Shown in pieces: positions 1 through 64,000 of a stretch of DNA of 64,000 nt. A program made the position numbers and the translations under genes. Below the pieces are notes generated by a model. It saw only the letters and a program-made list of their open reading frames with translations. It was not told where the DNA came from and did not search any database. The DNA lies in NCBI GenBank assembly GCA_963785725.1, contig CAWAWS010000039.1, positions 32,001 through 96,000 on the forward strand, read 5' to 3'. How positions within the stretch are numbered: the stretch's first letter is position 1; each line of letters opens with the position of its first letter. The stretch comes from an uncultured delta proteobacterium. Its GTDB lineage: Bacteria; Myxococcota_A; Polyangia; Palsa-1104.

Positions 1-392
1 CGCGCCATGCGGTCGGCAGCGTGCGGCCCAGCCGGCCGATCTCCTCGAGGTGCGCTTCGGAGAGTGCCTCGAGCCGCTTGCTCGCCCGCCGCGGTGAGCT
101 GCAGGCGGACGATCCGATGGTCGTGCGGGTCGCGTACCCGCTTGACCAGCTTGGCCGCCACCGCCCGGTCCACCAGCCCGACGGCGCTGTGGTGGCGCAG
201 CAGGAGGTAGTCGGCGACCTCACCGACGGTCGGGCCGCGGCGGTCAGGGTGCCCCCGGATGGCGAGCAAGAGCTGCTGCTGCGCCGGCGTCAGTCCCGCC
301 GCCTCAGCCTGCTGCTCGCTCCAGCGCACAAAGCGCCGCAACCCGGTCCGCAGGGCCAGCAGATCCTCGTAGTCGGCGTCTCGCAGAACCAT
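1..392 (-). CDS. MarR-family transcriptional regulator (runs off window start; apparent frameshift near 85)
   Basis: Manual translation from ATG at 392: MVLRDADYEDLLALRTGLRRFVRWSEQQAEAAGLTPAQQQLLLAIRGHPDRRGPTVGEVADYLLLRHHSAVGLVDRAVAAKLVKRVRDPHDHRIVRLQLT, a winged-HTH MarR pattern; absent from the ORF track. Confidence 0.85.
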   Translation of the reverse strand, partial: MVLRDADYEDLLALRTGLRRFVRWSEQQAEAAGLTPAQQQLLLAIRGHPDRRGPTVGEVADYLLLRHHSAVGLVDRAVAAKLVKRVRDPHDHRIVRLQLTAAGEQAARGTLRSAPRGDRPAGPHAADRMA

Positions 393-614
393 CGTCCTAC
401 GATACTCTCGTGACACGATAGAGGGCGGGATGCCGCGCCGACGTGTCCCGGCCCGCCTCTGGCCGCATACTTGTGCCGTGGCTCCATGAGGCAAGTGGCC
501 GAGGTCCGGCCGGATGGAGCCGCTCCAGTTGACAGCCTCGTCGGAGTTATAGCGTCGGGTTCATGAGCAACACATCCGGAGGCCGGCCCCACAAGACCCG
601 AGACGCCAGCGGCG

Positions 615-1146
615 GTGTGCGAGCTTGGAGACTTCGAGGCTCGTGCCCTCTTGGAGGCGCTGGATCGTCGAAGAGTGGAGGAGGAACTGAGTTGGCCTCA
701 GGTTGCCGAAGCGATATGGGCGCAGTCCTACGAGCTCAACGACCGTCGTCACGACCACCCCATCGCCGTCGAGACGATTATCGGAATGCAGAAGCGGAAC
801 AACATCTCCTGCCAGCATGCACTGTTCATGCTCCGCTGGATCGGTCGCGCCCCCGAGGAGCTCATTGCACATCCCGTCGAGGGCAGCATTGGGGTTGCAC
901 TCCCAGCCGCCGGACCGGACCGTCGACTCCGTTGGAACCTGGGTGCACTCTACGAGGCTATGGACGCCCATCGTCGCGAAGAGCGTCTCACTTGGAACGC
1001 GTTGGCGGACCTGCTGTGACTGCACCCACAGCCAATTGACTGGCATCAAGAGGGCCCGATTCGCCGTCGGAATGCGCCTCGCCATGCGCATCACCCAGTG
1101 GCTGGCGCTTCCAGCCTCAGAGTTCATCTACGCAGCCCGTTGGTAG
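615..1146 (+). CDS. Hypothetical protein with two HTH-like repeats (frameshift near 1016-1019)
   Basis: ORF 615..1019 (LLEALDRRR..LSW / LYEAMDAHRR..LTW internal repeat) continues in the 703..1146 frame (DCTHSQLTGIKRARF...AARW). Confidence 0.55.
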
Positions 1147-1175
1147 TCGCCTCCGCCCGGCCTAGGTAGGGCACC
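1146..1175 (+). repeat. Cassette-junction hairpin site copy
   Basis: gtcgcctccgcccggcctaggtagggcacc; overlaps TAG of upstream gene; bulged C after GT. Confidence 0.6.
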
Positions 1176-1278
1176 GATGGCCCTGGTGATTCCCCCCTCG
1201 TACTGTGATGTCATGGACTGCGCAATACCCGGACCCGATGACTGAGCACATCGAGAGAGCTCAGGAAGGACGAAGCTC

Positions 1279-2139
1279 ATGAGTGAGATGATGCCGGCTG
1301 CATTCCTCGGGCACGGGAGCCCGATGAACGCGTTGGATCACAACGGCTACACCGAAGCGTGGCGTGCATTTGGGGAATCGGTACCACGACCTCGTGCGAT
1401 CCTGGCTGTCTCCGCACATTGGTACGTCAACGCGTCGGCCGTTACGGCCATGAAACAACCTAAGACCATCCACGACTTCTATGGGTTCCCCGATGAGCTC
1501 TTCGCGGTGCAGTATCCCGCCGCTGGCGACCCCGGCCTTGCGGAGGAGGTGGCCGAGGTGGTCAACCCCACCTGGATCGGCTTGGACCACGACAGCTGGG
1601 GCATTGACCACGGCGCCTGGTCGGTCCTCGTGCACGCGTTCCCTCAAGCCGACATTCCCGTCGTCCAGCTATCGATCAATGCAGAAAGGCCACTCGAGTA
1701 CCACTTCGAACTCGGGGCGAAGCTCGCACCGCTGCGTCGACGCGGCATCCTCATCGTCGCCAGCGGCAACGTAGTCCACAATCTGCGTCGCATCGACTGG
1801 AACCAGCCCGACGGCGGGTTCGATTGGGCTCATCGCTTCGATGACGACGCTCGTGAACACATGACCACATCACCGGCAGGGATTCTTGGCCTGCGCGATC
1901 ACCCTGATTTCCCGAACGCGGTTCCCACGCCCGACCATTTCCTCCCGCTCCTGTATCTCGCGGGACTGGCCGCGGCGACGGGATCCATCACCGACGTGCT
2001 CGTTGACGGCTACGCCTATGGATCGCTGTCGATGACGGCCTTCACGCTCGATGCCAATTGCCCGCAGCAAGGGCGTTCTGGCCCTGCCGCCCCGCTGCCA
2101 AGTCCTCATTTGGTCCCGACGGACGACACCAACACGTAG
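1279..2139 (+). CDS. ygiD: 4,5-DOPA dioxygenase extradiol / LigB-family dioxygenase
   Basis: [35 protein letters not shown] and PTPDHFLPL motifs. Confidence 0.9.
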
Positions 2140-2335
2140 GGAGCACCTCCGAACACAAGACACTTGTGCCCAGGTCAGCCTCGAGCTGGCGGGCCATGCA
2201 TCATCGAACTGAGGCAGGGTGACCGTCGTAGCCCGCTGCCTCCCTTCGTGGGACCGCTCACGCCACGGCCAAAAGACGACACCCAGGACGGCGTTGTCCG
2301 TGACCATCGGCGGATGCCACGTTCCGGGCGAGCCA

Positions 2336-2367
2336 GTTACGCCCCAGGCCCGGCGTTTAGGGGACAC
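2336..2367 (+). repeat. Cassette-junction hairpin site copy
   Basis: gttacgccccaggcccggcgtttaggggacac; contains the stop codon (2357-2359) of the minus-strand ASCH gene. Confidence 0.7.
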
Positions 2368-2803
2368 AGACAGTTGGCCCATCGTGCACTCGCTCAACGA
2401 CGCGAAATCGTTCAAGGACGACGGGGGTGTTGTCCTCGATCGTGAACGTGGGATCACCGAGCGCCTGCCGCATTTCGTCGCCGTGCCAACCCCTCTCGTG
2501 TGCGACCCGCCATTCGGCAACGGAGGTGAATCCCTCCGCTTCGTCAACGGCGTGACCTACGCCGACATCGCTGAGCGGGACCACGGCGACACTTGTGATC
2601 TCAATGACCGCGACCGGCCGGTTGTCTGAGTCAACCACCACCGATCGCCGGCCGGGTACTGGGAGTGGAGTGCCGTCCAGATCATATTCCCGCAGAAGAC
2701 TCGTCGTCGCGACCTTTTGACCACCGAGCACAGCGGACACCAGCGCATCTCGCAGAGGCCCCGGGAATGCAAACTCAGTAAGGGGCAGGTTCTCGTGAGT
2801 CAC
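2357..2803 (-). CDS. ASCH domain protein
   Basis: EFAFPGPLRDALV..GQKVATTSL, HAVDEAEG, VVLERF motifs; GTG start 7 nt after TACCGT. Confidence 0.85.
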   Translation of the reverse strand: MTHENLPLTEFAFPGPLRDALVSAVLGGQKVATTSLLREYDLDGTPLPVPGRRSVVVDSDNRPVAVIEITSVAVVPLSDVGVGHAVDEAEGFTSVAEWRVAHERGWHGDEMRQALGDPTFTIEDNTPVVLERFRVVERVHDGPTVCVP

Positions 2804-2824
2804 GCAGCCCACGGTACCGCGGGC

Positions 2825-2852
2825 TGCGCTCCGAACTGGTGTACTGGGGCAT
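2825..2852 (+). repeat. Cassette-junction hairpin site copy
   Basis: tgcgctccgaactggtgtactggggcat, just upstream of the ASCH gene start. Confidence 0.55.
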
Positions 2853-2901
2853 TTAGCCGCTCTGGTCACGGCGGGAAGGGACACATCAGGCAGCACCAAT
2901 A

Positions 2902-2932
2902 GTGTCGCCCCAGCCCGGCATTCGGGGACACC
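2902..2932 (+). repeat. Cassette-junction hairpin site copy
   Basis: gtgtcgccccagcccggcattcggggacacc; GTGTC(g)CCC pairs with GGGGACAC, one bulge. Confidence 0.75.
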
Positions 2933-3002
2933 TTCGGGACCTCAACGCGTCGGTTCGTTCGATGAAAACGGCCGGTTGGAGGGAGCGGTGCAAGATGACC
3001 GA

Positions 3003-3998
3003 CTACGGCACGACCTTTGCTCCACCAATGGGCACGATATCGACGCGATAGATAGCTTCCGACTCATGCCTTAGGCCCGAAACAGTGATGTCGCGAACGA
3101 GTGAGGTGACCTGATCTCCGCGTAGGTTGTCGTCGATCTCAAGGTGGGCGATCACCCAAAGTCGGTTTGGACCGACGAACGTGACGAGCAGCTCGCGAAT
3201 GGCGGTCACTCCAGGGTACCCAAGGAGAAACGTCCGGAACGCCTCCTCGTCAGTCGGTTGGAATGGCTGGGTAACCGGTGGCAACACCCAGCGCCTGGGG
3301 GGCTGCGGAGCCGGGGAGGTGAGCAACCAGGCGCCGACCAGGAAATCGTGACTGCGTTGGATGAGCCGACCCCCGGTATGGATGAGCATCACTCCGATGA
3401 GCACGGCAACGATCCCCTGGGGGATCGACGATCCGGTGATCTGATTGAGGCCCAAGGCGGCGAACGCCATCAAATCTCCCAGGACTGACACCGAATCTTG
3501 CATAAACACGGTCCTCAGACTGGGGTCGGACGTCGCCTGGGACTCGCTGAGGAGACTCACGTTCCGGCGGCGCGCTCGGTTGCTCATCTGACCGGCGGAC
3601 TGGCGAAATGAAGTCAGATCAAAGACAGTGGCGATCGCAAGCACGACATAGGCCACGACGAATCGAGAGGTCACGCTTGGGTGGATCAGCTCTTCGATAC
3701 CCTCGCGCAAGGAGAACAGCGCACCGGCAACCAGCACACCGAGTGCCACAAGCAGCGTCCAAAAGTAGATCTCCCGCCCGTAGCCCAACGGATGTCGGTC
3801 GTCGCGATCTCGGGTGCTGCGGTACTGAGCGATGACGAGGAAGACACCGGTGGCGACATCGGTGAGTGAGTGCGCGGCCTCGGCTGCCATTGCGGCTGAA
3901 CCCGTCAAGACCGCGGCGCCGGCCTTGGCGAGTCCGATCCCGAAGTCCGCCGCTAGAGCTACCCAAATGGTCCGTGTGGTGCTTTCGTTTGACATCAT
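3003..3998 (-). CDS. Cation diffusion facilitator (CDF) family transporter
   Basis: TGSAAMAAEAAHSLTD, HPLGYGRE, multiple TM segments, C-terminal cytoplasmic domain. Confidence 0.88.
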   Translation of the reverse strand: MMSNESTTRTIWVALAADFGIGLAKAGAAVLTGSAAMAAEAAHSLTDVATGVFLVIAQYRSTRDRDDRHPLGYGREIYFWTLLVALGVLVAGALFSLREGIEELIHPSVTSRFVVAYVVLAIATVFDLTSFRQSAGQMSNRARRRNVSLLSESQATSDPSLRTVFMQDSVSVLGDLMAFAALGLNQITGSSIPQGIVAVLIGVMLIHTGGRLIQRSHDFLVGAWLLTSPAPQPPRRWVLPPVTQPFQPTDEEAFRTFLLGYPGVTAIRELLVTFVGPNRLWVIAHLEIDDNLRGDQVTSLVRDITVSGLRHESEAIYRVDIVPIGGAKVVP

Positions 3999-4094
3999 CC
4001 GGCCCTTCTTGGGATCGCCTTGATCTTCGGGGGTCACAGGGTCATCGTAGAAAGGCGCCGAGGGCGGATACCGGTATCCCCCTTGTGCCGCAGG

Positions 4095-4124
4095 GTGTCA
4101 CCCGAGCCCGGCGTTCAGGGCTAC
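4095..4124 (+). repeat. Cassette-junction hairpin site copy
   Basis: gtgtcacccgagcccggcgttcagggctac, 8 nt from the PPOX gene stop; 4085-4101 matches 26389-26405 at 16/17 nt. Confidence 0.7.
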
Positions 4125-4132
4125 TAAATCAA

Positions 4133-4570
4133 TCAACTTGCGACATCTGCCGCTGACACGATCCGATCTGGGTGGAGTCGGACGAGAAGCTCTCCCTCGA
4201 CACCGTTACGAGCGCCGAATTCGTCGGCCCGACTCTTTCCCATGTAGCGGCCGCCGATGATTGTGGCCCACCTGCCAACCTCTTCTAGGTCTTCGGAAAG
4301 AACTACAGACCCTTCGATCGTTACGAACGAATACGGAGCTCGATCATCTTGGACGCAAAGAGCGGCAAGGTGCGTTCGGGCGAGGTTTCGACCCTTCACG
4401 GTATCTCTGCCTGTATTGAAGACGATGTCCCCGTTGTCGTCGGTCACAAACCAAACTGGAGCGACGTGTGGCCGGCCATCGGCGCGGGTGGTGGCGAGCG
4501 TCCCTGGGCGAGCTGGGTGAGACGCAAGAAAGCTATTCACTTCGTGGTTAGTCATCAGATGGTAGGCCAT
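4133..4570 (-). CDS. PPOX-class F420-dependent oxidoreductase
   Basis: LATTRADGRPHVAPVWF, FNTGRDTVKGRNL, GGRYMG..FGARN motifs. Confidence 0.88.
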   Translation of the reverse strand: MAYHLMTNHEVNSFLASHPARPGTLATTRADGRPHVAPVWFVTDDNGDIVFNTGRDTVKGRNLARTHLAALCVQDDRAPYSFVTIEGSVVLSEDLEEVGRWATIIGGRYMGKSRADEFGARNGVEGELLVRLHPDRIVSAADVAS

Positions 4571-4660
4571 CAAGCCGTTCTAGCGCGGGGACGTTCGGAC
4601 GTGTCGCTTCCGCAAACTAGGGCCACTCGGGCACCCAATGACTGGCCGACAAGTGTGGAA

Positions 4661-4696
4661 GTGTCCCACCCTCCCTGCTGCAATGTACTGGGCTAG
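4661..4696 (+). repeat. Cassette-junction site, degenerate copy
   Basis: gtgtcccaccctccctgctgcaatgtactgggctag; right arm GTACTGGGCTAG intact. Confidence 0.5.
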
Positions 4697-4789
4697 TCAA
4701 CGACCCCACCGATAAATCGCCTCAGCGCGCTCAGGTAGCCGCCAGTGCCCGAGAGGCGGACGAGCTAGTCGCCGCTGGCCGCTTCCTGG

Positions 4790-5056
4790 TTAGTCTTTGA
4801 GTATGACGTTGTGAACTTCCGTGAGCTCGTCAACCTTGACACCCGGGACGTTCGGCTTCACATTGTTGCCGAACCAGTTCTGGAAGTCGTCACGGGTCTC
4901 CCATATCTCAGATACGTGAAACTCGCCGTCTCTCAGGAAGGCTACGTGGGCGACGAAACCCGCCGCGGCCAGAAGAGGGGGCGTCAGATGCTCTGAGACC
5001 TTGTCGTACGAATCCGTCGTCATTCCTGAGACAGACAGCCTCGCCAATACCGACAT
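4790..5056 (-). CDS. Small dimeric alpha/beta-barrel (ABM-like) protein
   Basis: 88 aa; GF..H....G.F.V.EIWE...DF pattern shared with 28053 and 29909. Confidence 0.6.
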   Translation of the reverse strand: MSVLARLSVSGMTTDSYDKVSEHLTPPLLAAAGFVAHVAFLRDGEFHVSEIWETRDDFQNWFGNNVKPNVPGVKVDELTEVHNVILKD

Positions 5057-5387
5057 GTTCGCTCCTCAGGCTCGTGGCTCATGTACTGCGAAATGGACCC
5101 TACTCATATGAACCACCTCATGCACCAGGTGTTTCAGGTGCATCCACTTGTGGGCAAATCTGGGTGAACTTCGGTCGAGATTATTAGCTGCCCCAGTTGT
5201 GCCTGCCGTCCCACCTTCCCCGCGATGTGGGGCAAGCGGGAACATTTCGCTGTGGAGGTTGCTGACGGCCGAAGTGCGACCGCCAGAGCTCAAATTCCTC
5301 CAAGTCAGGCGTATCGATTCCCCCAGCGAGTCGGCGGAGGTATCACCCAATTCCCGTTCTGACTCAAAAAAGCATGGAGCCACGACC

Positions 5388-6464
5388 ATGGCCAATTTGA
5401 GCTTGTCCAATCGACCTGCACGCATTGTTCGGGTAACGGTGTTGATTGTAGGGATCCTGACAATAGGGGCGCTGCTTGGCATTGGAGGAGTGAAGGCTGC
5501 CCACGAGCTCCACGGCCCGCCACCTCCGCCGGTCGCTCAGTACTCGGCAGGCTACGGCCTCGATGGACCGGTAGCAGCGTCGATGGTGGGTTCTGACCTC
5601 TTTGTTGCGAATGAGTCGGGAAACTCCGTGACCGAAGTCAACGCCTCGTCCGGCGCTCACGTCGCAACGATTGCCGGCCGTTCCTTTGGATTGGACCAGC
5701 CAAGGGCGATTATTTCCGACGGACCCGCCCTGTTCGTTGCCAACGGTGCCAGCAATACAGTCACCGAGATTGATCCCACCAACCGCTCTCTCATCCGAAC
5801 TATCTCAGGGTTTTCTGATCCCCTTGCCCTCGCGGCCGAGAGCGCACGCATATATGTCCTGAACGGCACCGGGTCAGTTACAGAGGTGTCCGCAAGAACG
5901 GGCAGTCTTCTTGGAGTTGCCTCGGGTAACCAGTTTGGATTCAGCACGCCCGGGGGGATTGTTGCGGCTGGTGACCATCTGTTCGTGACAAACGAAGCCG
6001 CAAACTCCGTCACCGAGATCAACGATCGATCAATGAAGTTGGTGACCATATTGCAGGGGCCTAGTTACAAGTTCCGCAAGCCGACGGGAGCAGCCGTCGT
6101 AGGCGGTGACTTGTGGGTGACGAACCAAACGGGTGACTCGGTCACGGAGATCGCGACCAACACAGACGAGGTGACGCGAGTGGTAATCGACCACACGAAT
6201 CTCCCGACTCCAGGACCGATCGCCGTTGGCGACGGATACGTGTTTACCGTCAGCCCACCCGGAAACTCTCCCATGGTGAGCCAAATAACATCCACCGATG
6301 GAGCCGTTGCCTGGATGATGTGCAATACCAACGGTGCGTATCTGTTCAATGACCCTCAGGCCGCGGTTGTGGCGGGCTCGAGCCTTTGGGTAGTGAGCAA
6401 GGGAGGCAACTCCCTCACGCAGATGAACACCGATTCTGGAGCGCTCATTCGCACCATCTCGTAG
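5388..6464 (+). CDS. Secreted or membrane-anchored YncE/NHL-type beta-propeller protein
   Basis: N-terminal TM helix; repeated LFVAN...NSVTEI units. Confidence 0.75.
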   Translation: MANLSLSNRPARIVRVTVLIVGILTIGALLGIGGVKAAHELHGPPPPPVAQYSAGYGLDGPVAASMVGSDLFVANESGNSVTEVNASSGAHVATIAGRSFGLDQPRAIISDGPALFVANGASNTVTEIDPTNRSLIRTISGFSDPLALAAESARIYVLNGTGSVTEVSARTGSLLGVASGNQFGFSTPGGIVAAGDHLFVTNEAANSVTEINDRSMKLVTILQGPSYKFRKPTGAAVVGGDLWVTNQTGDSVTEIATNTDEVTRVVIDHTNLPTPGPIAVGDGYVFTVSPPGNSPMVSQITSTDGAVAWMMCNTNGAYLFNDPQAAVVAGSSLWVVSKGGNSLTQMNTDSGALIRTIS

Positions 6465-6549
6465 CTGGCTGCGCACCACCGCACCTGCCATTGCCTGTAA
6501 CCGAGCGGGACTTCTTTTGCTCCTAGGACTATCCCCACGGTGCCTGCAT

Positions 6550-6582
6550 GGTGCGCCCATCCCGGCAGCGAACTGGGCTACC
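6550..6582 (+). repeat. Cassette-junction hairpin site copy
   Basis: ggtgcgcccatcccggcagcgaactgggctacc; GGTG(c)GCCCA pairs with TGGGCTACC. Confidence 0.75.
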
Positions 6583-6644
6583 CCCGACCCTGAGGGCAGG
6601 CCGCCAGCTCGATCCCGCCGCTCTGACCACGCGAGGATGGTCCC

Positions 6645-7184
6645 GTGACGCCGGTGGTTCTGATTCGTCACGCCGAGCCGCTCATGACCGGAGAGACGCC
6701 GGGAGCCGAGTGGCCTCTGACCGAAGAGGGCAGGAAAGAGGCAGCCGCGCTGGGAAGGAGTCTCACCCGCCGATCTGCGAGCACAATCGTCTTGACGAGT
6801 CCTGAGCGCAGAGCCCGCGAAACTGCTGCGCTGTCCCTCCCTTCAGTGGTCGCGGAGATCAGGGATCAGCTCAGGGAGGTGATGAAACCGTGGTATGCCT
6901 CAGCCGCCGAGCACACGAACGCCGTAGCAAGAAACCTGAAGGGCGAAACGGTTGAGGGATGGGAACGTCGTGAAGACGTGATCAGCCGGATTGCGCTACT
7001 GAAGCCCGACTTTGGATCCTCAAAGCACCTTGTTTTGGTGAGCCACGGCTTGCTCCTCACGACTTGGCTTGACCACGAGATAGGACTGAGCGATCCCTTG
7101 TCGTTTTGGTCCGAGCTAAGGATTCCCGACGCTTGGGCGGTCGATTTCGAGGACAAGTCGCTTGAGCGGATCGCTGACCGTTAA
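6645..7184 (+). CDS. Histidine phosphatase (phosphoglycerate mutase) family protein
   Basis: LIRHAE, SPERRARETA, LVSHG motifs. Confidence 0.85.
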   Translation: MTPVVLIRHAEPLMTGETPGAEWPLTEEGRKEAAALGRSLTRRSASTIVLTSPERRARETAALSLPSVVAEIRDQLREVMKPWYASAAEHTNAVARNLKGETVEGWERREDVISRIALLKPDFGSSKHLVLVSHGLLLTTWLDHEIGLSDPLSFWSELRIPDAWAVDFEDKSLERIADR

Positions 7185-7273
7185 GTAGCGACCGCTTTGG
7201 AATTAGGAGCAATCTGGGTGAGGTCTTGGGCCTGCACCAACTAGCTTCTCCCACACGGATCTGAGAGGAGCGA

Positions 7274-7948
7274 GTGGTGAAGGTCGTTGTGGGGGAGATA
7301 CTCCCCCTTGCATTGGTGGTGACGATCTCGCCGATCAACGTCATTCCCGTCATCCTCCTTCTCTTCACCAAGCGACCCTTGGTCAATGCGTCGTCCTTCT
7401 TCGTCGGGTTCGTTGCCGGCGTCGCAGCCATGCTCGTGGCGCTGGTCGCTATCGCAGAGGCAGTGGATCTCTCTCCGGGGTCTGGGCATTCGACGTGGGT
7501 GGCCGTGCTGAAAATGGGCCTCGGTGCGTATCTGTTGGTGGCCGCCGTCCGAAAGTTCCGCGGGCGATCCCGAGCTGGTGGCGAGGGTGCAATGCCCAAG
7601 TGGATGGATGGGATTGCTGCGTTTGAGCCCGGACGGTCCTTGGGAACGGGTCTGGCCCTGGGTTCCGTCAATCCGAAGAACGTGGTCGTCGGTTTGGCTG
7701 CTGCAGCGACCATCGCATCTGAGGCAGGCTCACGCGGTCAGCAGATTGGTGCGATCGCCATCTACGTGTTGGTCGCTGTCTTGGGGGTGGCGGCCCCGAT
7801 CGTGGTAACGGCTTTCCTCGGAGATCGATCACCGAAAGTCCTGGAGGGGTGGAAGGTCTGGCTGACGCAGAACAATGCGACTGTCATGTCGGTGCTGTTC
7901 CTGATCTTTGGTGTGGTCCTGATTGGCCAGGGTATCGAAGCCGCGTAG
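7274..7948 (+). CDS. GAP/Sap family membrane protein
   Basis: Hydrophobic protein; ISP..I.VILLL, NPKN, WLTQNNATVMSVL motifs. Confidence 0.8.
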   Translation: MVKVVVGEILPLALVVTISPINVIPVILLLFTKRPLVNASSFFVGFVAGVAAMLVALVAIAEAVDLSPGSGHSTWVAVLKMGLGAYLLVAAVRKFRGRSRAGGEGAMPKWMDGIAAFEPGRSLGTGLALGSVNPKNVVVGLAAAATIASEAGSRGQQIGAIAIYVLVAVLGVAAPIVVTAFLGDRSPKVLEGWKVWLTQNNATVMSVLFLIFGVVLIGQGIEAA

Positions 7949-7966
7949 CCCGGTCCCGTAAGGGCC
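7945..7966 (+). repeat. Cassette-junction site, degenerate copy
   Basis: gtagcccggtcccgtaagggcc overlapping the TAG of the GAP gene. Confidence 0.45.
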
Positions 7967-8188
7967 TAACGGCGACATCCCCTCCGGGCAGCAAGGATCG
8001 TCAGGGAAGGCCAGCGCTTGCAACGGGTCAATCGATCAACAGGTGCACGGTATTCGTTCGTCGCACTGTGCCAAGGCGGTGGAAGGGTCGTTCGGCCCAA
8101 TGAATGTTGCTTGCATTGTCGTCATCCTGGGTGACAGAGTTCGGTTACGGCGAGGAAGAGGCGGATGGGGACTCGAAGGCGAGTAGGG

Positions 8189-11100
8189 ATGTCGTACTCA
8201 TGTCGGGTCCTTTCCGGATTCGCATGTGCGGTCGCGCTTGTTCTTGGCCTCCTCTCCTTACTCGACCCGCCGGCCCAGGCTGCAACCGGTGCCGGGACGT
8301 GGAGTCTCGACGCAGCCCCAGGTCAACTCGGATTCGGAGAGGTCGATGCCATTTCGTGCGCCGACCCGACGTACTGCGTGGCGCTGTCATCCAACCAGTA
8401 CGAGGACGACGCACTGATCGACAGCAATGGTTCCTGGAGCAGCGCGCCCCTCGTCGAACCGGGCGGCGCCCTGCAGCTCAACAGCGTGTCCTGTTTTTCC
8501 GAGTCGTTTTGTATGGCTGTCGGTGAGAGTTCTCTTGCATCAGGGGGTCATCCCAATGCAGTGGGCGTGATCGAGGAATGGGATGGCTCGGCGTGGTCGG
8601 TCGTGTCAAACCCACAGTCATCGGGGCTCGACGTCTCGTTCAGCAGCGTGTCGTGTCCCGGTGCGGCGAGTTGCTTGGCGGTCGGACAGGACAGCACTGA
8701 CGGTGGGTTCATCGACAGTTGGAACGGCTTGTCCTGGACGATGGCCTTCAATGAACAGGGGGTGAGCCTCTCCGCGGTTTCTTGCAGCACCCCTGCGTCC
8801 TGCGTCGCAGTGGGGGCGGGGGCTTCAAATCTGCTCTATTCCGCGGTGTTGGTCGGCGGAACCTGGACGGCCGAATCTGTGCCCGACCCGGGCAGCGACG
8901 CCTTCCTTTACGACGTGTCGTGTGCTTCGCCAACCTTCTGTATGGCAGTCGGCTCGATACAAGTCGGTGGCGTCGGCTGGGCGACCGGTCTTACCGAAGC
9001 CTGGGACGGCACATCGTGGCTTGTCGTTCCGAGCCCGAAATTACCCCGAGGATGACCTCGGTCCGGGCTTCATAGGCGGAGGGATTTTGATCAGCGACTC
9101 CTGTGTCTCCGCGCAGGCGTGCGTCGCCGTCGGATATGGCGGCGGAGGGGTGAATGGCTCGAGCCTTTCGTATCCGGGTCTTGCCGTGGTGGAGACGTGG
9201 GACGGGGATGCTTGGTCTCTCACGCCCACACCGGCGCCGGTGGAACCGGCGGGAGGAGGGCGGGCCGACTTGCGCGGGGTCTCGTGCGTGCCTGACGCAA
9301 ATGACGCGCAGTGCGTCGCCGTTGGGCTCCAGACTCCCGACAACGCGACCTTCTCGGCTCTCGTCGAGACAACCTCTGCGGCAGTCGGATCCCTCGATGC
9401 CACGTCGACGCAGGTGCAATCGGACGGCGAGGGCGATCTCACCGCAACCGTCACCACGGGCGCATCACCGGCCTACGGAGCGCTGGAGATGGCGACGGGG
9501 GAGACGGTGCCGACTGGGAGCGTCACCTTCCTGAGCGACGGCTTGCCCATCTCGAGCTGTCCTCCCTTGGAGCTCGACTCGGGACAGGCCAGCTGTTCGG
9601 CCGGCGCCGGTGCCACAGGACCGATAACAGCCGACTATTCGGGTGATGCGATCTTCGACGGTTCATCGAGCCAGCAGGTCGGCACCCTCCCCGTCGCATA
9701 CGTGGGCAACGGCGCAACGAGCGGCACGGTGCCCGTGGACGGCGCGAGCCCTTACAGTTCCGCTGCCACGGTCACGGTGCTTCCCCCTGGCACACTCGCC
9801 AGGGCCGGATACAGCTTTTCTGGTTGGAACACAAAGCCCGATGGCAGCGGTTCCTCCTACGCTCCGGGCGCCACCTTCACAATCCTGGCCAGCACGGAAC
9901 TCTTTGCGGTCTGGAGGCCGAATGACACCGCGACGATCATTCCGAGCAACCCCTCGACGTCGGTCTCCACTCAGTTGATCAGCTACTCGGCCACAGTGAG
10001 CGGGTGGGGACCAACCCCGACCGGCACCGTGACGTTCTCGGTCGGCGACACGACGCTGTGCAGCGGGGCGTTGAACTCGGGTTCGGCTTCGTGCTCCTCG
10101 GGCGGCGCCCCCGTGGGCGAAGACACCGTCACTGTGTCCTACGGCGGCGACTCGAACTACTCCTCGAACTCGACCTCCTCGTCGATCGACGTGACCCAGG
10201 CGTCGACGTCGACGTCGGTGACCCCTTCGGTCAACCCGGCCCCGCTGTTCACCGACGTGACCTACTCGGCGACCGTCTCGGTCGACTCCCCAGGGTCAGG
10301 GACTCCGAGTGGCACAGTCGACTTCACCTCAAACGGCACCACGATCGGCACCTGCTCGGCGATCCCACTGAGTTCGGGCGTGGCGCAGTGTACGACGGAG
10401 TACTCCGACGGCGGTCCCGTGGGTCCGATCGTCGCCACCTACTCGGGCGGCACGGACTTCAGCGTGTCGGCAGTCGAACGGGTTCACCGAGAACGTCTCG
10501 CTCGGCACGTCCTCGACGTCGCCGTCGGTGTATCCCTCCGTCGTGGCCAGCGGTACCACGGTGACCTACTCCGCGACGGTCGTGGGCTCGTTGTTGACGG
10601 CGCCGGTCGGCTCGGTGGCCTTCACCGTCGGGAACACTGACCTGTGCACCGCCTCACTGACACGCGGGGACGGGGTCGTGCACGGCATCGAACGCCCCAC
10701 TGGGATCGGACGAAACGGTGACGGCGACGTACTCGGGCTGGACCACCTACGTGGGCTCCTCGAACACGACGACGCTCTCGGTGGCACCGCCCGCTCCGTC
10801 GCCTCCGGCCGGCGCAACAGGGTCGGTGAGTGCTGCCGCGGGTCCTGGAGGCACCGCCACCGCCATCGCGGGCAGGGGCGGCATCACCGGATCCGGCTCG
10901 GGCTACGGCTCGCTCACCGTTTCGACCTATGGAGCCAATCCCGCCTCGGCGGAAGTCTCCGATGGGACCGGCACCTACTACGACGTGGCCGTGTCGCCGG
11001 GGTCCAGCGTTCAGCTCGCTGACCATCACGGTGTGCAACCCGGGCTCGGCCAACTCACTCGATTGGTTCACCGGTAGCTCGTGGGTGACTTTCTCGGACC

Positions 11101-12019
11101 AGAGCACGTCAGGCGGTTGTCTGGTGGCCACCGTGACCTCATCGACCGTTCCCACCCTGGCCGAGCTCACCGGGACACCCGTCGCTCTCGTCGACATCCC
11201 AGCAGCTCCCAACCCGCCCGCGCCTGCGCCCAGCCACGGCTATTGGCTCGTCGGATCGGACGGCGGCATCTTCAGCTTCGGTTCCGCACAGTTCTACGGC
11301 TCGACCGGAAGCATCAAGCTCCAACGGCCCGTCGTCGGCATCGTTCCGACGAAAGACGACGGTGGCTACTGGCTCGACGCCTCTGACGGCGGGGTCTTCA
11401 GCTACGGCGATACGCAGTTCTACGGTTCGATCCCGGGTCTCGGGCTCCACCCGGCAGGCTCAGGGCTCCCCAACAGCCTCAATGCCCCCATCGTCGGCAT
11501 GGTGCCCTCCAACGACGACAACGGGTACTTCATGGTCGCCTCCGACGGCGGGGTGTTTGCGTTCGGCGACGCCCACTTCGCCGGGTCTTGCCCTGGCATC
11601 GGTGGCTGCTCTGGTGCAGCCGTTTCCGTCATGCCCGACGCCAGCGGCAGCGGCTACTGGCTCGTGACCCAAACTGGAAACGTCTACACGTTCGGCGATG
11701 CTCCGTATTACGGCGCTCCCGGCAGCACCAGGTCCCCCGTGACCTCGGCGGTGAGAACACCTGATGGGAAGGGCTACTGGATCCTCACGGCAAATGGCAC
11801 CGTCTACAACTACGGCGACGCTGCAAGCGATGGCGACGCCACCGGCGCTTTCGGTGGCTCGAATCCGGCCAGCCGCTGATCTTCACCACCTCGGACGGAG
11901 GCGGTTACTGGATCGCCTCGGGGAACGGGACAGTGGACCAGTACGGCGACGCTCCCAACGACGGCGGCATGTCAAGTGCGCCTCTGAACGGAGCGATCAT
12001 CGCAGCGACGGGGTTCTGA
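8189..12019 (+). CDS. Large secreted surface protein: Cys-rich repeats, Ig-like group 3 domains, InlB B-type repeat, C-terminal GYWLVxSDGG repeats (several frameshifts)
   Basis: Signal peptide; VSC.S..FC.AVG repeats; PTGTVTF..YSGD Ig-like units; RAGYSFSGWNTKPDGSG; reading continues across ORFs 8165, 8922, 10528, 10718 and 10830 to TGA at 12017-12019. Confidence 0.75.
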
Positions 12020-12489
12020 GAGCAGGCCGAGTCCGGATGAACAGGTCCGGTAGGCGGCTCTGAGACCGGCACTCCTGCCCCAAGGTGCCGCCAGATGACC
12101 ACATCCCGGCGAACGAAGAGGCCGTCAGATCTCGGCTGACACCACCCCAACCGACGAGGGCGTACAGTCTCAACCATGATTGTCGAGCAAGAAGTTGGTT
12201 CGTGAAGAAACTGGGGAGTCTGTCGTGGCGGGCTCGGGGTTCTGGCGCCACCTGCACCGCCGAGGTCGACCATCCCATTCGCGGCTACAAAGTCAATCCC
12301 AAGTACCGGTCGAGCCCTACCGCTCTGTCCGGGCCCGAGGGGCAAACTCCCACCGTGTCATGGATCTCTTTTGACGGGGACATCTATTGGGTTCGACTCT
12401 CGGCGGCCAACGGTTGGCCGCGTTCGATTCGCATAACCCAAGCCGATGTCGACGGAGCGAGAGGGTAAAGACCGCATCGCTCGCCTGTT

Positions 12490-12529
12490 CCACGATCTCG
12501 AGATCAGGCCCACGATCTCGACATCAGGC
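12490..12529 (+). repeat. 20-bp tandem duplication
   Basis: ccacgatctcgagatcaggc followed by ccacgatctcgacatcaggc (19/20 identical). Confidence 0.8.
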
Positions 12530-12576
12530 GCAGGGGCGACGGTCTTGCTGCAATCCTCGAACGGGATATTCCGAGG

Positions 12577-12603
12577 ACTTCCCCGGCGGCGGTGCATGGA
12601 GGT
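12577..12603 (+). repeat. Cassette-junction site, degenerate copy
   Basis: acttccccggcggcggtgcatggaggt; 18/20 match to 30241-30260; stem ACTTCC/GGAGGT. Confidence 0.5.
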
Positions 12604-12673
12604 GAGACGCGGGCACCCTTGGCCGATCACGCTGGCCGGCGGAGGTCGGAGGTCGGAGGTCTGGCCCGGCTCG

Positions 12674-13336
12674 TCACGAAGTCAGCAGGCCCCTGATGCC
12701 GTCGGCAACGAGATACAGACCCACGAGTAGGTACACCAGAACAGCAATTGTCGGGCCGGCCCGCACCACCCGATCCCTGAGTGCTTCCAGGTGCTCTTGG
12801 GCCTCACCGGGACGCCGGGCGAAGTAGACAAACGTCAGACCGACTGTGGCAGTCGAGACCACCATGAAGACGAGGAACGCCAGCAGAGCGATTTCCCACG
12901 CGACGTGATCACGAATCACGACAACGGCCGCTGCCGCAGTGAGCGCCCACGGTTGCTTGAGGACCCCGACGATGGCGGCTTGCCACGGGTTCAGCTTTTG
13001 CATGCGATCGGTGAGATTGCGCGAGACCCCGGAGGGTGTTCTCGGCCGATTTCGACGTCGCCCTTGCCGGCCGGCAACCAAGAGGAGTCCCAGGCCAAGC
13101 AGGATCTCCACGATCTCCACAGCAGTCCGGCCTCCACCTTGTTCGGCGGTATGGCTCCCACCCACGGCGTAGCTGATGCCGAACACGACGACCAGCGAGA
13201 CGCTCCAGCCGATCAGGAAGGCAGCGGCGTTGACTTTCGCCCGAGTCGTGGCCAAGAGCAGAAGGAACACCACGATCGTGGCGGGAGACAAGCTGGAGAG
13301 GAGTCCCAACAGCAGGATCGTGATGACCAGGCTCAT
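12674..13336 (-). CDS. GAP/Sap family membrane protein
   Basis: LSPATIVVFLLLL, AFLIGW and TM pattern similar to 7274..7948. Confidence 0.7.
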   Translation of the reverse strand: MSLVITILLLGLLSSLSPATIVVFLLLLATTRAKVNAAAFLIGWSVSLVVVFGISYAVGGSHTAEQGGGRTAVEIVEILLGLGLLLVAGRQGRRRNRPRTPSGVSRNLTDRMQKLNPWQAAIVGVLKQPWALTAAAAVVVIRDHVAWEIALLAFLVFMVVSTATVGLTFVYFARRPGEAQEHLEALRDRVVRAGPTIAVLVYLLVGLYLVADGIRGLLTS

Positions 13337-13414
13337 GGGAGGGCCGGCGCTCCGCAGCCGATTGCTGACGTGACCAATTCTCTTCGCTGCACAGCATCAG
13401 TTGTACCGACCACG

Positions 13415-14302
13415 TCACGTCGTCGGAGCAGGAGACGGGATGCCGCTGGCACTCGCCGGCTCAGAGGCGGGGGGTCCTTCGGCGGAGCCCAACAGCACAA
13501 TGCCGACGATGGCGAGAGCGAGGCCCACTACCGCTGAGGTGACATGCCCAGCGCCGCTGGCAGCAAGCCGCTCTCCGTATACGGCAATACCCAAGATGAC
13601 GCTGGAGAAGAGCGTCACGGCGTTGCTCGACGCCATGGCTGGTGCGAGCACACCAGTCTTGAGCGCTCCCTGCTGCAGGACGAACCCGACTATCGCCGAG
13701 ACGATAAGGACGTAGACCGACCATTCGGCCAGGAGCGAAAGGGCTCCGTGGCCCAACTCACTGACGAAGGTCTTGGTCACGGCGGCCTGGAGCCCGTAGG
13801 CGAAGCCGGCGGCGCACCCGAAGAGAAGCGCCTTCGAGCCACCTTCCATCCTGGTTCCCAGCGCAGCCATCGCACTGACGAGAACCAATGTGCCGAGACA
13901 GGCTCCCCACCACACAGAAGCACTCGGGTTGTTCGTGCCTCCGCTCGGCGCCCCTGCCCACAAGAAGAACATGATGCCGATCAGCACGGCCAAAGCTCCC
14001 AGCCACTCCCGCGGTCCGATGTGCTGTCTGGTGAGCCAGATCCCCAGCGGGAGGGCAATCACCAAGCTCATTGCGGTCAGGCACTGCACCACGACCAACG
14101 GGCCACGATCGAGCGCGGCCGCCTGAAGGATCCACCCGGCAGCCTGAGCGATCATTCCGGCCAACCAGACCGGCTTGTGGAGGATCTCGATCAAGAATCG
14201 TGGATCGTTGTCCCCTGACGAGGTCTGGAGGGTCCCCTTCTGCTGGAGGACCGTTCCAAAGGCAAAGGCCACAGCGGCCAGAGCCGCCAACACGTATGCC
14301 AC
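13415..14302 (-). CDS. DMT superfamily transporter
   Basis: GTVLQQKG, W..G......G..LQAAALDRGPLVVVQ; about 9 TM segments. Confidence 0.85.
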   Translation of the reverse strand: MAYVLAALAAVAFAFGTVLQQKGTLQTSSGDNDPRFLIEILHKPVWLAGMIAQAAGWILQAAALDRGPLVVVQCLTAMSLVIALPLGIWLTRQHIGPREWLGALAVLIGIMFFLWAGAPSGGTNNPSASVWWGACLGTLVLVSAMAALGTRMEGGSKALLFGCAAGFAYGLQAAVTKTFVSELGHGALSLLAEWSVYVLIVSAIVGFVLQQGALKTGVLAPAMASSNAVTLFSSVILGIAVYGERLAASGAGHVTSAVVGLALAIVGIVLLGSAEGPPASEPASASGIPSPAPTT

Positions 14303-14382
14303 GACCTCCCCCTACTCGCTGCTCGTGAACCACCCAGGGCCGAACCAACCTGCGGCCACGGCGCTGCTCATGTGGTGAGCCT

Positions 14383-14414
14383 GTCACCTCCTAGGCCCTG
14401 GCGCTACGGGGCGA
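14383..14414 (+). repeat. Cassette-junction site, degenerate copy
   Basis: gtcacctcctaggccctggcgctacggggcga, between the DMT gene and the MFS fragment. Confidence 0.45.
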
Positions 14415-14635
14415 AGCCGTGGGCAACCGGGCGAGTCAGAAGTTCTTAGCCGCTCCGAGCGATGCAGGGTGGCTCGCAGCCCTCAGGGAAATGTCCAGTG
14501 GATGTGGAAAGCCGACGCTCGCCCCGTCTCCGGAGCGAACACGGCCACAATGGCCCGCCCCCGACCAAGTCAGACCAGCGTGCTCCGCGCCGCCGGAGCG
14601 AGGCGCACCGGTCACCGCCGACAGATGCGGCGACG

Positions 14636-15040
14636 GGTGGGTTGCCGAGAGCGGCTTGGCGATGTCCTCGAGCAACTTCTGTTCGGCATCGACACCGAAG
14701 AAGCCAGCGACCAGCCCGCCGATGACCATCACCCGGGCTCCGATGAGATACCCGATGAAGAGCCGGAAGTGGTCCTGGCCGTTGCCGATGAGCTGACCGT
14801 AGAGCCAGGGCCGAGGGCGCCGAAGGTCTAGGCGATCGCGACGAAGACGGCGATGCCTTCGCCCGGACATCGACAGGAAAGATCTCGCTCACGGTCAAGT
14901 GGGCCGAAGAGGCACCGGCAGAGGCGAAGAAGAAGATGACGCACCAACACGCCGTCTGACTCACCGCGTTCAGGGTGCCGGCATTGAACAGAAGGGCGCT
15001 GATGGCGAGGAGCACCCCTGTCCCGGCGGCGGCGGCGTAG
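14636..15040 (-). pseudogene. C-terminal fragment of an MFS transporter
   Basis: IFFFASAGASSAHLTVSEIFP..VRAK then WLYGQLIG...GVDAEQKLLEDIAKPLSA; frameshift and internal stop; N-terminal portion absent. Confidence 0.75.
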
Positions 15041-15554
15041 ACGATCAGCGCACACTCAGGTCCAGACCACCCACAAGCGTCCGAATCGGTCATAGAGGGC
15101 ATCTCGGTTGGGTTCTGGGTTCTGCCATCCCTTGTCGTGACGTCGGCGCGAACATGGCAGCGTGCCGAACCCACATCGGCTCGCCACAGCACCGATCGCA
15201 CCCTGACGTAGCCCGGAACCGGGCGAATTGATTCGGCGGCCAGTCCCAAGGCGACGGGACCGACAACTCGTCTGAACCCCGCTCATTCCGGCAGCTCAAG
15301 GATTGTGCGTTCGTTGTGTTTATCCGGGCGTACTGTCCAAGCCCAGTGGAAGCGCTCCGACGGCCGCGGGTGGGGGAATGGATGCGCCGCTACTTGCACG
15401 TACTCAGAGGAATGTGGCACAAGACGGGGGACTGCATTGCCGCTGACTGCGACGTCAGGGCAATGCATTTCCCGCCCTCGCGCTACTGCAAGGCGCATAC
15501 CGATTAGGCGGCGGCAACACACCAGTCGGTCGGTTTCAGCGCAGTTCAGCGGGA

Positions 15555-15580
15555 GGTAGCTTCCCGGGTACCAGGGGCAG
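15555..15580 (+). repeat. Cassette-junction site, degenerate copy
   Basis: ggtagcttcccgggtaccaggggcag, 17 nt from the stop of the transglycosylase gene. Confidence 0.45.
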
Positions 15581-15597
15581 TCGGGACGCCACACCCA

Positions 15598-16569
15598 TCA
15601 AGCCGGCCGCGTCGCCCCCACGAAGAGCAGGCTCCCGAAGGGCACGCCCGGTGTGACGGGGAAATCCTCGGCCCGCACATCGGCGCCCGTGTGCGGCACG
15701 TCGACCATCACGTCCTGGTCGTTGACCACGCCGACGAACAGCCCAACGTGGTCGATGGACCCCGGCCCGCTCCCGAAGAAAACGAGATCGCCCGGCGCCA
15801 GTGCGGCGCCCGGTGCCAGCTTCCTCGTGGCGTCGTACTGGTCCTCGGCCACTCGGGGCAACGCCACCCCAGCCACCGCATAGGCGGCCTGCACGAGGCC
15901 CGAGCAGTCGAAGCCCACGCCGGGCGTCTCGCCGCCCCAGAGGTACGGCGTGCCGATCTGCGAGAGGGCCCATGAGACAGCTACGGCGCCCGCGCTATCG
16001 TCCACCACCGGCGTCGCCGTGACCGCCCCCGCTCCGGCCGATGCCGCGGCGTAGGACTCTGCCAGCGCGAGCACCTGCGCCACATACGTAGCCGAGTGGT
16101 TGTAGGCGTACACGGCGTCCGACAGGTCGGCCCCGCCAGCCGCCCCGTCAGCGCAGAGGAGACGGGCTGCCGCATATACGGCGTCCGTCGGGTCGTAAGG
16201 GCTCGGCGGGTTGGCCCCGCCGACAGGCACCGGCTCGTCGTAGGCTGCAAAGGTCTTCGGCAGAAACTGCATGGGCCCTTCGGCCCCGGCCGAATTGGCG
16301 CCGTCGTGCACGCCGGGGAGGTTCGACTGACCATTGTCCGACTCGATTGTGCCGATGGCAGCCAGGATCGTCCAAGGCAGTCCCAGGCAGGTGCCGGCCG
16401 CCTGCTGGTAGAGCGTCAGCATGGTGGTAGGGAACTGCGCTATCGCTGCCGAAGATGCCGCAGGAGCACCGCCGCCACCGAGCAGCGAGGCCGCCGAAGC
16501 CAGAATCGCCGTCCCAATAAAAGCCGCGGCCAGCCCGACCGCCAGTCCGGCGGCAACCAGGCCCTTCAC
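15598..16569 (-). CDS. Bifunctional lytic transglycosylase / NlpC-P60 peptidase (conjugation-type cell wall hydrolase)
   Basis: WTILAAIGTIES..GAEGPMQF (SLT) plus GTPYLWGG..FDCSGLV..DHVG (C40). Confidence 0.9.
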   Translation of the reverse strand: MKGLVAAGLAVGLAAAFIGTAILASAASLLGGGGAPAASSAAIAQFPTTMLTLYQQAAGTCLGLPWTILAAIGTIESDNGQSNLPGVHDGANSAGAEGPMQFLPKTFAAYDEPVPVGGANPPSPYDPTDAVYAAARLLCADGAAGGADLSDAVYAYNHSATYVAQVLALAESYAAASAGAGAVTATPVVDDSAGAVAVSWALSQIGTPYLWGGETPGVGFDCSGLVQAAYAVAGVALPRVAEDQYDATRKLAPGAALAPGDLVFFGSGPGSIDHVGLFVGVVNDQDVMVDVPHTGADVRAEDFPVTPGVPFGSLLFVGATRPA

Positions 16570-16650
16570 CGGACCTCACCGCGCCTACGCGGGACTGTAA
16601 GTGCCACGTCGGGGAACGGTCGCCCGCGTTTCCCGTCAGAACGTCACTAC

Positions 16651-16679
16651 CTCGCCTCCGAGCTGGCGTAGGGGGACGC
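16651..16679 (+). repeat. Cassette-junction site, degenerate copy
   Basis: ctcgcctccgagctggcgtagggggacgc, 20 nt from the DUF899 stop at 16700. Confidence 0.45.
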
Positions 16680-16699
16680 TTTCGGTCCCGCAAGACCCA

Positions 16700-17538
16700 T
16701 CAGTGGCAGTGATCCGGAGGAAGCGCTGTACCCGCGTCCGCTGCTCCCAGATCGTCCGAGTGCCCGGCTTCGAGCCGCGGCCATTGCGAGGTCGGACGAC
16801 CGCCTGGCCACGTCCGCAGGGGAGGCCAGTCTGGAGCCCCGCCCAGTGTCCGGGTCGCATGCCCGCGCCGGGCCAGCCCACAGGCGAGTCCTCCCAGTCC
16901 TCCTGCCTGCCGAACACGCTGATGTCCATGAGCGCGTAGCTGTAGTCCAGGACCTCGGCGCCACGACGCTTGGTCCAGTACGTCTCGAAAACCCGGTCGC
17001 CATCGCGCAGGTAGCACACCAGATGAAATAGACCGTGCTCGCGGTCGACGAGGAGCGCGTCAAGTGAGGGCTGGGCCGAGTACCACGGCATGTCCCAGCC
17101 CATGAAGGTGCGATAGATGAGGCTCTCGTCGTATGACGTCTGCGCATCGCCGGGGCCACAGGCAGTGTTCCGGCCCTGGCAGAGCACTGCGAACGTGATG
17201 TCGCGAGAGTACAGGTACGCAAGCTCGCCCACATGACTCATCACCCACGTACAGCCTTCGCACTGCTCGGCCGCAGGTCGGCGCGGCCACCACATGAAGT
17301 AGTAGGCAATGAGCTGACGCCGGCCTTCGAACGCGTCAAGCAACGTCACTGGGCCCTTCGGCCCCAGCAAGGGACTGTTTGCGGCGACCTCGACCATCGG
17401 CAGCCGGCGGCGGGCGGCAGCGATCGCGTCCCCTTCACGGGTGTGTGCCTTCTCCCTCGCCCGAAGCGCCTCCAGTTGCTCGTGAAACGTCGAGCGGTCT
17501 ACCACCGTTGGTTGAGGTCTGTTCTCGTCCTGGGACAT
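16700..17538 (-). CDS. DUF899 thioredoxin-like protein (frameshift near 16840)
   Basis: REKAHTREGDAIAAARRRLPMV, QCEGC, GRQEDWEDSP.GWP; C-terminus GRPTSQWPRLEAGHSDDL lies in the 16700..17017 frame. Confidence 0.85.
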
Positions 17539-17895
17539 CCGCACCTCGCCTGATCGCCTCCTTGCGGCTATGTGTTAGTACCCGCGACGGTAGCGACGGT
17601 CAGCGATGTCGCATGAGCAGAGTCTCGCCGATCCTGACCACAGTCCTCGAAGTGCGGCCGGGTGGCACCCGGTCCCGGCGAGCTCCTATCACTTGTCAAC
17701 CCCTCCTTGGGGGCTCGGGAGTGAAAACAGCGGACACGACATTGATCAGTCACTCGAGGTGAGGACGTACGGGGGCATCCCCTGAAACTAGGGCGTATGG
17801 AGTTGACGGACGAAGCCATTGGCCAGATCGATAGTGTGCGATGGCGGCAGGTCCAAGGTCGGTTCGCCGGCGGCCTCAAAGCCCGGAGGTGAGGG

Positions 17896-18279
17896 ATGGC
17901 ACAACCCGTAGTGCACTTCGAGGTCATCGGAGAAGACCCAGCGCGACTCCGTGACTACTTTTCGGAGCTCTTCGGGTGGAGCTTTGCGGCGCCCTCGCCC
18001 GTAGCCGACGAAGTGTCTGCACCAGACGAATATGGGTTCTTGGATGTCATTGTCGCCGACGATGGGACAGGCATCCGCGGTGGGGTGGGTGGCGGGCCGT
18101 CTTATGAAGGCCACGCCGTGTTCTACGTAGGAGTGCCAGACGTCGGAGTTGCATTGCAACGAGCCGCAGACCTAGGAGGTACGCGAGTCATGGGTCCCGT
18201 GACGTCTCCCAACGGGCTCGTTGTCGGCCATTTCAAAGATCCTGAAGGTACTCTCATCGGGGTGGCAGGTCCCTCGTAA
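17896..18279 (+). CDS. VOC/glyoxalase family protein
   Basis: PVVHFEVIG, FYVGVPDV, GHFKDPEG motifs. Confidence 0.9.
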   Translation: MAQPVVHFEVIGEDPARLRDYFSELFGWSFAAPSPVADEVSAPDEYGFLDVIVADDGTGIRGGVGGGPSYEGHAVFYVGVPDVGVALQRAADLGGTRVMGPVTSPNGLVVGHFKDPEGTLIGVAGPS

Positions 18280-18285
18280 CGACGA

Positions 18286-18312
18286 CTCGCTTCCGGCGTA
18301 CTGGGCGACCCC
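18286..18312 (+). repeat. Cassette-junction hairpin site copy
   Basis: ctcgcttccggcgtactgggcgacccc, 6 nt after the VOC stop. Confidence 0.7.
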
Positions 18313-18349
18313 GTGGGCGCCAGGATCGATGCAAAATGGAAGCACCTGT

Positions 18350-18553
18350 GTCCATCGAAGCGCGTCAATTCCATTGACCAACTTCCTCAGCGTTGTTCCG
18401 CACGCCTGGCATACCTCGCGGAGCTCGACGAGGTCCAGACGACGTGGGCCTCGCTCGTACTCGCTGATGAAGGACCGTGGTCCATCTATCGCCTCTGCGA
18501 GGTCAGTCTGTCTGAGATCGGTTCGCTCGCGAATCTCGCGTAGTACTTTCCTT
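18350..18553 (-). pseudogene. XRE-family HTH regulator remnant
   Basis: Manual translation RKVLREIRERTDLRQTDLAEAIDGPRSFISEYERGPRRLDLVELREVCQACG; preceded by an in-frame TGA, no start codon. Confidence 0.7.
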
Positions 18554-18642
18554 CAGCGTGTCCTAACTTGGTGGCCGCCAGGTAGCTATCCTTTTGTCGA
18601 CGGTGCACCCTGCATCGCGTGGGCCGTCGGAGGGGACCCACA

Positions 18643-20964
18643 ATGAGACGCCTTGAATCTGGACGCATTCGGCGCCACTATTCAAATGCCGCTGAATGGC
18701 TAAGGGAGCTGTCTACCTTCAAGGCGACCGTCTTCTGCCTTCTCGTTCCTCTGCTCTCTGTCGGCGTCGTGCTGTCTGAGTCTTCGGTCTCCGGGGCCAG
18801 CCCTGTGCTATCCATCTCGATCTCGGGCGACCACTTCGTCAACCAGAATGGACTCACCGTCCGGCTCTCGGGTGTGAATGTGCCCGGTTCCGAGTACGCC
18901 TGCGAACAGGGCTGGGGTTATGGAGGGTTGGAAGGCTCAAGCCCGGCCCAGGACGCAGAAACGGCTGCCACAATCGCTGCTTGGGACGCCGATGCGGTAC
19001 GGGTGCCGCTCAACGAGGACTGCTGGCTCGGTCTCAACGGACAGCCTTCCTTCGGCAGCCAGTCCGGATACCAACAGTCCATCGAAGACTGGGTGAACGC
19101 ACTCAACGCGGACGGCATCTACGTCATATTGGATCTGCACTGGTCAGCACCAGGGACCACGGTGGCCGACGGTCAACGCCCCATGCCCGACAACCACTCG
19201 GCAGCCTTCTGGACCTCGGTGGCCACGACCTTCAAGAGCAACTCAGCCGTGGTCTTCGACATTTTCAATGAGCCGTACTCGCCGGCTGCAGACGGATTCA
19301 CCAACTGGCCTGTGAGCTGGTCATGCTGGCTGAACGGCGGGTGCACCGTTCCGGACTCGGCTGACGGCCAGACCCCGAACCCGAGCCAGACCTACACCGC
19401 CGTGGGTATGCAAACTCTTGTGAATGCAATCCGCACCACCGGGTCGAGCCAGCCGATCATGGTGGGTGGGCTGAGTTACGCCAACGATCTCTCTGGGTGG
19501 CTGGCCAACGAGCCCACCGATCCTGACGGCCAACTCGCGGCCTCCTTCCACAACTACGACGGCGAGAGCTGCGATTCCCTCAGTTGCTGGAACAGCATCG
19601 TTGCCCCGGTCGCAGCCGAACGGCCGGTGGTGACTGGGGAGTTCGACCAGGGATACGACTGTCTTAACGGCCCGCAAAACGACGGGTTCGACAACGCCTA
19701 CATGAACTGGGCCGATCAGAACGGCGTCAGCTACCTCGCCTGGGGCTGGTGGGAACTGAACCCTGGATCTCCCACCCCTGGTTGCAGTACTTACTCCGAT
19801 GACGGCAACAGCACATACGCCCTCATCGACGGCAGTGGCAATGCCTTGGCGCCCGACGGGACGGCGCTACAAACACACCTGGCTGCGCTCTCCGGGTCGA
19901 TACCCGCCCCTGGACTGATCGGGATCAGCCCCACATCTGGGCCAGAGGCTGGTGGCACCGCGGTCGTCATTACCGGGACCAACTTCACTGGAGCCAGCAA
20001 TGTCTCGTTCGGCTCGACGTCAGCGGCTACCTTCACTGTTGACTCGGCCACCGAGATCACAGCTACGTCGCCCGTGGGCACCGGCACGGTCAACGTGACC
20101 GTCACCACTTCAGCCGGTGTCACCGACACGTCAGCGGCCGACCAGTTCACTTATATGGGGTCAAGTTGCGATCCGCCGAGCTTCACCAGCCCTGGCTCGG
20201 CCACGGCGGCCGCGGGTGTCCCCTTCACCTTCACGGTGACGACCTGTAGCACGTCGACGCCCGTCATCAAGGCGTCTCACCTCCCAGCAGGCCTTCGGCT
20301 GGTCAGTAACGACAACGGCACGGCGACGATCTCGGGGACACCCGCGGCTCACGATTCCGGCGCATACGCGGCGAACGTCACGGCTACGGTCAAGGGTCAG
20401 CCGGCTGCCACTCAGAGCTTCGTTATCACCGTGGACAACGCCCCGGTCTTCAAGTCCAAGACTCTGTACACCGCCCACGACGGGGTCTCCTTCACCTACC
20501 TGATCACCACCCAATACGCCTACCCGACACCCACGATCACCACGACTTCGACCCTTCCTACCGGGATAACCCTCACCGACAATGCCAACGGCAGTGCCAC
20601 ACTGGGGGGCACGCCAGGTCCGAACGCCGGTGGCGTCTACCGGATCACGATTACCGGTACCAACGGGATCGGGGTTCCGGTCAACCAGTCCTTTGTACTG
20701 ATCGTCTACCAGTCGCCGGTGATCGCCCCCATCGACACCACCACGATCACCAGGGGGGTGGCCATGACGCCCCTTCCGATCACGGTTACCGGGTACCCGG
20801 ACCCTAAAGTCCGAGCCTCGGGGCTGCCCCAGGGGATCACGCTGGCCTCTGGGTCCATCGCGGGAACAACCTCGGTGGCATCGGGCGCTTACACCGTGAA
20901 GATCACCGCATCAAGCACGGCTGGATCGACGACGCAGACCATCACCCTCACCGTCAACTCATAG
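18643..20964 (+). CDS. Secreted GH5 cellulase-like glycoside hydrolase with IPT/TIG and Ig-like domains
   Basis: VRVPLNEDCW, ILDLHW, FNEP (acid/base), VVTGEF (nucleophile), SYLAWGW; ISPTSGPEAGGT TIG domain. Confidence 0.88.
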   Translation: MRRLESGRIRRHYSNAAEWLRELSTFKATVFCLLVPLLSVGVVLSESSVSGASPVLSISISGDHFVNQNGLTVRLSGVNVPGSEYACEQGWGYGGLEGSSPAQDAETAATIAAWDADAVRVPLNEDCWLGLNGQPSFGSQSGYQQSIEDWVNALNADGIYVILDLHWSAPGTTVADGQRPMPDNHSAAFWTSVATTFKSNSAVVFDIFNEPYSPAADGFTNWPVSWSCWLNGGCTVPDSADGQTPNPSQTYTAVGMQTLVNAIRTTGSSQPIMVGGLSYANDLSGWLANEPTDPDGQLAASFHNYDGESCDSLSCWNSIVAPVAAERPVVTGEFDQGYDCLNGPQNDGFDNAYMNWADQNGVSYLAWGWWELNPGSPTPGCSTYSDDGNSTYALIDGSGNALAPDGTALQTHLAALSGSIPAPGLIGISPTSGPEAGGTAVVITGTNFTGASNVSFGSTSAATFTVDSATEITATSPVGTGTVNVTVTTSAGVTDTSAADQFTYMGSSCDPPSFTSPGSATAAAGVPFTFTVTTCSTSTPVIKASHLPAGLRLVSNDNGTATISGTPAAHDSGAYAANVTATVKGQPAATQSFVITVDNAPVFKSKTLYTAHDGVSFTYLITTQYAYPTPTITTTSTLPTGITLTDNANGSATLGGTPGPNAGGVYRITITGTNGIGVPVNQSFVLIVYQSPVIAPIDTTTITRGVAMTPLPITVTGYPDPKVRASGLPQGITLASGSIAGTTSVASGAYTVKITASSTAGSTTQTITLTVNS

Positions 20965-20983
20965 GCAAGCCGAAGCACCCTAC

Positions 20984-21013
20984 GCGCCACACACCCGGCA
21001 GCGAGGGTCACCC
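20984..21013 (+). repeat. Cassette-junction site copy
   Basis: gcgccacacacccggcagcgagggtcaccc, between the convergent GH5 and cyclase genes. Confidence 0.55.
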
Positions 21014-21037
21014 GAGCCTGCGTGGCTACGTGCCGGA

Positions 21038-22378
21038 CTAAGACTTGACGGAGAACAATCGCCAGGTTCCTGGAACACCCTTCAACCGGCAATCGCCACG
21101 GTCCTCGAAACCGATCCCCGATCCTGCGACAAGGTCAGTAACGGTGCGAGAGACGAGCACCTCACCTGCGCCCGCCATTGCGGACACGCGTGCTGCAATG
21201 TGCACGGCCATGCCTGCTACGTCCTGACCTCGAAGTTCTACCTCACCGGTATGGAGACCAGCGCGAAGATCTATGCCGATACCTTTGACCGCTGCGGCAA
21301 TGGCACGGGCGCACTCAATAGCTCTCGCGGGCCCATCGAAGGTGGCCAGGGTGCCGTCTCCGGTGGTTTTTATCAAGCGACCTCGGAAACGCTCGAGCTG
21401 GCTTTGTACCGAGTAGTCGTAGCGGTTGAGTGAGTCGCGCCACTGTCGATCACCTTGCTGTGCCAGATGTTCTGTTGATCCAACGATGTCGGTGAAGAGA
21501 ACCGTGAGCAACACTCGATCGAGGACCCGCACGGGTGTGGTGCCGGTCAGAAACCGCTGTATTTCGTCCAGGAGCTCCTCGCTTTGACCGGCGAAAGGAA
21601 GATGGTCATTCCCGGAAAGTTCGACGAGATCGGCATCGGGGATGCGACCTGCAATAGTGCGACCGTGCTCGGAGCGGACGTGGCGATCTCCTTGTCTGGT
21701 GATCACGAGTGTCGGCGCCTGGATCGCTGGCAGCACGGAGGTGACATCGCTTTCCATCACGGCGCGAGTGCTTTCCGCCAGTACGTCCGGGCTCGCCGTA
21801 AGGCGTTCGATGCGCCCCCAATGTTTTCGTGCATTCTCCGTTTGGACCATGCTCGGCGCCAAGGTCTCTGTGCACACACCGGTGCCCCAAATCTCCTCGA
21901 TGGCTGAGACGTAGGCGGGAATGAGATCCGCGCTCAGTCCCCACGGGGTTGTGTCATCACGGGCGTATCGGGCGTAGGCATTGACGAGAACGAGGCTCCT
22001 TACTCGTTCGGGGTACGTCGCCGCAAAAAACATCGTCGCTCCGGTGCTTTCTCCCCACGAAAGGAAGGCCGCGCGGTCAGTCCCAACTGCGTCCATCACA
22101 GCGCCGATGTCGTCCTTCCATGCTTGTACTGCTGGAACGGCACCGGCGTCCAGCCGACCCGAGCTGCCAAATCCCCGCGGATCAAAGGTAATGAGACGGC
22201 AGAAGGAAGCCAAACGTGAAATGAATTGGCTCACTTCCGGCTCTTCCCAAATCAGCTCAATCGCCGCGCTTCCGGTTATGGGCATCACCAAGTCGATGGG
22301 GCCATCGCCCGAGACCTGATAGGCGAGGTAGGTCCCTTCGGCGGTCCTGGTGTAGCGAGTAGTAAGCGGTTCGGTCAT
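21038..22378 (-). CDS. Alpha/beta hydrolase fused to class III adenylate/guanylate cyclase (LipJ-like architecture)
   Basis: FDPRGFGSS hydrolase domain; VLFTDIVGST, GDG, RAGLHTGE, AARV cyclase motifs. Confidence 0.9.
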   Translation of the reverse strand: MTEPLTTRYTRTAEGTYLAYQVSGDGPIDLVMPITGSAAIELIWEEPEVSQFISRLASFCRLITFDPRGFGSSGRLDAGAVPAVQAWKDDIGAVMDAVGTDRAAFLSWGESTGATMFFAATYPERVRSLVLVNAYARYARDDTTPWGLSADLIPAYVSAIEEIWGTGVCTETLAPSMVQTENARKHWGRIERLTASPDVLAESTRAVMESDVTSVLPAIQAPTLVITRQGDRHVRSEHGRTIAGRIPDADLVELSGNDHLPFAGQSEELLDEIQRFLTGTTPVRVLDRVLLTVLFTDIVGSTEHLAQQGDRQWRDSLNRYDYSVQSQLERFRGRLIKTTGDGTLATFDGPARAIECARAIAAAVKGIGIDLRAGLHTGEVELRGQDVAGMAVHIAARVSAMAGAGEVLVSRTVTDLVAGSGIGFEDRGDCRLKGVPGTWRLFSVKS

Positions 22379-22547
22379 TGTTCACAGTCTCTCTTGCTCC
22401 AGCTCCGAGTGCTCGAACGCGGGCCGAGTCGCAAGATTGGACCGGTGGAGACTGCGCCGACCTGCGGTTGGCCTCATGTCTTTCTCAACTGACGGGGGGC
22501 TGATCCGACCGAGGAGATTGTCCCGGGCCATCGGTCACCAGCCAACT

Positions 22548-22580
22548 TGCCTCCCACCATCCCGCCGAACGGGGACACCC
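22548..22580 (+). repeat. Cassette-junction site copy
   Basis: tgcctcccaccatcccgccgaacggggacaccc, 20 nt before the MBL gene start. Confidence 0.55.
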
Positions 22581-22600
22581 TAAGAAGTAGGTTGCTGGCC

Positions 22601-23302
22601 GTGGCTCTATCGACGCTGCCGAAGATTGATCGTCTGGTCCTGGCGACCGTGACCACGGTGCCAGAGTGGCACCCCGAGCACGACACGTTCGTGCCCTTTC
22701 CGGTTCATGCGTGGCTCATTCGACACCCTGACGGGGCCATCTTGGTGGACACAGGCGTCGGAGTAGGCAACGAAGCAATCAACGAGTGGTACCACCCACG
22801 AACCACTTCGCTGTTCGATGCCCTCGCTGGAATCGGTGTCGCATCCTCGGACATCTCCGCCGTGATCATCTCTCATCTGCATTTTGACCACTGTGGTCAA
22901 CAGGGGGCGGTGCCAGCTCCTGTGTACGTGCAGGCCTCCGAGTTCGAGGTAGCCCAGACGCCGGGTTACACCGTGCCGGAGTGGGCGGCTATCCCCAACG
23001 ACCGGTTGCGGCTGGTACACGGGGACCAGCTAATTGCCGAGGGAATCTCCCTATTGGCCACACCAGGCCATACCCCCGGCCATCAATCGGTGCTTCTCGA
23101 AGCGGTGGGCGAGCGTGTTGTAATCGCAGCACAGTGCGCCTTTCGGGCAACGGAACTCCGTACCGGTGAACCAGTGCCTTCGAATTGCCACGGAGGAACC
23201 TGGGAGGTTGCGGCACGGGACTCCCTCGAACGCCTCCGCGCGCTCGCACCTGTTAGGGCGCATCTGAGCCACGACCCGGAGATCGTCGAAATCGCCAGGT
23301 GA
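22601..23302 (+). CDS. Metallo-beta-lactamase fold hydrolase (AHL-lactonase-like)
   Basis: SHLHFDHCG (HxHxDH), TPGHTPGHQS, SHD; GTG 7 nt after TAGGTT. Confidence 0.85.
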   Translation: MALSTLPKIDRLVLATVTTVPEWHPEHDTFVPFPVHAWLIRHPDGAILVDTGVGVGNEAINEWYHPRTTSLFDALAGIGVASSDISAVIISHLHFDHCGQQGAVPAPVYVQASEFEVAQTPGYTVPEWAAIPNDRLRLVHGDQLIAEGISLLATPGHTPGHQSVLLEAVGERVVIAAQCAFRATELRTGEPVPSNCHGGTWEVAARDSLERLRALAPVRAHLSHDPEIVEIAR

Positions 23303-23357
23303 CCCGACTGCGCCAGTAGGGCTCGATACTGCCCGCCTCCCGGCGTGCTGGGCTAGT
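23298..23357 (+). repeat. Two tandem cassette-junction sites
   Basis: ggtgacccgactgcgccagtagggctc (23298-23324, overlaps the MBL TGA) and actgcccgcctcccggcgtgctgggctagt (23328-23357, 2 nt from the AAA stop). Confidence 0.65.
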
Positions 23358-23359
23358 TG

Positions 23360-24472
23360 CTAGAGGTACTGGCCGATGGACGCCGTGGATGAAACCACAC
23401 CCTCGTGTCCCGCCCCCTGGCGCAGCGACAACAGCTCGGCCAACGTGGCCTCGACCTCTCGAGGAAGAGCCCGGTCGCCGAGCCACTTGCGGGCTTCGCT
23501 CGCAGTCAGCTTGCCGACCTCAACCTGCGCGATACAGCGACCTGGCCGGACGATGGCAGGGTGAAGCCGGGCAATGGGTTCGTTCGTCGTGAGAGCGATC
23601 AGAATTGACCTCCCCTGGCCCAGCAGACCGTCGGTCAAGTTGAGCAAACGAGCCAGACCCTGGCCGGATCGCTCCTTGGCGCCGGCCGTGATGAGCTCGT
23701 CACAGTCTTCAAGAATCAAGAGCCGTGACTTTGTTGCCTTCGGCTTCTCTTCCCGATCGTCCTCGGATTGGTCATCTTCTTCGCCCAGGGCGACATTGAG
23801 CAGGTACGCAGGGTCAGCAAACAGATGCTCTGGATCGACCACGTAGTCGAATCGGCACCAGCCTCGCCACGCGTCGGCCAACGCACGCAGCGCCGTGGTT
23901 TTACCAGTGCCCGGAGGGCCGTGGAGCAGCAGGAGCTTTCCGGACAGCAGGCCACGATTGCGTCCCATGAGGTCATCTAGAGCCCGCGCCGCGTTCTTCG
24001 TGTAGTTAGGTCGGATATCCTGCCAGGTCCGTACTTCGACCCGTCGCTCGTGGCGAACTGGGCCGTGACGCCCTTGGTGCCAAAACCCCACCGCAACCTT
24101 GGTGTGATCGATCGTTTTGGGTTCTTCGGCTCCCGCCTTCGAGGCATCGAGGATGTCTTTGGCCAACTGTTCGGATACCGCGAGCACGGTGATCCTGGCG
24201 TTTCCGTGAGCCCATCGAACGACGCTCGTAATCCAACCTGGGCCAGCCGCCAACACTGATCGGGTCCCGTCGAACATTGCGACCCGATCAGGCTCAATCC
24301 CCGGTGGCAACAGGCTGGCCCCGTCGCGGGCGCGAGACAACGTCACACTCCGTGCGTAGCGGTAGTGGCCTGAGATGTAGTGCTCGACAAAGAGCAGGTC
24401 GTTCGCATCGACAACCGAATCGGCGTCGTCGAAGGACATAACTCTTTGCGAGGTGCGTGGAATCTTGTTCAT
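23360..24472 (-). CDS. AAA+ ATPase (DUF5925-type N domain) with C-terminal GQYL
   Basis: Walker A GPPGTGKT, Walker B LLILEDCDE, sensor-1 TTN, Arg finger VRPGR; ends SIGQYL*. Confidence 0.85.
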   Translation of the reverse strand: MNKIPRTSQRVMSFDDADSVVDANDLLFVEHYISGHYRYARSVTLSRARDGASLLPPGIEPDRVAMFDGTRSVLAAGPGWITSVVRWAHGNARITVLAVSEQLAKDILDASKAGAEEPKTIDHTKVAVGFWHQGRHGPVRHERRVEVRTWQDIRPNYTKNAARALDDLMGRNRGLLSGKLLLLHGPPGTGKTTALRALADAWRGWCRFDYVVDPEHLFADPAYLLNVALGEEDDQSEDDREEKPKATKSRLLILEDCDELITAGAKERSGQGLARLLNLTDGLLGQGRSILIALTTNEPIARLHPAIVRPGRCIAQVEVGKLTASEARKWLGDRALPREVEATLAELLSLRQGAGHEGVVSSTASIGQYL

Positions 24473-24587
24473 TGTGCTTGCCTCTGGACGCGATGGCGCG
24501 TCCGATCGTCGACCAAAGGCACTCGGGCCAATGGTTCTGTTCCTACGGTTCGGGGTCAGGCGTATGCGATCGACGCCGACGGCTCGC

Positions 24588-24668
24588 TCAACCGAAGAAC
24601 GGGCGCGACAGCATCAGTCGTAGGCACCGGACGAAGTCCGAATGAATTGGTGCGATTGACTGAGCCAT
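24588..24668 (-). other. Possible 26-aa leader uORF upstream of the AAA ATPase
   Basis: ATG GCT CAG...TTC TTC GGT TGA (MAQSIAPIHSDFVRCLRLMLSRPFFG); preceded by TTGACT-N17-CAGAGT, followed by a hairpin. Confidence 0.3.
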
Positions 24669-24768
24669 AGTCGGCTCACTCTGACGAAACCCAACTTGAA
24701 AGTCAAGGGGAGTTTGAGGATTTGCAGGAACCACGCACGACGGGCGGGCTTGCCCATAAGTGCCGAAC

Positions 24769-24828
24769 TGCCAAACTGTCCTGGCGCAGTGGGCACCTTG
24801 ACCTGTTCACCGGGTCGACTACGGGCAG
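24769..24828 (+). repeat. Two tandem cassette-junction sites (degenerate)
   Basis: tgccaaactgtcctggcgcagtgggcacc (24769-24797) and ctgttcaccgggtcgactacgggcag (24803-24828). Confidence 0.5.
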
Positions 24829-24934
24829 TACCTCTTGCGCCTACTCGACATAGCCCTTCTGGGTGCCTTTCGAGATCAACGCGGACGGTCTTCGTATAGC
24901 TGCCGTCAACAGTCAGGTTGAGGCGATACCTCTT

Positions 24935-25432
24935 TCACTCATTCTCTGTGAACGTGTTTCTCACCCTTTTCGAGGTGAGGAAGTAGCAGAGGCCAACGAG
25001 ATAAGGAAGGACGTCGATCACCGTACCGACAGGGGACTTCGCTCCCATCAGGTGCCAGGAAACAACGATCGATGCCGACAAGATGTTGAAGACAATGTTG
25101 TTCGCAATCGCAGAGTGGCGTCTCTTAAACATCAAAGTGAACAAGACGACCGTGTACACAGCACCGGCGGTGTTTGTGAGCACGTAGTACAGCAGTCCAG
25201 CCAGCGGAATGAAGGTGTGCAGACCCACGATCGCCGGGTCTGAGTAGATGACGATCGCTCCCACCGTCAATCCGAGCCCGTGCACGACTAGGAATGCCAA
25301 GGCAATGACATAGAGCAGTAACCACCCGGCAATCCCTCGAGGTTCCCCGTGAAGCGAGTCGCGGGAGTGGAGGAGTGCCGGATCGCCCGTGCCGCCGTAG
25401 CGGGGTGAGCCCACATCGCCGCCGTCGGCCAT
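24935..25432 (-). CDS. Membrane protein (DUF2569-like)
   Basis: GIAGWLLL near the N-terminus, four TM segments, YFLTSKRVRNTF at the C-terminus. Confidence 0.65.
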   Translation of the reverse strand: MADGGDVGSPRYGGTGDPALLHSRDSLHGEPRGIAGWLLLYVIALAFLVVHGLGLTVGAIVIYSDPAIVGLHTFIPLAGLLYYVLTNTAGAVYTVVLFTLMFKRRHSAIANNIVFNILSASIVVSWHLMGAKSPVGTVIDVLPYLVGLCYFLTSKRVRNTFTENE

Positions 25433-25633
25433 GGTCACGATGTGAGCGAGAAGGGCGGCTGTTCTAACTCTTCTGCCATGCAGAGAATGGTGGCCAAGCC
25501 TGAGCACGATCACAATCGGGGATTACCCTTAAATGTCCCTGAGACCGAATTCGCTCGTCTGTGTCGCGCGGGAATTCTGATGATTTTGGAGCACGGTCGT
25601 CCGTGTCTGCACATCCTCGGAGAACCATCCTCG

Positions 25634-25708
25634 GCCTCCATCCTGGCCTCTGGAGGTACCCCGTGGCGCAAAGGGGTCACGCCCACTCCCGGCGATCAGG
25701 GATACCCC
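25634..25708 (+). repeat. Two tandem cassette-junction hairpin sites
   Basis: gcctccatcctggcctctggaggtacccc (25634-25662, stem GCCTCCA/TGGAGGT) and ggggtcacgcccactcccggcgatcagggatacccc (25673-25708). Confidence 0.7.
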
Positions 25709-25760
25709 GAGAGCGCCCTATCGGCACATCCCGGTCGCTCTGACCTGCCACCATGAATCC

Positions 25761-26285
25761 GTGACCGACAGCCGGTTCACCATCCGTCCGGCTCGCCCCG
25801 AGGACGCCCCACGTCTCCAACACATCGAGTTGGCCACCCAAGGCCAGTTCGCCGCCATCGGTTATGACCAGGTTGCTGCCAGCCCCCCGGACTCCATCGA
25901 GTTGCTGGTCGAGTATGCGCGGTCAGAACACTCCTGGGTAGCCGTGGTTGACAACGAGGTAGTGGGCTACATACTCGTAGGTGTCCTTGACAACGCCGCC
26001 CACATCTTTCACGTTTGCGTCCATCCCGGCCACCAGGGAATCGGGGTCGGGAAAGCACTTATTGAGAAGGTCAAGAGCTGGGCGCGTTCGGCAGGACGCC
26101 CGGCAATAACCCTGGCGACCTTCTATGAGGTGCCATGGAACGGTCCGCTCTACGAGCACCTCGGCTTCCGAGTGCTGGATGAGTCGGAACTGGGACCCGA
26201 GATGCTGGCCAGAGGGGAGCACGACGTGGCCGGAGGATTATCGCCTACGGGGCAGGTGACCATGCGGCTCGACCTCGACATCTGA
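25761..26285 (+). CDS. GNAT family N-acetyltransferase
   Basis: IRPARPED, VHPGHQGIGVGKAL acetyl-CoA motif, VPWNGPLYEHLGF. Confidence 0.9.
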   Translation: MTDSRFTIRPARPEDAPRLQHIELATQGQFAAIGYDQVAASPPDSIELLVEYARSEHSWVAVVDNEVVGYILVGVLDNAAHIFHVCVHPGHQGIGVGKALIEKVKSWARSAGRPAITLATFYEVPWNGPLYEHLGFRVLDESELGPEMLARGEHDVAGGLSPTGQVTMRLDLDI

Positions 26286-26397
26286 CCCAGGTTGGTCGGG
26301 CTGCGAGTCTGTACGAACAATCGGCATAGCCGACCGTCCGCAACTGCCGGTTACCGAGCGGGTCGACCCTTCCCCGCCCAGCCCGGAAGTGCCGCAG

Positions 26398-26432
26398 GGT
26401 GGCACGCTCCCGGCAGCGTACTGGGGGGCACC
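26398..26432 (+). repeat. Cassette-junction hairpin site copy
   Basis: ggtggcacgctcccggcagcgtactggggggcacc. Confidence 0.7.
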
Positions 26433-26454
26433 TGGACCAAGTCGGATTCAAGCA

Positions 26455-26835
26455 TCAGCTTCGAGGAGCGACGACGATGAGGGCGGACCCGAAATCGGAC
26501 AGCGTCCATGAGATCGGGGCCACGTACGACTTGCCGCTCGTGATTCCGTTAGGGAGCGCGAAGCGGACGACGTAGCCATCTCGCACTACCACTCGAGCTT
26601 GCGTGTCACGGGCTATAGAACCGGCCGGAGGATTGCCGCTTACTCCTTCACGGCTCACAGGCGCATAGACGATGACCTCGGGCAGCAGTGGAATGGACGG
26701 AATGGTGCAGATATACGTGCCACCGTGGACAGCTTCAATCTTGGCGTTCGTCAGAAGCCCAATCGGTGGGAGTCCAGCCACCCATGCGTAGCGGGCATCA
26801 AAGGGGTTACCCAGGAACAGGTTGTAGTTGTGGTT
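26455..26835 (-). pseudogene. 5'-truncated hypothetical gene fragment
   Basis: Open, protein-like frame ending ...WTLSDFGSALIVVAPRS*; its 5' end runs into the divergent sigma factor start with no credible start codon. Confidence 0.35.
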
Positions 26836-26869
26836 CACTCTATCGGTGGCACTTAGTCTGGGCACTGCC

Positions 26870-27865
26870 GTGACCACCGTCGTTGATCAGGATCTGGGCG
26901 ACCTCGAGCCCTATCGCCGCCCGCTGACCGCCTATTGCTACCGGATGCTTGGGTCCCCCCAAGACGCCGAGGATGCGGTGCAGGACACCTTCGTGCGGGC
27001 ATGGCGGGGCCTGGGGGGATTGGAGGACCGAACCGGGTTGCGCCCATGGCTGTATCGGATCGCTACGAACGTCTGCCTGGACATGGTGAAGGGTCGGGGA
27101 CGGCGCGCTCTGCCAATGGACCTCGCGCCGGCTAGCAGCGGGCGGCGATGGGAGTCTTCCCATGAGCTCGCTCTCGGCACCCCTCGCCCAGAGGCGACCT
27201 GGGTGCAGCCGATCCCCGACCACCTGGTCTCATCCCCGAACGCAGACCCGGCTGACGTCGCCGGGTTCCGAGAGTCGATCCGACTGGCGTTCATCGCCGC
27301 CCTCCAACACCTCATGCCCCGCCAGCGCGCCGTTCTGATCCTCCGTGACGTCCTGAGCTGGCGGGCTCACGAGGTGGCGACGCTGCTCGAGACCAGTGAG
27401 GACGCTGTCAACAGCACCCTGCGCCGTGCCCGGAGTGCCCTGGAGGCGGTCGACCCCGATGCCGTGCCGAGGGCGGCGACGGAGGCCGACCGTGAGCTCC
27501 TGTACCGCTACATCGAGGCATTCGAGCGCTACGACGTCGACTCGCTCGTGGCGCTGTTGCACGAAGACGCCAGTCTCAGCATGCCGCCCTACGAGCTGTG
27601 GCTCCGGGGCATCCCCGACATCCGTCGCTTCCTGGCCGCCCTGAAGGTCGAAGGCGGCCGCGACCAGGTAATCGAGGTCGCGGCCAATGGATGTCCGGCG
27701 CTGGCCGTATACCGATCTGCCGGCCCCTCCGGGGCGTTAGAACCATTCGAGATCCACGTGCTCGAGATCGCTGGCGGTCGCATTGTTGCGATTCACGCTT
27801 TTCTTGAACCGGCTCTATTTCCCGTCTTCGGACTCCCTCCGACGGCCGCACCGATCAGCGAATAG
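26870..27865 (+). CDS. ECF sigma-70 factor with SnoaL-like C-terminal extension (SigG-like)
   Basis: YCYRMLGS..DAEDAVQDTFVRAWR, WLYRIATNVCLD, QRAVLILRDVL, C-terminal DA..SMPP..W. Confidence 0.9.
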   Translation: MTTVVDQDLGDLEPYRRPLTAYCYRMLGSPQDAEDAVQDTFVRAWRGLGGLEDRTGLRPWLYRIATNVCLDMVKGRGRRALPMDLAPASSGRRWESSHELALGTPRPEATWVQPIPDHLVSSPNADPADVAGFRESIRLAFIAALQHLMPRQRAVLILRDVLSWRAHEVATLLETSEDAVNSTLRRARSALEAVDPDAVPRAATEADRELLYRYIEAFERYDVDSLVALLHEDASLSMPPYELWLRGIPDIRRFLAALKVEGGRDQVIEVAANGCPALAVYRSAGPSGALEPFEIHVLEIAGGRIVAIHAFLEPALFPVFGLPPTAAPISE

Positions 27866-28052
27866 GTGATGCCCACGTAGTCGGACTCGCCGAGTTCACC
27901 GCCCAAGCCTCGATGACGGAGTTTGGGGGCCGCCGGGATGCTGTCAGAGACTTCTCGAGCCGCGACGACTTTTGTGCTCCGGCGCAGTTGTACTCAGTGG
28001 GGAGCCGCGAAGGACGCCCTTCCCCGAGAACAGACCCAAGGAGGCAACACCG

Positions 28053-28325
28053 ATGCCTGTACTCATGATTGCCGAACAACCAAACATGGACGAGGCGACC
28101 TATGCCTCGATGTTGGAGCCGCTGATGCCGTTGCTGCGTTCGACGACGGGCTTCATTTCTCATGCCGGAGGTCAGAGTCCCGCCGGCGGAATGCGCATCA
28201 TCGAGATCTGGGAGTCCGAGGCGGACCAGCAGAAGTTTTTTGACGAGAACCTGAAGGCAGATCTTCCACCTGGACTTGTACCTGACCTCACGTATTCGGA
28301 GCTACACGCCGGATTCACTCGGTAG
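28053..28325 (+). CDS. Small dimeric alpha/beta-barrel (ABM-like) protein
   Basis: GFISHAGG..GGMRIIEIWESEAD; RBS AAGGAGG. Confidence 0.65.
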   Translation: MPVLMIAEQPNMDEATYASMLEPLMPLLRSTTGFISHAGGQSPAGGMRIIEIWESEADQQKFFDENLKADLPPGLVPDLTYSELHAGFTR

Positions 28326-28327
28326 GC

Positions 28328-28360
28328 GTAGCCTCGTCGCTTCGAGCCTGTCGAGGGGCC
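28328..28360 (+). repeat. Cassette-junction site, degenerate copy
   Basis: gtagcctcgtcgcttcgagcctgtcgaggggcc, 2 nt after the stop codon. Confidence 0.4.
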
Positions 28361-28685
28361 GATCAGAGGTGGAAGGGACACGAGCGCGCATGGCGGCGAG
28401 CCCCTTCCACTTCGGACGGCTCCTGCCAACGGCCCCTCTGTCCAACCTCAGCGGGAATCAGAACCCGCACGGGACCCGTTCTGAGGCAATGTTTTGCCAA
28501 CTCGAACCTACCCCCAAGCCCACATCGTTGGAACTAGTCGATGCAAAAATTATTGGGTCGACGCCGAGGCGCTGTCAGTCGAACTCGTCGAAAGGTTCGT
28601 CCAGTTCGACCCGGGTCACGTCTTGGCGCATAACCGGCAGCGGAGGCAGTCGATCTTCAGACTTGCGGCTACAGGTTGGCGAACT

Positions 28686-29057
28686 TCAGCGGCGAGCGAG
28701 CCGACGGCCGCTTTCCGTGCTGATCGGCGTGTAGTTCATCTCAAAGTGGTGATAGAGCTTTGATTCGTCGGCTTGCGAGAGTTCCTCGCCATGCATCTCG
28801 ATGTGGGGCGCAGACTTAACCTGCTCCTTCGTTACCGCGACCTGCAGGTCATCGGGACCGATCTGGATGTTGCCCAAAGGAACGAAGGCCAGGTGTCGGT
28901 CGAGAAAGCCCTCTTTGACAGTCGCAAACATCGGCTCGTCGGTCTCGACGTCAACGTAGACATCTTGCAGCTTTCCGATTTTCCCGCCGTTACGATCGAT
29001 CAGCATTTTGCCGTGCCATTCGGCCACATTCCATTGGGCTTCCTGATCGTCAGTCAT
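28686..29057 (-). CDS. PRC-barrel domain protein
   Basis: DRNGGKIGKLQDVYVD, FVPL, QVKSAP..ELS..DE..LY.HF; RBS GAGGAGG. Confidence 0.88.
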   Translation of the reverse strand: MTDDQEAQWNVAEWHGKMLIDRNGGKIGKLQDVYVDVETDEPMFATVKEGFLDRHLAFVPLGNIQIGPDDLQVAVTKEQVKSAPHIEMHGEELSQADESKLYHHFEMNYTPISTESGRRLARR

Positions 29058-29164
29058 AACAGCCTCCTCATCGTCTCTAAACACAGCCTACCGAGCGCAC
29101 TGTGTGCACATAGCAAAAAAAGCCCAGTGGAATCGGCTTGAAGTGCCGATCAGCCACCCTTGGC

Positions 29165-29198
29165 GACGCACCCCCTCCCGGCGTGCTGGGACACCCCC
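29165..29198 (+). repeat. Cassette-junction site copy
   Basis: gacgcaccccctcccggcgtgctgggacaccccc; core cctcccggcgtgctggg identical to the copy at 23336-23352. Confidence 0.7.
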
Positions 29199-29347
29199 GA
29201 AGGCAGCCGTCGTCGTGGCATTGTTATGCGGTGCTGGACTATTCGGGCGGCAGTCCGAAACGCATCGACATTGGTTTCATTCCGGCACCATCGGGTCCTC
29301 AGATGCACTTCTGGTAGGACGAGGAGGAGCACAGCTGCTTCATCATC

Positions 29348-29782
29348 ATGACCGAGTATGCCCCGGACATGGAGTCCCCAGATCGGGTTGAAACCGAGGC
29401 CCTGATCAGTGGAGTGGGCTGCGTTCAGAGCGTCTTCGGCTATCCGAACGAAGAGGCCTTCTGGAAGGACCCGAGAGGTGACTTCCGCCATGGTTGCTTT
29501 GAAATCGACGGATCAAAGTGGCATGAGAACATCGACGCCTACAACCTCAGATCGTTTGGGAACCACTATTGGCGTGACAACAGTCCTGCGCTGCATCACT
29601 ACTTCGTCGGATCCAAGGATGCCTCGTGTCAGTTCCTGGCAAGGAGTCTGGAGGTCGAACTCTTCCCAGGAAGGTCTCGCGGAGACATCATTCGGACCGT
29701 CTACGGACGACAGCGTGAGCAGTTCACAGAAACCCTGAGACGCATCAGAGAGATGCAACAGCACTCGCAGCCGAGCGAGTGA
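29348..29782 (+). CDS. Hypothetical protein
   Basis: 144-aa ORF with protein-like composition (FGYPNEEAF..LHHYFVGSKD); start uncertain; TGA lies inside a junction site. Confidence 0.55.
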   Translation: MTEYAPDMESPDRVETEALISGVGCVQSVFGYPNEEAFWKDPRGDFRHGCFEIDGSKWHENIDAYNLRSFGNHYWRDNSPALHHYFVGSKDASCQFLARSLEVELFPGRSRGDIIRTVYGRQREQFTETLRRIREMQQHSQPSE

Positions 29783-29807
29783 CCTCGTCCCGGTGAACTG
29801 GGGCACC
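29779..29807 (+). repeat. Cassette-junction hairpin site copy
   Basis: gtgacctcgtcccggtgaactggggcacc; GTG(a)CCTC pairs with GGGGCAC; overlaps TGA. Confidence 0.75.
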
Positions 29808-29908
29808 TCGGAGGTCGGTGAACAGCTCGACATTCAGAGCCAACCTAGGGGTATGGTCCCGCTTGGCAGTGGGGATTGGCCGAGCACAACGTACGGAGGT
29901 GGTGCCCA

Positions 29909-30184
29909 ATGGCACTTGGAATCTATTTCGCACACGAAGGCTTCACACCGGAGAAGTACGGCAGTGCAATCGAGCAGCTGGAGGCCGCCGGTGCGGGCAA
30001 GCCGAAGGGGCGTACTTACCACTGCGCGCTCGAATCGGACGGTGCAATCCAGGTCTTCGACATCTGGGAGTCCCAGGCGGACTTCGATGCTTTCGGGCCG
30101 ACGCTGATGCCGATCCTCACCGAGTTGGGAGTCGGACTAAAGGAGCCGATGGTCGCCACTGTTCACAACGTGATAACCGGCTGA
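29909..30184 (+). CDS. Small dimeric alpha/beta-barrel (ABM-like) protein
   Basis: GRTYHCAL..DGAIQVFDIWESQADF; RBS GGAGGT. Confidence 0.65.
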   Translation: MALGIYFAHEGFTPEKYGSAIEQLEAAGAGKPKGRTYHCALESDGAIQVFDIWESQADFDAFGPTLMPILTELGVGLKEPMVATVHNVITG

Positions 30185-30224
30185 GTCTTCGCAACTGAGT
30201 AGTCAGTCGGCGGATTGGTTCATT

Positions 30225-30265
30225 GGTCGCCACCCCCGAGCCGGCGGCGGTGAATGGGGGCACCC
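30225..30265 (+). repeat. Cassette-junction hairpin site copy
   Basis: ggtcgccacccccgagccggcggcggtgaatgggggcaccc; abuts the stop codon at 30266; bulged C after GGT. Confidence 0.65.
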
Positions 30266-30664
30266 CTACTTCGTCAGTTCCCGCACCTCCGGCACGGTCG
30301 TGACTACGAGGTCCACCAGCTCCCAGAGAGAGGGCAGGTCGGGTTGGTCCAACGCCTGCGCTCTCGTTAGACGCTGGCCGTAGTAATCCGCCTCGCCCTT
30401 TCCTGCCACCAGAGCATCCACAAGTCCCGCTCCCTCGCTGTTGATACGGCAGGAAAAAGTGACGTGGTCGGCAAACGGTTCCTCCCATGAACCAAAGGTG
30501 GCATCCAGCCAGACTTCGTCCTTCGGGTGGCCATGACACACGGCACTTACGACCGAATAGGCGTCCCCACTCTGAGTGGCGAAGACGACCACCCGCTTGT
30601 AGTTGCGACCGCATTCCGCACACGCCTCGTCCTGGACCTGGCGATCACTGAGGTCGATGGACAT
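30266..30664 (-). CDS. Hypothetical protein with N-terminal CxxC
   Basis: CAECG, CHGH; ATG 7 nt after TACAGT. Confidence 0.6.
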   Translation of the reverse strand: MSIDLSDRQVQDEACAECGRNYKRVVVFATQSGDAYSVVSAVCHGHPKDEVWLDATFGSWEEPFADHVTFSCRINSEGAGLVDALVAGKGEADYYGQRLTRAQALDQPDLPSLWELVDLVVTTVPEVRELTK

Positions 30665-31003
30665 CACAGCAACTGTATTTCGGAATGTCTGTCGACCCTT
30701 GTGGCCGATGGCTAATCCTCTGGCTCCACCAGCGCCAAGGCATCACTCACCGCCCGTGTCGCTCTGTCCCACGAACGCCGCGCTCCCGCTACGTCTTCGT
30801 TCTCGCCGGGCAGTCGGCCCTCTAACTCGATGAGGGCGCCCTGGGCGTCGATCAGGAGGTCAGCAAGGCGCTGCTGCTGCTGAGTCATGGACCGATGGTA
30901 CGCCTTCGTACGTCTCGTTGATGTCGGTGCTTCACCGTCTCAGTCGAGCCGACAGGTCCCACACCCGGCGAACGAGGATGCACTGTGTGCGATGCTCTGA
31001 CTC

Positions 31004-31681
31004 GTGCGACGTGCTGTCCCGTACCTGCTGCTGGGATTGTTGACGCTCCTAGTCGCAGCGGCGGTCGGAATCGGCTTGCGGGACCAGCCGAACGCGACCA
31101 ACGGCGCCGCTACGAATGGTGTCGGAGACGCAGCGGCATCGCCAATCACAAATCCAACTCCGCTCACCATTCCGACCACAACGACCGTGCCCCCGGGCGC
31201 TGTCGTGTCATCGACGAATATTGCACCCTGTCGGAGCGCAGCCGTCCAGATCACCACTCCTGTGCATTTCGGAGCGGCAGGAACGCAAGTCTTATATCTA
31301 CAGCTCGTAAACGTGGGCAGTATTCCCTGTTCGCTTGAGGGATATCCCAAGGTGTTTGGCTTGAACTCGGCTGGTCTGCCGGTCGCGCAGGCTGTTGAGC
31401 ACGACTTGGGTATTGCGTGGGACTCTAAGTACCCTCAACCACCCATTGTCGTACTTGCTCCGGGCGAGGCGGCACATGCGACGGTGTTCGGGAACGACTA
31501 CGACTTCTACGGCGGCGTGGACGGTGCTGCGAACTGTCCGTCTTACCTAGCCTTATCGGTCACGCTTCCCGGCGATGACGTGGCAAAAGTCATCTCGATG
31601 ACCAACTACGGCGGCAGCCCGGGGTTTCCCAGCTGCGGAGGTGAATTCAGCGTCAACTTCGTCAGGCCATTCACGCAGTGA
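31004..31681 (+). CDS. Secreted DUF4232-like protein
   Basis: Signal/TM segment, Thr/Pro linker, C....GAAG..LVNVG..PCSLEGYP, VLAPGE. Confidence 0.75.
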   Translation: MRRAVPYLLLGLLTLLVAAAVGIGLRDQPNATNGAATNGVGDAAASPITNPTPLTIPTTTTVPPGAVVSSTNIAPCRSAAVQITTPVHFGAAGTQVLYLQLVNVGSIPCSLEGYPKVFGLNSAGLPVAQAVEHDLGIAWDSKYPQPPIVVLAPGEAAHATVFGNDYDFYGGVDGAANCPSYLALSVTLPGDDVAKVISMTNYGGSPGFPSCGGEFSVNFVRPFTQ

Positions 31682-31704
31682 GGAGGACGGCCAACCGCCG
31701 CTCC

Positions 31705-31736
31705 GGTAACCGCCCCGTCCCCGCGACTGGGATACC
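31705..31736 (+). repeat. Cassette-junction hairpin site copy
   Basis: ggtaaccgccccgtccccgcgactgggatacc; followed by cccgaggcag, similar to the tail of the 29165 copy. Confidence 0.65.
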
Positions 31737-31765
31737 CCCGAGGCAGTAGTGGCACACTTGCGGAC

Positions 31766-32986
31766 ATGGTCCAAATGATCTCCGGAACGCACCTGCTCGA
31801 CCCCTCCGTGATCGCTGAGCCGTACGGGTTCTACGAGGAGCTGCGATCCGAAGCGCCAGTCTGGGAAGTACCCGGCGCTGGGATCTTCACGGTGGCCACA
31901 TACCAGCTCCTCGCTGAAGCCGCTGCCCGAGTGGAGGACTTTTCGTCCAATCTGAACTGCCTCTTGTACAAAGACGCCCAGGGAATGCCCTGTCGGTTCT
32001 CGTTTGGCGATACGGGAGTCCAAGCGCTGGCCACGGCGGACCCTCCGATGCACGCACTGCACAGAGGCACGGTCTTTCCTGAACTCGTTGCCAAGCGCAT
32101 GGCTGCTCTAGAACCCGACGTGGTAGAGATCGCCGAGGAGTGCGTGAGCCAAGCACTCAACGAAGGATCCGTGGACTTCATGGGCGCTATCGGCAACGTC
32201 GTACCCATCAAGATGATCAGCCGGCTCATCGGTTTCCACGACAGTGACCTCGAGCAGTTGTTGCGTGCGGCCTTCGACTCGACCGCCATGCTGGGATCGA
32301 CCCTTTCCTACGATGAGTTGGTCGCTCACATCGCCCGGACCGGTGAAATCGAGGGGTGGGTATCTGGCCAGCTCTCAGCCGCCATGAACGAGCCGTCCCA
32401 TGACCTTCTTGGAGCCGTCGCCGAAGGTGTCAAGAATCAGGCGTTCTCCGAGGTCGAGGCCGTCGTCATCCTCCACACCCTGCTGAGCGCTGGTGGAGAA
32501 TCCACGACAAGCCTGATCGGGAACGCTGTGCGCATCCTGGCTGAAAATCGAGAGCTTCAGAGTCAACTACGTGCGAATCCTGAGTTGATCCCCATGTTCG
32601 TGGAGGAGGCGCTGAGGCTCGAGCCACCATTCCGTTACCACATGCGTTACGTGCCGAATGACACCTCCCTCGGAGGGGTGGAGATCCCCGCCGGGGCAAC
32701 GGTCCTACTTCTGTGGGGTGCGGCCAACCGTGACGCCGCAATGTTCGATCACCCCGGGTCGATCGACCTGACCCGGGAGGCGCCACGGCGACATGTGGCA
32801 TTCGGTCGAGGCATCCATCACTGTGTCGGGGCGCCCCTGGCTCGGGTCGAGGCGAGGAACGTGCTCAGCGTTCTGCTTGCGCGAACGAGTGACATCACCC
32901 TCGATCCTCGTCGGCCGCCGAGATGGGTGAATAGCCTGATGGTCCGCCGTCACGAGGAACTGCCGGTACGACTTCTGGCCGCCTGA
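31766..32986 (+). CDS. Cytochrome P450
   Basis: AGGESTT I-helix, EEALR (ExxR), FGRGIHHCVG heme-binding motif. Confidence 0.95.
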   Translation: MVQMISGTHLLDPSVIAEPYGFYEELRSEAPVWEVPGAGIFTVATYQLLAEAAARVEDFSSNLNCLLYKDAQGMPCRFSFGDTGVQALATADPPMHALHRGTVFPELVAKRMAALEPDVVEIAEECVSQALNEGSVDFMGAIGNVVPIKMISRLIGFHDSDLEQLLRAAFDSTAMLGSTLSYDELVAHIARTGEIEGWVSGQLSAAMNEPSHDLLGAVAEGVKNQAFSEVEAVVILHTLLSAGGESTTSLIGNAVRILAENRELQSQLRANPELIPMFVEEALRLEPPFRYHMRYVPNDTSLGGVEIPAGATVLLLWGAANRDAAMFDHPGSIDLTREAPRRHVAFGRGIHHCVGAPLARVEARNVLSVLLARTSDITLDPRRPPRWVNSLMVRRHEELPVRLLAA

Positions 32987-33293
32987 GGGCTGCCCCCATG
33001 GTGCCTGATTGTGGGCAGGCAACTATCGCGAGCACTCCGCGAAGATGAGCCCTCCAAGTCCTGGTGTTTCGGCGGGCTAAGCCACATCCCAAGACTGGGG
33101 CAACTGTCGACACAACGGCACGACTTCGGGAGGGATTCGACCACAATCCCATTACCTCTACCGGCCGTCCCTCACATGCAGGGCCGCCGCGTATCGGGGG
33201 GGCGCCGGCGGCACCGTCCTACACTCGCGCGACGTCCCGCGGTCGGCGTCCTCCAGTCGGTACTCTTCGGTCCGGAGCCGCCCGTCCGAGTCG

Positions 33294-34748
33294 TTGATGG
33301 AGGTGCTGATGGTCGTCCGTCGAAAACACCTAGGCATGGCACTCACCTCGGCACTGGCGTTGCTCGTCGCCGCGCTCATGCTCCCGCTGCCCGGACCGTC
33401 GCCGCCAGCCACGGCGGCGACGGTCGAACTCCCCGCGTATTCGGGGGACGGCCCCGGCCAGGTGACATGCTCGCTTTCTTTCTACGCCTCCTTCTCGCCG
33501 CCCCTAACCCGCACCGGTGGCGGCACGGGCCCTTCGGCGGTGAGCGGGGGGACGTTGTCGGGGTGCACGGCCACCACGAACTCGGTCACGGTCACGGACG
33601 CCCGGTTCACCGGGAGCTACGCCACGAGCCCGCTGACCTGTCAGGACACCTTCACCGATGCCGCCGACACGTTGCACCTGACTTGGTACGGCACCGTGAA
33701 CGGCCCGGTCGCCACCTATCCCGACGCGATCGACTACGCCGGCAACGCCCGCTTCGCCACGAGCACCGTCACCGGTGGCATGGCCACCGGGTCATTCGCC
33801 GGCCCCGTCGTCGAACAGCTCCAGCCGCCCGCCGCGGGCACCGTCGCCGCGGACTGCGCCCTGCGCTCGGGCCTACGCAAGATCCTCATCAGCGGCACGA
33901 TCACCCTCGGCTCGCCCACGCCCGCCACGGTCCTGCCTACGTCGTGGTGGGTGCCGCCGCTGGGTGTGGTGCCCTGGCAGTGGGAGCTCGACCACACCCT
34001 CGACCTCTCCAATACGACGGACATGGGGACGAACGACACCCTGCCGAACGGGCAGCCGGCGCCCGATCCGGTGGTCTACGACATCGACGCGATCGACACA
34101 CCCGCCAGCACGGTGGCCGCTCTCCACGCCATGGGTGACCACGCAATCTGCTACACGGAGGTCGGGTCGGCCGGGAACTATTACGCAGCCTCCGAGGAGG
34201 GGCTGGCGACGAGCTACTTCCAGCAGTTCAAAGATGCTGGGGTCCTGGGCCGCAAGCTGAGCGACTACCCCGAGTACTTCTTGAACATCAACAGCCAGGC
34301 GACGCTCAACATTGTGGAGGACATGATCGCCCAACAGTGCTACGCCAAAGGGTTCGACGCGGTCGAGACCGACCTGGACGAAACGAACAACGAGAACGAG
34401 GGGAACACCGGCTTCACGATCACCGAGTCGGATGAGCAGAACTATTTGACGGCCCTGGCCGGCTTCATGCACTCGCTCGGCCTCGGCTGGATTGCCAAGA
34501 ATCTCGACGACACCGGTGACAACTTTGCGACGATCATGGAACCGCTCGCCGACGGCATGATCACCGAGCAGTGCAACCAGTACGACACCTGTGGGGCGCT
34601 GAGCGCCTACGTCGGGACGAAGGCCGTCTTCAACGCCGAGTACCCGCCGGAGACGACCTCGGAATTCTGCGTTTCAGACAACGCGCTTGGCTTCAACGGC
34701 GCGCTCTTCCCGGTCGCCCTCAACGGGCCGAGACACCCCTGCCAATGA
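33294..34748 (+). CDS. Secreted GH114-like endo-alpha-1,4-polygalactosaminidase with an extra N-terminal domain
   Basis: Signal peptide; WQWEL, VYDID, AICY...GS, KGFDAVETD, IAKN, EQC, VFNAEY motifs; start uncertain. Confidence 0.75.
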   Translation: MMEVLMVVRRKHLGMALTSALALLVAALMLPLPGPSPPATAATVELPAYSGDGPGQVTCSLSFYASFSPPLTRTGGGTGPSAVSGGTLSGCTATTNSVTVTDARFTGSYATSPLTCQDTFTDAADTLHLTWYGTVNGPVATYPDAIDYAGNARFATSTVTGGMATGSFAGPVVEQLQPPAAGTVAADCALRSGLRKILISGTITLGSPTPATVLPTSWWVPPLGVVPWQWELDHTLDLSNTTDMGTNDTLPNGQPAPDPVVYDIDAIDTPASTVAALHAMGDHAICYTEVGSAGNYYAASEEGLATSYFQQFKDAGVLGRKLSDYPEYFLNINSQATLNIVEDMIAQQCYAKGFDAVETDLDETNNENEGNTGFTITESDEQNYLTALAGFMHSLGLGWIAKNLDDTGDNFATIMEPLADGMITEQCNQYDTCGALSAYVGTKAVFNAEYPPETTSEFCVSDNALGFNGALFPVALNGPRHPCQ

Positions 34749-35178
34749 CCTCGTCCGAGGGGATCGCCACCGGGTCGTGGGGTGCCCAACAAAGCCGGTT
34801 CCGTGAGGACTTGAGACGAACGAGGTGCTCGCTGGAAGACAGCGGACCGATGGAATCGGGTCCGCCAAACCGCGCCGAACGCGTCGGTCAGGGCTTCATC
34901 AACGAGGCCAGCTCCCAAGACCCCTAGTGGAGTTGTGCGCGTTGCGTCCGCTTAGGACCACTCACCCGTATCGGCGATCGCGCTGCGGTCAAGTCCGCCC
35001 CGGCTCCCGACTGCAACCGCCCCGCCGGGCGCCACGTCACGCTCCGATTAGACCAGCGGGTGCGCCCTTGGGCAGGAGACAACGAAGCTTCACACCTCGG
35101 GGGGTCCGGCCGCGGCACCGACCACGTTCCCCGGCGATCCCTAACGGTTTCTTCGGGCTCGAGCATCCGTCCACGGGC

Positions 35179-35595
35179 TCAAGAACCGTTGTAGACGTAA
35201 CTCGGGTCCCAGATTCGGAAGAACGACTCCAGGGCGAGGGGAAGCGTGACCAACGCGATGCAGGCGATCGCCAGGGCCAGCAGCTGCACGGTCTTCAGTC
35301 TCGCCCTGTGTGCGGGAAGCCTCTTCATCCAAGAGAGGGCCTGGAATGCACCGACGGTGATCATGGCAAACGCGAGCGAGGCCAGGCCATTTTCCCAATC
35401 GGCGCCGGCGAGTATGAACATCTCGGCATTGAACAACGTCGCCGTAAGGAGCCGGTAACGCCGCCCGCCGGTCGTTCGGGGCCGACCCCGAGCCCAGCGG
35501 CGATGAGGCCCTGCACCGGCGCCCCCGGATCCGGGGGACGGCGACCGAACGGGACGCATCTGGGGGAATGGTCGGGTCCCGGCAGCCATGGGCAC
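35179..35595 (-). CDS. Small membrane protein (start uncertain)
   Basis: Hydrophobic TM-like segments in the C-terminal ~90 aa. Confidence 0.35.
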   Translation of the reverse strand: MPMAAGTRPFPQMRPVRSPSPGSGGAGAGPHRRWARGRPRTTGGRRYRLLTATLFNAEMFILAGADWENGLASLAFAMITVGAFQALSWMKRLPAHRARLKTVQLLALAIACIALVTLPLALESFFRIWDPSYVYNGS

Positions 35596-35624
35596 GGGTG
35601 GGGCGCGGCCGCCATACTTGGGGC

Positions 35625-37244
35625 ATGCAAAGCACCATGCAGAACGCCCCGCTCCTGATCCGAGACCTGCTGTTCCACGGGCAGCGGGTACACGGCGACA
35701 GCTCCGTCATCACGGTGGAGGAGGGTGGCAGCCGCAAGGCCACCTTCGCCGAGGTGGCCACCCGGGCCGAGAAGCTGGCCGCCGCCCTGACCCGGCTCGG
35801 CATTGAGCAGGGTGACCGCGTCGGCACCTTCTGCTGGAACAACCAGGGCCACCTCGAGGCGTATCTCGCCATCCCCTGCATGGGAGCGGTGCTGCACACG
35901 CTGAACATCCGGCTCCCGGCCGAGCAGCTGGCCTACGTCATCAACCACGCCGAGGACCGCTGCATCATCGTCGACGCCTCGCTCATTCCGCTGCTGGCCG
36001 CCATCAAGGACGAGCTCAAGACCGTCGAGACCATCGTCGTGGTGGGGGAGGGGGACACCTCCGCCCTCGGCGAGACCCTCTCCTACGAGCGGCTGCTCGC
36101 CGCCGAACAGCCGGGCTTCGCCTGGCCGGACCTCGACGAGCGGTCAGCTGCGGCCATGTGTTACACGAGTGGGACCACCGGCAGCCCCAAGGGCGTCGTC
36201 TATTCGCACCGATCCATTTGGCTGCACACCATGGCCGAGCAGGCGGCCTCCTCGGTCGGCATGGTGGAGACCGACCGCATCCTCATCATCGTGCCCATGT
36301 TCCACGCCATGGCCTGGGGCACCCCCTACGGCGCCTGGATGGCCGGCACCGACATGATCATGCCGCAGATGTACCTCATGGGCCAGGCGCTGGCGAACGT
36401 GATCAACGAGCACCACCCGACGCTCGCCTGCGGCGTGCCGACCATCTGGAACGGGCTGCTGGCGCTCGACACGCCGATCGACTTCTCGACCGTGCGCGCC
36501 ATCACGGCCGGCGGTGCCGCCGTGCCGCAGTCGCTCATCGAGGCGTTCGAGGAGCGCTTCGGCGCCACCATCATCCAAGGGTGGGGCATGACCGAGACGA
36601 GCCCGCTCGCCGCGTTCGGGTTGCCGCCGGCGCGCCATATCGACGGGCACGACGACATGTACTACAAGGTCAAGGCCGGTCGCGTGGTCGGCGGGGTCGA
36701 AGTGCGCGTCGTCGCCGAGGACGGGACGGTGCTCCCCAACGACGGGACGTCGGTGGGCGAGTTCGAGATTCGCGGGCCGTGGATCACGGGCTCGTACTAC
36801 AAGGACGAGGACCCGGCGAAGTTCCACGACGGCTGGCTGCGCACCGGCGACGTCGGCACGCTCGACACGCAGGGTTACATGACCATCTCGGACCGCACGA
36901 AGGACGTCATCAAGTCCGGCGGCGAATGGATCTCCTCGGTCGAGCTGGAGAATGCGGTGATGGGCCATCCCGACGTCTTCGAGGCGGCGGTGATCGCCGT
37001 CCCCGACCAGAAGTGGTCCGAGCGCCCGCTCGTGGCCGTCGTGCCGAAGCCGGGTCGCACGCCCGCCCCGGCCGACCTGCTCGAGTACCTGGTGGGCCGC
37101 GTGCCGCGCTGGTGGCTGCCCGACCAGTGGACCTTCGTCGTCGAGATCCCCAAGACCAGCGTCGGGAAGTTCGACAAGAAGGTCATGCGGGTCGCCTACG
37201 CCGACGGCGACTACACGGTGCAGCACACTCCGCTCCCGAAGTGA
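35625..37244 (+). CDS. Long/medium-chain fatty acid-CoA ligase
   Basis: YTSGTTGSPKG AMP-binding motif, GWGMTETSP, GWLRTGD, KTSVGK. Confidence 0.95.
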   Translation: MQSTMQNAPLLIRDLLFHGQRVHGDSSVITVEEGGSRKATFAEVATRAEKLAAALTRLGIEQGDRVGTFCWNNQGHLEAYLAIPCMGAVLHTLNIRLPAEQLAYVINHAEDRCIIVDASLIPLLAAIKDELKTVETIVVVGEGDTSALGETLSYERLLAAEQPGFAWPDLDERSAAAMCYTSGTTGSPKGVVYSHRSIWLHTMAEQAASSVGMVETDRILIIVPMFHAMAWGTPYGAWMAGTDMIMPQMYLMGQALANVINEHHPTLACGVPTIWNGLLALDTPIDFSTVRAITAGGAAVPQSLIEAFEERFGATIIQGWGMTETSPLAAFGLPPARHIDGHDDMYYKVKAGRVVGGVEVRVVAEDGTVLPNDGTSVGEFEIRGPWITGSYYKDEDPAKFHDGWLRTGDVGTLDTQGYMTISDRTKDVIKSGGEWISSVELENAVMGHPDVFEAAVIAVPDQKWSERPLVAVVPKPGRTPAPADLLEYLVGRVPRWWLPDQWTFVVEIPKTSVGKFDKKVMRVAYADGDYTVQHTPLPK

Positions 37245-37492
37245 GCAGTTCCAACGAGGCCGTCGACGAGCTGGCCGACCGGCTCGAAGGCGTCCTCGAG
37301 GAGCTGACCGACATGGCCCTGGACGCGCTCCGGCTGGCGTCGGCCGGCGACCCCGACTCGGCCGAGACCGGGGAGGCCCTCGCCCTGGAGAAGCGCATCC
37401 TCAAGGCCCGGCGGGCGCTCGAACGCTCGGTGGCCGCGCTGCGCGGGGGATCCCGGTCCGCCCACGCGGCGCTCGACGAGGGCGCCGGCTGA
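37241..37492 (+). CDS. Small hypothetical helical protein
   Basis: GTG overlaps the ligase stop (GTGA); ..LEKRILKARRALERSV.. Confidence 0.6.
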   Translation: MSSSNEAVDELADRLEGVLEELTDMALDALRLASAGDPDSAETGEALALEKRILKARRALERSVAALRGGSRSAHAALDEGAG

Positions 37493-37509
37493 CTCCTCTC
37501 CGCACGTTC

Positions 37510-38037
37510 GTGGCGGCCTGGCCCGACGAGCCGACGTCCCAGCGGTTGGCCGCCCTCGAGCTGGGGCGGGAGAAGAACCTGCGGCTGGTGGGACCGACCC
37601 GCTGGCACGTCACGCTGCGCTTCCTGGGCGAGGTGGCCGAGGCCGACCTCGAGCCCCTGGGTGCGGCGCTCCGGGCCGGCGTGGCCGGCCTGCCGGGCCC
37701 GGCCGAGTGCCGGCTCGGACCGGCCACCGCCTGGTTCTCGCGGGTCCGTGTCCTGCAGCTCCCGGCCCACGGGCTGAATGCCGTGGCGGCGGCGGTGCGG
37801 CGGGCCACCGCGCCCGTGGTGCCCGAACCGGACGGCCCCACCCCGCCGTTCAACGGCCACCTCACCCTGGCCCGGGTCAAGGGCCGGCTGGGCCCCCGGG
37901 CCCAGGCCGAGCTGGAAGGGATCCCGTTCGCCTCCACCTTCGCCGTGACGCACGTCGACCTGGTGGCCTCGGCACCCTCACCCCAAGGGCACGTCTACAC
38001 GACGCTGGCGCGGGCACCCCTCGGGGGCCCGGCCTGA
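37510..38037 (+). CDS. thpR: RNA 2',3'-cyclic phosphodiesterase (2H family)
   Basis: Two HxT motifs, HVTLRFLG and HLTLAR; true start may be slightly upstream. Confidence 0.88.
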   Translation: MAAWPDEPTSQRLAALELGREKNLRLVGPTRWHVTLRFLGEVAEADLEPLGAALRAGVAGLPGPAECRLGPATAWFSRVRVLQLPAHGLNAVAAAVRRATAPVVPEPDGPTPPFNGHLTLARVKGRLGPRAQAELEGIPFASTFAVTHVDLVASAPSPQGHVYTTLARAPLGGPA

Positions 38038-38038
38038 A

Positions 38039-39583
38039 TCAGCTGGCGGAGCCGGTGAGGAACTGCGTGATGGCCTGCGCCATGGCCGCGGCGGCCTGCT
38101 GCTGGAAGGCCGGCGTCACCAGCAGCGCCGCATCGGTCGCGTTGCGCATGTTGCCGCACTCGATGAGCACCTTGGGCACCGTCGTGAGGTTGAGACCGGC
38201 CAGGTTGTTGCGGGGCTGCAGGCCGTCGACCCCGTCGTAGGTGCTGACCGGCATGGGCGTTCCAGCGACGAACGCGTTGCGCAGCATGGCGGCGAAGGCG
38301 GCGGACGACGCGATGACGCCGTTGTTGGGGCCGTCCGCCGTCGGTTCGAGCACCGCGAAGCCCCGCCCGTTCACCGGGCCCCCGTCGGCGTGGATGTCGA
38401 CCGCGACATCGGCGTGTGCGTTGTTGATGATGGCCGCCCGCGTCGTCACGCAGGGCCCGATGCCCTGGTTGTTCGGGCGGGTCAGAACCACGGTGGCGCC
38501 CTCCGCCTGCAGGTCGCTCTCCAGGTAGGTGGCGACGTTGAAGTTGAACTGGGCCTCGGTGTACCCGCTGTCCGTCGCCGTGCCCGTGGTGTCACAGGGC
38601 TCGGTCCCGGTGCCGTTGAACACCGGCGCGTCGATGATGTCGGGCGCGGTGTAGTTCAGCCCGTTGTGACCCGGGTCGATCCCGACCACCTCGCCGGCGA
38701 GGGGCTCGGAGCCCACGGCGAGCCAGTAGCCCGCCCCACCGCCCGCGGCGGCCAGGCCCACGACGGGACCGGGCAGCGTCGTCCCGCCCAGCGACCCGAA
38801 GTAGCGCGCGTCCCCGTAGGTGAAGACGCCGCCGTCGCGCGCCACGAGCCAATAGCCGCCGCCGTCGGTGGTGGCGGCCATGCCGGTCACCGGCAGCGTT
38901 GAGCGCGAGCGAGCCGGCCGAGCCCTCGAACGATCGCGTCGCCGTAGCTGAAGATGCCGCCGTCGGAGGCGACCAGCCAGTAGCCGCCGCCGCTCGGCGT
39001 GGCCGCCATGCCGACGACCGGCGCGTTGAGCGATCAGGCTGCCGGCCGAGCCGTCGAACGACGCGTCGCCGTAGCTGAAGATGCCGCCGTCGGAGGCCAC
39101 CAGCCAGTAGCCCCCGCCGTCGTGCGTGGCCGCCATGCCCACGACCGGGGCGTTGAGCGTCAGAGTGCCGGCCGAGCCGTGGAACTGCGCGTCGCCGTAG
39201 CTGAAGATGCCGCCGTCGGAGGCCACCAGCCAGTAGCCGCCGCCGTTCGGCGTCGCGGCCATGCCGACGATCGGCGCGTTGAGGTGCAGGCTCCCCGCCG
39301 AGCCGTAGAAGTGGGCGTCGCCGTAGCTGAAGACGCCGCCGTCGGAGGCCACCAGCCAATAGCCGCCGCCGTCGGAGGTGGCGGCCAGGCCGACGATCGG
39401 CGCGTTGGCGCCCGCCACCGCGTTGGCGCCGACGGCGGTCGTGCCGAACGGCACCACCGAGTTGGCCGGGGGAGCGGCGGCGGCAGCCGGCGTCCCCGGG
39501 CCGGCCAGCGCCCTGCAGGCCAGCGCCACGAGTGGGACCAGCGCGACCAGGCCGCGCCGAGCACGGGCCCGGCCGCCGATCAC
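38039..39583 (-). CDS. N-acetylmuramoyl-L-alanine amidase (Amidase_3) with N-terminal [10 protein letters not shown] repeats (compensating frameshifts ~38890-39035)
   Basis: [26 protein letters not shown]; ~5 tandem repeats of about 40 aa; signal peptide. Confidence 0.88.
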
Positions 39584-40605
39584 CCCGTGAACTCGTTCAC
39601 GGCGTCGATCAGCTGGCGCAGGCGGGCGAAGTGGAAGCGGTCGAAGCGGAAGGCGATCCGGGGCAGCTCGGGATGGTCGTTGCGCTCCGGCGGGAAGGGG
39701 CCGGCGGTGCGGATGTTGCCCCGCACCACAATGTCGGCAAAGCGCCGGTTCAGGTCGGCCAGCTCGGCCTTGCTCGGCTGCACCTGCAGCCGGAGCACCA
39801 GGAGGTCGCCCACGAAACGGATGGAGTGGTAGTTCCGGTAGAAGCCGAGGATCTCGTCGGCGGCCTCTTCGAGCGTGTTGGTCACCTTGAAGAGGGCCTG
39901 GTCCTCGGGCGAGACCCAGCCGGCGTCGATCGCCGCGTCCTGCACGAAGCGCAGCCACGCGTGCCAGTAGGTACCCCCGGGCGTCTCGACCATGACGACC
40001 GGCGCCGGCTCCGCCTTGCCCGTCTGCAGCAGGGTGAGCAGCTCGAAGGACTCGTCCTGGGTGCCGAAGCCGCCGGGCAGGACGGCGTAGGCGTGGGACT
40101 CCTTGATCAGCATGAGCTTGCGGGTGAAGAAGTAGCGCATCTCGACCAGCTTCGGGTCCTGCGCGATGAAGGGGTTGGCGTCGCCCTCGAAGGGCAGCCG
40201 GATGTTGACCCCGAAGGCATGGTCGCGCCCCGCCCCCTCCAGCCCGGCGGCCATGATGCCGGGGCCGGCCCCGGTCACCACCATCCAGTCGGCCGCCGCC
40301 AACTTGGCGGCCAGGTCGCGGGCCAGGATGTAGATCGGGTCGTCGGGCTTCGTGCGGGCCGAACCGAACATGGTGACCTTGCGGATGTGGCGGTAGGGGC
40401 GGAAGACCCGGAAGGCCTCGGCCATCTCGGCCAGGGCCGTGTTGGCGATCTTGAGGTCCCCGACCGACGTGCCCTCGCGGGCCAGGTCGCTGAGCGAGCC
40501 GATCATGTCCTGCAGCTCGCGGGCCTGCGCCGACGAGAGGTCGTGCCCGGCGAACAGGTCGTCGAAGGCGCTCTGGCGCGCTGCCTCTTCCGTGTCGTCG
40601 TTCAC
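39580..40605 (-). CDS. LOG family (TIGR00730-type) nucleotide phosphoribohydrolase
   Basis: FGSART, TGAGPGIM, YFFTRK, PGGFGTQDE. Confidence 0.9.
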   Translation of the reverse strand: MNDDTEEAARQSAFDDLFAGHDLSSAQARELQDMIGSLSDLAREGTSVGDLKIANTALAEMAEAFRVFRPYRHIRKVTMFGSARTKPDDPIYILARDLAAKLAAADWMVVTGAGPGIMAAGLEGAGRDHAFGVNIRLPFEGDANPFIAQDPKLVEMRYFFTRKLMLIKESHAYAVLPGGFGTQDESFELLTLLQTGKAEPAPVVMVETPGGTYWHAWLRFVQDAAIDAGWVSPEDQALFKVTNTLEEAADEILGFYRNYHSIRFVGDLLVLRLQVQPSKAELADLNRRFADIVVRGNIRTAGPFPPERNDHPELPRIAFRFDRFHFARLRQLIDAVNEFTG

Positions 40606-42908
40606 GCGCCGGCCAGCGCGTACAGGGTGGAGCGCTGCACCAGGGGCCGCCCGATCGGCGCCACGATGGCCTCGAGCTCCTCGACGCCCATGCGCTGCCC
40701 GTGCTGCGCGCCCGCCGCCCGCGAGATGTTCTCGTCCATCAGCGTCCCGCCCAGGTCGTTGGCCCCGGCCCGCAGCAGCTGGCGCGCGCCCTCGGCGCCC
40801 AGCTTGACCCAGCTCACCTGAATGTTGTCGATGTCGCCCGCGTAGGCGATGCGCGCCACCGCGTGCATCAGCACGGTCTCGCGGAAGGTCGGTCCGCGCC
40901 GCGCCTTGCTTCTGGAGGTAGATCGGTGTGGCCATGTGCACGAAGGGGAGCGGGACGAACTCGGTGAAGCCGCCGGTCTCGCGCTGCAGGGCCCGGGTGC
41001 GCACGATGTGACGGGCCCAGCTCACCGGCTGCTCGACCGAGCCGAACATGATGGTGATGTTGGAGCGCAGTCCCACGCTGTGCGCGGTGCGGTGCGCCTC
41101 CAGCCACTCCTCGGTGTTGATCTTGTCGGGGCAGATGAGGGCGCGCACGTCGTCGTCGAGGATCTCGGCCGCCGTGCCCGGCAGCGTCTTGAGGCCGGCC
41201 TCCTTCAGGCGGGTGAGGTACTCCGCCAGCGGGACCTCGGAGCGGCGCGCCCCCTCGGTCACCTCCAACGCGGTGAAGCCGTGGATGTGGATGTCGGGCG
41301 AGCCCGCCCGCACCGCCTCGAGCACGTGCAGGTAGTAGTCGCCGTCGAAGTTGGGGTGGATGCCGCCCTGCAGGCAGACCTCTGTGGCTCCCTCGTCCAC
41401 GGCCTCGACCACGCGCCGCGTGATCTCGTCGAGCTCCAGCAGGTAGGGCGCGCCGCGCAGGTTGAGCGAGAGCGGCCCCTTCGAGAAGGCGCAGAAGCGG
41501 CACTTGAACGTGCAGACGTTCGTGTAGTTGATGTTGCGGTTGCGCACGAAGGTCACGTCGTCGCCGGCGATCCGGCGGCGCAGGTCGTCGGCGACCTCGG
41601 CCACCAGGCGCACCTCGGGCCCGCGGGCGCCGAAGAGCGTGACGATCTCCGCCTCGCCCATCTCCTGACCCAGGGCCACGCCCGCCAGCACCTCGGCCAC
41701 GGCGCCGCCGCCGGCGGCGGCACGGATTTTCCAGCGGCACTGCTTCCGGCCGCGGCACGCGGCGCTGCGGTCGCGTCGAGCAGCGGCGGAGGGGGCTCCC
41801 CGCCCCCCGAGCACCACGACGTGTCGCGGGCCAGCCCCTCGGCGTCGGAGGCATCCAGGACCGGGAAGCGCAGCGCCGGGTCGAGCCAGCGCTCAGGGTC
41901 GAGGGCGAAGCTGGGATACACGGTGAGGCGGGGCGCCAGCGTGTGGCCGGCCACCTCGGTCGCCTCGCGCAGGATGTCGAGCGCCGGCCAGGCCCGCTCG
42001 GGGTTCACGTGGTCGGCGGTGACGGGCGACACGCCGCCCCAGTCGTCGATGCCGGCGTCGAGCAGCGGGGCCAGCTGGTCGGAGAGGTTCGGAGGAGCCT
42101 GCACGTGGATCTCGGGCGGCAGGACCAGGCGGGCCGCCGCAATGGCCCACTGCAGGTCCTCGGGGGGGCAGGGCTCGGCCCGGAACATGGCCGTGCCGGG
42201 CTTGGGCAGGAAGTTCTGCACAATGACCTCCTGCACGTGCCCGTGGCGGGCGTGCGACTCGGCGATGGCGTGCAGGGCAGCCAGCTGATCCGTCCGCGTG
42301 TCGCCGATGCCGACGAGGATGCCGGTGGTGAAGGGGATGGCCAGCTCGCCGGCGAACTCCAGAGTGGCCAGGCGCCGGGCCGGCTCCTTGTCGGGCGACC
42401 CGCGGTGCGCGTCCAGGCCCTCGGCCAGCGACTCGAGCATCATGCCCTGGCTCGCCGCCACGGGCCGCAAGGCCGCGAGCTCGGTGGCGTCGAGCGCCCC
42501 GGCGTTGGCGTGGGGGAGCAGGCCGGTCTCCTCGGCGACGAGGCGGCACATCGCCGCGAGGTAGTCCACCGTCGAGGCGTAGCCCTGACCGGCGAGCCAC
42601 TCCGCCGCGACGGGGTAGCGCAGCTCGGGCCGCTCGCCCAGCGTGAAGAGGGCCTCGTGGCAGCCCGCCGCCTGGCCGGCCTCGGCGATGGCCAGCACCT
42701 CCTCGGGCAGGAGATAGGGCGCGGTGACGCGGGCCGGCGCCTTGGCGAAGGTGCAGTAGCCGCACTTGTCCCGGCACAGCATGGTCAGCGGGATGAAGAC
42801 CTTGGGCGAGAAGGTGACCCGCCGCCCGTGGGCGCCGTCGCGCACGACGCGGGCGAGCGCGGTCAGGTCCTCGAGGGGCAGGCGCAGAAGATCGGCGTCG
42901 GAGAGCAT
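40602..42908 (-). CDS. fbiC: Bifunctional FO synthase (CofG+CofH fusion, two radical-SAM domains); frameshifts ~41700 and ~40905
   Basis: CRDKCGYC and CTFKCRFC motifs; DDWGGVSPVT.DHVNPE; GANDLGGTLMDENISRAAG. Confidence 0.92.
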
Positions 42909-42918
42909 TGAGGCCAAT

Positions 42919-43593
42919 CTAGGGGGAGTCGGCCGCGGCGCCGTCGACCAGCCACAACGTCCGCCCGGCATGGACGCGGGCGGCAGGCAGGTCATCGCCG
43001 CGTTCGAGCGCGGCCACCGCGGGGGCCTTCGACGCCCCGGCCACCGTGAAGACGGCGAGCCGGGCCGAATTGATCGCCGCCAGGGTCAGGGTCAGCCGGG
43101 GGTGCGGGTTGACGCCGTTGGGGTCCTCGGTCGCCAGGACCAGCACGCCCGGCTCGGCCTCCAAGGTCGGGGCGTTGGGAAAGAGCGACGCCGTGTGGCC
43201 GTCCGGGCCCATGCCCAAGTGGATCAGGTCGATCCCCGGCCCGGTCACGAGGTCCGACATGGTGTGCTGGTACGCCTCGACGCACTCGTCCACCGGCCCG
43301 ACCGTCGGCATGGGCGAGAAGGACCCGACCCCGCCCACCGGGTCGATGAGGGTCTCCCGTATCAGCCGCTGGTTGGCGTCGACGTCGTCGGGCGGGACGA
43401 TGCGCTCGTCCCCGACGAGAATGTCCACGACGCCCCAGTCGATGCCGTCCGTCTTCGCCAGACGCTCGTAGCACAGCTCGGCCGTCGGGCCGCCGGAGAG
43501 CACCAGGGCGAAGCGCGGCCCGGGGCGCGCCGCGAAGGCCTCGCGTACAGCGTCGCAGAAGGCGCGGGGGACGTCGTCGACGGGGGTGATCAC
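42919..43593 (-). CDS. pgl: 6-phosphogluconolactonase
   Basis: LSGGPT, GDERIVP, LGMGPDGHTASLFP. Confidence 0.92.
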   Translation of the reverse strand: MITPVDDVPRAFCDAVREAFAARPGPRFALVLSGGPTAELCYERLAKTDGIDWGVVDILVGDERIVPPDDVDANQRLIRETLIDPVGGVGSFSPMPTVGPVDECVEAYQHTMSDLVTGPGIDLIHLGMGPDGHTASLFPNAPTLEAEPGVLVLATEDPNGVNPHPRLTLTLAAINSARLAVFTVAGASKAPAVAALERGDDLPAARVHAGRTLWLVDGAAADSP

Positions 43594-43595
43594 GG

Positions 43596-44534
43596 CTACG
43601 GGGTGGGGGTCTCGGTCTCCAAGCCCTGCTGGCCCGATTCGAGCGTCACGGCATGGCCACCGAACTGGTTCCGCAGGGCGGCGAGCATCTTCAACTGGAG
43701 CGAGTCGGGCTCCTGCGAGGCGAAACGCGTGAAGAGCGAGGTGGCGATCACCGGTGCCGGCACGCCCCGGTCGATGGCCTCCTGCGCCGTCCAGCGGCCC
43801 TCACCCGAATCGACGACCACGCCCTTGATCTCGTCGAAGCCTGCGCCGGGCCGCAGCGCCCGCTCGGCCAGGTCGAGCAGCCAGCTGCGCACGACCGAGC
43901 CGTAGCGCCAGATGGAGGCGATCTCGTGCAGGTCGAGGTCGAACTCGTCGGCCTTGCTCATGATCTCGAAACCCTCGGCGTAGGCCTGCATGAGCCCGTA
44001 CTCGACGCCGTTGTGCACCATCTTGACGAAGTGCCCCGCGCCGACCGGGCCCACGTGGGCGTAGCCGCCCTCGGGCGCGAGCGTCAGCAGGGCGGGCTCG
44101 ACGACGGCCACCGCCTCGTCCGTGCCGCCGACCATGAGGCAGTAGCCCTCCGTCAGGCCCCAGACGCCGCCCGACGTGCCGGCGTCGACGAAGCCGACCC
44201 CGGTGCTCTCGAGCCTGTCGGCGAGCGCCTTCCACTCCTTGTAGTTGGAGTTCCCGCCGTCGACGATGACGTCGCCCTTCGAGAACAGGCCGGTCAGCTC
44301 CTCGACGGTCGAATCCGTGATGTGGCCGGCGGGCAGCATGACCCAGACCGCCCGGGGGGAGTCGAGCTTCTTCGCCAGGTCGGCCAGGCTCGTGGACGCC
44401 TCCGCGCCCTTGCTCGCGGCCGCCTTCACGGCCTCGGCGCTCAGGTCGTAGGCCACCACCTCGTGCCCGCCCTTGAGCAGGCGCTCGGTCATGTTGGCGC
44501 CCATCTTGCCCAGTCCGATCATGCCGATCTTCAT
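43596..44534 (-). CDS. gnd: 6-phosphogluconate dehydrogenase (short form)
   Basis: GLGKMG, DAGTSGG, GHFVKMVHNGVEYG, LRNQFGGH. Confidence 0.95.
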   Translation of the reverse strand: MKIGMIGLGKMGANMTERLLKGGHEVVAYDLSAEAVKAAASKGAEASTSLADLAKKLDSPRAVWVMLPAGHITDSTVEELTGLFSKGDVIVDGGNSNYKEWKALADRLESTGVGFVDAGTSGGVWGLTEGYCLMVGGTDEAVAVVEPALLTLAPEGGYAHVGPVGAGHFVKMVHNGVEYGLMQAYAEGFEIMSKADEFDLDLHEIASIWRYGSVVRSWLLDLAERALRPGAGFDEIKGVVVDSGEGRWTAQEAIDRGVPAPVIATSLFTRFASQEPDSLQLKMLAALRNQFGGHAVTLESGQQGLETETPTP

Positions 44535-44575
44535 GCGCGCTCCTCTCGGTTGTCCAAGGAAATTGTGTGGCCGGC

Positions 44576-45692
44576 TCAGAAGGTAGCGGCTTTGTCGGTC
44601 AGCGACTGCAGGAGCTCGTCGAACGACTTGGCGAAGGAGGCGACGCCTTCGTTCTCGAGCGTCTGCTCCACATCGAGCATGTCGATGCCGGCGTCGGCCA
44701 GTTGCGCCAGCGCGTTGGCCGCCGCGTCGGGATCGGCGTCCGCCGTCCGCTTCAGCGTGCCGTGGTCCTCGAAGTCGCGCAGCGTCTGCTCCGGCATGGT
44801 GTTCACCGTGGCCGGCCCGATCAGGCTGTCGACGTAGAGCACGTCGGAGTAGGCCGGGTTCTTGGTCGAGGTCGACGCCCACAGCGGCCGCTGGACGCGC
44901 GCGCCCTTGTCCCGCAGCGCCTCCCAGCGCTCGCCCGTGAACGTGCGGTGGAAGTGTTGGTAGGCGCTCTGGGCCTGGGCCACCGCGGCGGTGCCGCGCA
45001 GGCCGAGGACGGCGGCGTCACCCTTGTCGCCGCCGGCGAGGGTCTCCAGGCGGCGGTCGACCTCGGTGTCGATCCGGCTGACGAAGAAGGAGGCCACGCT
45101 GGCCACCTTGGACAGCTCGTCGCCCCGGCCGGCCGCGACCAGGGCCTCGAGGCCCAACAGGTAGGCCTCCATGACCTCGTCGTAGCGGTCGAGCCCGAAG
45201 ATCAGCGTCACGTTGATGCTGTGGCCCTCGCCGATCAGGGTCTGAATGGCCGGGACACCCTCCTTCGTGGCGGGCACCTTGACGAGGAGGTTGGGCTGGG
45301 CGATGCGCGCGTGCAGGTCGCGGGCCGCCTTGAGCGTCTTGTCGGTGTCGTGGGCCAGCGCCGGGGAGACCTCCAGCGAGACGTAGCCGTCCTCGCGGTC
45401 GCTCTCGTCGTAGAGCGGCCGCAGCAGGGCGAGCGCGCTCTCGAATGTCCGTGATGGCCATCTCCCAATAGGCGGCGTCGACCGTGTGATCCTTCATCAG
45501 CGCGCGGAACTGGTCGTCGTAGGTGTCCTGCCCGCTGATGGCCTTGGCCAAGATGGTCGGGTTGGACGTGATGCCGCGTATCCCGAGCTTCAGCAGGTCC
45601 GCCAGCTGGCCGTCCTGGAGCCAGTCCCGGCGCAGGTTGTCGAGCCAGGGGCTCTGGCCACCGATCTCGTAGAGCTCCTGCAGTCGGGTCAT
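44576..45692 (-). CDS. tal: Transaldolase (frameshift ~45440)
   Basis: QSPWLDNL, GITSNPTI, INVTLIF, SVASFFVSR, LWASTSTKNP. Confidence 0.95.
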
Positions 45693-45726
45693 CGGAACAG
45701 CTCCCTTCGTCGTGTCTCGTGTCGCA

Positions 45727-47750
45727 TCAGCCACGCCCGGGCGGCCAGCAGGGCCCGGGCCCGCTCGACCACGTGCTCGGCGGTGAAGCCGAACTTCTCC
45801 ATGGCGACGTCGCCCGGGCGCCGACGCGCCGAAGCGGTCGATCCCGATGGAGTCGTCGGCGTAGCGCTCCCAGCCGAAGGTGGCGCCGGCCTCGACGCTC
45901 AGCACCGGCACGCCGGGCGGGAACACCGTGGCGCGGTAGTCCTCGGGCTGCCGCGCGAAGTGGTCCCACGACGGGAAGGACACCACCTGCGCCTGCACGC
46001 CCGACTCGGCCAGGGTCGTGGCGGCCGCCACGCAGAGCTGCACCTCGCTCCCGGTGCCGACCAGCACGATCCGGGGCGGCCCGTCGCTGTCGACCAGGAC
46101 GTAGGCGCCCTTGGCCACGCCCGCGGGGGCCCGTTCGGCCGTGGCGTCCAGCACGGGGACGTTCTGGCGGGTCAGCACGAGCCCGACCGGTCCGTCGGCC
46201 TCGACGGCGATGCGCCAGGCCTGTGCCGTCTCGTTGGCGTCGGCCGGGCGCACGAGGCTGAGGCCGGGCATGGCCCGCAGCGAGGCCAGGTGCTCGATCG
46301 GCTGGTGCGTCGGCCCGTCCTCGCCCAGGCCGATGGAGTCGTGCGTCCACGAATAGATCACGTGGGTGCCCGTCAGGGAGGCGAGCCGGACGGACGGGCG
46401 CATGTAGTCGGAGAAGCAGAAGAACGTCCCGCCGACCGGCAGCACGCCGCGGTGTTGCGCCATGCCGTTCATGGCCGCCGCCATGGCGTGCTCGCGGATC
46501 CCGTAGTGGACCTGGATCCCCTCGGGGGTCTGGCGCGACTGCATCTCGGCGCCCTTGACCTTCACGCCGTTGTTGCCCGTGAGGTCGGCCGAGCCGGCCA
46601 GCAGGCCCGGCAGCTTGGCCGCGGTGGCGTCGATGCACTGGTTGATGGCGTGGCGGGTGGCCAGCTGGGTGCCGGCGTCGAAGCTCGGCAGGCCGTCGGC
46701 CCAGCCCGGCAACCCGCGCCCGGCCTGCGCGGCGTCCCAGGCGGCGCGGTCGCCCTTCCAGGCGGCGAAGCGCTCGGTCCACTCGGCGTGGCGCTCGGCG
46801 CCCCGGGCGATCTGCTGGCCGTAGAAGTCGCGCACCTCGTCGGGGACCCAGAAGGTCTGGTCGGCCGGCAGGCCGAGGAGCTTCTTGGTGACCTCGATCT
46901 CCTCGGCGCCGAAGGGCGAGCCGTGGGCGGCCGCGGTGTCGGTCAGCTTCGGCGACGGCCACCCGATGTGGCTGCGCAGCACCAGGAGGGTCGGCTTGGC
47001 GTCGGGGGTGTCGGCCGGCTCCTCGAGCGCCTCCCGGATGGCGGCCTCCAACGCGTCGACGTCGTTGGCCATTTCGCCCAGGTTGCGCACGCGCCAGCCG
47101 TAGGCCGCGAAGCGCTCGGGCACGTTGTCGTTGTAGGCCAGCTCGGTCGGCCCGTCGATGGTGATGTGGTTGTCGTCGTAGAACGCGAGGAGGCGCCCCA
47201 GGCCGAGGTGTCCCGCCAGCGACGCGGCCTCGTGCGAGATCCCCTCCATGAAGCAGCCGTCGCCGGCGATGACGTAGGTGCGGTGGTCGCAGACCTCGCT
47301 GCCGAAGGTGGTGCGCAACCAGCGCTCGGCGAGCGCCATGCCCACCGCGTCGCCGACGCCCTGACCCAAGCGGCCCGGTGGTGACGTCGATCCCGGCCGT
47401 GTGGCCGGCCTCGGGGTGCCCGGGCGTCCGGCTGCCCCACTGGCGGAACTGGCGCAGGTCCTCGAGCGACAGGTCGTACCCGGTCAGGTGCAGCATGGAG
47501 TACTGCAGGATGCAGGCGTGCCCGTTGGAGAGGATGAAGCGGTCGTGGTCGGGCCACTCGGGGTCGCGCGGGTCGTAGTTCATGATCCGCGTCCACAGGA
47601 CGTGGGCCAGAGGGGCCAGGGCCATCGCCGTGCCGGGGTGCCCGGAGTTGGCCTGCTCGGGCGCGTCCATGGCGAGCCACGGATCACGTTGATGCCGAGC
47701 TCCACCAACCGGGGGTCCTGCACGACCGGTGTCGATGTCTGCAACGCCAT
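45727..47750 (-). CDS. tkt: Transketolase (frameshifts ~47675, ~47370, ~45815)
   Basis: ANSGHPG, LSNGH, TTGPLG, GDGCFMEG, GIREHAM, THDSIGLGEDGPTHQP. Confidence 0.95.
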
Positions 47751-47812
47751 GGTCAGACCCTAACCCTCCCTCTCAGCCGGCCGGAAGGGGCCGTCACCTA
47801 CTCTTCACGTTC

Positions 47813-48229
47813 ATGGCTTCCCGCATGCAGGTGCCCCCAAACAGCGACTTGACCCTGGGCATGACGTGCGTCGACAAGTCCACCCCGGGCCGGTGCATCT
47901 GGCGGATGCGGGCGGACGAGCGCTTCGCCAATCCGGCCGGGATCATGCAAGGGGGCTTCCTCGGCGCCTTCGCCGACTCCTCCATGGGCGCCGCCGCCGT
48001 CACCTACGCCGAGGGCCGCCGCGTCTTCTGCTCCAACGCCGAGATGAAGATCAGCTTCCTGGGCGCCGTCCCACCGGGCGCCGACCTCACCTGCACCGCC
48101 GAGGTGGTCTCCGGCGGGCGCCGGGTGGCCTTCGTGGAGGCCAGCGTCACCGCCGTTGTCGAGGGCCAGGAGGGGGAGCGGCTGGTGGCCCGGGCCACGT
48201 CGACCTACATCTACAAGGACCGCGACTGA
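47813..48229 (+). CDS. PaaI-family thioesterase (hotdog fold)
   Basis: NPAGIMQGG....FAD..MG, EMKISFL. Confidence 0.85.
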   Translation: MASRMQVPPNSDLTLGMTCVDKSTPGRCIWRMRADERFANPAGIMQGGFLGAFADSSMGAAAVTYAEGRRVFCSNAEMKISFLGAVPPGADLTCTAEVVSGGRRVAFVEASVTAVVEGQEGERLVARATSTYIYKDRD

Positions 48230-48289
48230 GGCACCGGGCCGGGCCGGTGTTTGCATAGGACCGGCCCAGAGACCAGGATTGTGCGTCTC

Positions 48290-48682
48290 ATGGCACCATC
48301 GGCGGACAACGGCAGTCACGGACTGCGCCACGCGGGAGACGACGCCTTCCAGCTCACGGTCGACTACCTCAAGCAGGAGGTGGTCGAGCCGCTGCGGGGT
48401 CTGGGCCGCTTCCTCTACATGGGGATCGCCGGCTCCTTCTTCTTGGCCTTCGGGCTCCTGCTCATTCTGCTCGGGGTGTTGCGCCTCCTGCAGACGGAGA
48501 CCGGCACGGCCCTGGAAGGGGACTGGTCGTGGGTGCCGTACGCGGTGGTGGTCGTGCTGGGCATCGCCGTGATCGGCGTGGCCGCACTGCGCATTCAGTC
48601 GGGGCCGGGACAGCGCAAGCTGCCCGAGGTCATCGCCCGGCGCGAGTCGAGAGAGATCGAAGCACAGGAGGGAGCGAGCTGA
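48290..48682 (+). CDS. Two-TM membrane protein (actinobacterial holin-like/YqjE-like)
   Basis: DYLKQE..EPL..LGR followed by two TM helices. Confidence 0.6.
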   Translation: MAPSADNGSHGLRHAGDDAFQLTVDYLKQEVVEPLRGLGRFLYMGIAGSFFLAFGLLLILLGVLRLLQTETGTALEGDWSWVPYAVVVVLGIAVIGVAALRIQSGPGQRKLPEVIARRESREIEAQEGAS

Positions 48683-48915
48683 TGGCAGGCACGACCACGA
48701 GGGCGGGCAGCAACGGGCGCCTCATCACGCGGGAAGACCTGCAGGCCGCCTACTCACAGGTGATGGGCGAGGGCGAGGCCACGGCCCGCGCCGCCGCGCC
48801 CCGGGGCCTGGCCGTCGCCGGCGCCGTCGGCATTCTGCTCCTGACGCTGGCCTTCCTGGCCGGCCGCCGTCGCGGCCGGGCCAAGTCCGCCGTCGTCGAG
48901 ATCCGGCGGCTCTGA
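48682..48915 (+). CDS. Small membrane-anchored hypothetical protein
   Basis: ATG overlaps the previous stop; one TM helix, ends VEIRRL. Confidence 0.6.
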   Translation: MAGTTTRAGSNGRLITREDLQAAYSQVMGEGEATARAAAPRGLAVAGAVGILLLTLAFLAGRRRGRAKSAVVEIRRL

Positions 48916-48916
48916 G

Positions 48917-49130
48917 GTGGACCTGCTGCTGCGGCGTTTCCTGCGCGCCGGGATCCGACGCGGCGTGGCGGGGAACTGGTACTGGTTCCTGCTCGCCGGG
49001 GCCACCTTCTTCCTCCGCCGCACCTTGAACGACCGGTCCAGCCCGGTGTCGAGCGTGACCGTGAAGCCGGGTGAGCAGGTGCTCATCACGGTGCGCGACC
49101 GCAACACTCCCTCCCGCCACCGAAGCCTGA
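48917..49130 (+). CDS. Small hypothetical protein (in frame with trmI in this sequence)
   Basis: MDLLLRRFLRAGIRRG...VKPGEQVLITV; TGA at 49128-49130 in an adjacent frame just before the trmI GTG. Confidence 0.45.
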
Positions 49131-49135
49131 GGCCC

Positions 49136-49909
49136 GTGGCGGGCCCCCTCGCGGCGGGGGAGCGGGTGCTCCTCATCGACCCCAAGGACCGCCGCTACCT
49201 GCTCACGCTCGTGACCGGCGCCACCTTCCACACCCATGCGGGCGTCCTGGCCCACGACGACATCATCGGCTCCCCCGAAGGCTGCCGTGTGACCGGCTCG
49301 ACCGGGCGCAGCTTCCTGGTGCTGCGTCCCACCCTGAGCGACATCGTGCTCAAGATGCCCCGGGGGGCCCAGGTCATCTACCCGAAGGACCTCGGCGCCA
49401 TCCTCATCGCGGCCGACATCGCGCCGGGCCAGCGCATCCTCGAGGCGGGCGTCGGCTCGGGCGCCCTCTCCATGACCGTCCTGCGGGCGGGCGCCTCCGT
49501 CGTCGGCTACGAGCTGCGGGAGGACTTCGCCGAGCGGGCCCAGGCCAACGTGGCGGCCACGCTGGGCCCCGACGCGCCCTACCGGATCGAGATCCGCGAC
49601 GTGACCGAGGGCATCGACGAGACGGACCTCGACCGGATCCTGCTGGACATGCCCGAGCCCCACAAGGTGATCCCCGGGGCGTCGAAGGCCCTCCGCCCCG
49701 GTGGCATCCTGCTGGCCTACCTGCCGACCATCAACCAGACCGCGCTGCTGCGCCAGGCGCTCGACGAGGAGGACGTGCCCTTCGGGCTGGCCGAGACGCA
49801 GGAGGTCATGCGGCGCACCTGGCACGTCGAGGCCCGCTCGGTCCGCCCGGACCACCGCATGGTCGGGCACACCGGATTCCTCACCACGGCGCGCCGCCTC
49901 GAGGGCTGA
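49136..49909 (+). CDS. trmI: tRNA (adenine58-N1)-methyltransferase
   Basis: MPRGAQVIYPKD, LEAGVGSGAL, LDMPEP, VRPDHRMVGHTGFL; usual neighbour of arc. Confidence 0.93.
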   Translation: MAGPLAAGERVLLIDPKDRRYLLTLVTGATFHTHAGVLAHDDIIGSPEGCRVTGSTGRSFLVLRPTLSDIVLKMPRGAQVIYPKDLGAILIAADIAPGQRILEAGVGSGALSMTVLRAGASVVGYELREDFAERAQANVAATLGPDAPYRIEIRDVTEGIDETDLDRILLDMPEPHKVIPGASKALRPGGILLAYLPTINQTALLRQALDEEDVPFGLAETQEVMRRTWHVEARSVRPDHRMVGHTGFLTTARRLEG

Positions 49910-49913
49910 ATCG

Positions 49914-50255
49914 GTGGACGAGGACCTCGCCGCCTACATCGACGCCATTCCGGCAGAGCAGCGACCGCTGTTCGACCGGCTCCACACCATCGTCCTCGGC
50001 GAGCACCCCGACGCGGCGGTGGCGCTCTCCTACGGGATGGCCGGCTACCGGGTCGGACGGCGACGCCTCAACCTCGGCGTGTGGAAGCACGGCGTGTCCG
50101 TCTACGGCTGGCGAAACGACAGGGACGGTGGGTTCGTCACGCGCCACCCGCGGCTCTCGAGCGGGAAGGGGACGATCCGCATCAGCCCTCGCGATGCCGA
50201 GGAGATCTCCGACGAGGAGCTGCGGGCGCTGCTGGGCGGGGCGCTGGACCCCTGA
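49914..50255 (+). CDS. DUF1801 (YdhG-like) protein
   Basis: YIDAIP, LSYGM, WKHGVSVY, GKGTIR. Confidence 0.75.
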   Translation: MDEDLAAYIDAIPAEQRPLFDRLHTIVLGEHPDAAVALSYGMAGYRVGRRRLNLGVWKHGVSVYGWRNDRDGGFVTRHPRLSSGKGTIRISPRDAEEISDEELRALLGGALDP

Positions 50256-50264
50256 CGCAGAGGG

Positions 50265-50501
50265 TCAGTCCCGCTCGATGAAGATGCACTCTCCGGGGCA
50301 CTCCTCGGAGGCTTCGACCACGGCGTCCTCGAGATCGGCGGGCACCGCCGCCATCCCGGCCGAGCCACCGGGCTCGTTCTTGACGTCGCCTTCTTCCTTC
50401 ACATAGGCCAGGCCGTCGTCGAGGAGGGTGAAGACGGCAGGCGCGATCTCCTCGCAGAGCCCGTCGCCCGTGCAGAGATCCTGGTCGATCCAGACCTTCA
50501 T
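50265..50501 (-). CDS. Ferredoxin (single cluster)
   Basis: CTGDGLC...ECPGEC motif. Confidence 0.92.
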   Translation of the reverse strand: MKVWIDQDLCTGDGLCEEIAPAVFTLLDDGLAYVKEEGDVKNEPGGSAGMAAVPADLEDAVVEASEECPGECIFIERD

Positions 50502-50684
50502 GTACCTGTCTCTCTCCCTTGTCGCAGCCGCCCGACGGCCCCGGGGACCGTAGTGAGGCGTCCCGCGACACGTCAATCTGGCCTCGCGGTTCCTCCCAGC
50601 GTACTCGTCCGGGCCTGCTGACCCGGTGCAGCGGCGGTGTAGGTGCGTTGCCGCCAAAGCGCGTGGGGTCCAGGGCTAGGGTGA

Positions 50685-52439
50685 TTGGCGGTGACTGAAA
50701 CTCCTGACGAAGCGGCTGCCCAGGCTGAGGCGCTACGCGCCGAGCTGGCAGATGCCGAGGACGAGATTCACGCGCTCCGCCGCCGGTTGCAGGAAAGCCC
50801 CGGCCGGGTGCAGGCCCTGGAGGAGCGCCTCCTCGAGTCCAAGGGGCAGCTGGCGCAGGCCACCTCGCAGAACGAGAAGCTGACCTTCACCCTCCAGCAG
50901 GCCAAGGAGCAGCTGGCCGCCCTGCGCGAAGAGGTCGAGAAGCTCACACAGCCTCCGGCGGCCTACGGCACCTTCCTCGGCATCAACGAGGACGGCACGG
51001 TCGACGTGTTCTCGAGCGGTCGCAAAATGCGGGTCAGCCTCCACCCCGACATCGACCCCGGAGCGATCCGCAAGGGCAACGAGGTCGTCCTGAACGAGAG
51101 CCTCAACGTGGTGCTCGTCCGCGACGGGGAGTTCTCCGGCGAGGTGGTGACACTGAAGGAGCAGCTCGAGGACAAGCGGCGCTGCGTGATCTTCGCCCGG
51201 GCCGACGAGGAGCGGGTGGCCGAGCTCTCCGAGGACATGCTGGGCGTGAAGCTGCGCGCCGGCGACTCCCTCCTGATGGACGTGCGCACCCAGCTCCTCA
51301 TTGAGAAGCTGCCCAAGCTCGAGAGCGAGGAGCTCGTCCTCGAAGAGGTGCCCGACATCACCTACGCGGACGTGGGAGGTCTGGACTCCCAGATCGAGGC
51401 CATCACCGACGCCGTCGAACTGCCGTACATGCACCGCGACCTCTTCGTGGAGTACTCGCTCCCGGCCCCGAAGGGCATCCTCCTCTACGGCCCGCCCGGC
51501 TGCGGGAAGACGCTGATCGCCAAGGCCGTGGCCAACTCCCTGGCCAAGAAGGTGGCGCTGAAGACCGGCAACGACAACGTGCGGAGCTTCTTCCTCAACA
51601 TCAAGGGTCCGGAGCTGCTCAACAAGTACGTGGGGGAGACGGAGCGCCAGATCCGCCAGGTCTTCCAGCGTGCCCGTGAGAAGGCGGACGAGGGCATGCC
51701 CGTCATCGTCTTCTTCGACGAGATGGAGTCGCTCTTCCGCACGCGGGGAACCGGCATCAGCTCCGACATGGAGTCGACCATCGTGCCCCAGCTGCTGGCC
51801 GAGATCGACGGGGTCGAATCGCTGCGTGACGTCATCGTCATCGGCGCGTCCAACCGGGAGGACCTGATCGACCCGGCCATCCTGCGGCCCGGCCGGCTCG
51901 ACGTGAAGATCAAGATCGAGCGGCCCAACGAGGAGGCCGCCGGCCAGATCTTCAGCCGCTACCTCACCCCGGCCCTGCCGCTCGACGCCGAGGAGGTCAA
52001 GCGCCTGGGCGGCGGCGACCCGTCCAAGGCGGTCCAGGCCATGATCGAGCGGACGGTGGCCGAGATGTACCGGGAGGACGACGACAACCGCTTCCTCGAG
52101 GTCACCTACCAGAACGGCGACAAGGAGATCCTCTACTACCGCGACTTCGCGTCGGGCGCCATGATCGAGAACATCGTGCGCAGAGCCAAGAAGCTGGCCA
52201 TCAAGCGGGTCATCGCCGGGGAGTCCGGCGGCATCCGGACCTCGGACATGCTCGAATCGATCCGCCAGGAGTACAAGGAGAACGAGGACCTGCCCAACAC
52301 CACCAACCCCGACGACTGGGCGCGTATCTCGGGCAAGAAGGGTGAGCGGATCGTCTATGTCCGGACGCTGCTCACCGAGGACCGTGAGGTGCACGGAGGC
52401 CGCTCGATCGAGCGGGTCGGTACCGGTCAGTACCTCTAG
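50685..52439 (+). CDS. arc: Proteasome-associated AAA ATPase ARC/Mpa
   Basis: N-terminal coiled coil, [30 protein letters not shown]-terminal GQYL. Confidence 0.97.
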
Positions 52440-52455
52440 AAGTTAGGGTCGCACC

Positions 52456-53948
52456 GTGGCCATCACGAAGGTCTGCGGCATTGAGACCGAGTACGGCATC
52501 CATTCGCCCGGTCCGGAGCAGAACCCCATTGCCGCATCGTCGGTGCTCGTCAACGCCTACGCGGCCGACGTGGAGCAGCAGATCGGCTGGGACTTCGAGG
52601 ACGAGACCCCGGGAAACGACGCCCGTGGCTTCGCCCGGGAAGGTTCCCTCGCCCCGATGGTGGAGACGCACCTGGCCAACACGGTGCTCACCAACGGCGC
52701 CCGCTTCTACGTGGACCACGCCCACCCCGAATACTCGAGCCCCGAGTGCCTGACGCCGCTGGAGTGCCTGATCTACGACAAGGCCGGCGAGGAGGTGCTG
52801 CGCCGGTCCATGGTGGCGGCGGCGCTGCGCATCCCCGACCAGCCTGCACCGATCGTCTACAAGAACAACTCCGACGGCAAGGGCAACTCGTACGGCTGCC
52901 ACGAGAACTACATGATGGACAGAGCCGTCCCGTTCGCCAAGGTGATCGACGGCGTCGTCCCGCACTTCGTGTCGCGGACGCTCTTCACCGGCTCGGGCAA
53001 GGTCGGCACGGAGACGCCCGCGCTCGATGCGGACACCGTGCAGTACCAGCTCTCCCAGCGCGCCGAGTTCTTCGAGGAGATCGTGGGACTGGAGACCACG
53101 CTGAAGCGACCGATCGTCAACACGCGCGACGAGCCCCACGCCGACCCCAAGCGCTTCCGTCGCCTCCACGTGATCGTCGGCGACGCCAATCTCTCGGAGA
53201 TCGCCACGTTCCTCAAAGTCGGCAGCACCGCCATTGTGCTGGCCATGGTCGAGGACGATGCCGGCCCGACCCGTGACCTCTCGCTCTCCGACCCCGTCGC
53301 CGCGCTCCACCAGGTGTCGGCCGACCTCACGTTGACGCGCCCCTCTCGCTGACGGACGGGTCGACCGCCACCGCCCTCGAAATGCAGTGGGAGATCTTCG
53401 GCGCGGCCCGGAAGTACGCCGAGGAGTTCGGCCTGACCGCCCTGGGCGACGACGGGGAGGTCGGGGCGCTGGTGATGGAGCACTGGGAGGCCGTCCTGTC
53501 CGGCCTGGAATCGGACCCGGCCACCCTGGCCGACACCCTGGACTGGGTGGCCAAGCGCGAGCTCCTGCTGGCCTACCAGGACCGGCACACCTGTGGATGG
53601 AAGGACCCCCGGATCGCTGCACTGGCGTTGCAGTATCACGACCTGCGGCCGGACAAGTCGGTGTTCCGGCGCCTGGACATGCGCACGCTCGTCACGCCGG
53701 CACAGGTCGCCCATGCGGTCAGCGAGCCCCCGACCGGGACGCGGGCCTGGTTCCGGGGCAAGTGCCTGGCCCGCTGGCCGGACGCGGTCGTCACCGCCAA
53801 CTGGGATTCCCTCGTCTTCGACGTCGGCGCAGACCCGTTGCGGCGCGTCCCTATGATGGATCCCCTCAAGGGAACAGCCGAGCACACGGGCGCCCTCCTG
53901 GCACAGAGCACAGGACCGGCCGATCTGCTCACCAGGCTCAACTCATAG
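52456..53948 (+). CDS. dop: Pup deamidase/depupylase (frameshift ~53345)
   Basis: [49 protein letters not shown]. Confidence 0.95.
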
Positions 53949-53987
53949 GCGAAGAACGCACGCATCACAGGACGGGGACACGCAACG

Positions 53988-54194
53988 ATGGCAGAACAGG
54001 AACAGAAGAAGAAGGGCTCGGGTGCGCGGACCACCGAGACCGAGACAGAAGTCGAAGAGGCCTCACCCGCCAGCTCCGAGCGGGGCGAGAAGATCAAGGC
54101 CGAGCTGGACGACCTGCTCGACGAGATCGACGAGGTGCTCGAGGACAACGCCGAGGAGTTCGTCCGCAACTACGTGCAAAAGGGTGGGCAGTAA
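53988..54194 (+). CDS. pup: Prokaryotic ubiquitin-like protein Pup
   Basis: DDLLDEIDEVLEDNAEEFVRNYVQKGGQ. Confidence 0.98.
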   Translation: MAEQEQKKKGSGARTTETETEVEEASPASSERGEKIKAELDDLLDEIDEVLEDNAEEFVRNYVQKGGQ

Positions 54195-54200
54195 CCCCCG

Positions 54201-55001
54201 GTGGCGCTTCCCCTGTTTCCCCCGGAGCGTGATCCGGGCCCGGACTTTGTCGGCCTCCTGCGCATGACGTCGGGCCAGGCCGACACGCCGCGCCCGCTCG
54301 ACTCGTTGACGCCGGTCCAGGCGCCGCACGGCACCACCGTGGTGGCGCTGCGCTACCTCGACGGTGTGGTGATGGCCGGAGACCGGCGCGCCACGGCAGG
54401 CAACATCATCGCCCACCACGCCATGCAGAAGGTCTTCCCGGCCGACCGCTTCTCGGCGGTGGCCATCGCGGGAACGGCCGGCATGGCCATCGAAATGGTC
54501 CGCCTCTTCCAGGTGCAGCTCGAGCACTACGAGAAGGTCGAGGGCGCCACCCTCTCGCTCGAGGGCAAGGCCAACCAGCTGGCCCAGATGGTGCGCCAGC
54601 ACCTGCCCCTGGCCATGCAGGGCCTCGCCGTCGTCCCGCTCTTCGCCGGCTTCGACACCGCACGCGACCTGGGCCGCATCTTCAACTACGACGTGACGGG
54701 CGGCCACTACGAGGACACCGACTTCCAGGCCACGGGCTCGGGCGGACGCGACGCGCGCAGCACCATCAAGCTGGGCTGGCGCGAGGGCCTGGGGCGCGAC
54801 GAGGCGGTCGACCTGGCCATCCAGTCCCTCTACGACGCAGCCGACGAGGACTCCGCCACCGGCGGTCCCGACCTGGTGCGCGGCATCTACCCGATCATCG
54901 CCGTGGTGGACGCCGCCGGGTATCGCGAAGTGCCCGAGGACGAGGTGGCCGAGCGCTTCGGCGCACTGATCGCCCGCAAGCAAGCGGAGCGTGCGTCATG
55001 A
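54201..55001 (+). CDS. prcB: 20S proteasome beta subunit
   Basis: Propeptide then [25 protein letters not shown]. Confidence 0.97.
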
Positions 55002-55669
55002 GCATGCCGTACTACGTGGCACCCGAGCAGGTCATGAAGGACCGGGCCGAATACGCCCAGAAGGGCATCGCCCGTGGCCGCTCCCTCGTCGCCACGACAT
55101 ACGACGTGGGCATCGCCATCGTCGCCGAGAACCCGTCGCGCTCGTTGCACAAGATCAGCGAGATCTACGACCGGATCGCCTTCGGTGGCGTCGGCAAGTA
55201 CAACGAGTACGACCAGCTCCGCGTGGCCGGTGTTCGCCATGCTGACACGAAGGGGTACGCGTACAGTCGCGAGGACGTCGACGCCCGTTCACTTGCCAAC
55301 CTCTACGCGCAGTATCTCGGCAATGTCTTCACGCACGAGATGAAGCCCCTCGAAGTGGAGATCCTCGTGGCCGAGCTGGGCGAGGACGAGAATCAGCTCT
55401 ACCACATCGCCTACGAGGGCACGATCACCGACGAGGACCGTTTTGCCGTGCTGGGCGGCGACGCCGAGACCATCACCGAGCGCGTCGGTGCAGCGTGGCA
55501 GGCCGAGTGGGACCTCGCGGCCGCTGTCAAGGCCGCCACGACCGCGCTGGCGGGCCCGGACCGGACCCTGGCGGCCGGGGACCTCGAAGTGGCCATTCTG
55601 AGCCGGGGCAACGGGCGCCGCACCTTCCGGCGGATCGACGAAGAGGAGCTGGCACAACTGCTGGCATAG
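54998..55669 (+). CDS. prcA: 20S proteasome alpha subunit
   Basis: [36 protein letters not shown]. Confidence 0.97.
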
Positions 55670-55689
55670 GCAGCTGTACGGTTGGCCTG

Positions 55690-57048
55690 GTGGAACGCCG
55701 CATCTTCGGCATCGAGAACGAATACGGGGTGACCTTCACGCTGCGCGGGCAGCGTCGCCTCAGCCCCGACGAAGTGGCGCGCTACCTCTTCCGCCGCGTG
55801 GTCTCGTGGGGGCGCTCGTCGAACGTGTTCCTGGAGAACGGCGCCCGCCTCTACCTCGATGTCGGCAGCCACCCCGAGTACGCCACACCCGAGTGCGACA
55901 AGATCAGCGACGTCGTCGTGCACGACAAGGCGGGGGAGTGGATCCTCGCCCAGCTGGTGACCGGGGCGCAGGCGCGCCTGCGCGAGGAGGGGATCCGAGG
56001 CGAGGTCTACCTCTTCAAGAACAACACGGACTCCGTGGGCAACTCCTACGGCTGCCACGAGAACTACCTGACCGAACGAAACGACGAGTTCAACCGTTAC
56101 ACGGAGGTGCTCATCCCGTTCCTGGTCTCGCGCCAGATCTACGCCGGTGCGGGGAAGGTCCTGCAGACGGCGCGGGGCGCCGTCTTCTGCCTGAGCCAGC
56201 GCGCCGAGCACATCTGGGAGGGCGTCTCCTCGGCCACCACCCGCAGCCGGCCCATCATCAACACACGGGACGAGCCGCACGCAGACGCCGAGCGGTTCCG
56301 TCGCCTGCACGTGATCGTCGGCGACTCCAACATGAGCGAGTACGCGACCTTCCTGAAGATCGGGACCACCTCCATCCTCTTGGCCATGCTGGAGGACTCC
56401 TCGACGGTGCTGCGGGACCTGACCCTGGAGAACCCCATCCGGGCCATCCGGGAAATCAGCCACGACATCACCTGCCAGCGCCGCGTGCGCCTGGCCAACG
56501 GCCGTGAGATGCGCGCACTGGACATTCAGACCGAGTACCTCGAACGCGCGTTGAAGTTCCGGGACAGGCGCGGACTCTCGCCCGAAGAGGACCGTGCGCT
56601 CGACATGTGGGAGCACTGCCTCAAGGGCCTGGAGGCGGACCCGACATCCCTGTGGCGAGAATGCGACTGGGTGGCCAAGCACCGCCTGGTCGAGCAGATG
56701 CGGGCACGCCACGACGTGTCCCTCTCGCACCCGAAGGTGGCGATGATCGATCTGATGTACCACGATGTGGACCGGAGCCGCGGGTTGTTCTACAAGTTGC
56801 AGCAGCGCGACGAAATGGAGCGGACGTGCACGGACGACGCCATCACCGAGGCGATGACCAAGCCTCCCGAGACGACCCGGGCCAGGCTGCGGGGCGCGTT
56901 CGTGAAGCGGGCCAAGGAGCGCCGGCGGGACTTCACGGTCGACTGGGTCCACCTCAAGCTGAACGACCAGGCTCAACGCACAGTGCTCCTGAAAGACCCG
57001 TTCAAGTCACACGACGAACGGGTGGAGCGGCTCATCCAGTCCTTGTAA
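55690..57048 (+). CDS. pafA: Pup-protein ligase
   Basis: [54 protein letters not shown]. Confidence 0.97.
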
Positions 57049-57070
57049 CTGCACCGTAGAGTGAAGGCAC

Positions 57071-57580
57071 ATGTTGAATCTCGACCCAGGCAAGCTGCTC
57101 GTGATCGGCGTGGTCGCCATCATCCTCCTGGGCCCTGATCGCCTGCCCCAGGTGGCCCGCCAAGTCGGGGGCGCCTGGCGCTCCTTCAACGAATTCCGGC
57201 ACCGCATGGAGTCCGAGGTGCGCAACACCATGCCCGATCTGCCCCCGACCTCGGAGATCGCCCGCCTGGCCCGCTCGCCGTCGGCGCTGCTCAACCACCT
57301 CTCCAACATGTCCACCGACGAGGCGCCGGACGGCTCGTTTCAACCACCGACTCCGGTGTCCGAGAACGGCACGGCCGCGGCCGCCGCGGCTGTCGCCGAT
57401 GCAGCCCCTCCGCTCGACCCCGCCTGATGCGGGAGCGGACGCGCAGGCCGACCCAGCAGCGCAACCGCGCCACCCGAGCCGGCGCCGGCGCCGGAGCCGG
57501 CGCCGAACCACGTCGAACGCCCGCAGCGGGCCCCCCAGCCGTCCGGCGTGGTCGTTCCCGGCGACCCGACCCTGAACTGA
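57071..57580 (+). CDS. tatB: Tat translocase TatB/TatA-family subunit (probable frameshift; ORF-track frame stops at 57427)
   Basis: TM helix then LGPDRLPQVARQVG; Pro/Ala tail continues in another frame to PGDPTLN* at 57580. Confidence 0.75.
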
Positions 57581-57591
57581 ACGGCACAACC

Positions 57592-58393
57592 GTGGTCACG
57601 CTTCCCTTCACGGGCAAACGGAAGAGCCGTCCGTCCCCGGACAACATGACGCTGGGGGAGCACCTCGGCGAGCTGCGGCGGCGCGTGATCATCTGCGCCG
57701 TCGCCTTCGTGGTCGGGGCCACGATCGCCGTCTTCGCCTACCAGCCCATCCTGAACTTCCTGCTGCATCCGCTCTGCAGCGTGGACGCCTCGACGCGCGC
57801 ACCACACGGTGAAGGGGTCGCTCTCGGTGGCGACGAACGGGAGCTGCAGCCTGTTCGTGACCTCGCCCCTCGACGGGTTGTCCCTGCGCGTGAAGATCGC
57901 CCTCTTCGGTGGTCTCGTCCTGGCGTCGCCGGTCATCCTGTTCCAGATCTGGCGCTTCGTGACCCCCGGCCTCAAGGCGACCGAGCGGCGCTACGCCATC
58001 CCGTTCGTGCTGAGTGCCTTCCTGCTCTTCCTCCTCGGCGCTGCGACCGCGTACATCACCCTCCCGCATGCACTGGGCTGGCTGAAGTCCGTGGGCGGCC
58101 CGAACCTGCAGACGATCTACGACCCGATCCCGTATCTCGGCCTGATCATCTTGATGATGACGATCTTCGGCTTGACCTTCGAGTTCCCGGTCGTCCTCGT
58201 CTCGCTCGAGCTGGCACGCGTCGTGACGCCGGCGCGCCTGCTCCGCTCCTGGCGCTGGGCGGTCATCATCATTGTGGTGGTCGCCGCCGTCTTCACCCCG
58301 AGCTCGGACCCGTTCTCCATGTTCGCGCTCGCCCTCCCGCTCGTCGTCTTCTACTTCCTCTCCATCGGCATCGGGAAGCTGCTCGGGCGTTGA
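57592..58393 (+). CDS. tatC: Tat translocase TatC (frameshift ~57800)
   Basis: MTLGEHLGELRRR, QIWRFVTPGL, FEFP, TPSSDPFSM. Confidence 0.95.
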
Positions 58394-60516
58394 CCGCTTT
58401 CCCATGGCCCGTCCCGGAGACGGCCGGGGCGGCGGAATTCGAGGCCGACCTGCCCTTCGCCCTCGACGAATTTCAGCACGAGGCGTTCCAGGCATTGGAC
58501 TCCGGGCACTCGGTGCTGGTGTCGGCCCCCACTGGTTCCGGCAAGACGCTCGTGGCGGCCTATGCCGTCCACCGGGCACTGTCGGCCCAAGGAAAGGCCT
58601 TCTACACCACGCCCCTCAAGGCACTCTCGAATCAGAAGTACTGGGAGCTCGTCGCGTCCTACGGGGAGGAGCATGTCGGCCTGCTCACCGGCGATACGAC
58701 CTTGCGCCCGAGAGCGCCGGTCGTCGTCATGACCACCGAGGTGCTGCGCAACATGTTGCTGGCGGGTTCCGATCTCCTCGAGGGCCTGCATACGGTGGTG
58801 CTCGACGAGGTCCACTTCATTCAGGACCCCTACCGGGGCGGGGTCTGGGAGGAGGTCCTCGTGCTGTGCCCGGCCGAGGTCCGCTTCGTCTGCCTGTCCG
58901 CCACCGTCAACAACGCCGACGAGCTCGGCGGCTGGTTGCGCTCGGTGCGCGGGGACACGTCAGTGATTGTGGAGCGGCAACGCCCCATTGTGCTCCGGCA
59001 CCATTTCGCCGTCTATCGACGGGAAGACGAAGAGACGCTGCTCTGCCCGCTCCTGCACGACAACGGGCAGCCAGGCGGCGAGGGCCTCCGCATCGACCAG
59101 GCGGTACGGAGGGCGTTGCAGGGAGGCCGGTCGGCTCACTGGCAGGGGAGGGGCAGAGGACCGCGCCTACCCTTCCGCGCGCCGCGGCGCACCGAGATGG
59201 TCGAGGAGCTCGGCCGGCGCGAGATGCTGCCGGCCATCGTCTTCATCTTCAGCCGCGCCGCCTGCGACGACGCGGTGCAACAGGTCGTACGCGACGGCGT
59301 CCGCCTCACCGACTCCACCGAGCGCGCCGCCATCCGTCAGGTGGTCGAGCGGCGGGTGGAGCCACTCGACGACGACGACCTCCAGGTGCTGGGCTACGAC
59401 GAGTGGCTCGAGGGTCTGGAGCGCGGCGTGGCCGCGCACCACGCGGGCCTGGTCCCGGTCTTCCGCGAAACGGTGGAGGAGTGCTTCGCGGCGGGATTGC
59501 TCAAGCTCGTCTTCGCCACCGAGACGCTCTCGCTCGGCATCAACATGCCGGCCCGTTCGGTCGTCATCGAACGCTTCACCAAGTACGGCGGAGCCGGGCG
59601 GGCCACGCTGACCTCAGGGGAATACCTGCAGCTCACTGGGCGTGCCGGGCGCAGAGGACTCGACGAAGAGGGCCATGCCGTCGTCGCCTGGTCCAGCGAG
59701 ACCACGTTCGCGGAGGCCGCCCGGGTCGCATCGGCCCCTCCGCCCAACCTGCGGTCGGCGTTCCGGCCCACCTACAACCTCGCGGTCAACCTTGTCTCCC
59801 GCTTCGACCGGGAGACGGCCGGCGCCGTGCTGCAGCGCTCCTTCGCCCAGTGGCAGGCCCGCACACCCGATCTGCTCCTCCAGCAGCTGGAACACCGGGT
59901 CGCCGTGCTGGAGCGGATGGGGTACCTGGAGGACTGGAGCGTGACACCCTCGGGCCATGGGCTCTCCCGGATCTACCACGAAGCCGACCTCCTGATCGCC
60001 GAGGCACTCGGTGCCGACGTCCTGGCCGGGGCCGAGCCCGCCGTGCTCGCCGGCGTCCTCTCGGCCGTCGTCTTCGAGCCGCGCCGGGCCCGCCGGGTCC
60101 CGGGCCAACAGGGGCCCCGGCGGGAGAAGCAGCGCAAGCCGCTTCAGGACCGGCTCGGCGACAAGCGCCGCGCCGAATTGGCCTCGCGCTGCGATGCGCT
60201 CACCGTCCTGGCCGAACGCATCCGGATGATCGAGGAGACGCACCTCGTGCCCCGCACCCGCCAGCCGGCCCCCGGCCTGGCGACGGCGGTGGCATCGTGG
60301 GCCCGGGGGGCCTCCTTCTCGACCGCCCTCGGCGTGGCCGCACGCGACGTCGGGGAGCTGGCGCCGGGAGACTTCGTCCGGACCATGAAATCGGTGGCCG
60401 ACTTGGCCCAGCAGGTCTCCCACTCGGCGGTCGACACCGAGGTCGCGACCGCCGCCCGCGAGGCCGTGAACCAGGTCCTCAGGGGCGTCGTCGCCGGGGG
60501 CCTCCCGGGCGCCTGA
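58390..60516 (+). CDS. helY: Ski2-like DEAD/DEAH-box RNA helicase
   Basis: APTGSGKT, PLKALSNQK, DEVH, LSAT, HHAG, GRAGRRG, C-terminal GDFVR; downstream of tatC. Confidence 0.9.
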   Translation: MTAFPWPVPETAGAAEFEADLPFALDEFQHEAFQALDSGHSVLVSAPTGSGKTLVAAYAVHRALSAQGKAFYTTPLKALSNQKYWELVASYGEEHVGLLTGDTTLRPRAPVVVMTTEVLRNMLLAGSDLLEGLHTVVLDEVHFIQDPYRGGVWEEVLVLCPAEVRFVCLSATVNNADELGGWLRSVRGDTSVIVERQRPIVLRHHFAVYRREDEETLLCPLLHDNGQPGGEGLRIDQAVRRALQGGRSAHWQGRGRGPRLPFRAPRRTEMVEELGRREMLPAIVFIFSRAACDDAVQQVVRDGVRLTDSTERAAIRQVVERRVEPLDDDDLQVLGYDEWLEGLERGVAAHHAGLVPVFRETVEECFAAGLLKLVFATETLSLGINMPARSVVIERFTKYGGAGRATLTSGEYLQLTGRAGRRGLDEEGHAVVAWSSETTFAEAARVASAPPPNLRSAFRPTYNLAVNLVSRFDRETAGAVLQRSFAQWQARTPDLLLQQLEHRVAVLERMGYLEDWSVTPSGHGLSRIYHEADLLIAEALGADVLAGAEPAVLAGVLSAVVFEPRRARRVPGQQGPRREKQRKPLQDRLGDKRRAELASRCDALTVLAERIRMIEETHLVPRTRQPAPGLATAVASWARGASFSTALGVAARDVGELAPGDFVRTMKSVADLAQQVSHSAVDTEVATAAREAVNQVLRGVVAGGLPGA

Positions 60517-60563
60517 GCCCATCCGCCACCGTCGCGTCACCCTCGTTCTATGGTTACCCGGGC

Positions 60564-62203
60564 ATGTTCCCGTACTCCGAAGAGCGGTTCACGGCCGACG
60601 AGGAAGCCGTGCTCCGCCGCTATGTCACCAACCTCGACCAGCCGGTGTTTGCCCTGGTCAACCTGCCTGAAGTGGTCAAGGGAGCGCTGTTCGCACGCTA
60701 CTCCCGATCGCCCAAGAGCCTCCGCCGGCTCTTCCTCGACGAGTTCGTCGGGGAGCTCGACATCTCCGGGGATGCCACCGTCGACGCCACCGTCGGGCTG
60801 GCACGCGCAGAGCAGCTCTACGAGAAGGTCTTCGTCGAGTACGGCGACGATTCGGTGGCCCAACTCGGCGGCGTGCACCTCGCCTGCGAGCAGGCGTCCA
60901 ACGTGCTGTCGAAGATCCTCGAATGGGGACGCCTCATGGCGTACCTCGAGCAGTCGACGCGCTACATCGCCTATAACCAACGGCTCGAGAACGGCCAGTA
61001 CCGCTACTTCCGCCCCCCTGAGATTCTCGACTCGGCGCACGGAGCGCGCTTCGTCGGGGAGATGGACCGCGTGTTCGACACGTACGGCGCGCTCCTGCCT
61101 CGCATGCAGGCATGGGTGGCCGAGCGCTTTCCGCAGCAGGCCGGCGACAGCGACTTCGTCTACCGTCAGGCCACCCGCGCCAAGTCACTCGACGCCTTAC
61201 GCGGCCTGTTGCCCGCGGCGTCCCTGTCGAACATCGGCATCTACGGGACTGGGCAGTCGTACGAGCAGTTGCTCCTGCGCATGCGCGCGCACCCGCTTCC
61301 CGAAGCACGCCATTACGCGGACATGATGCTGACGGAGTTGCGCAAGGTGATCCCGTCCTTCCTCCAGCGCGTCGACGTTCCCGCGCGCGGAGGTGAGTGG
61401 TCCGAGTACCTGTCGTCGACCCAGGAGCGCACGTCCCGTCTGGTGTCGCGCTTGTGGCCCGAGCTCGGTCCGCTCGATTCACCCGGACGCGGCGACGGGG
61501 CTGAGCCGGAAGTCACGCTGGTGGACTTCGACCCCGACGGGGAAGAGAAGGTCCTGGTCGCAGCCTGTTTCTCACACCTGGGCTGCAGCGAACGGGAAGC
61601 GGCCCGCAGGGTCCGGCTGCTGGGTCACGAAGACCGGGTGGCTTGTTGGCGGCGTACGTGGGCGACCGGCGCAACCGCCGGCACCGGCCCGGTCGTGCCT
61701 TCGAGCGGACCGACTACCGCTTCGAACTCGTCACCGACTACGGCGCCTTCCGCGACTTGCAGCGTCACCGGATGCTCACCATGGAATGGCAGCGTCTGGG
61801 CATCTCACTGGGGTACGACATGCCCGAGCTCGTTGCCGATGCGGGGCTCGCCGACCGCTACGACGAAGCAATCGACCGGGCTGAGGAGCTCTACCGCTCG
61901 TTGGTGCCGGACTTCCCCGAGCAAGCGTCGTACGTCGTCGCGCTCGCGCACCGCATCCGTTACGTCATGCAGTTCAACGCGCGCGAGGCCATGCACCTCA
62001 TTGAGCTCCGGTCCGGAGCCCAGGGTCACCCCGCGTACCGGAGGGTCGCGCAGCAGATGCACAGGGCGATCGCCGAGGTCGCCGGCCACCGGGCCCTGGC
62101 CGAGGCCATGACCTTCGTGGACCACGGAGCCACCGACCTCGAGCGCCTCGAATCCGAGCGCCGGGCCGAGCAACGGCGCTCCGAAAAATCTGCAACGCAT
62201 TGA
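60564..62203 (+). CDS. thyX: FAD-dependent thymidylate synthase, long two-domain form (frameshift ~61640)
   Basis: ALFARYSRS, YGDDSVAQL, EQSTRY, FRDLQRHR, ELRS..QGHP.YR. Confidence 0.85.
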
Positions 62204-62249
62204 CCAGGAACTACCGTCGTTCTCCCTGGTGGGGGCACCCCTTTGCACC

Positions 62250-62280
62250 TTGACGACCCCACCCCCGATTTGCCTAATGT
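62250..62280 (+). promoter_or_regulatory. Putative sigma-A promoter
   Basis: TTGACG (62250-62255) N19 TAATGT (62275-62280); spacer is longer than ideal. Confidence 0.35.
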
Positions 62281-62284
62281 ACGG

Positions 62285-62500
62285 CGCAGTCCCCGACGCC
62301 CCTGAGGACGCTGCGGATGCGCAAGGGCGCTAACGCACAGCTGCAGGTGGGGATGCTGTGAGAGGCGGTGGTTGGCCCTGGGGGTCGAGTAGAGAACGTG
62401 TCGCTAGCCTGGCCCGCCCAGGCTGTGAGATGGCGCCAAAGACCCCAGGGCCCTCCCGCCCCGCCCTCCCGATTCCCCTCCCCGACGCCGGCGGGGGTTC
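62285..62500 (+). ncRNA. Candidate structured non-coding RNA (rod-like hairpin with internal bubble; 6S/Ms1-like shape)
   Basis: GGCCCTGGGGGTC (62374-86) pairs with GACCCCAGGGCC (62441-52); AGCCTGG/CCAGGCT apex; GGGGAT/ATTCCCC outer stem; lies in a 350-nt intergenic gap. Confidence 0.4.
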
Positions 62501-62514
62501 CCCATTCATAGCGA

Positions 62515-62542
62515 TTGAATGGTCTCTCGAACCGTCTATGCT
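62515..62542 (+). promoter_or_regulatory. Putative sigma-A promoter of the DUF4193 gene
   Basis: TTGAAT N16 TATGCT, ending 11 nt before the ATG at 62554. Confidence 0.45.
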
Positions 62543-62553
62543 CCCGCGGCACA

Positions 62554-63066
62554 ATGCCCAGTAAGAAGAAGGCCAAGGCCGAAGAAGCGGTGGCAGAGGC
62601 CCCCGAAATAGAAGATGAGGAAGTCGCCGAGGACGAAGACCTCGACGTCGACATCGACGACGCGGATCTCGAAGTTGACGCTCTCGAGGACGACGATGAC
62701 GACATCGCGGACGTGGTCGACGTCGACGAGGAGGACGACGCGGAGGTCGACGAGGTCGACGAGATCCTCACGCCGTCGCCCGCCGCCGTGGTCGAGAAAT
62801 CGGGTGACGGCGACGACGAGGAGGAAGAGGAGGAGCCCGACGACGAGGACGTCGAGGCCAGCCTGGACGTGATCCTCAAGGAGCGGCTGGTCGTCGAGGA
62901 CGAACCCGAGGACGAAGAGGCGACCGATCAGGAGGACAAGACCGAGGGCAACGAGCGCGTCCTGCCCAAGCAGCCCGACGAGTTCGTCTGCCGTTCGTGC
63001 TTCCTGGTCAAACACCCGAGCCAGCTGGCAGACGCAAAGAAGATGCTCTGCCGGGACTGTGTCTGA
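62554..63066 (+). CDS. DUF4193 family acidic protein
   Basis: Very acidic N-terminal region; VLPKQPDEFVCRSCFLVKHPSQL....CRDC C-terminus. Confidence 0.88.
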   Translation: MPSKKKAKAEEAVAEAPEIEDEEVAEDEDLDVDIDDADLEVDALEDDDDDIADVVDVDEEDDAEVDEVDEILTPSPAAVVEKSGDGDDEEEEEEPDDEDVEASLDVILKERLVVEDEPEDEEATDQEDKTEGNERVLPKQPDEFVCRSCFLVKHPSQLADAKKMLCRDCV

Positions 63067-63601
63067 CGACGGTGACCCCGATGGCGGGCCGTCGCACAAG
63101 AACCCGCTCCGCCGTGGCTTCGACGTGTGGGTCGCGACTCCGATCGGCCTCGCCGTGTCGGTAGTGGAGGAGCTCCCGGAGCTGATCGCTGAAGGCCGAC
63201 GCCGGCTCGAGCTCCAACTGGGCAACGCGCTCTTCGTGGGGCGCTTCGTGGTCAACCAGAAGCAACGGGAACTCGCGGCGCGCCTGGACGGGCTTCTGAG
63301 CAACGGTGCGCAGCAGAAGGTGACCGACGCCGACGGCGCCGCCGAGCCAGCGCCTGCGCCGCCAGGCCCGGAGCGACCGGCTCCCGATCCGGCGGCCGCG
63401 GCCATCGTCGGCGGTGCCCTGGCCGACTACGACACGCTGAGCGCCTCCCAGGTGGTCCGGCGGCTCGAGAGCCTGGGCCCCGAGGAGCTCGACGCCGTCC
63501 GGCGCTACGAGGCCTCCACCCGCAATCGTCGGACGATTCTCAACCGGGCCGGTCAGCTGCTCGACGAGCAGTCGAGCGGACCGCCCGCCGGGGCCGGGTA
63601 G
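63059..63601 (+). CDS. Hypothetical protein
   Basis: GTG overlaps the DUF4193 end; C-terminal DYDTLSASQVV.RL..L...EL..V..YE...RNRRTIL motif. Confidence 0.7.
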   Translation: MSDDGDPDGGPSHKNPLRRGFDVWVATPIGLAVSVVEELPELIAEGRRRLELQLGNALFVGRFVVNQKQRELAARLDGLLSNGAQQKVTDADGAAEPAPAPPGPERPAPDPAAAAIVGGALADYDTLSASQVVRRLESLGPEELDAVRRYEASTRNRRTILNRAGQLLDEQSSGPPAGAG

Positions 63602-63606
63602 GAGCG

Positions 63607-64000
63607 ATGGAGCTGGCCCGGCCAGCCCGGGCCGATGACCGACAAGCCTGTACCCGCCTGCTCTCCCAGGCTCTCGTGGCCGCCGAAGCCATGCGGGGAG
63701 GCGCTGCCCTGGTCGGCGACGCCACCACGGTCACCTTGCTGGACCGCTGGACCGAGCCCGGAGACACCGCCCGCCTGCTGGTGGGGGAGTACGAAGGGGT
63801 GGTGGTCGGCCTCCTGGCCGTCACGGCCTCCCCGGGTCCCCGAGGCCTCGTGAACGGGCTGGTCGAGTGCTGCTACGTCGAGACGGGAGCCCGCGGCGTC
63901 GGGGTCGGCACGGCCCTCATGGACGCCGCGGTCGACTGGTGCGACGGAGAGGGGATGTTCCAGCGTGGATGCGCTGGCGCTTCCGGGCGACCGGACCACC
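63607..64000 (+). CDS. GNAT family acetyltransferase (partial, runs off window; frameshift likely)
   Basis: MELARPARADD..., LLVGEYEGVVVGL, CYVETGARGVGVGTALM. Confidence 0.8.
   Translation, partial: MELARPARADDRQACTRLLSQALVAAEAMRGGAALVGDATTVTLLDRWTEPGDTARLLVGEYEGVVVGLLAVTASPGPRGLVNGLVECCYVETGARGVGVGTALMDAAVDWCDGEGMFQRGCAGASGRPDH

Follow-up and report, generated by a model that had tools for sequence, protein, structure and literature searches.

Integrons are the textbook platform for gene capture, and their attC sites end in RYYYAAC...GTTRRRY. The window analysed here, a stretch of 64,000 nucleotides, contains a low-GC island (about 1–35.5 kb) in which one co-oriented motif had been noted at the junctions between unrelated genes. 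This raises the question of whether the island was assembled by a site-specific platform of another kind, and by which enzyme.

Sites of the island

The island lies between pgi, which ends about 60 nt before the window start, and fadD, located downstream at 35568–37244. The window is part of a 108-kb Acidimicrobiales piece, and the bin around this piece belongs to another organism, with tetranucleotide composition marking C39:1–108 kb as foreign to the remainder of the bin. Because the piece is foreign, searches of the bin genome and its supposed relatives were uninformative on the host. Comparison of the island with Rfam gave nothing credible.

Each site comprises 28 bp, with two 11-bp arms around a 6-bp core and an arm consensus that is symmetric about the core. 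There are two core classes, type A (CCGGCG) and type B (GTGCCG). A position-weight model built from 648 training sites, the window sites included, located 12 A sites and one B site on the + strand at island junctions and none on the − strand, compared with 0.3 sites per strand in shuffled islands; the core half of the window contained none. The strand bias and the restriction to the island that were claimed in the preliminary description are therefore both reproduced. A second model, derived from the window copies alone and applied at a threshold of at least 7 bits, was run on 79 relative loci with 694 kb scanned on each side of fadD. It gave 27 matches on the + strand and one on the − strand upstream of fadD, and one and three, respectively, downstream, which is an independent replication of the motif.

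Scoring copy by copy, with a null 99th percentile of 5.2, showed that the motif is real and that most of the weaker copies first listed are not supported. Of 18 copies described as clear, 14 scored at least 10, those at 1146, 24769 and 25634 were marginal at 4.6–5.5, and the copy at 31705 scored 2.3, owing to a 1-nt deletion, but maps as a homolog boundary. Of 13 weak copies those at 4661 and 16651 held, 17749 was borderline and ten were unsupported, leaving about 6.6–16.6 kb without a supported site. Three A sites (5219, 28634 and 30965) and six B sites (4085, 5199, 24760, 26389, 29143 and 33001) had been overlooked. The features are collected in Table 1. A single B-like site is present on the − strand at 25722–25727.

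Table 1. Sites and cassettes identified in the window
Feature	Position	Strand	Score or evidence	Remarks
Cassette array without own recombinase (CALIN-like)	1146..33017	+		Low-GC island between pgi and fadD
Marginal type A site	1146..1176	+	5.5	Core CCGGCC at 1157
Type A site	2339..2367	+	12.1	Core CCGGCG at 2350; overlaps stop of ASCH gene (− strand)
Type A site	2825..2852	+	18.1	Variant core CTGGTG at 2836; metagenome contig departs here
Type A site	2904..2931	+	27.7	Core CCGGCA at 2915
Linked double site	4074..4124	+		B core GTGCCG at 4085 joined by a 17-nt linker to A core CCGGCG at 4108
Degenerate type A site	4663..4696	+	18.3	Core at 4674 with 6-nt insertion
Linked double site	5188..5235	+		B-like core GTGCCT at 5199, followed by A core CCCGCG at 5219
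Type A site	6551..6581	+	20.2	Core at 6562, recurrent 3-nt core insertion; start of histidine-phosphatase unit, 87% match in G045
Type A site	16652..16679	+	13.1	Core CTGGCG at 16663
Type A site	18282..18309	+	18.1	Core CCGGCG at 18293; follows VOC gene
Type A site	20984..21011	+	10.2	Core CCGGCA at 20995; between GH5 and cyclase genes
MBL-fold gene cassette	22551..23356	+	Homolog ends	Delimited by A cores 22562 and 23340; the first core is where homologs in two relatives begin, and the 23340 site is where one of them terminates
Linked double site	24749..24797	+		B core GTGCCG at 24760 (left arm terminating in ATAA) joined by a 15-nt linker to a weak A core, CTGGCG at 24781
GNAT cassette	25678..26429	+	Homolog ends	Extends from A core 25689 to B core 26389, followed after a 15-nt linker by A core 26410 with 3-nt insertion; copies in three other species (93–95%, L373–L375) all begin at 25689, of which two terminate in the B core and one continues into the linker
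PRC-barrel cassette	28623..29194	+	Homolog ends	Low-scoring A site 28634 (left arm ends in GCATAA) to A core 29178; B core at 29143; 93–94% copies (L382, L386) end at the 29178 core
Cassette	29779..30263	+	Homolog in G292 (L146) with identical two ends	Between A cores 29790 and 30241
Type A site	30954..30981	+	15.7	Core CCGGCG at 30965; 93–95% homologs of 30689–30969 end here
Cytochrome P450 cassette	31709..33017	+	Homolog ends	Extends from A core 31720, with a right arm shortened by 1 nt, to B-like core GTGCCT 33001; homologs (81–94%; L362, L364–L368, L370, L372) begin near the 31720 site, and their ends coincide with the 33001 site or fall just short of it

Position of the breakpoints

Comparison with related genomes supported the proposal of a gene capture or shuffling platform other than an integron, as units held in common break exactly at the site core. 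The distance from breakpoint to A core was at most 3 nt in 17 of 18 pairs with a common downstream unit and 13 of 15 with a common upstream unit, and 14–15 nt for three of the 33 breakpoints. Six units of the window, including the GNAT, PRC and P450 cassettes, mapped with their ends at site cores, and the exchange of units, ending at the core, spans arrays and species. Contigs of public sequencing runs, the only form in which the runs were searched, contained at most one third of the words of the stretch. Among the matches listed (64 of about 1,760 piece rows), the points at which contigs departed from the window included cores 2836, 23340, 26414 (in two separate runs) and 28638, and also positions elsewhere, for example 12649, 22797 and 27875; these departure points are weak support for breakpoints at the core.

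The two core classes do not cross. A scan using the arms alone gave 537 matches, with CCGGCG at 282 and CGGCAC at 35, all 35 on the opposite strand. Pairs sharing a unit were joined A to A (41 + 72) or B to B (2 + 4), with no A to B pair among 119. Neighbouring sites were on the same strand in 451 cases and on opposite strands in 15, the genes within cassettes were in both directions (106 versus 100), and at one locus arrays occurred on both strands. Since the crossover is central each cassette carries one arm per end, and the two arms of a junction derive from different units.

The site had been described as a hairpin that is not attC. The second part of this description held, as no RYYYAAC..GTTRRRY pair was present on either island strand where 2.2 were expected per strand. 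The first part did not. Folding of the sites as single-stranded hairpins, with use in the manner of attC or nicking of the loop by an HUH enzyme, would be compatible with the folding of some copies and with the core insertions seen in about 12% of sites (3 nt in 30 of 414), which a loop or one-strand exchange would tolerate. A strict two-strand exchange would not, and the insertions count against it. The arms however showed no covariation in 414 natural junctions and 247 cassettes circularised in silico, the best of 288 position pairs having a z of 3.2 with inconsistent registers. The derivation of a junction's arms from different units, the arrays on both strands at one locus, the absence of Y1 transposase (PF01797) from all five array-bearing genomes searched and the lack of an IntI insertion in the candidate enzyme described below also argue against single-stranded folding, which is considered very unlikely. 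The preferred interpretation of the repeat is a duplex site of 11-6-11 geometry with the crossover at its centre, not a hairpin.

A candidate recombinase in related genomes

Neither the window nor the available 108 kb of host DNA yielded a recombinase, and the open reading frame at 561–1127 adjoining the first site is not one. This fits the earlier suggestion of an enzyme encoded outside the window, for which the tyrosine, serine and HUH classes had been left open. In relatives a tyrosine recombinase is tied to the arrays; Y1-HUH was not found, and serine recombinase (PF00239) was not consistently present, occurring in three of five genomes but not found in G127 and G229.

The candidate is a simple tyrosine recombinase of 303 residues that aligns to XerD without insertion and has no IntI insertion, TIGR02249 matching only residues 222–283 at 43 bits (cut-off 265). 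One example of the gene occupies 3529–4440 on the − strand of L257. Residues R158, K184, H246, R249 and Y281 are invariant and H272 is nearly so. The nearest folds were XerA, XerD and Brujita integrase; the AlphaFold model was mediocre (pLDDT 64, pTM 0.44) and was used solely to confirm the fold.

At loci picked by the protein at 65% identity or more, 23 of 28 had a site within 1.5 kb. The corresponding figures were 2 of 23 for a sister clade, none of six for distant homologs and 1 of 29 where other tyrosine recombinases were used for picking; of the windows upstream of fadD, 5 of 67 had one. All 16 A sites upstream of the gene point away from it. Downstream 8 of 19 point toward it, so in some genomes the gene lies within the array like cargo, and at nine loci divergent arrays occur on both sides. 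Site matches were present in 19 of 20 family genomes with the gene and 36 of 81 others, and 10 of the 12 genomes with at least nine matches carry the gene, in counts that include close kin and are thus not of independent genomes. A conserved ATAA-core site is positioned 269–278 nt upstream of the gene in five related genomes, all close kin.

The sister clade, at 47–60% identity, has its own sites with core CTGCCG or GTGCCG, of which 31 point away from the gene and one toward it in a leave-one-genome-out scan; some have canonical ATAA-N6-TTATG arms. Both clades were well supported in a quick tree. In a 401-genome sample of the phylum ten genomes matched the enzyme, mostly as sister or distant homologs. 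The enzyme was not found in viral contigs, nor in plasmids at E ≤ 1e-40, and the viral contigs searched contained no site patterns. An SOS-box motif preceded 1 of 21 genes, so control by the SOS response is unsupported. By association only, the 303-residue protein is the likely recombinase of the A and B sites.

The association is incomplete. The gene was not found in G229, which has 29 site matches, or G213, it is a fragment only in G045 and G218, and it was not among the tyrosine recombinases of G127, a single-contig genome whose array comprises about 40 sites. The only tyrosine recombinases found common to all array-rich genomes searched, including G127 and G229, are XerC and XerD, which could themselves move the cassettes, as in the pdif modules of Acinetobacter, with the 303-residue enzyme a frequent passenger. 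PMC6449649 describes the same 11-6-11 geometry and two core classes for pdif. Xer binding and cutting are determined by an ATAA..TTAT motif, according to PMC11705084, and only 9 of 648 A sites match it at six or more of eight bases. Moreover a separate dif-like site, bearing ATAA/TTATGT arms, is present in each of five complete genomes, the core varies between recombinase clades and the polarity of arrays reverses at the gene, which makes movement by host XerCD improbable.

Enzymes could also be supplied in trans to all cassettes by an element encoding two tyrosine recombinases, as the autonomous member of the system. This element is flanked on both sides by a 6-bp copy of the A core in all four G043 copies examined and likewise in G273 (two copies), G281, G198 and G196, inserting exactly at the A core in at least five species; the two cores around it are unlike each other in G043h and L210, the outcome expected of a crossover. 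Another two copies, the related L186 and L188, lie directly against a B-core hexamer, and a homolog of the second gene occurs in 13 of 101 genomes, all 13 with a site match. However, the element was not found in G045, G229, G277, G292, G205, G218, G199 or G213, and it terminates in inverted repeats of TTAT type that do not resemble the arms of cassettes. It lies inside arrays, in direct orientation, and is not a point from which they diverge, and its role as general supplier appears highly doubtful.

Phage- and ICE-type integrases near some arrays were rejected as candidates, not being common across genomes (1 of 29 loci picked by them had sites), as were two divergent tyrosine recombinases of G127, which have no sites nearby. 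In G044 one large serine recombinase is located between divergent sites.

Proposed mechanism

The 28-bp junctions are the points at which gene-sized units have passed between arrays and species, and they are probably recombined as double-stranded DNA by the 303-residue tyrosine recombinase, which in related genomes lies where two arrays diverge. The enzyme would bind both arms and swap strands across the core, and recombination of A with A or B with B would excise and insert circular cassettes. Two exchanges in succession would be required to move a unit flanked by one A and one B site, the route suggested for pdif modules. The ATAA-containing site upstream of the recombinase gene may be the primary, attI-like site, and arrays distant from the gene, such as that of the window, may be served in trans or be orphans.

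A broader reading, which the comparisons favour slightly, is that of an independently evolved gene-capture platform of the Acidimicrobiia. It would consist of one dif-like simple tyrosine recombinase and arrays of duplex 28-bp sites running outward both ways, with two non-crossing cores such that units move by excision and natural cassette exchange. Cassettes would circulate between species together with their own site-targeting parasites, and clades with different cores would trace a path from ATAA-N6-TTAT to degenerate GC-rich sites.

Comparison with known systems

The system works like an integron and resembles pdif modules, but it lacks defining features of both. Integrons and CALINs, as defined in PMC4889954, share with it a tyrosine recombinase gene preceded by a primary-like site, with the array reading outward from the gene (here in relatives, not in the window), single-gene cassettes between co-oriented sites, with excision presumed here, arrays without a nearby enzyme and similar cargo (GNAT, VOC, ASCH, PNPOx); cassettes likewise move as site-bounded units. 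Unlike those of integrons, the sites are 28 bp long with no attC, no pairing signal and two incompatible cores, the crossover is central, genes have both orientations, arrays lie on both sides of the enzyme and the enzyme lacks the IntI insertion.

The pdif/xrs modules of Acinetobacter (PMC6449649 and PMC11705084) have 28-bp 11-6-11 sites with two clusters of central regions and gene-sized modules, and their units with unlike cores cannot excise in one step. In contrast, the arms here lack ATAA/TTAT and do not resemble host dif, same-core direct repeats form long runs, and the arrays are chromosomal and tied by association to a dedicated recombinase, not to XerCD. Simple tyrosine recombinases such as RIT, Tn554 TnpA and Brujita also consist of a core-binding and a catalytic domain only, although section 7 of PMC8138268 ascribes cassette arrays to IntI alone. 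The system was not described in the papers searched, a set comprising few subscription journals.

If correct, the proposal would be a second solution to gene capture, in a phylum, the Actinobacteria, in which a 2016 survey detected no complete integron (Cury et al., PMC4889954). The same paper calls the step that turns ordinary gene ends into integron cassettes unknown, and short duplex sites with loose arms suggest how this could occur. The platform would account for much accessory-gene turnover in soil and peat Acidimicrobiales, and two orthogonal cores read by one small enzyme would be potentially useful in DNA engineering. Because the enzyme, the 28-bp site and the place of the crossover are all specified, the hypothesis is directly testable in the laboratory.

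Site-targeting elements

The two-gene element described above is RIT-like; it uses the sites as targets and does not define them. IS1111-attC elements belong to the IS110 family and insert into cassette recombination sites. Like these, an IS110-family element here inserts inside the B core of the site, with both ends seen in six copies, although its target is the 28-bp duplex-type site and not attC.

Cassette sites and their anatomy

The window corresponds to C39:32001-96000 of genome G000. Between pgi and fadD, the flagged region forms a low-GC island (GC 0.60–0.66 against about 0.70), whose cargo is unrelated and includes LigB, ASCH, cation efflux, PNPOx, VOC, GH5, MBL fold, GNAT, ECF sigma, PRC and P450 genes, among others. 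A motif model made from the window copies alone was scanned over 79 fadD loci and matched 27 times on the plus strand and once on the minus strand upstream of fadD, which bears out the co-oriented motif of the preliminary description; downstream it gave one plus-strand and three minus-strand matches. Of the 18 copies described there as clear, 14 scored 10 or more (null 99th percentile 5.2), three were marginal and one carried a 1-nt deletion, while only two of the 13 weak copies were supported. The proposed hairpin found no support, as the arms did not covary either as found or with the two arms of each cassette paired. A covariance model using sequence only gave 26–112 matches per genome (E ≤ 1) in strand-uniform clusters in five relatives, and had matches in 55 of the 101 genomes of the family and 29 of the 151 of the order (E ≤ 0.01), tallies that include the unpublished genomes G188, G234 and G250. 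Adjacent sites less than 3 kb apart lay on the same strand in 451 cases and on opposite strands in 15.

Alignment of 414 distinct junctions revealed an 11-bp left arm, a 6-bp core CCGGCG (type A) and an 11-bp right arm WWCKGGGNYAS, the two arms being loosely inverted copies of each other. Insertions in the core were present in 50 of these junctions, 30 of them 3 nt long and mostly AGC or AAT. In an arm-only scan the second commonest core was CGGCAC (35 of 537 matches), always on the opposite strand, which read along the array is GTGCCG (type B). The polarity of type B sites matched that of the nearest type A site in 86 of 87 cases; 46 precede an A core by 13–20 nt with a near-constant linker and 40 are free-standing.

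Mobile units and their breakpoints

Gene exchange bounded by the sites, as had been suggested, was borne out by units shared at 90% identity or more with different neighbours: in 17 of 18 pairs and in 13 of 15 pairs, identity broke off no more than 3 nt from the A core, and the three exceptional breakpoints extended 14–15 nt past it. Shared units paired like with like, A–A in 41 + 72 cases and B–B in 2 + 4, and never A with B. The intervals between sites had a median length of 755 bp (n = 441), and 206 of the 289 with a called gene held a single gene, in either orientation (106 against 100). Contigs from public runs parted from the sequence of the window at four cores and at other points as well, and were counted as weak evidence. 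That these are real cassette sites is almost certain.

A candidate recombinase

The island contains no recombinase gene, and C39, the contig of the window, has no PF00589 match. A search of five genomes for a Y1 transposase found none, as did a search of G127 and G229 for a serine recombinase. Five complete genomes each have a dif-like site (host XerCD) separate from the cassette sites, and just 9 of 648 A sites retained at least six of the eight ATAA/TTAT bases.

A 303-aa simple recombinase surfaced from a listing of tyrosine recombinases near sites. At nine loci it stands where minus- and plus-strand arrays part. Among 28 loci chosen by protein (at least 65% identity), 23 had a site within 1.5 kb, against 2 of 23 for the sister clade, 0 of 6 for distant homologs, 1 of 29 for other tyrosine recombinases and 5 of 67 for fadD-upstream windows. 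The query locus was originally reached via an array; the four class-level loci, which were blind, had sites without exception. Upstream of the gene all 16 A sites point away from it, and downstream 11 point away and 8 toward. The unpublished genome G234 accounts for two of the 28, each having an upstream site; leaving them out gives 21 of 26 loci and 14 of 14 upstream sites. The unpublished G491 contributes one sister-clade locus with no site. In five closely related genomes an ATAA-ended left arm with an A core lies 269–278 nt upstream of the gene.

In a cross-count, site hits occurred in 19 of 20 family genomes with the gene (one being G234) compared with 36 of 81 without it, and the gene was present in 10 of 12 genomes with nine or more hits. 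Beyond these tallies and loci, the unpublished genomes underlie no claim. Searches of G229 and G213, of the tyrosine recombinases of G127 and of the host DNA available for the organism of the window did not turn up the gene.

The catalytic residues are conserved. Against the IntI model the protein reached 43 bits (cut-off 265); it aligned to XerD with no insertion and gave fold matches to XerA, XerD and their kin. A quick tree placed the candidate and sister clades each in a single well-supported group. The sister clade (47–60% identity) has sites of its own, in which the core is CTGCCG or GTGCCG and which in G409 and G299 have canonical ATAA-N6-TTATG arms; a leave-one-genome-out scan (19 loci, 238 kb) gave 31 intergenic hits pointing away from the gene and one toward. 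The candidate clade probably drives cassette exchange. Distant homologs (42–44%) at L290 and L295 have a single dif-like site beside their start, just upstream of the gene.

Comparison with known systems and proposed mechanism

The system resembles integrons, as defined in PMC4889954, in its working but differs in having no attC, no pairing signal and no IntI. With the pdif modules of PMC6449649 it has the geometry and two core classes in common, but it lacks their Xer arms. Section 7 and further passages of PMC8138268 do not name a tyrosine-recombinase subgroup of this type. A literature search over listings and abstract openings in a partial library returned no description of the system. It would be a gene-capture platform, possibly of independent origin.

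The site anatomy, the two cores, the breakpoints and the enzyme position are observed. Established tyrosine-recombinase chemistry suggests that a tetramer would bind two duplex sites by their loose arms and exchange strands across identical cores, with the asymmetric core setting polarity. Two like cores in direct repeat would allow circles to be released and taken up, and A-to-B units would require two exchanges, a route proposed for pdif modules in PMC11705084. Cargo in either orientation would require its own promoters, and arrays far from the gene, such as that of the window, would either depend on enzyme supplied in trans or be orphans. The core insertions may indicate one-strand exchange completed by replication.

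Elements inserted at the cores

An element of 2.46 kb that encodes two tyrosine recombinases and has inverted ends of TTAT type was flanked by two 6-bp A-core copies in all four G043 copies examined and in G273, G281, G198 and G196. Among the copies listed, two had unlike flanking cores, the pattern a crossover would leave. The element is read as a site-targeting passenger because it turned up in just 13 of 101 genomes and in only a minority of those rich in sites. IS110 elements insert within the B core (six copies show both ends), a likeness to IS1111-attC elements. Several arrays (L128, L132, L135, L136, L137, L122 and L239) start 1–3 kb downstream of a tRNA gene and point away from it.

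Origin of the contig

Tetranucleotide composition showed the first 108 kb of C39, including the whole window, to be foreign to the remaining bin. By its genes this segment is Acidimicrobiales DNA, and a chimeric contig or misjoin is likely near 108–110 kb.

Coordinates of features in the window (no prefix), elsewhere on its contig (G000:C39) and at other loci (L numbers)
Feature	Position	Strand	Remarks
Acidimicrobiales segment	G000:C39:1-108000
Strong type A site	G000:C39:1158-1195	-	31 kb before the window; in a further low-GC stretch where the contig begins; possible end of another array
pgi split by frameshift	G000:C39:30194-31938		possibly an assembly error
Repeats	11238-11966		comparable to those at 38721
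GNAT unit, initial A core	25689		93–95% copies in three other species
Inverted B-type site	25711-25738	-	about 30 nt inside the GNAT cassette
GNAT unit, terminal B core	26389		end in two of those three species
PRC unit, final core	29178		mapped against homologs
Unit shared with G292	29790-30241		same two ends
Extent of P450 homologs	~31720 to ~33001
fadD	35568-37244		relatives at 67–95%, records almost all Acidimicrobiales or Acidimicrobiaceae (79 loci)
126-nt repeat, five copies	38721-39411		within a core-region gene
Convergent ORF without NCBIfam family	L257:2977-3480; L262:4238-5308; L266:10088-10528; L263:5017-5559		often after the candidate recombinase; could be an accessory factor
Two-recombinase element family	L127:11410-13862; L181-L210		terminal inverted repeats; two related copies abut a B-core hexamer
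IS110 family inside B core	L098:16200-17430; L108:18927-20170; L134:7016-8250
Recombinase trios	L089:9261-12366; L097:6107-8966		split IS-like transposase genes inside arrays
Large serine recombinase of G044	L098:3328-4824		flanked by a minus-strand site on one side and a plus-strand array on the other; second gene type located at a change of polarity

Follow-up and report, generated by a model that had tools for sequence, protein, structure and literature searches.

Does an AAA+ ATPase that is encoded outside the pup operon, yet ends in GQYL, serve the 20S proteasome? The question is raised by a gene on the minus strand at 23360..24472 of the window, the 64,000-nucleotide stretch of DNA analysed here, whose 370-residue product ends in SIGQYL*. 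The original prediction had taken this product for a possibly undescribed, Pup-independent proteasomal ATPase, and the reading frame, its tail and all the quoted motifs of a single-module AAA+ protein are present as it described: GPPGTGKT (residues 185-192), LLILEDCDE (251-259), TTN (295-297) and RPGR (309-312). We find it moderately probable that the protein forms a soluble Bcs1/YjoB-like AAA+ ring that docks G-x-Y-L tails on the 20S core and joins ARC, Bpa and Cpa as an activator, one that needs no Pup.

A 2025 review, in its accessible text, names three bacterial proteasome activators, Mpa/ARC, PafE/Bpa and Cpa, and states that nothing is known on the regulation of activator association (PMC12288473). 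Publications on GQYL and the proteasome, judged by their titles and the beginnings of their abstracts, concern Mpa, Bpa, Cpa or unrelated topics. Within a literature comprising main texts and a minority of subscription journals, we found no paper on the DUF5925 family or its tails, in keeping with the suggestion that the protein is undescribed. The screen that found Bpa covered, as far as its accessible text goes, only M. tuberculosis genes (PMC4254994), and no Mycobacterium genome is among the named matches of the family, which together may be why it has been overlooked.

The proteasome locus and the origin of the contig

The proteasome locus of the window lies on the plus strand, with arc, pup, prcBA and pafA 26-33 kb from the ATPase gene. 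The proteasomal ATPase gene arc (50685..52439; TIGR03689, 753 bits against a cut-off of 504.75) encodes a protein that ends in GTGQYL*, as had been predicted. It is accompanied by pup (53988..54194), by prcB and prcA (54201..55669; 329.5 and 304.1 bits), which encode the 20S core that is the putative partner of the ATPase, and by an open frame containing pafA (55495..57048), all of them over their NCBIfam cut-offs. The exception is dop (52456..53948), which is split over two reading frames (profile positions 2-297 and 330-483), the result of either a sequencing error or pseudogene formation.

We infer that the contig is actinobacterial and has been mis-binned with another phylum. It is the tetranucleotide outlier of the assembly (3.89 on the second axis, the other contigs reaching at most 1.17) and carries the assembly's only WhiB and only prcA genes; prcA and the ATPase were found in none of 30 relatives of the assembly, and the close homologues with names are from Acidimicrobiales. 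The 16S genes of the assembly lie on two other contigs and carry a signature that we take to be Myxococcota-like. Given this origin, a search of 400 genomes of the bin's phylum, none of which held a DUF5925 match over cut-off, serves as a non-actinobacterial control.

Architecture and kinship of the ATPase

In a Pfam search DUF5925 covers residues 11-169 (E 3e-47) and AAA covers residues 181-319, which bears out the unrelated DUF5925-like N-domain that had been proposed. The protein belongs to PF19347 DUF5925 (161 bits) and to PHROG 33861 (E 4e-51), two families with no assigned function. It has no transmembrane segment: its peak 19-residue hydropathy is 1.04 and falls in the AAA sheet, and the N-terminal transmembrane helix that is the hallmark of Bcs1 proper was not detected by hydropathy.

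The DUF5925 domain (23966..24442, minus strand, as are all parts of the gene) is alpha/beta with a first helix of 14 residues, aligns structurally with the Bcs1-specific domain and has no coiled coil. In the Walker A motif (23897..23920) G185, G188, G190 and K191 are invariant in 121 sequences. An acidic insertion (residues 231-248; 23729..23782) of low pLDDT separates helix 221-229 from the Walker B strand and is net acidic by at least 2 in 61% of 305 rows. Walker B, LLILED (23705..23722), is of the ED form, with E255 conserved at 99-100% and D256 at 100%, and N297, R309 and R312 are invariant in the segment that runs from sensor 1 (TTN) as far as the pair of arginine fingers (RPGR; 23537..23590). 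A short two-helix lid (23420..23503), whose last helix is the conserved TLAEL, is followed by a variable linker (residues 352-366; 23375..23419) that is predicted to be disordered, with pLDDT below 50 for residues 356-370 and no conserved column between G353 and G367 in the family alignment, and then by the terminal GQYL (23363..23374), for which the family consensus is G-x-Y-L. Neither the predicted structure nor the family alignment shows an evident aromatic pore loop 1.

In a Foldseek search the predicted structure matched Bcs1 at ranks 1-11 and YjoB at rank 12, and ranks 1-13 support a Bcs1/YjoB clade. The alignments to Bcs1 chains span 280-293 residues and include the N-domain, against 190-219 in every other row; BCS1 was also the only protein among the phmmer matches listed to reach residue 94. 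Bcs1 and YjoB have been reported to carry ED in place of DE in Walker B (PMC9565160), the form found here. Its predicted fold and its ED Walker B thus place the ATPase with Bcs1/YjoB and not with ARC, Bpa or Cpa. With mitochondrial Bcs1 and Bacillus subtilis YjoB it shares a two-domain fold, the ED Walker B and a short pore loop 1 region, but it is only 15-20% identical to them, lacks a transmembrane anchor, has a much shorter lid and ends in a peptidase-type tail. YjoB is a hexamer and Bcs1 a heptamer.

Like ARC/Mpa, the ATPase has a single classical-clade AAA module and a terminal GQYL and occurs in the same hosts, but it has no coiled-coil/OB N-region, its Walker B is ED and its gene lies outside the pup operon. 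It scores 17.9 bits with TIGR03689 against the cut-off of 504.75, and its similarity to the window's ARC, 25% identity over 151 residues, is confined to the AAA core (residues 179-319), in agreement with the claim that it lacks the Pup-binding coiled coil of ARC. The claim that it has no Bpa-like sequence also holds, PF10759 being unmatched in the Pfam search; Bpa/PafE, itself without an ATPase, is Pup-independent and occurs only with prcAB, and it too carries a terminal GQYL on a flexible linker. Cdc48-type proteins have two AAA modules. Cpa, the Cdc48-like protein of actinobacteria, is like our protein an AAA ATPase and has been proposed as a further 20S interactor; the window ATPase differs in having one AAA stretch and a DUF5925 N-domain, and it reaches only 33.9 bits with TIGR01243 (CDC48) against a cut-off of 802.65. 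Cpa is reported to have no HbYX tail, and its last five residues to matter little (PMC6017811). Service of one core by several AAA families has been described for the archaeal 20S (PMC3493965).

Conservation of the tail

A terminal G-x-Y-L, which had been expected to be conserved among homologues, is found in 117 of the 120 best matches, query included: 68 GQYL, 23 GLYL, 18 GFYL, 6 GMYL and 2 GHYL. The remaining three are one GFYM, a 229-residue fragment and a 314-residue protein that matches 62% of the query. Among the best 150 50%-cluster representatives, 99 end in G-x-Y-[LMI], down to ~37% identity; of the other 51, 3 have a near variant, 22 have xGF near the end and 26, many of them partial, have neither. 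The ~15 residues that precede the tail are unconserved and predicted to be disordered. Within the tail, variation is confined to the Q position, G, Y and L being fixed, a pattern that matches the reported dispensability of this Q in Mpa and Bpa (PMC12288473, PMC6017811). In the whole assembly GQYL ends only two of 56,998 stop-to-stop frames of at least 80 residues, this ATPase and ARC, and its chance per ORF from composition is ~3e-6; together with its conservation, these figures argue that the tail is not a chance occurrence. The copy of Streptomyces somaliensis is a separate case, in which the frame continues past the lid helix into unrelated sequence, the tail being lost or the assembly faulty.

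The original prediction had also drawn attention to a sequence common to the two gene ends. Indeed, the window contains exactly two copies of CAGTACCTCTAG, one closing the ATPase gene and one closing arc, but the sequence is uninformative: the 12 nucleotides encode Gln-Tyr-Leu-stop in codons that are common locally (Gln 0.73, Tyr 0.83, Leu 0.36 as the chance of a codon match), and the match breaks at the Gly codon (GGC against GGT). We therefore rejected it as a sign of DNA transfer from arc.

Two tail types and the host peptidase

Beside the Tyr-type tail, G-x-Y-L, the family has a sister tail, xGF. Among 65 genomes with a readable tail, duplicates removed, prcA is present in 50 of 50 with a Tyr-type tail, the co-occurrence with prcAB that had been anticipated, and in 3 of 15 with an xGF tail, the other 12 being prcA-negative; the base rate of prcA in the phylum is 187 of 401 genomes. 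No Tyr-type copy was found in a prcA-negative genome among those examined. Of 25 named Actinomycetota genomes, all have prcA and 24 have a G-x-Y-L end. The phylum sample contains the family in 22 of 401 genomes: all 15 G-x-Y-L copies are in prcA-positive genomes, the six xGF copies are divided equally between genomes with prcA (one of them unpublished) and without it, and one further copy is truncated. In the Acidimicrobiia sample the family occurs in 15 of 251 genomes, all with prcA, and its 16 genes comprise 13 G-x-Y-L tails, one GGYV, one AGYV and one tail cut by a contig end.

In a class that is probably Thermoleophilia, as judged from a named relative, 12 of 221 genomes contain the family; prcA was found in none of these 12. 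Homologues in genomes lacking prcAB had been named as evidence against docking, and in this one class they do occur, but all 12 readable tails are xGF and none is G-x-Y-L, so these prcA-less homologues fit docking rather than refute it. A Chloroflexota sample gave the family in 1 of 161 genomes, with LGF at the tail position and prcA absent.

The xGF tail resembles the ClpP-docking tripeptide, reported as (L/I/V)-G-(F/L) (PMC8745299), which 70 of 88 xGF tails fit, compared with 5 of 180 Tyr-type tails; the window ATPase has I-G-Q instead. In ClpX, ClpA and ClpC the tripeptide lies in an internal loop, whereas in the sister branch it forms a near-terminal tail. A basic run precedes the motif in 48 of 88 xGF tails and 6 of 180 Tyr-type tails, and ClpP was found in 5 of 5 xGF-type host genomes examined. 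The wider lineage, with its basic residues and [VIL]GF motif, thus probably docks on ClpP. The Gly is invariant across both tail types at the same alignment position. From 0 to 13 residues may follow the xGF motif and none follows the Tyr-type motif, as would be expected if only the Tyr-type needs a free carboxylate; a salt-bridge model has been described for the 20S-activator tail (PMC12288473).

When the tail is left out of tree building, the resulting trees require 7 tail changes, against shuffled means of 74 (305 rows) and 23 (78 rows), yet no more than 2 are forced by branches with good support; among the 46 rows whose prcA status is known there is one independent pair on the gene tree. 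The association of tail and prcA is consistent, yet not statistically independent of descent.

Two xGF copies in prcA-positive hosts have distinct surroundings, one lying near a helicase/RNase H gene and a cytochrome oxidase cluster, the other near the restriction-type genes T5orf172 and ResIII.

Phage, plasmid and chromosomal copies

By tblastn, full-length copies ending in VGQYL were found in the mycobacteriophages Myrna (gp262), Phabba and ScoobyDoobyDoo, and a full-length copy ending in GAYL on a Kitasatospora plasmid. In the three mycobacteriophages the gene lies between a PRPP synthetase-like gene, whose stop it overlaps, and NadV, in an NAD-salvage block. A strict script sorted 47 reading frames from 45 IMG/VR loci into 7 Tyr-type, 15 xG[FL] and 25 other, the last class taking in long fusions as well as some clear xGF ends overlooked by the strict pattern. 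Members of one viral subgroup have, instead of a terminal tail, long C-terminal extensions that belong to no known family; their genes adjoin portal, head-morphogenesis and head-protease-like genes. Family copies also stand side by side as pairs at two sites, one copy of one pair having an internal TAG.

Five distant relatives, from a phiKZ-like phage, MIJ3, XacN1, Myxococcus phage Mx1 and a Bacteroidota (Bernardetia) plasmid, all have an xGF tail, with basic residues followed by [IVF]GF at the end; four are from jumbo or large phages (hosts Pseudomonas, Xanthomonas and Myxococcus), and that of MIJ3 is annotated "AAA+ ATPase and BCS1 domain". The jumbo-phage BCS1-like ATPases have the same lid helix and tail position as the window ATPase. 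A survey of jumbo phages proposed a role in membrane-proximal virion assembly for BCS1 orthologues, its accessible text mentioning neither a tail nor a protease partner (PMC7824862). The tails of the distant relatives suggest that xGF may be the older state.

The original prediction had regarded the gene as mobile cargo, which is partly true, for some lineages only. In its favour are the phage and plasmid copies and the lower-GC stretch (2-33 kb of the window) that holds the gene among unrelated accessory genes, GC being 0.58-0.69 around it compared with 0.70-0.75 at 37-50 kb. However, no integrase, transposase or tRNA was found near the gene (50 ORFs scanned), and in Streptomyces it is a syntenic chromosomal gene, a downstream gene cluster with a GNAT representative being common to 17 Streptomycetaceae loci. 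The distribution is patchy in Acidimicrobiia, and in the phylum sample 12 of 13 prcA-positive genomes of at least 7 Mb have the ATPase. The lower-GC stretch also encodes an SLT plus NlpC/P60 protein (15598-16569), of a kind frequent on conjugative elements.

Discussion

The tail is a real, conserved and apparently undescribed feature. AAA caps that carry HbYX-type tails are a known kind, to which an unexpected clade would here be added. Beyond the original prediction, the analysis adds the kinship with Bcs1/YjoB, the sister tail xGF and the copies in phages. By analogy with Bcs1 and YjoB, six or seven subunits would probably assemble through their DUF5925 domains into a chambered ring. The flexible tails would then insert into the alpha-ring pockets of the 20S core and open its gate as Mpa and Bpa tails do, a step that we consider quite likely. 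Delivery of Pup-free clients we rate at slightly better than even. Unfolding is doubtful because an aromatic pore loop 1 seems to be missing, and capture in the chamber followed by release appears a likelier route than classical threading. In this step, the weakest of the model, clients may be caught by the acidic insertion and would be released into the core by ATP-driven ring movements. As for its history, the wider lineage probably docks on ClpP, and the actinobacterial branch together with some of its phages would have exchanged that motif for the one that fits 20S.

The apparent lack of pore loop 1 could also mean that, although the tail binds 20S, the ring delivers no clients of its own and chiefly occupies, opens or blocks the core in competition with ARC and Bpa. 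Bpa is reported to block Mpa-dependent degradation by tail-dependent competition (PMC4254994), and of the Tyr-type lineages tested, all 22 of 22 genomes that bear the family have Bpa already, the tail being truncated at a contig end in one of them. Phage copies would on this account shut off or redirect host proteolysis, and it is lytic mycobacteriophages that carry the gene. We nevertheless judge such a blocking role unlikely, given catalytic motifs that are all invariant, which a plain plug would not need, and a gene retained in nearly all prcA-positive genomes of large size.

A stand-alone, YjoB-like chamber chaperone, whose tail binds the ring itself or another partner and whose match to prcA reflects common ancestry, is likewise improbable. 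For YjoB and Bcs1, the closest of the solved folds, the accessible passages report no protease partner, tail and prcA yield only one independent contrast, the Gly shared by both tail types could mean one common binding site, and both the virion-assembly role proposed for jumbo-phage orthologues and the viral subgroup among head genes would suit a chaperone. However, such a protein leaves unexplained the match of either tail type to a known peptidase-docking motif, the need of the Tyr form to end at the free C-terminus when residues may follow xGF, and the failure to find a Tyr-type copy in any prcA-negative genome despite the patchy spread among phages and hosts.

That G-x-Y-L is an extended IGF loop still docking on ClpP (ClpP1P2) and not on 20S is very improbable. 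It occupies the position and shares the Gly of the xGF tails, the window protein reads I-G-Q-Y-L and some members G-F-Y-L or G-L-Y-L, but few Tyr-type tails fit the tripeptide (5/180), Gln is commonest where ClpP docking needs Phe or Leu, and the basic run is lost (6/180 against 48/88). Finally, a degradation tag that sends the ATPase itself to the protease is scarcely credible: the tail is exposed on a disordered linker, but both motifs are known from activators (PMC12288473, PMC8745299) and are kept across members ~35% identical.

Docking of the ATPase on 20S may be part of a larger pattern. We tentatively propose, as a possibility somewhat short of even, that bacteria and large phages share, in their soluble Bcs1-like ATPases, a so far unnoticed set of peptidase caps whose C-terminal tails are swappable, [VIL]GF for ClpP in most hosts, phiKZ-like jumbo phages included, and G-x-Y-L for 20S in actinobacteria and mycobacteriophages. 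A ring of seven subunits would match both peptidases in symmetry, each of them being seven-fold. The cap would probably feed proteins to whichever protease its host has, and phages would commandeer host proteolysis with it.

If the proposed docking on 20S is true, the ATPase would be a fourth activator, ATP-driven, Pup-independent and widespread in Streptomyces and its relatives, and would open a further way into the core. In mycobacteriophages the copies would then represent phage-encoded proteasome activators, of which none is reported in the literature searched. Docking of the xGF branch on ClpP, if it occurs, would add a link to proteases to the roles of Bcs1-like ATPases, known as a folded-protein translocase and a holding chaperone, and a single short tail would account for the way in which an ATPase switches protease on a change of host.
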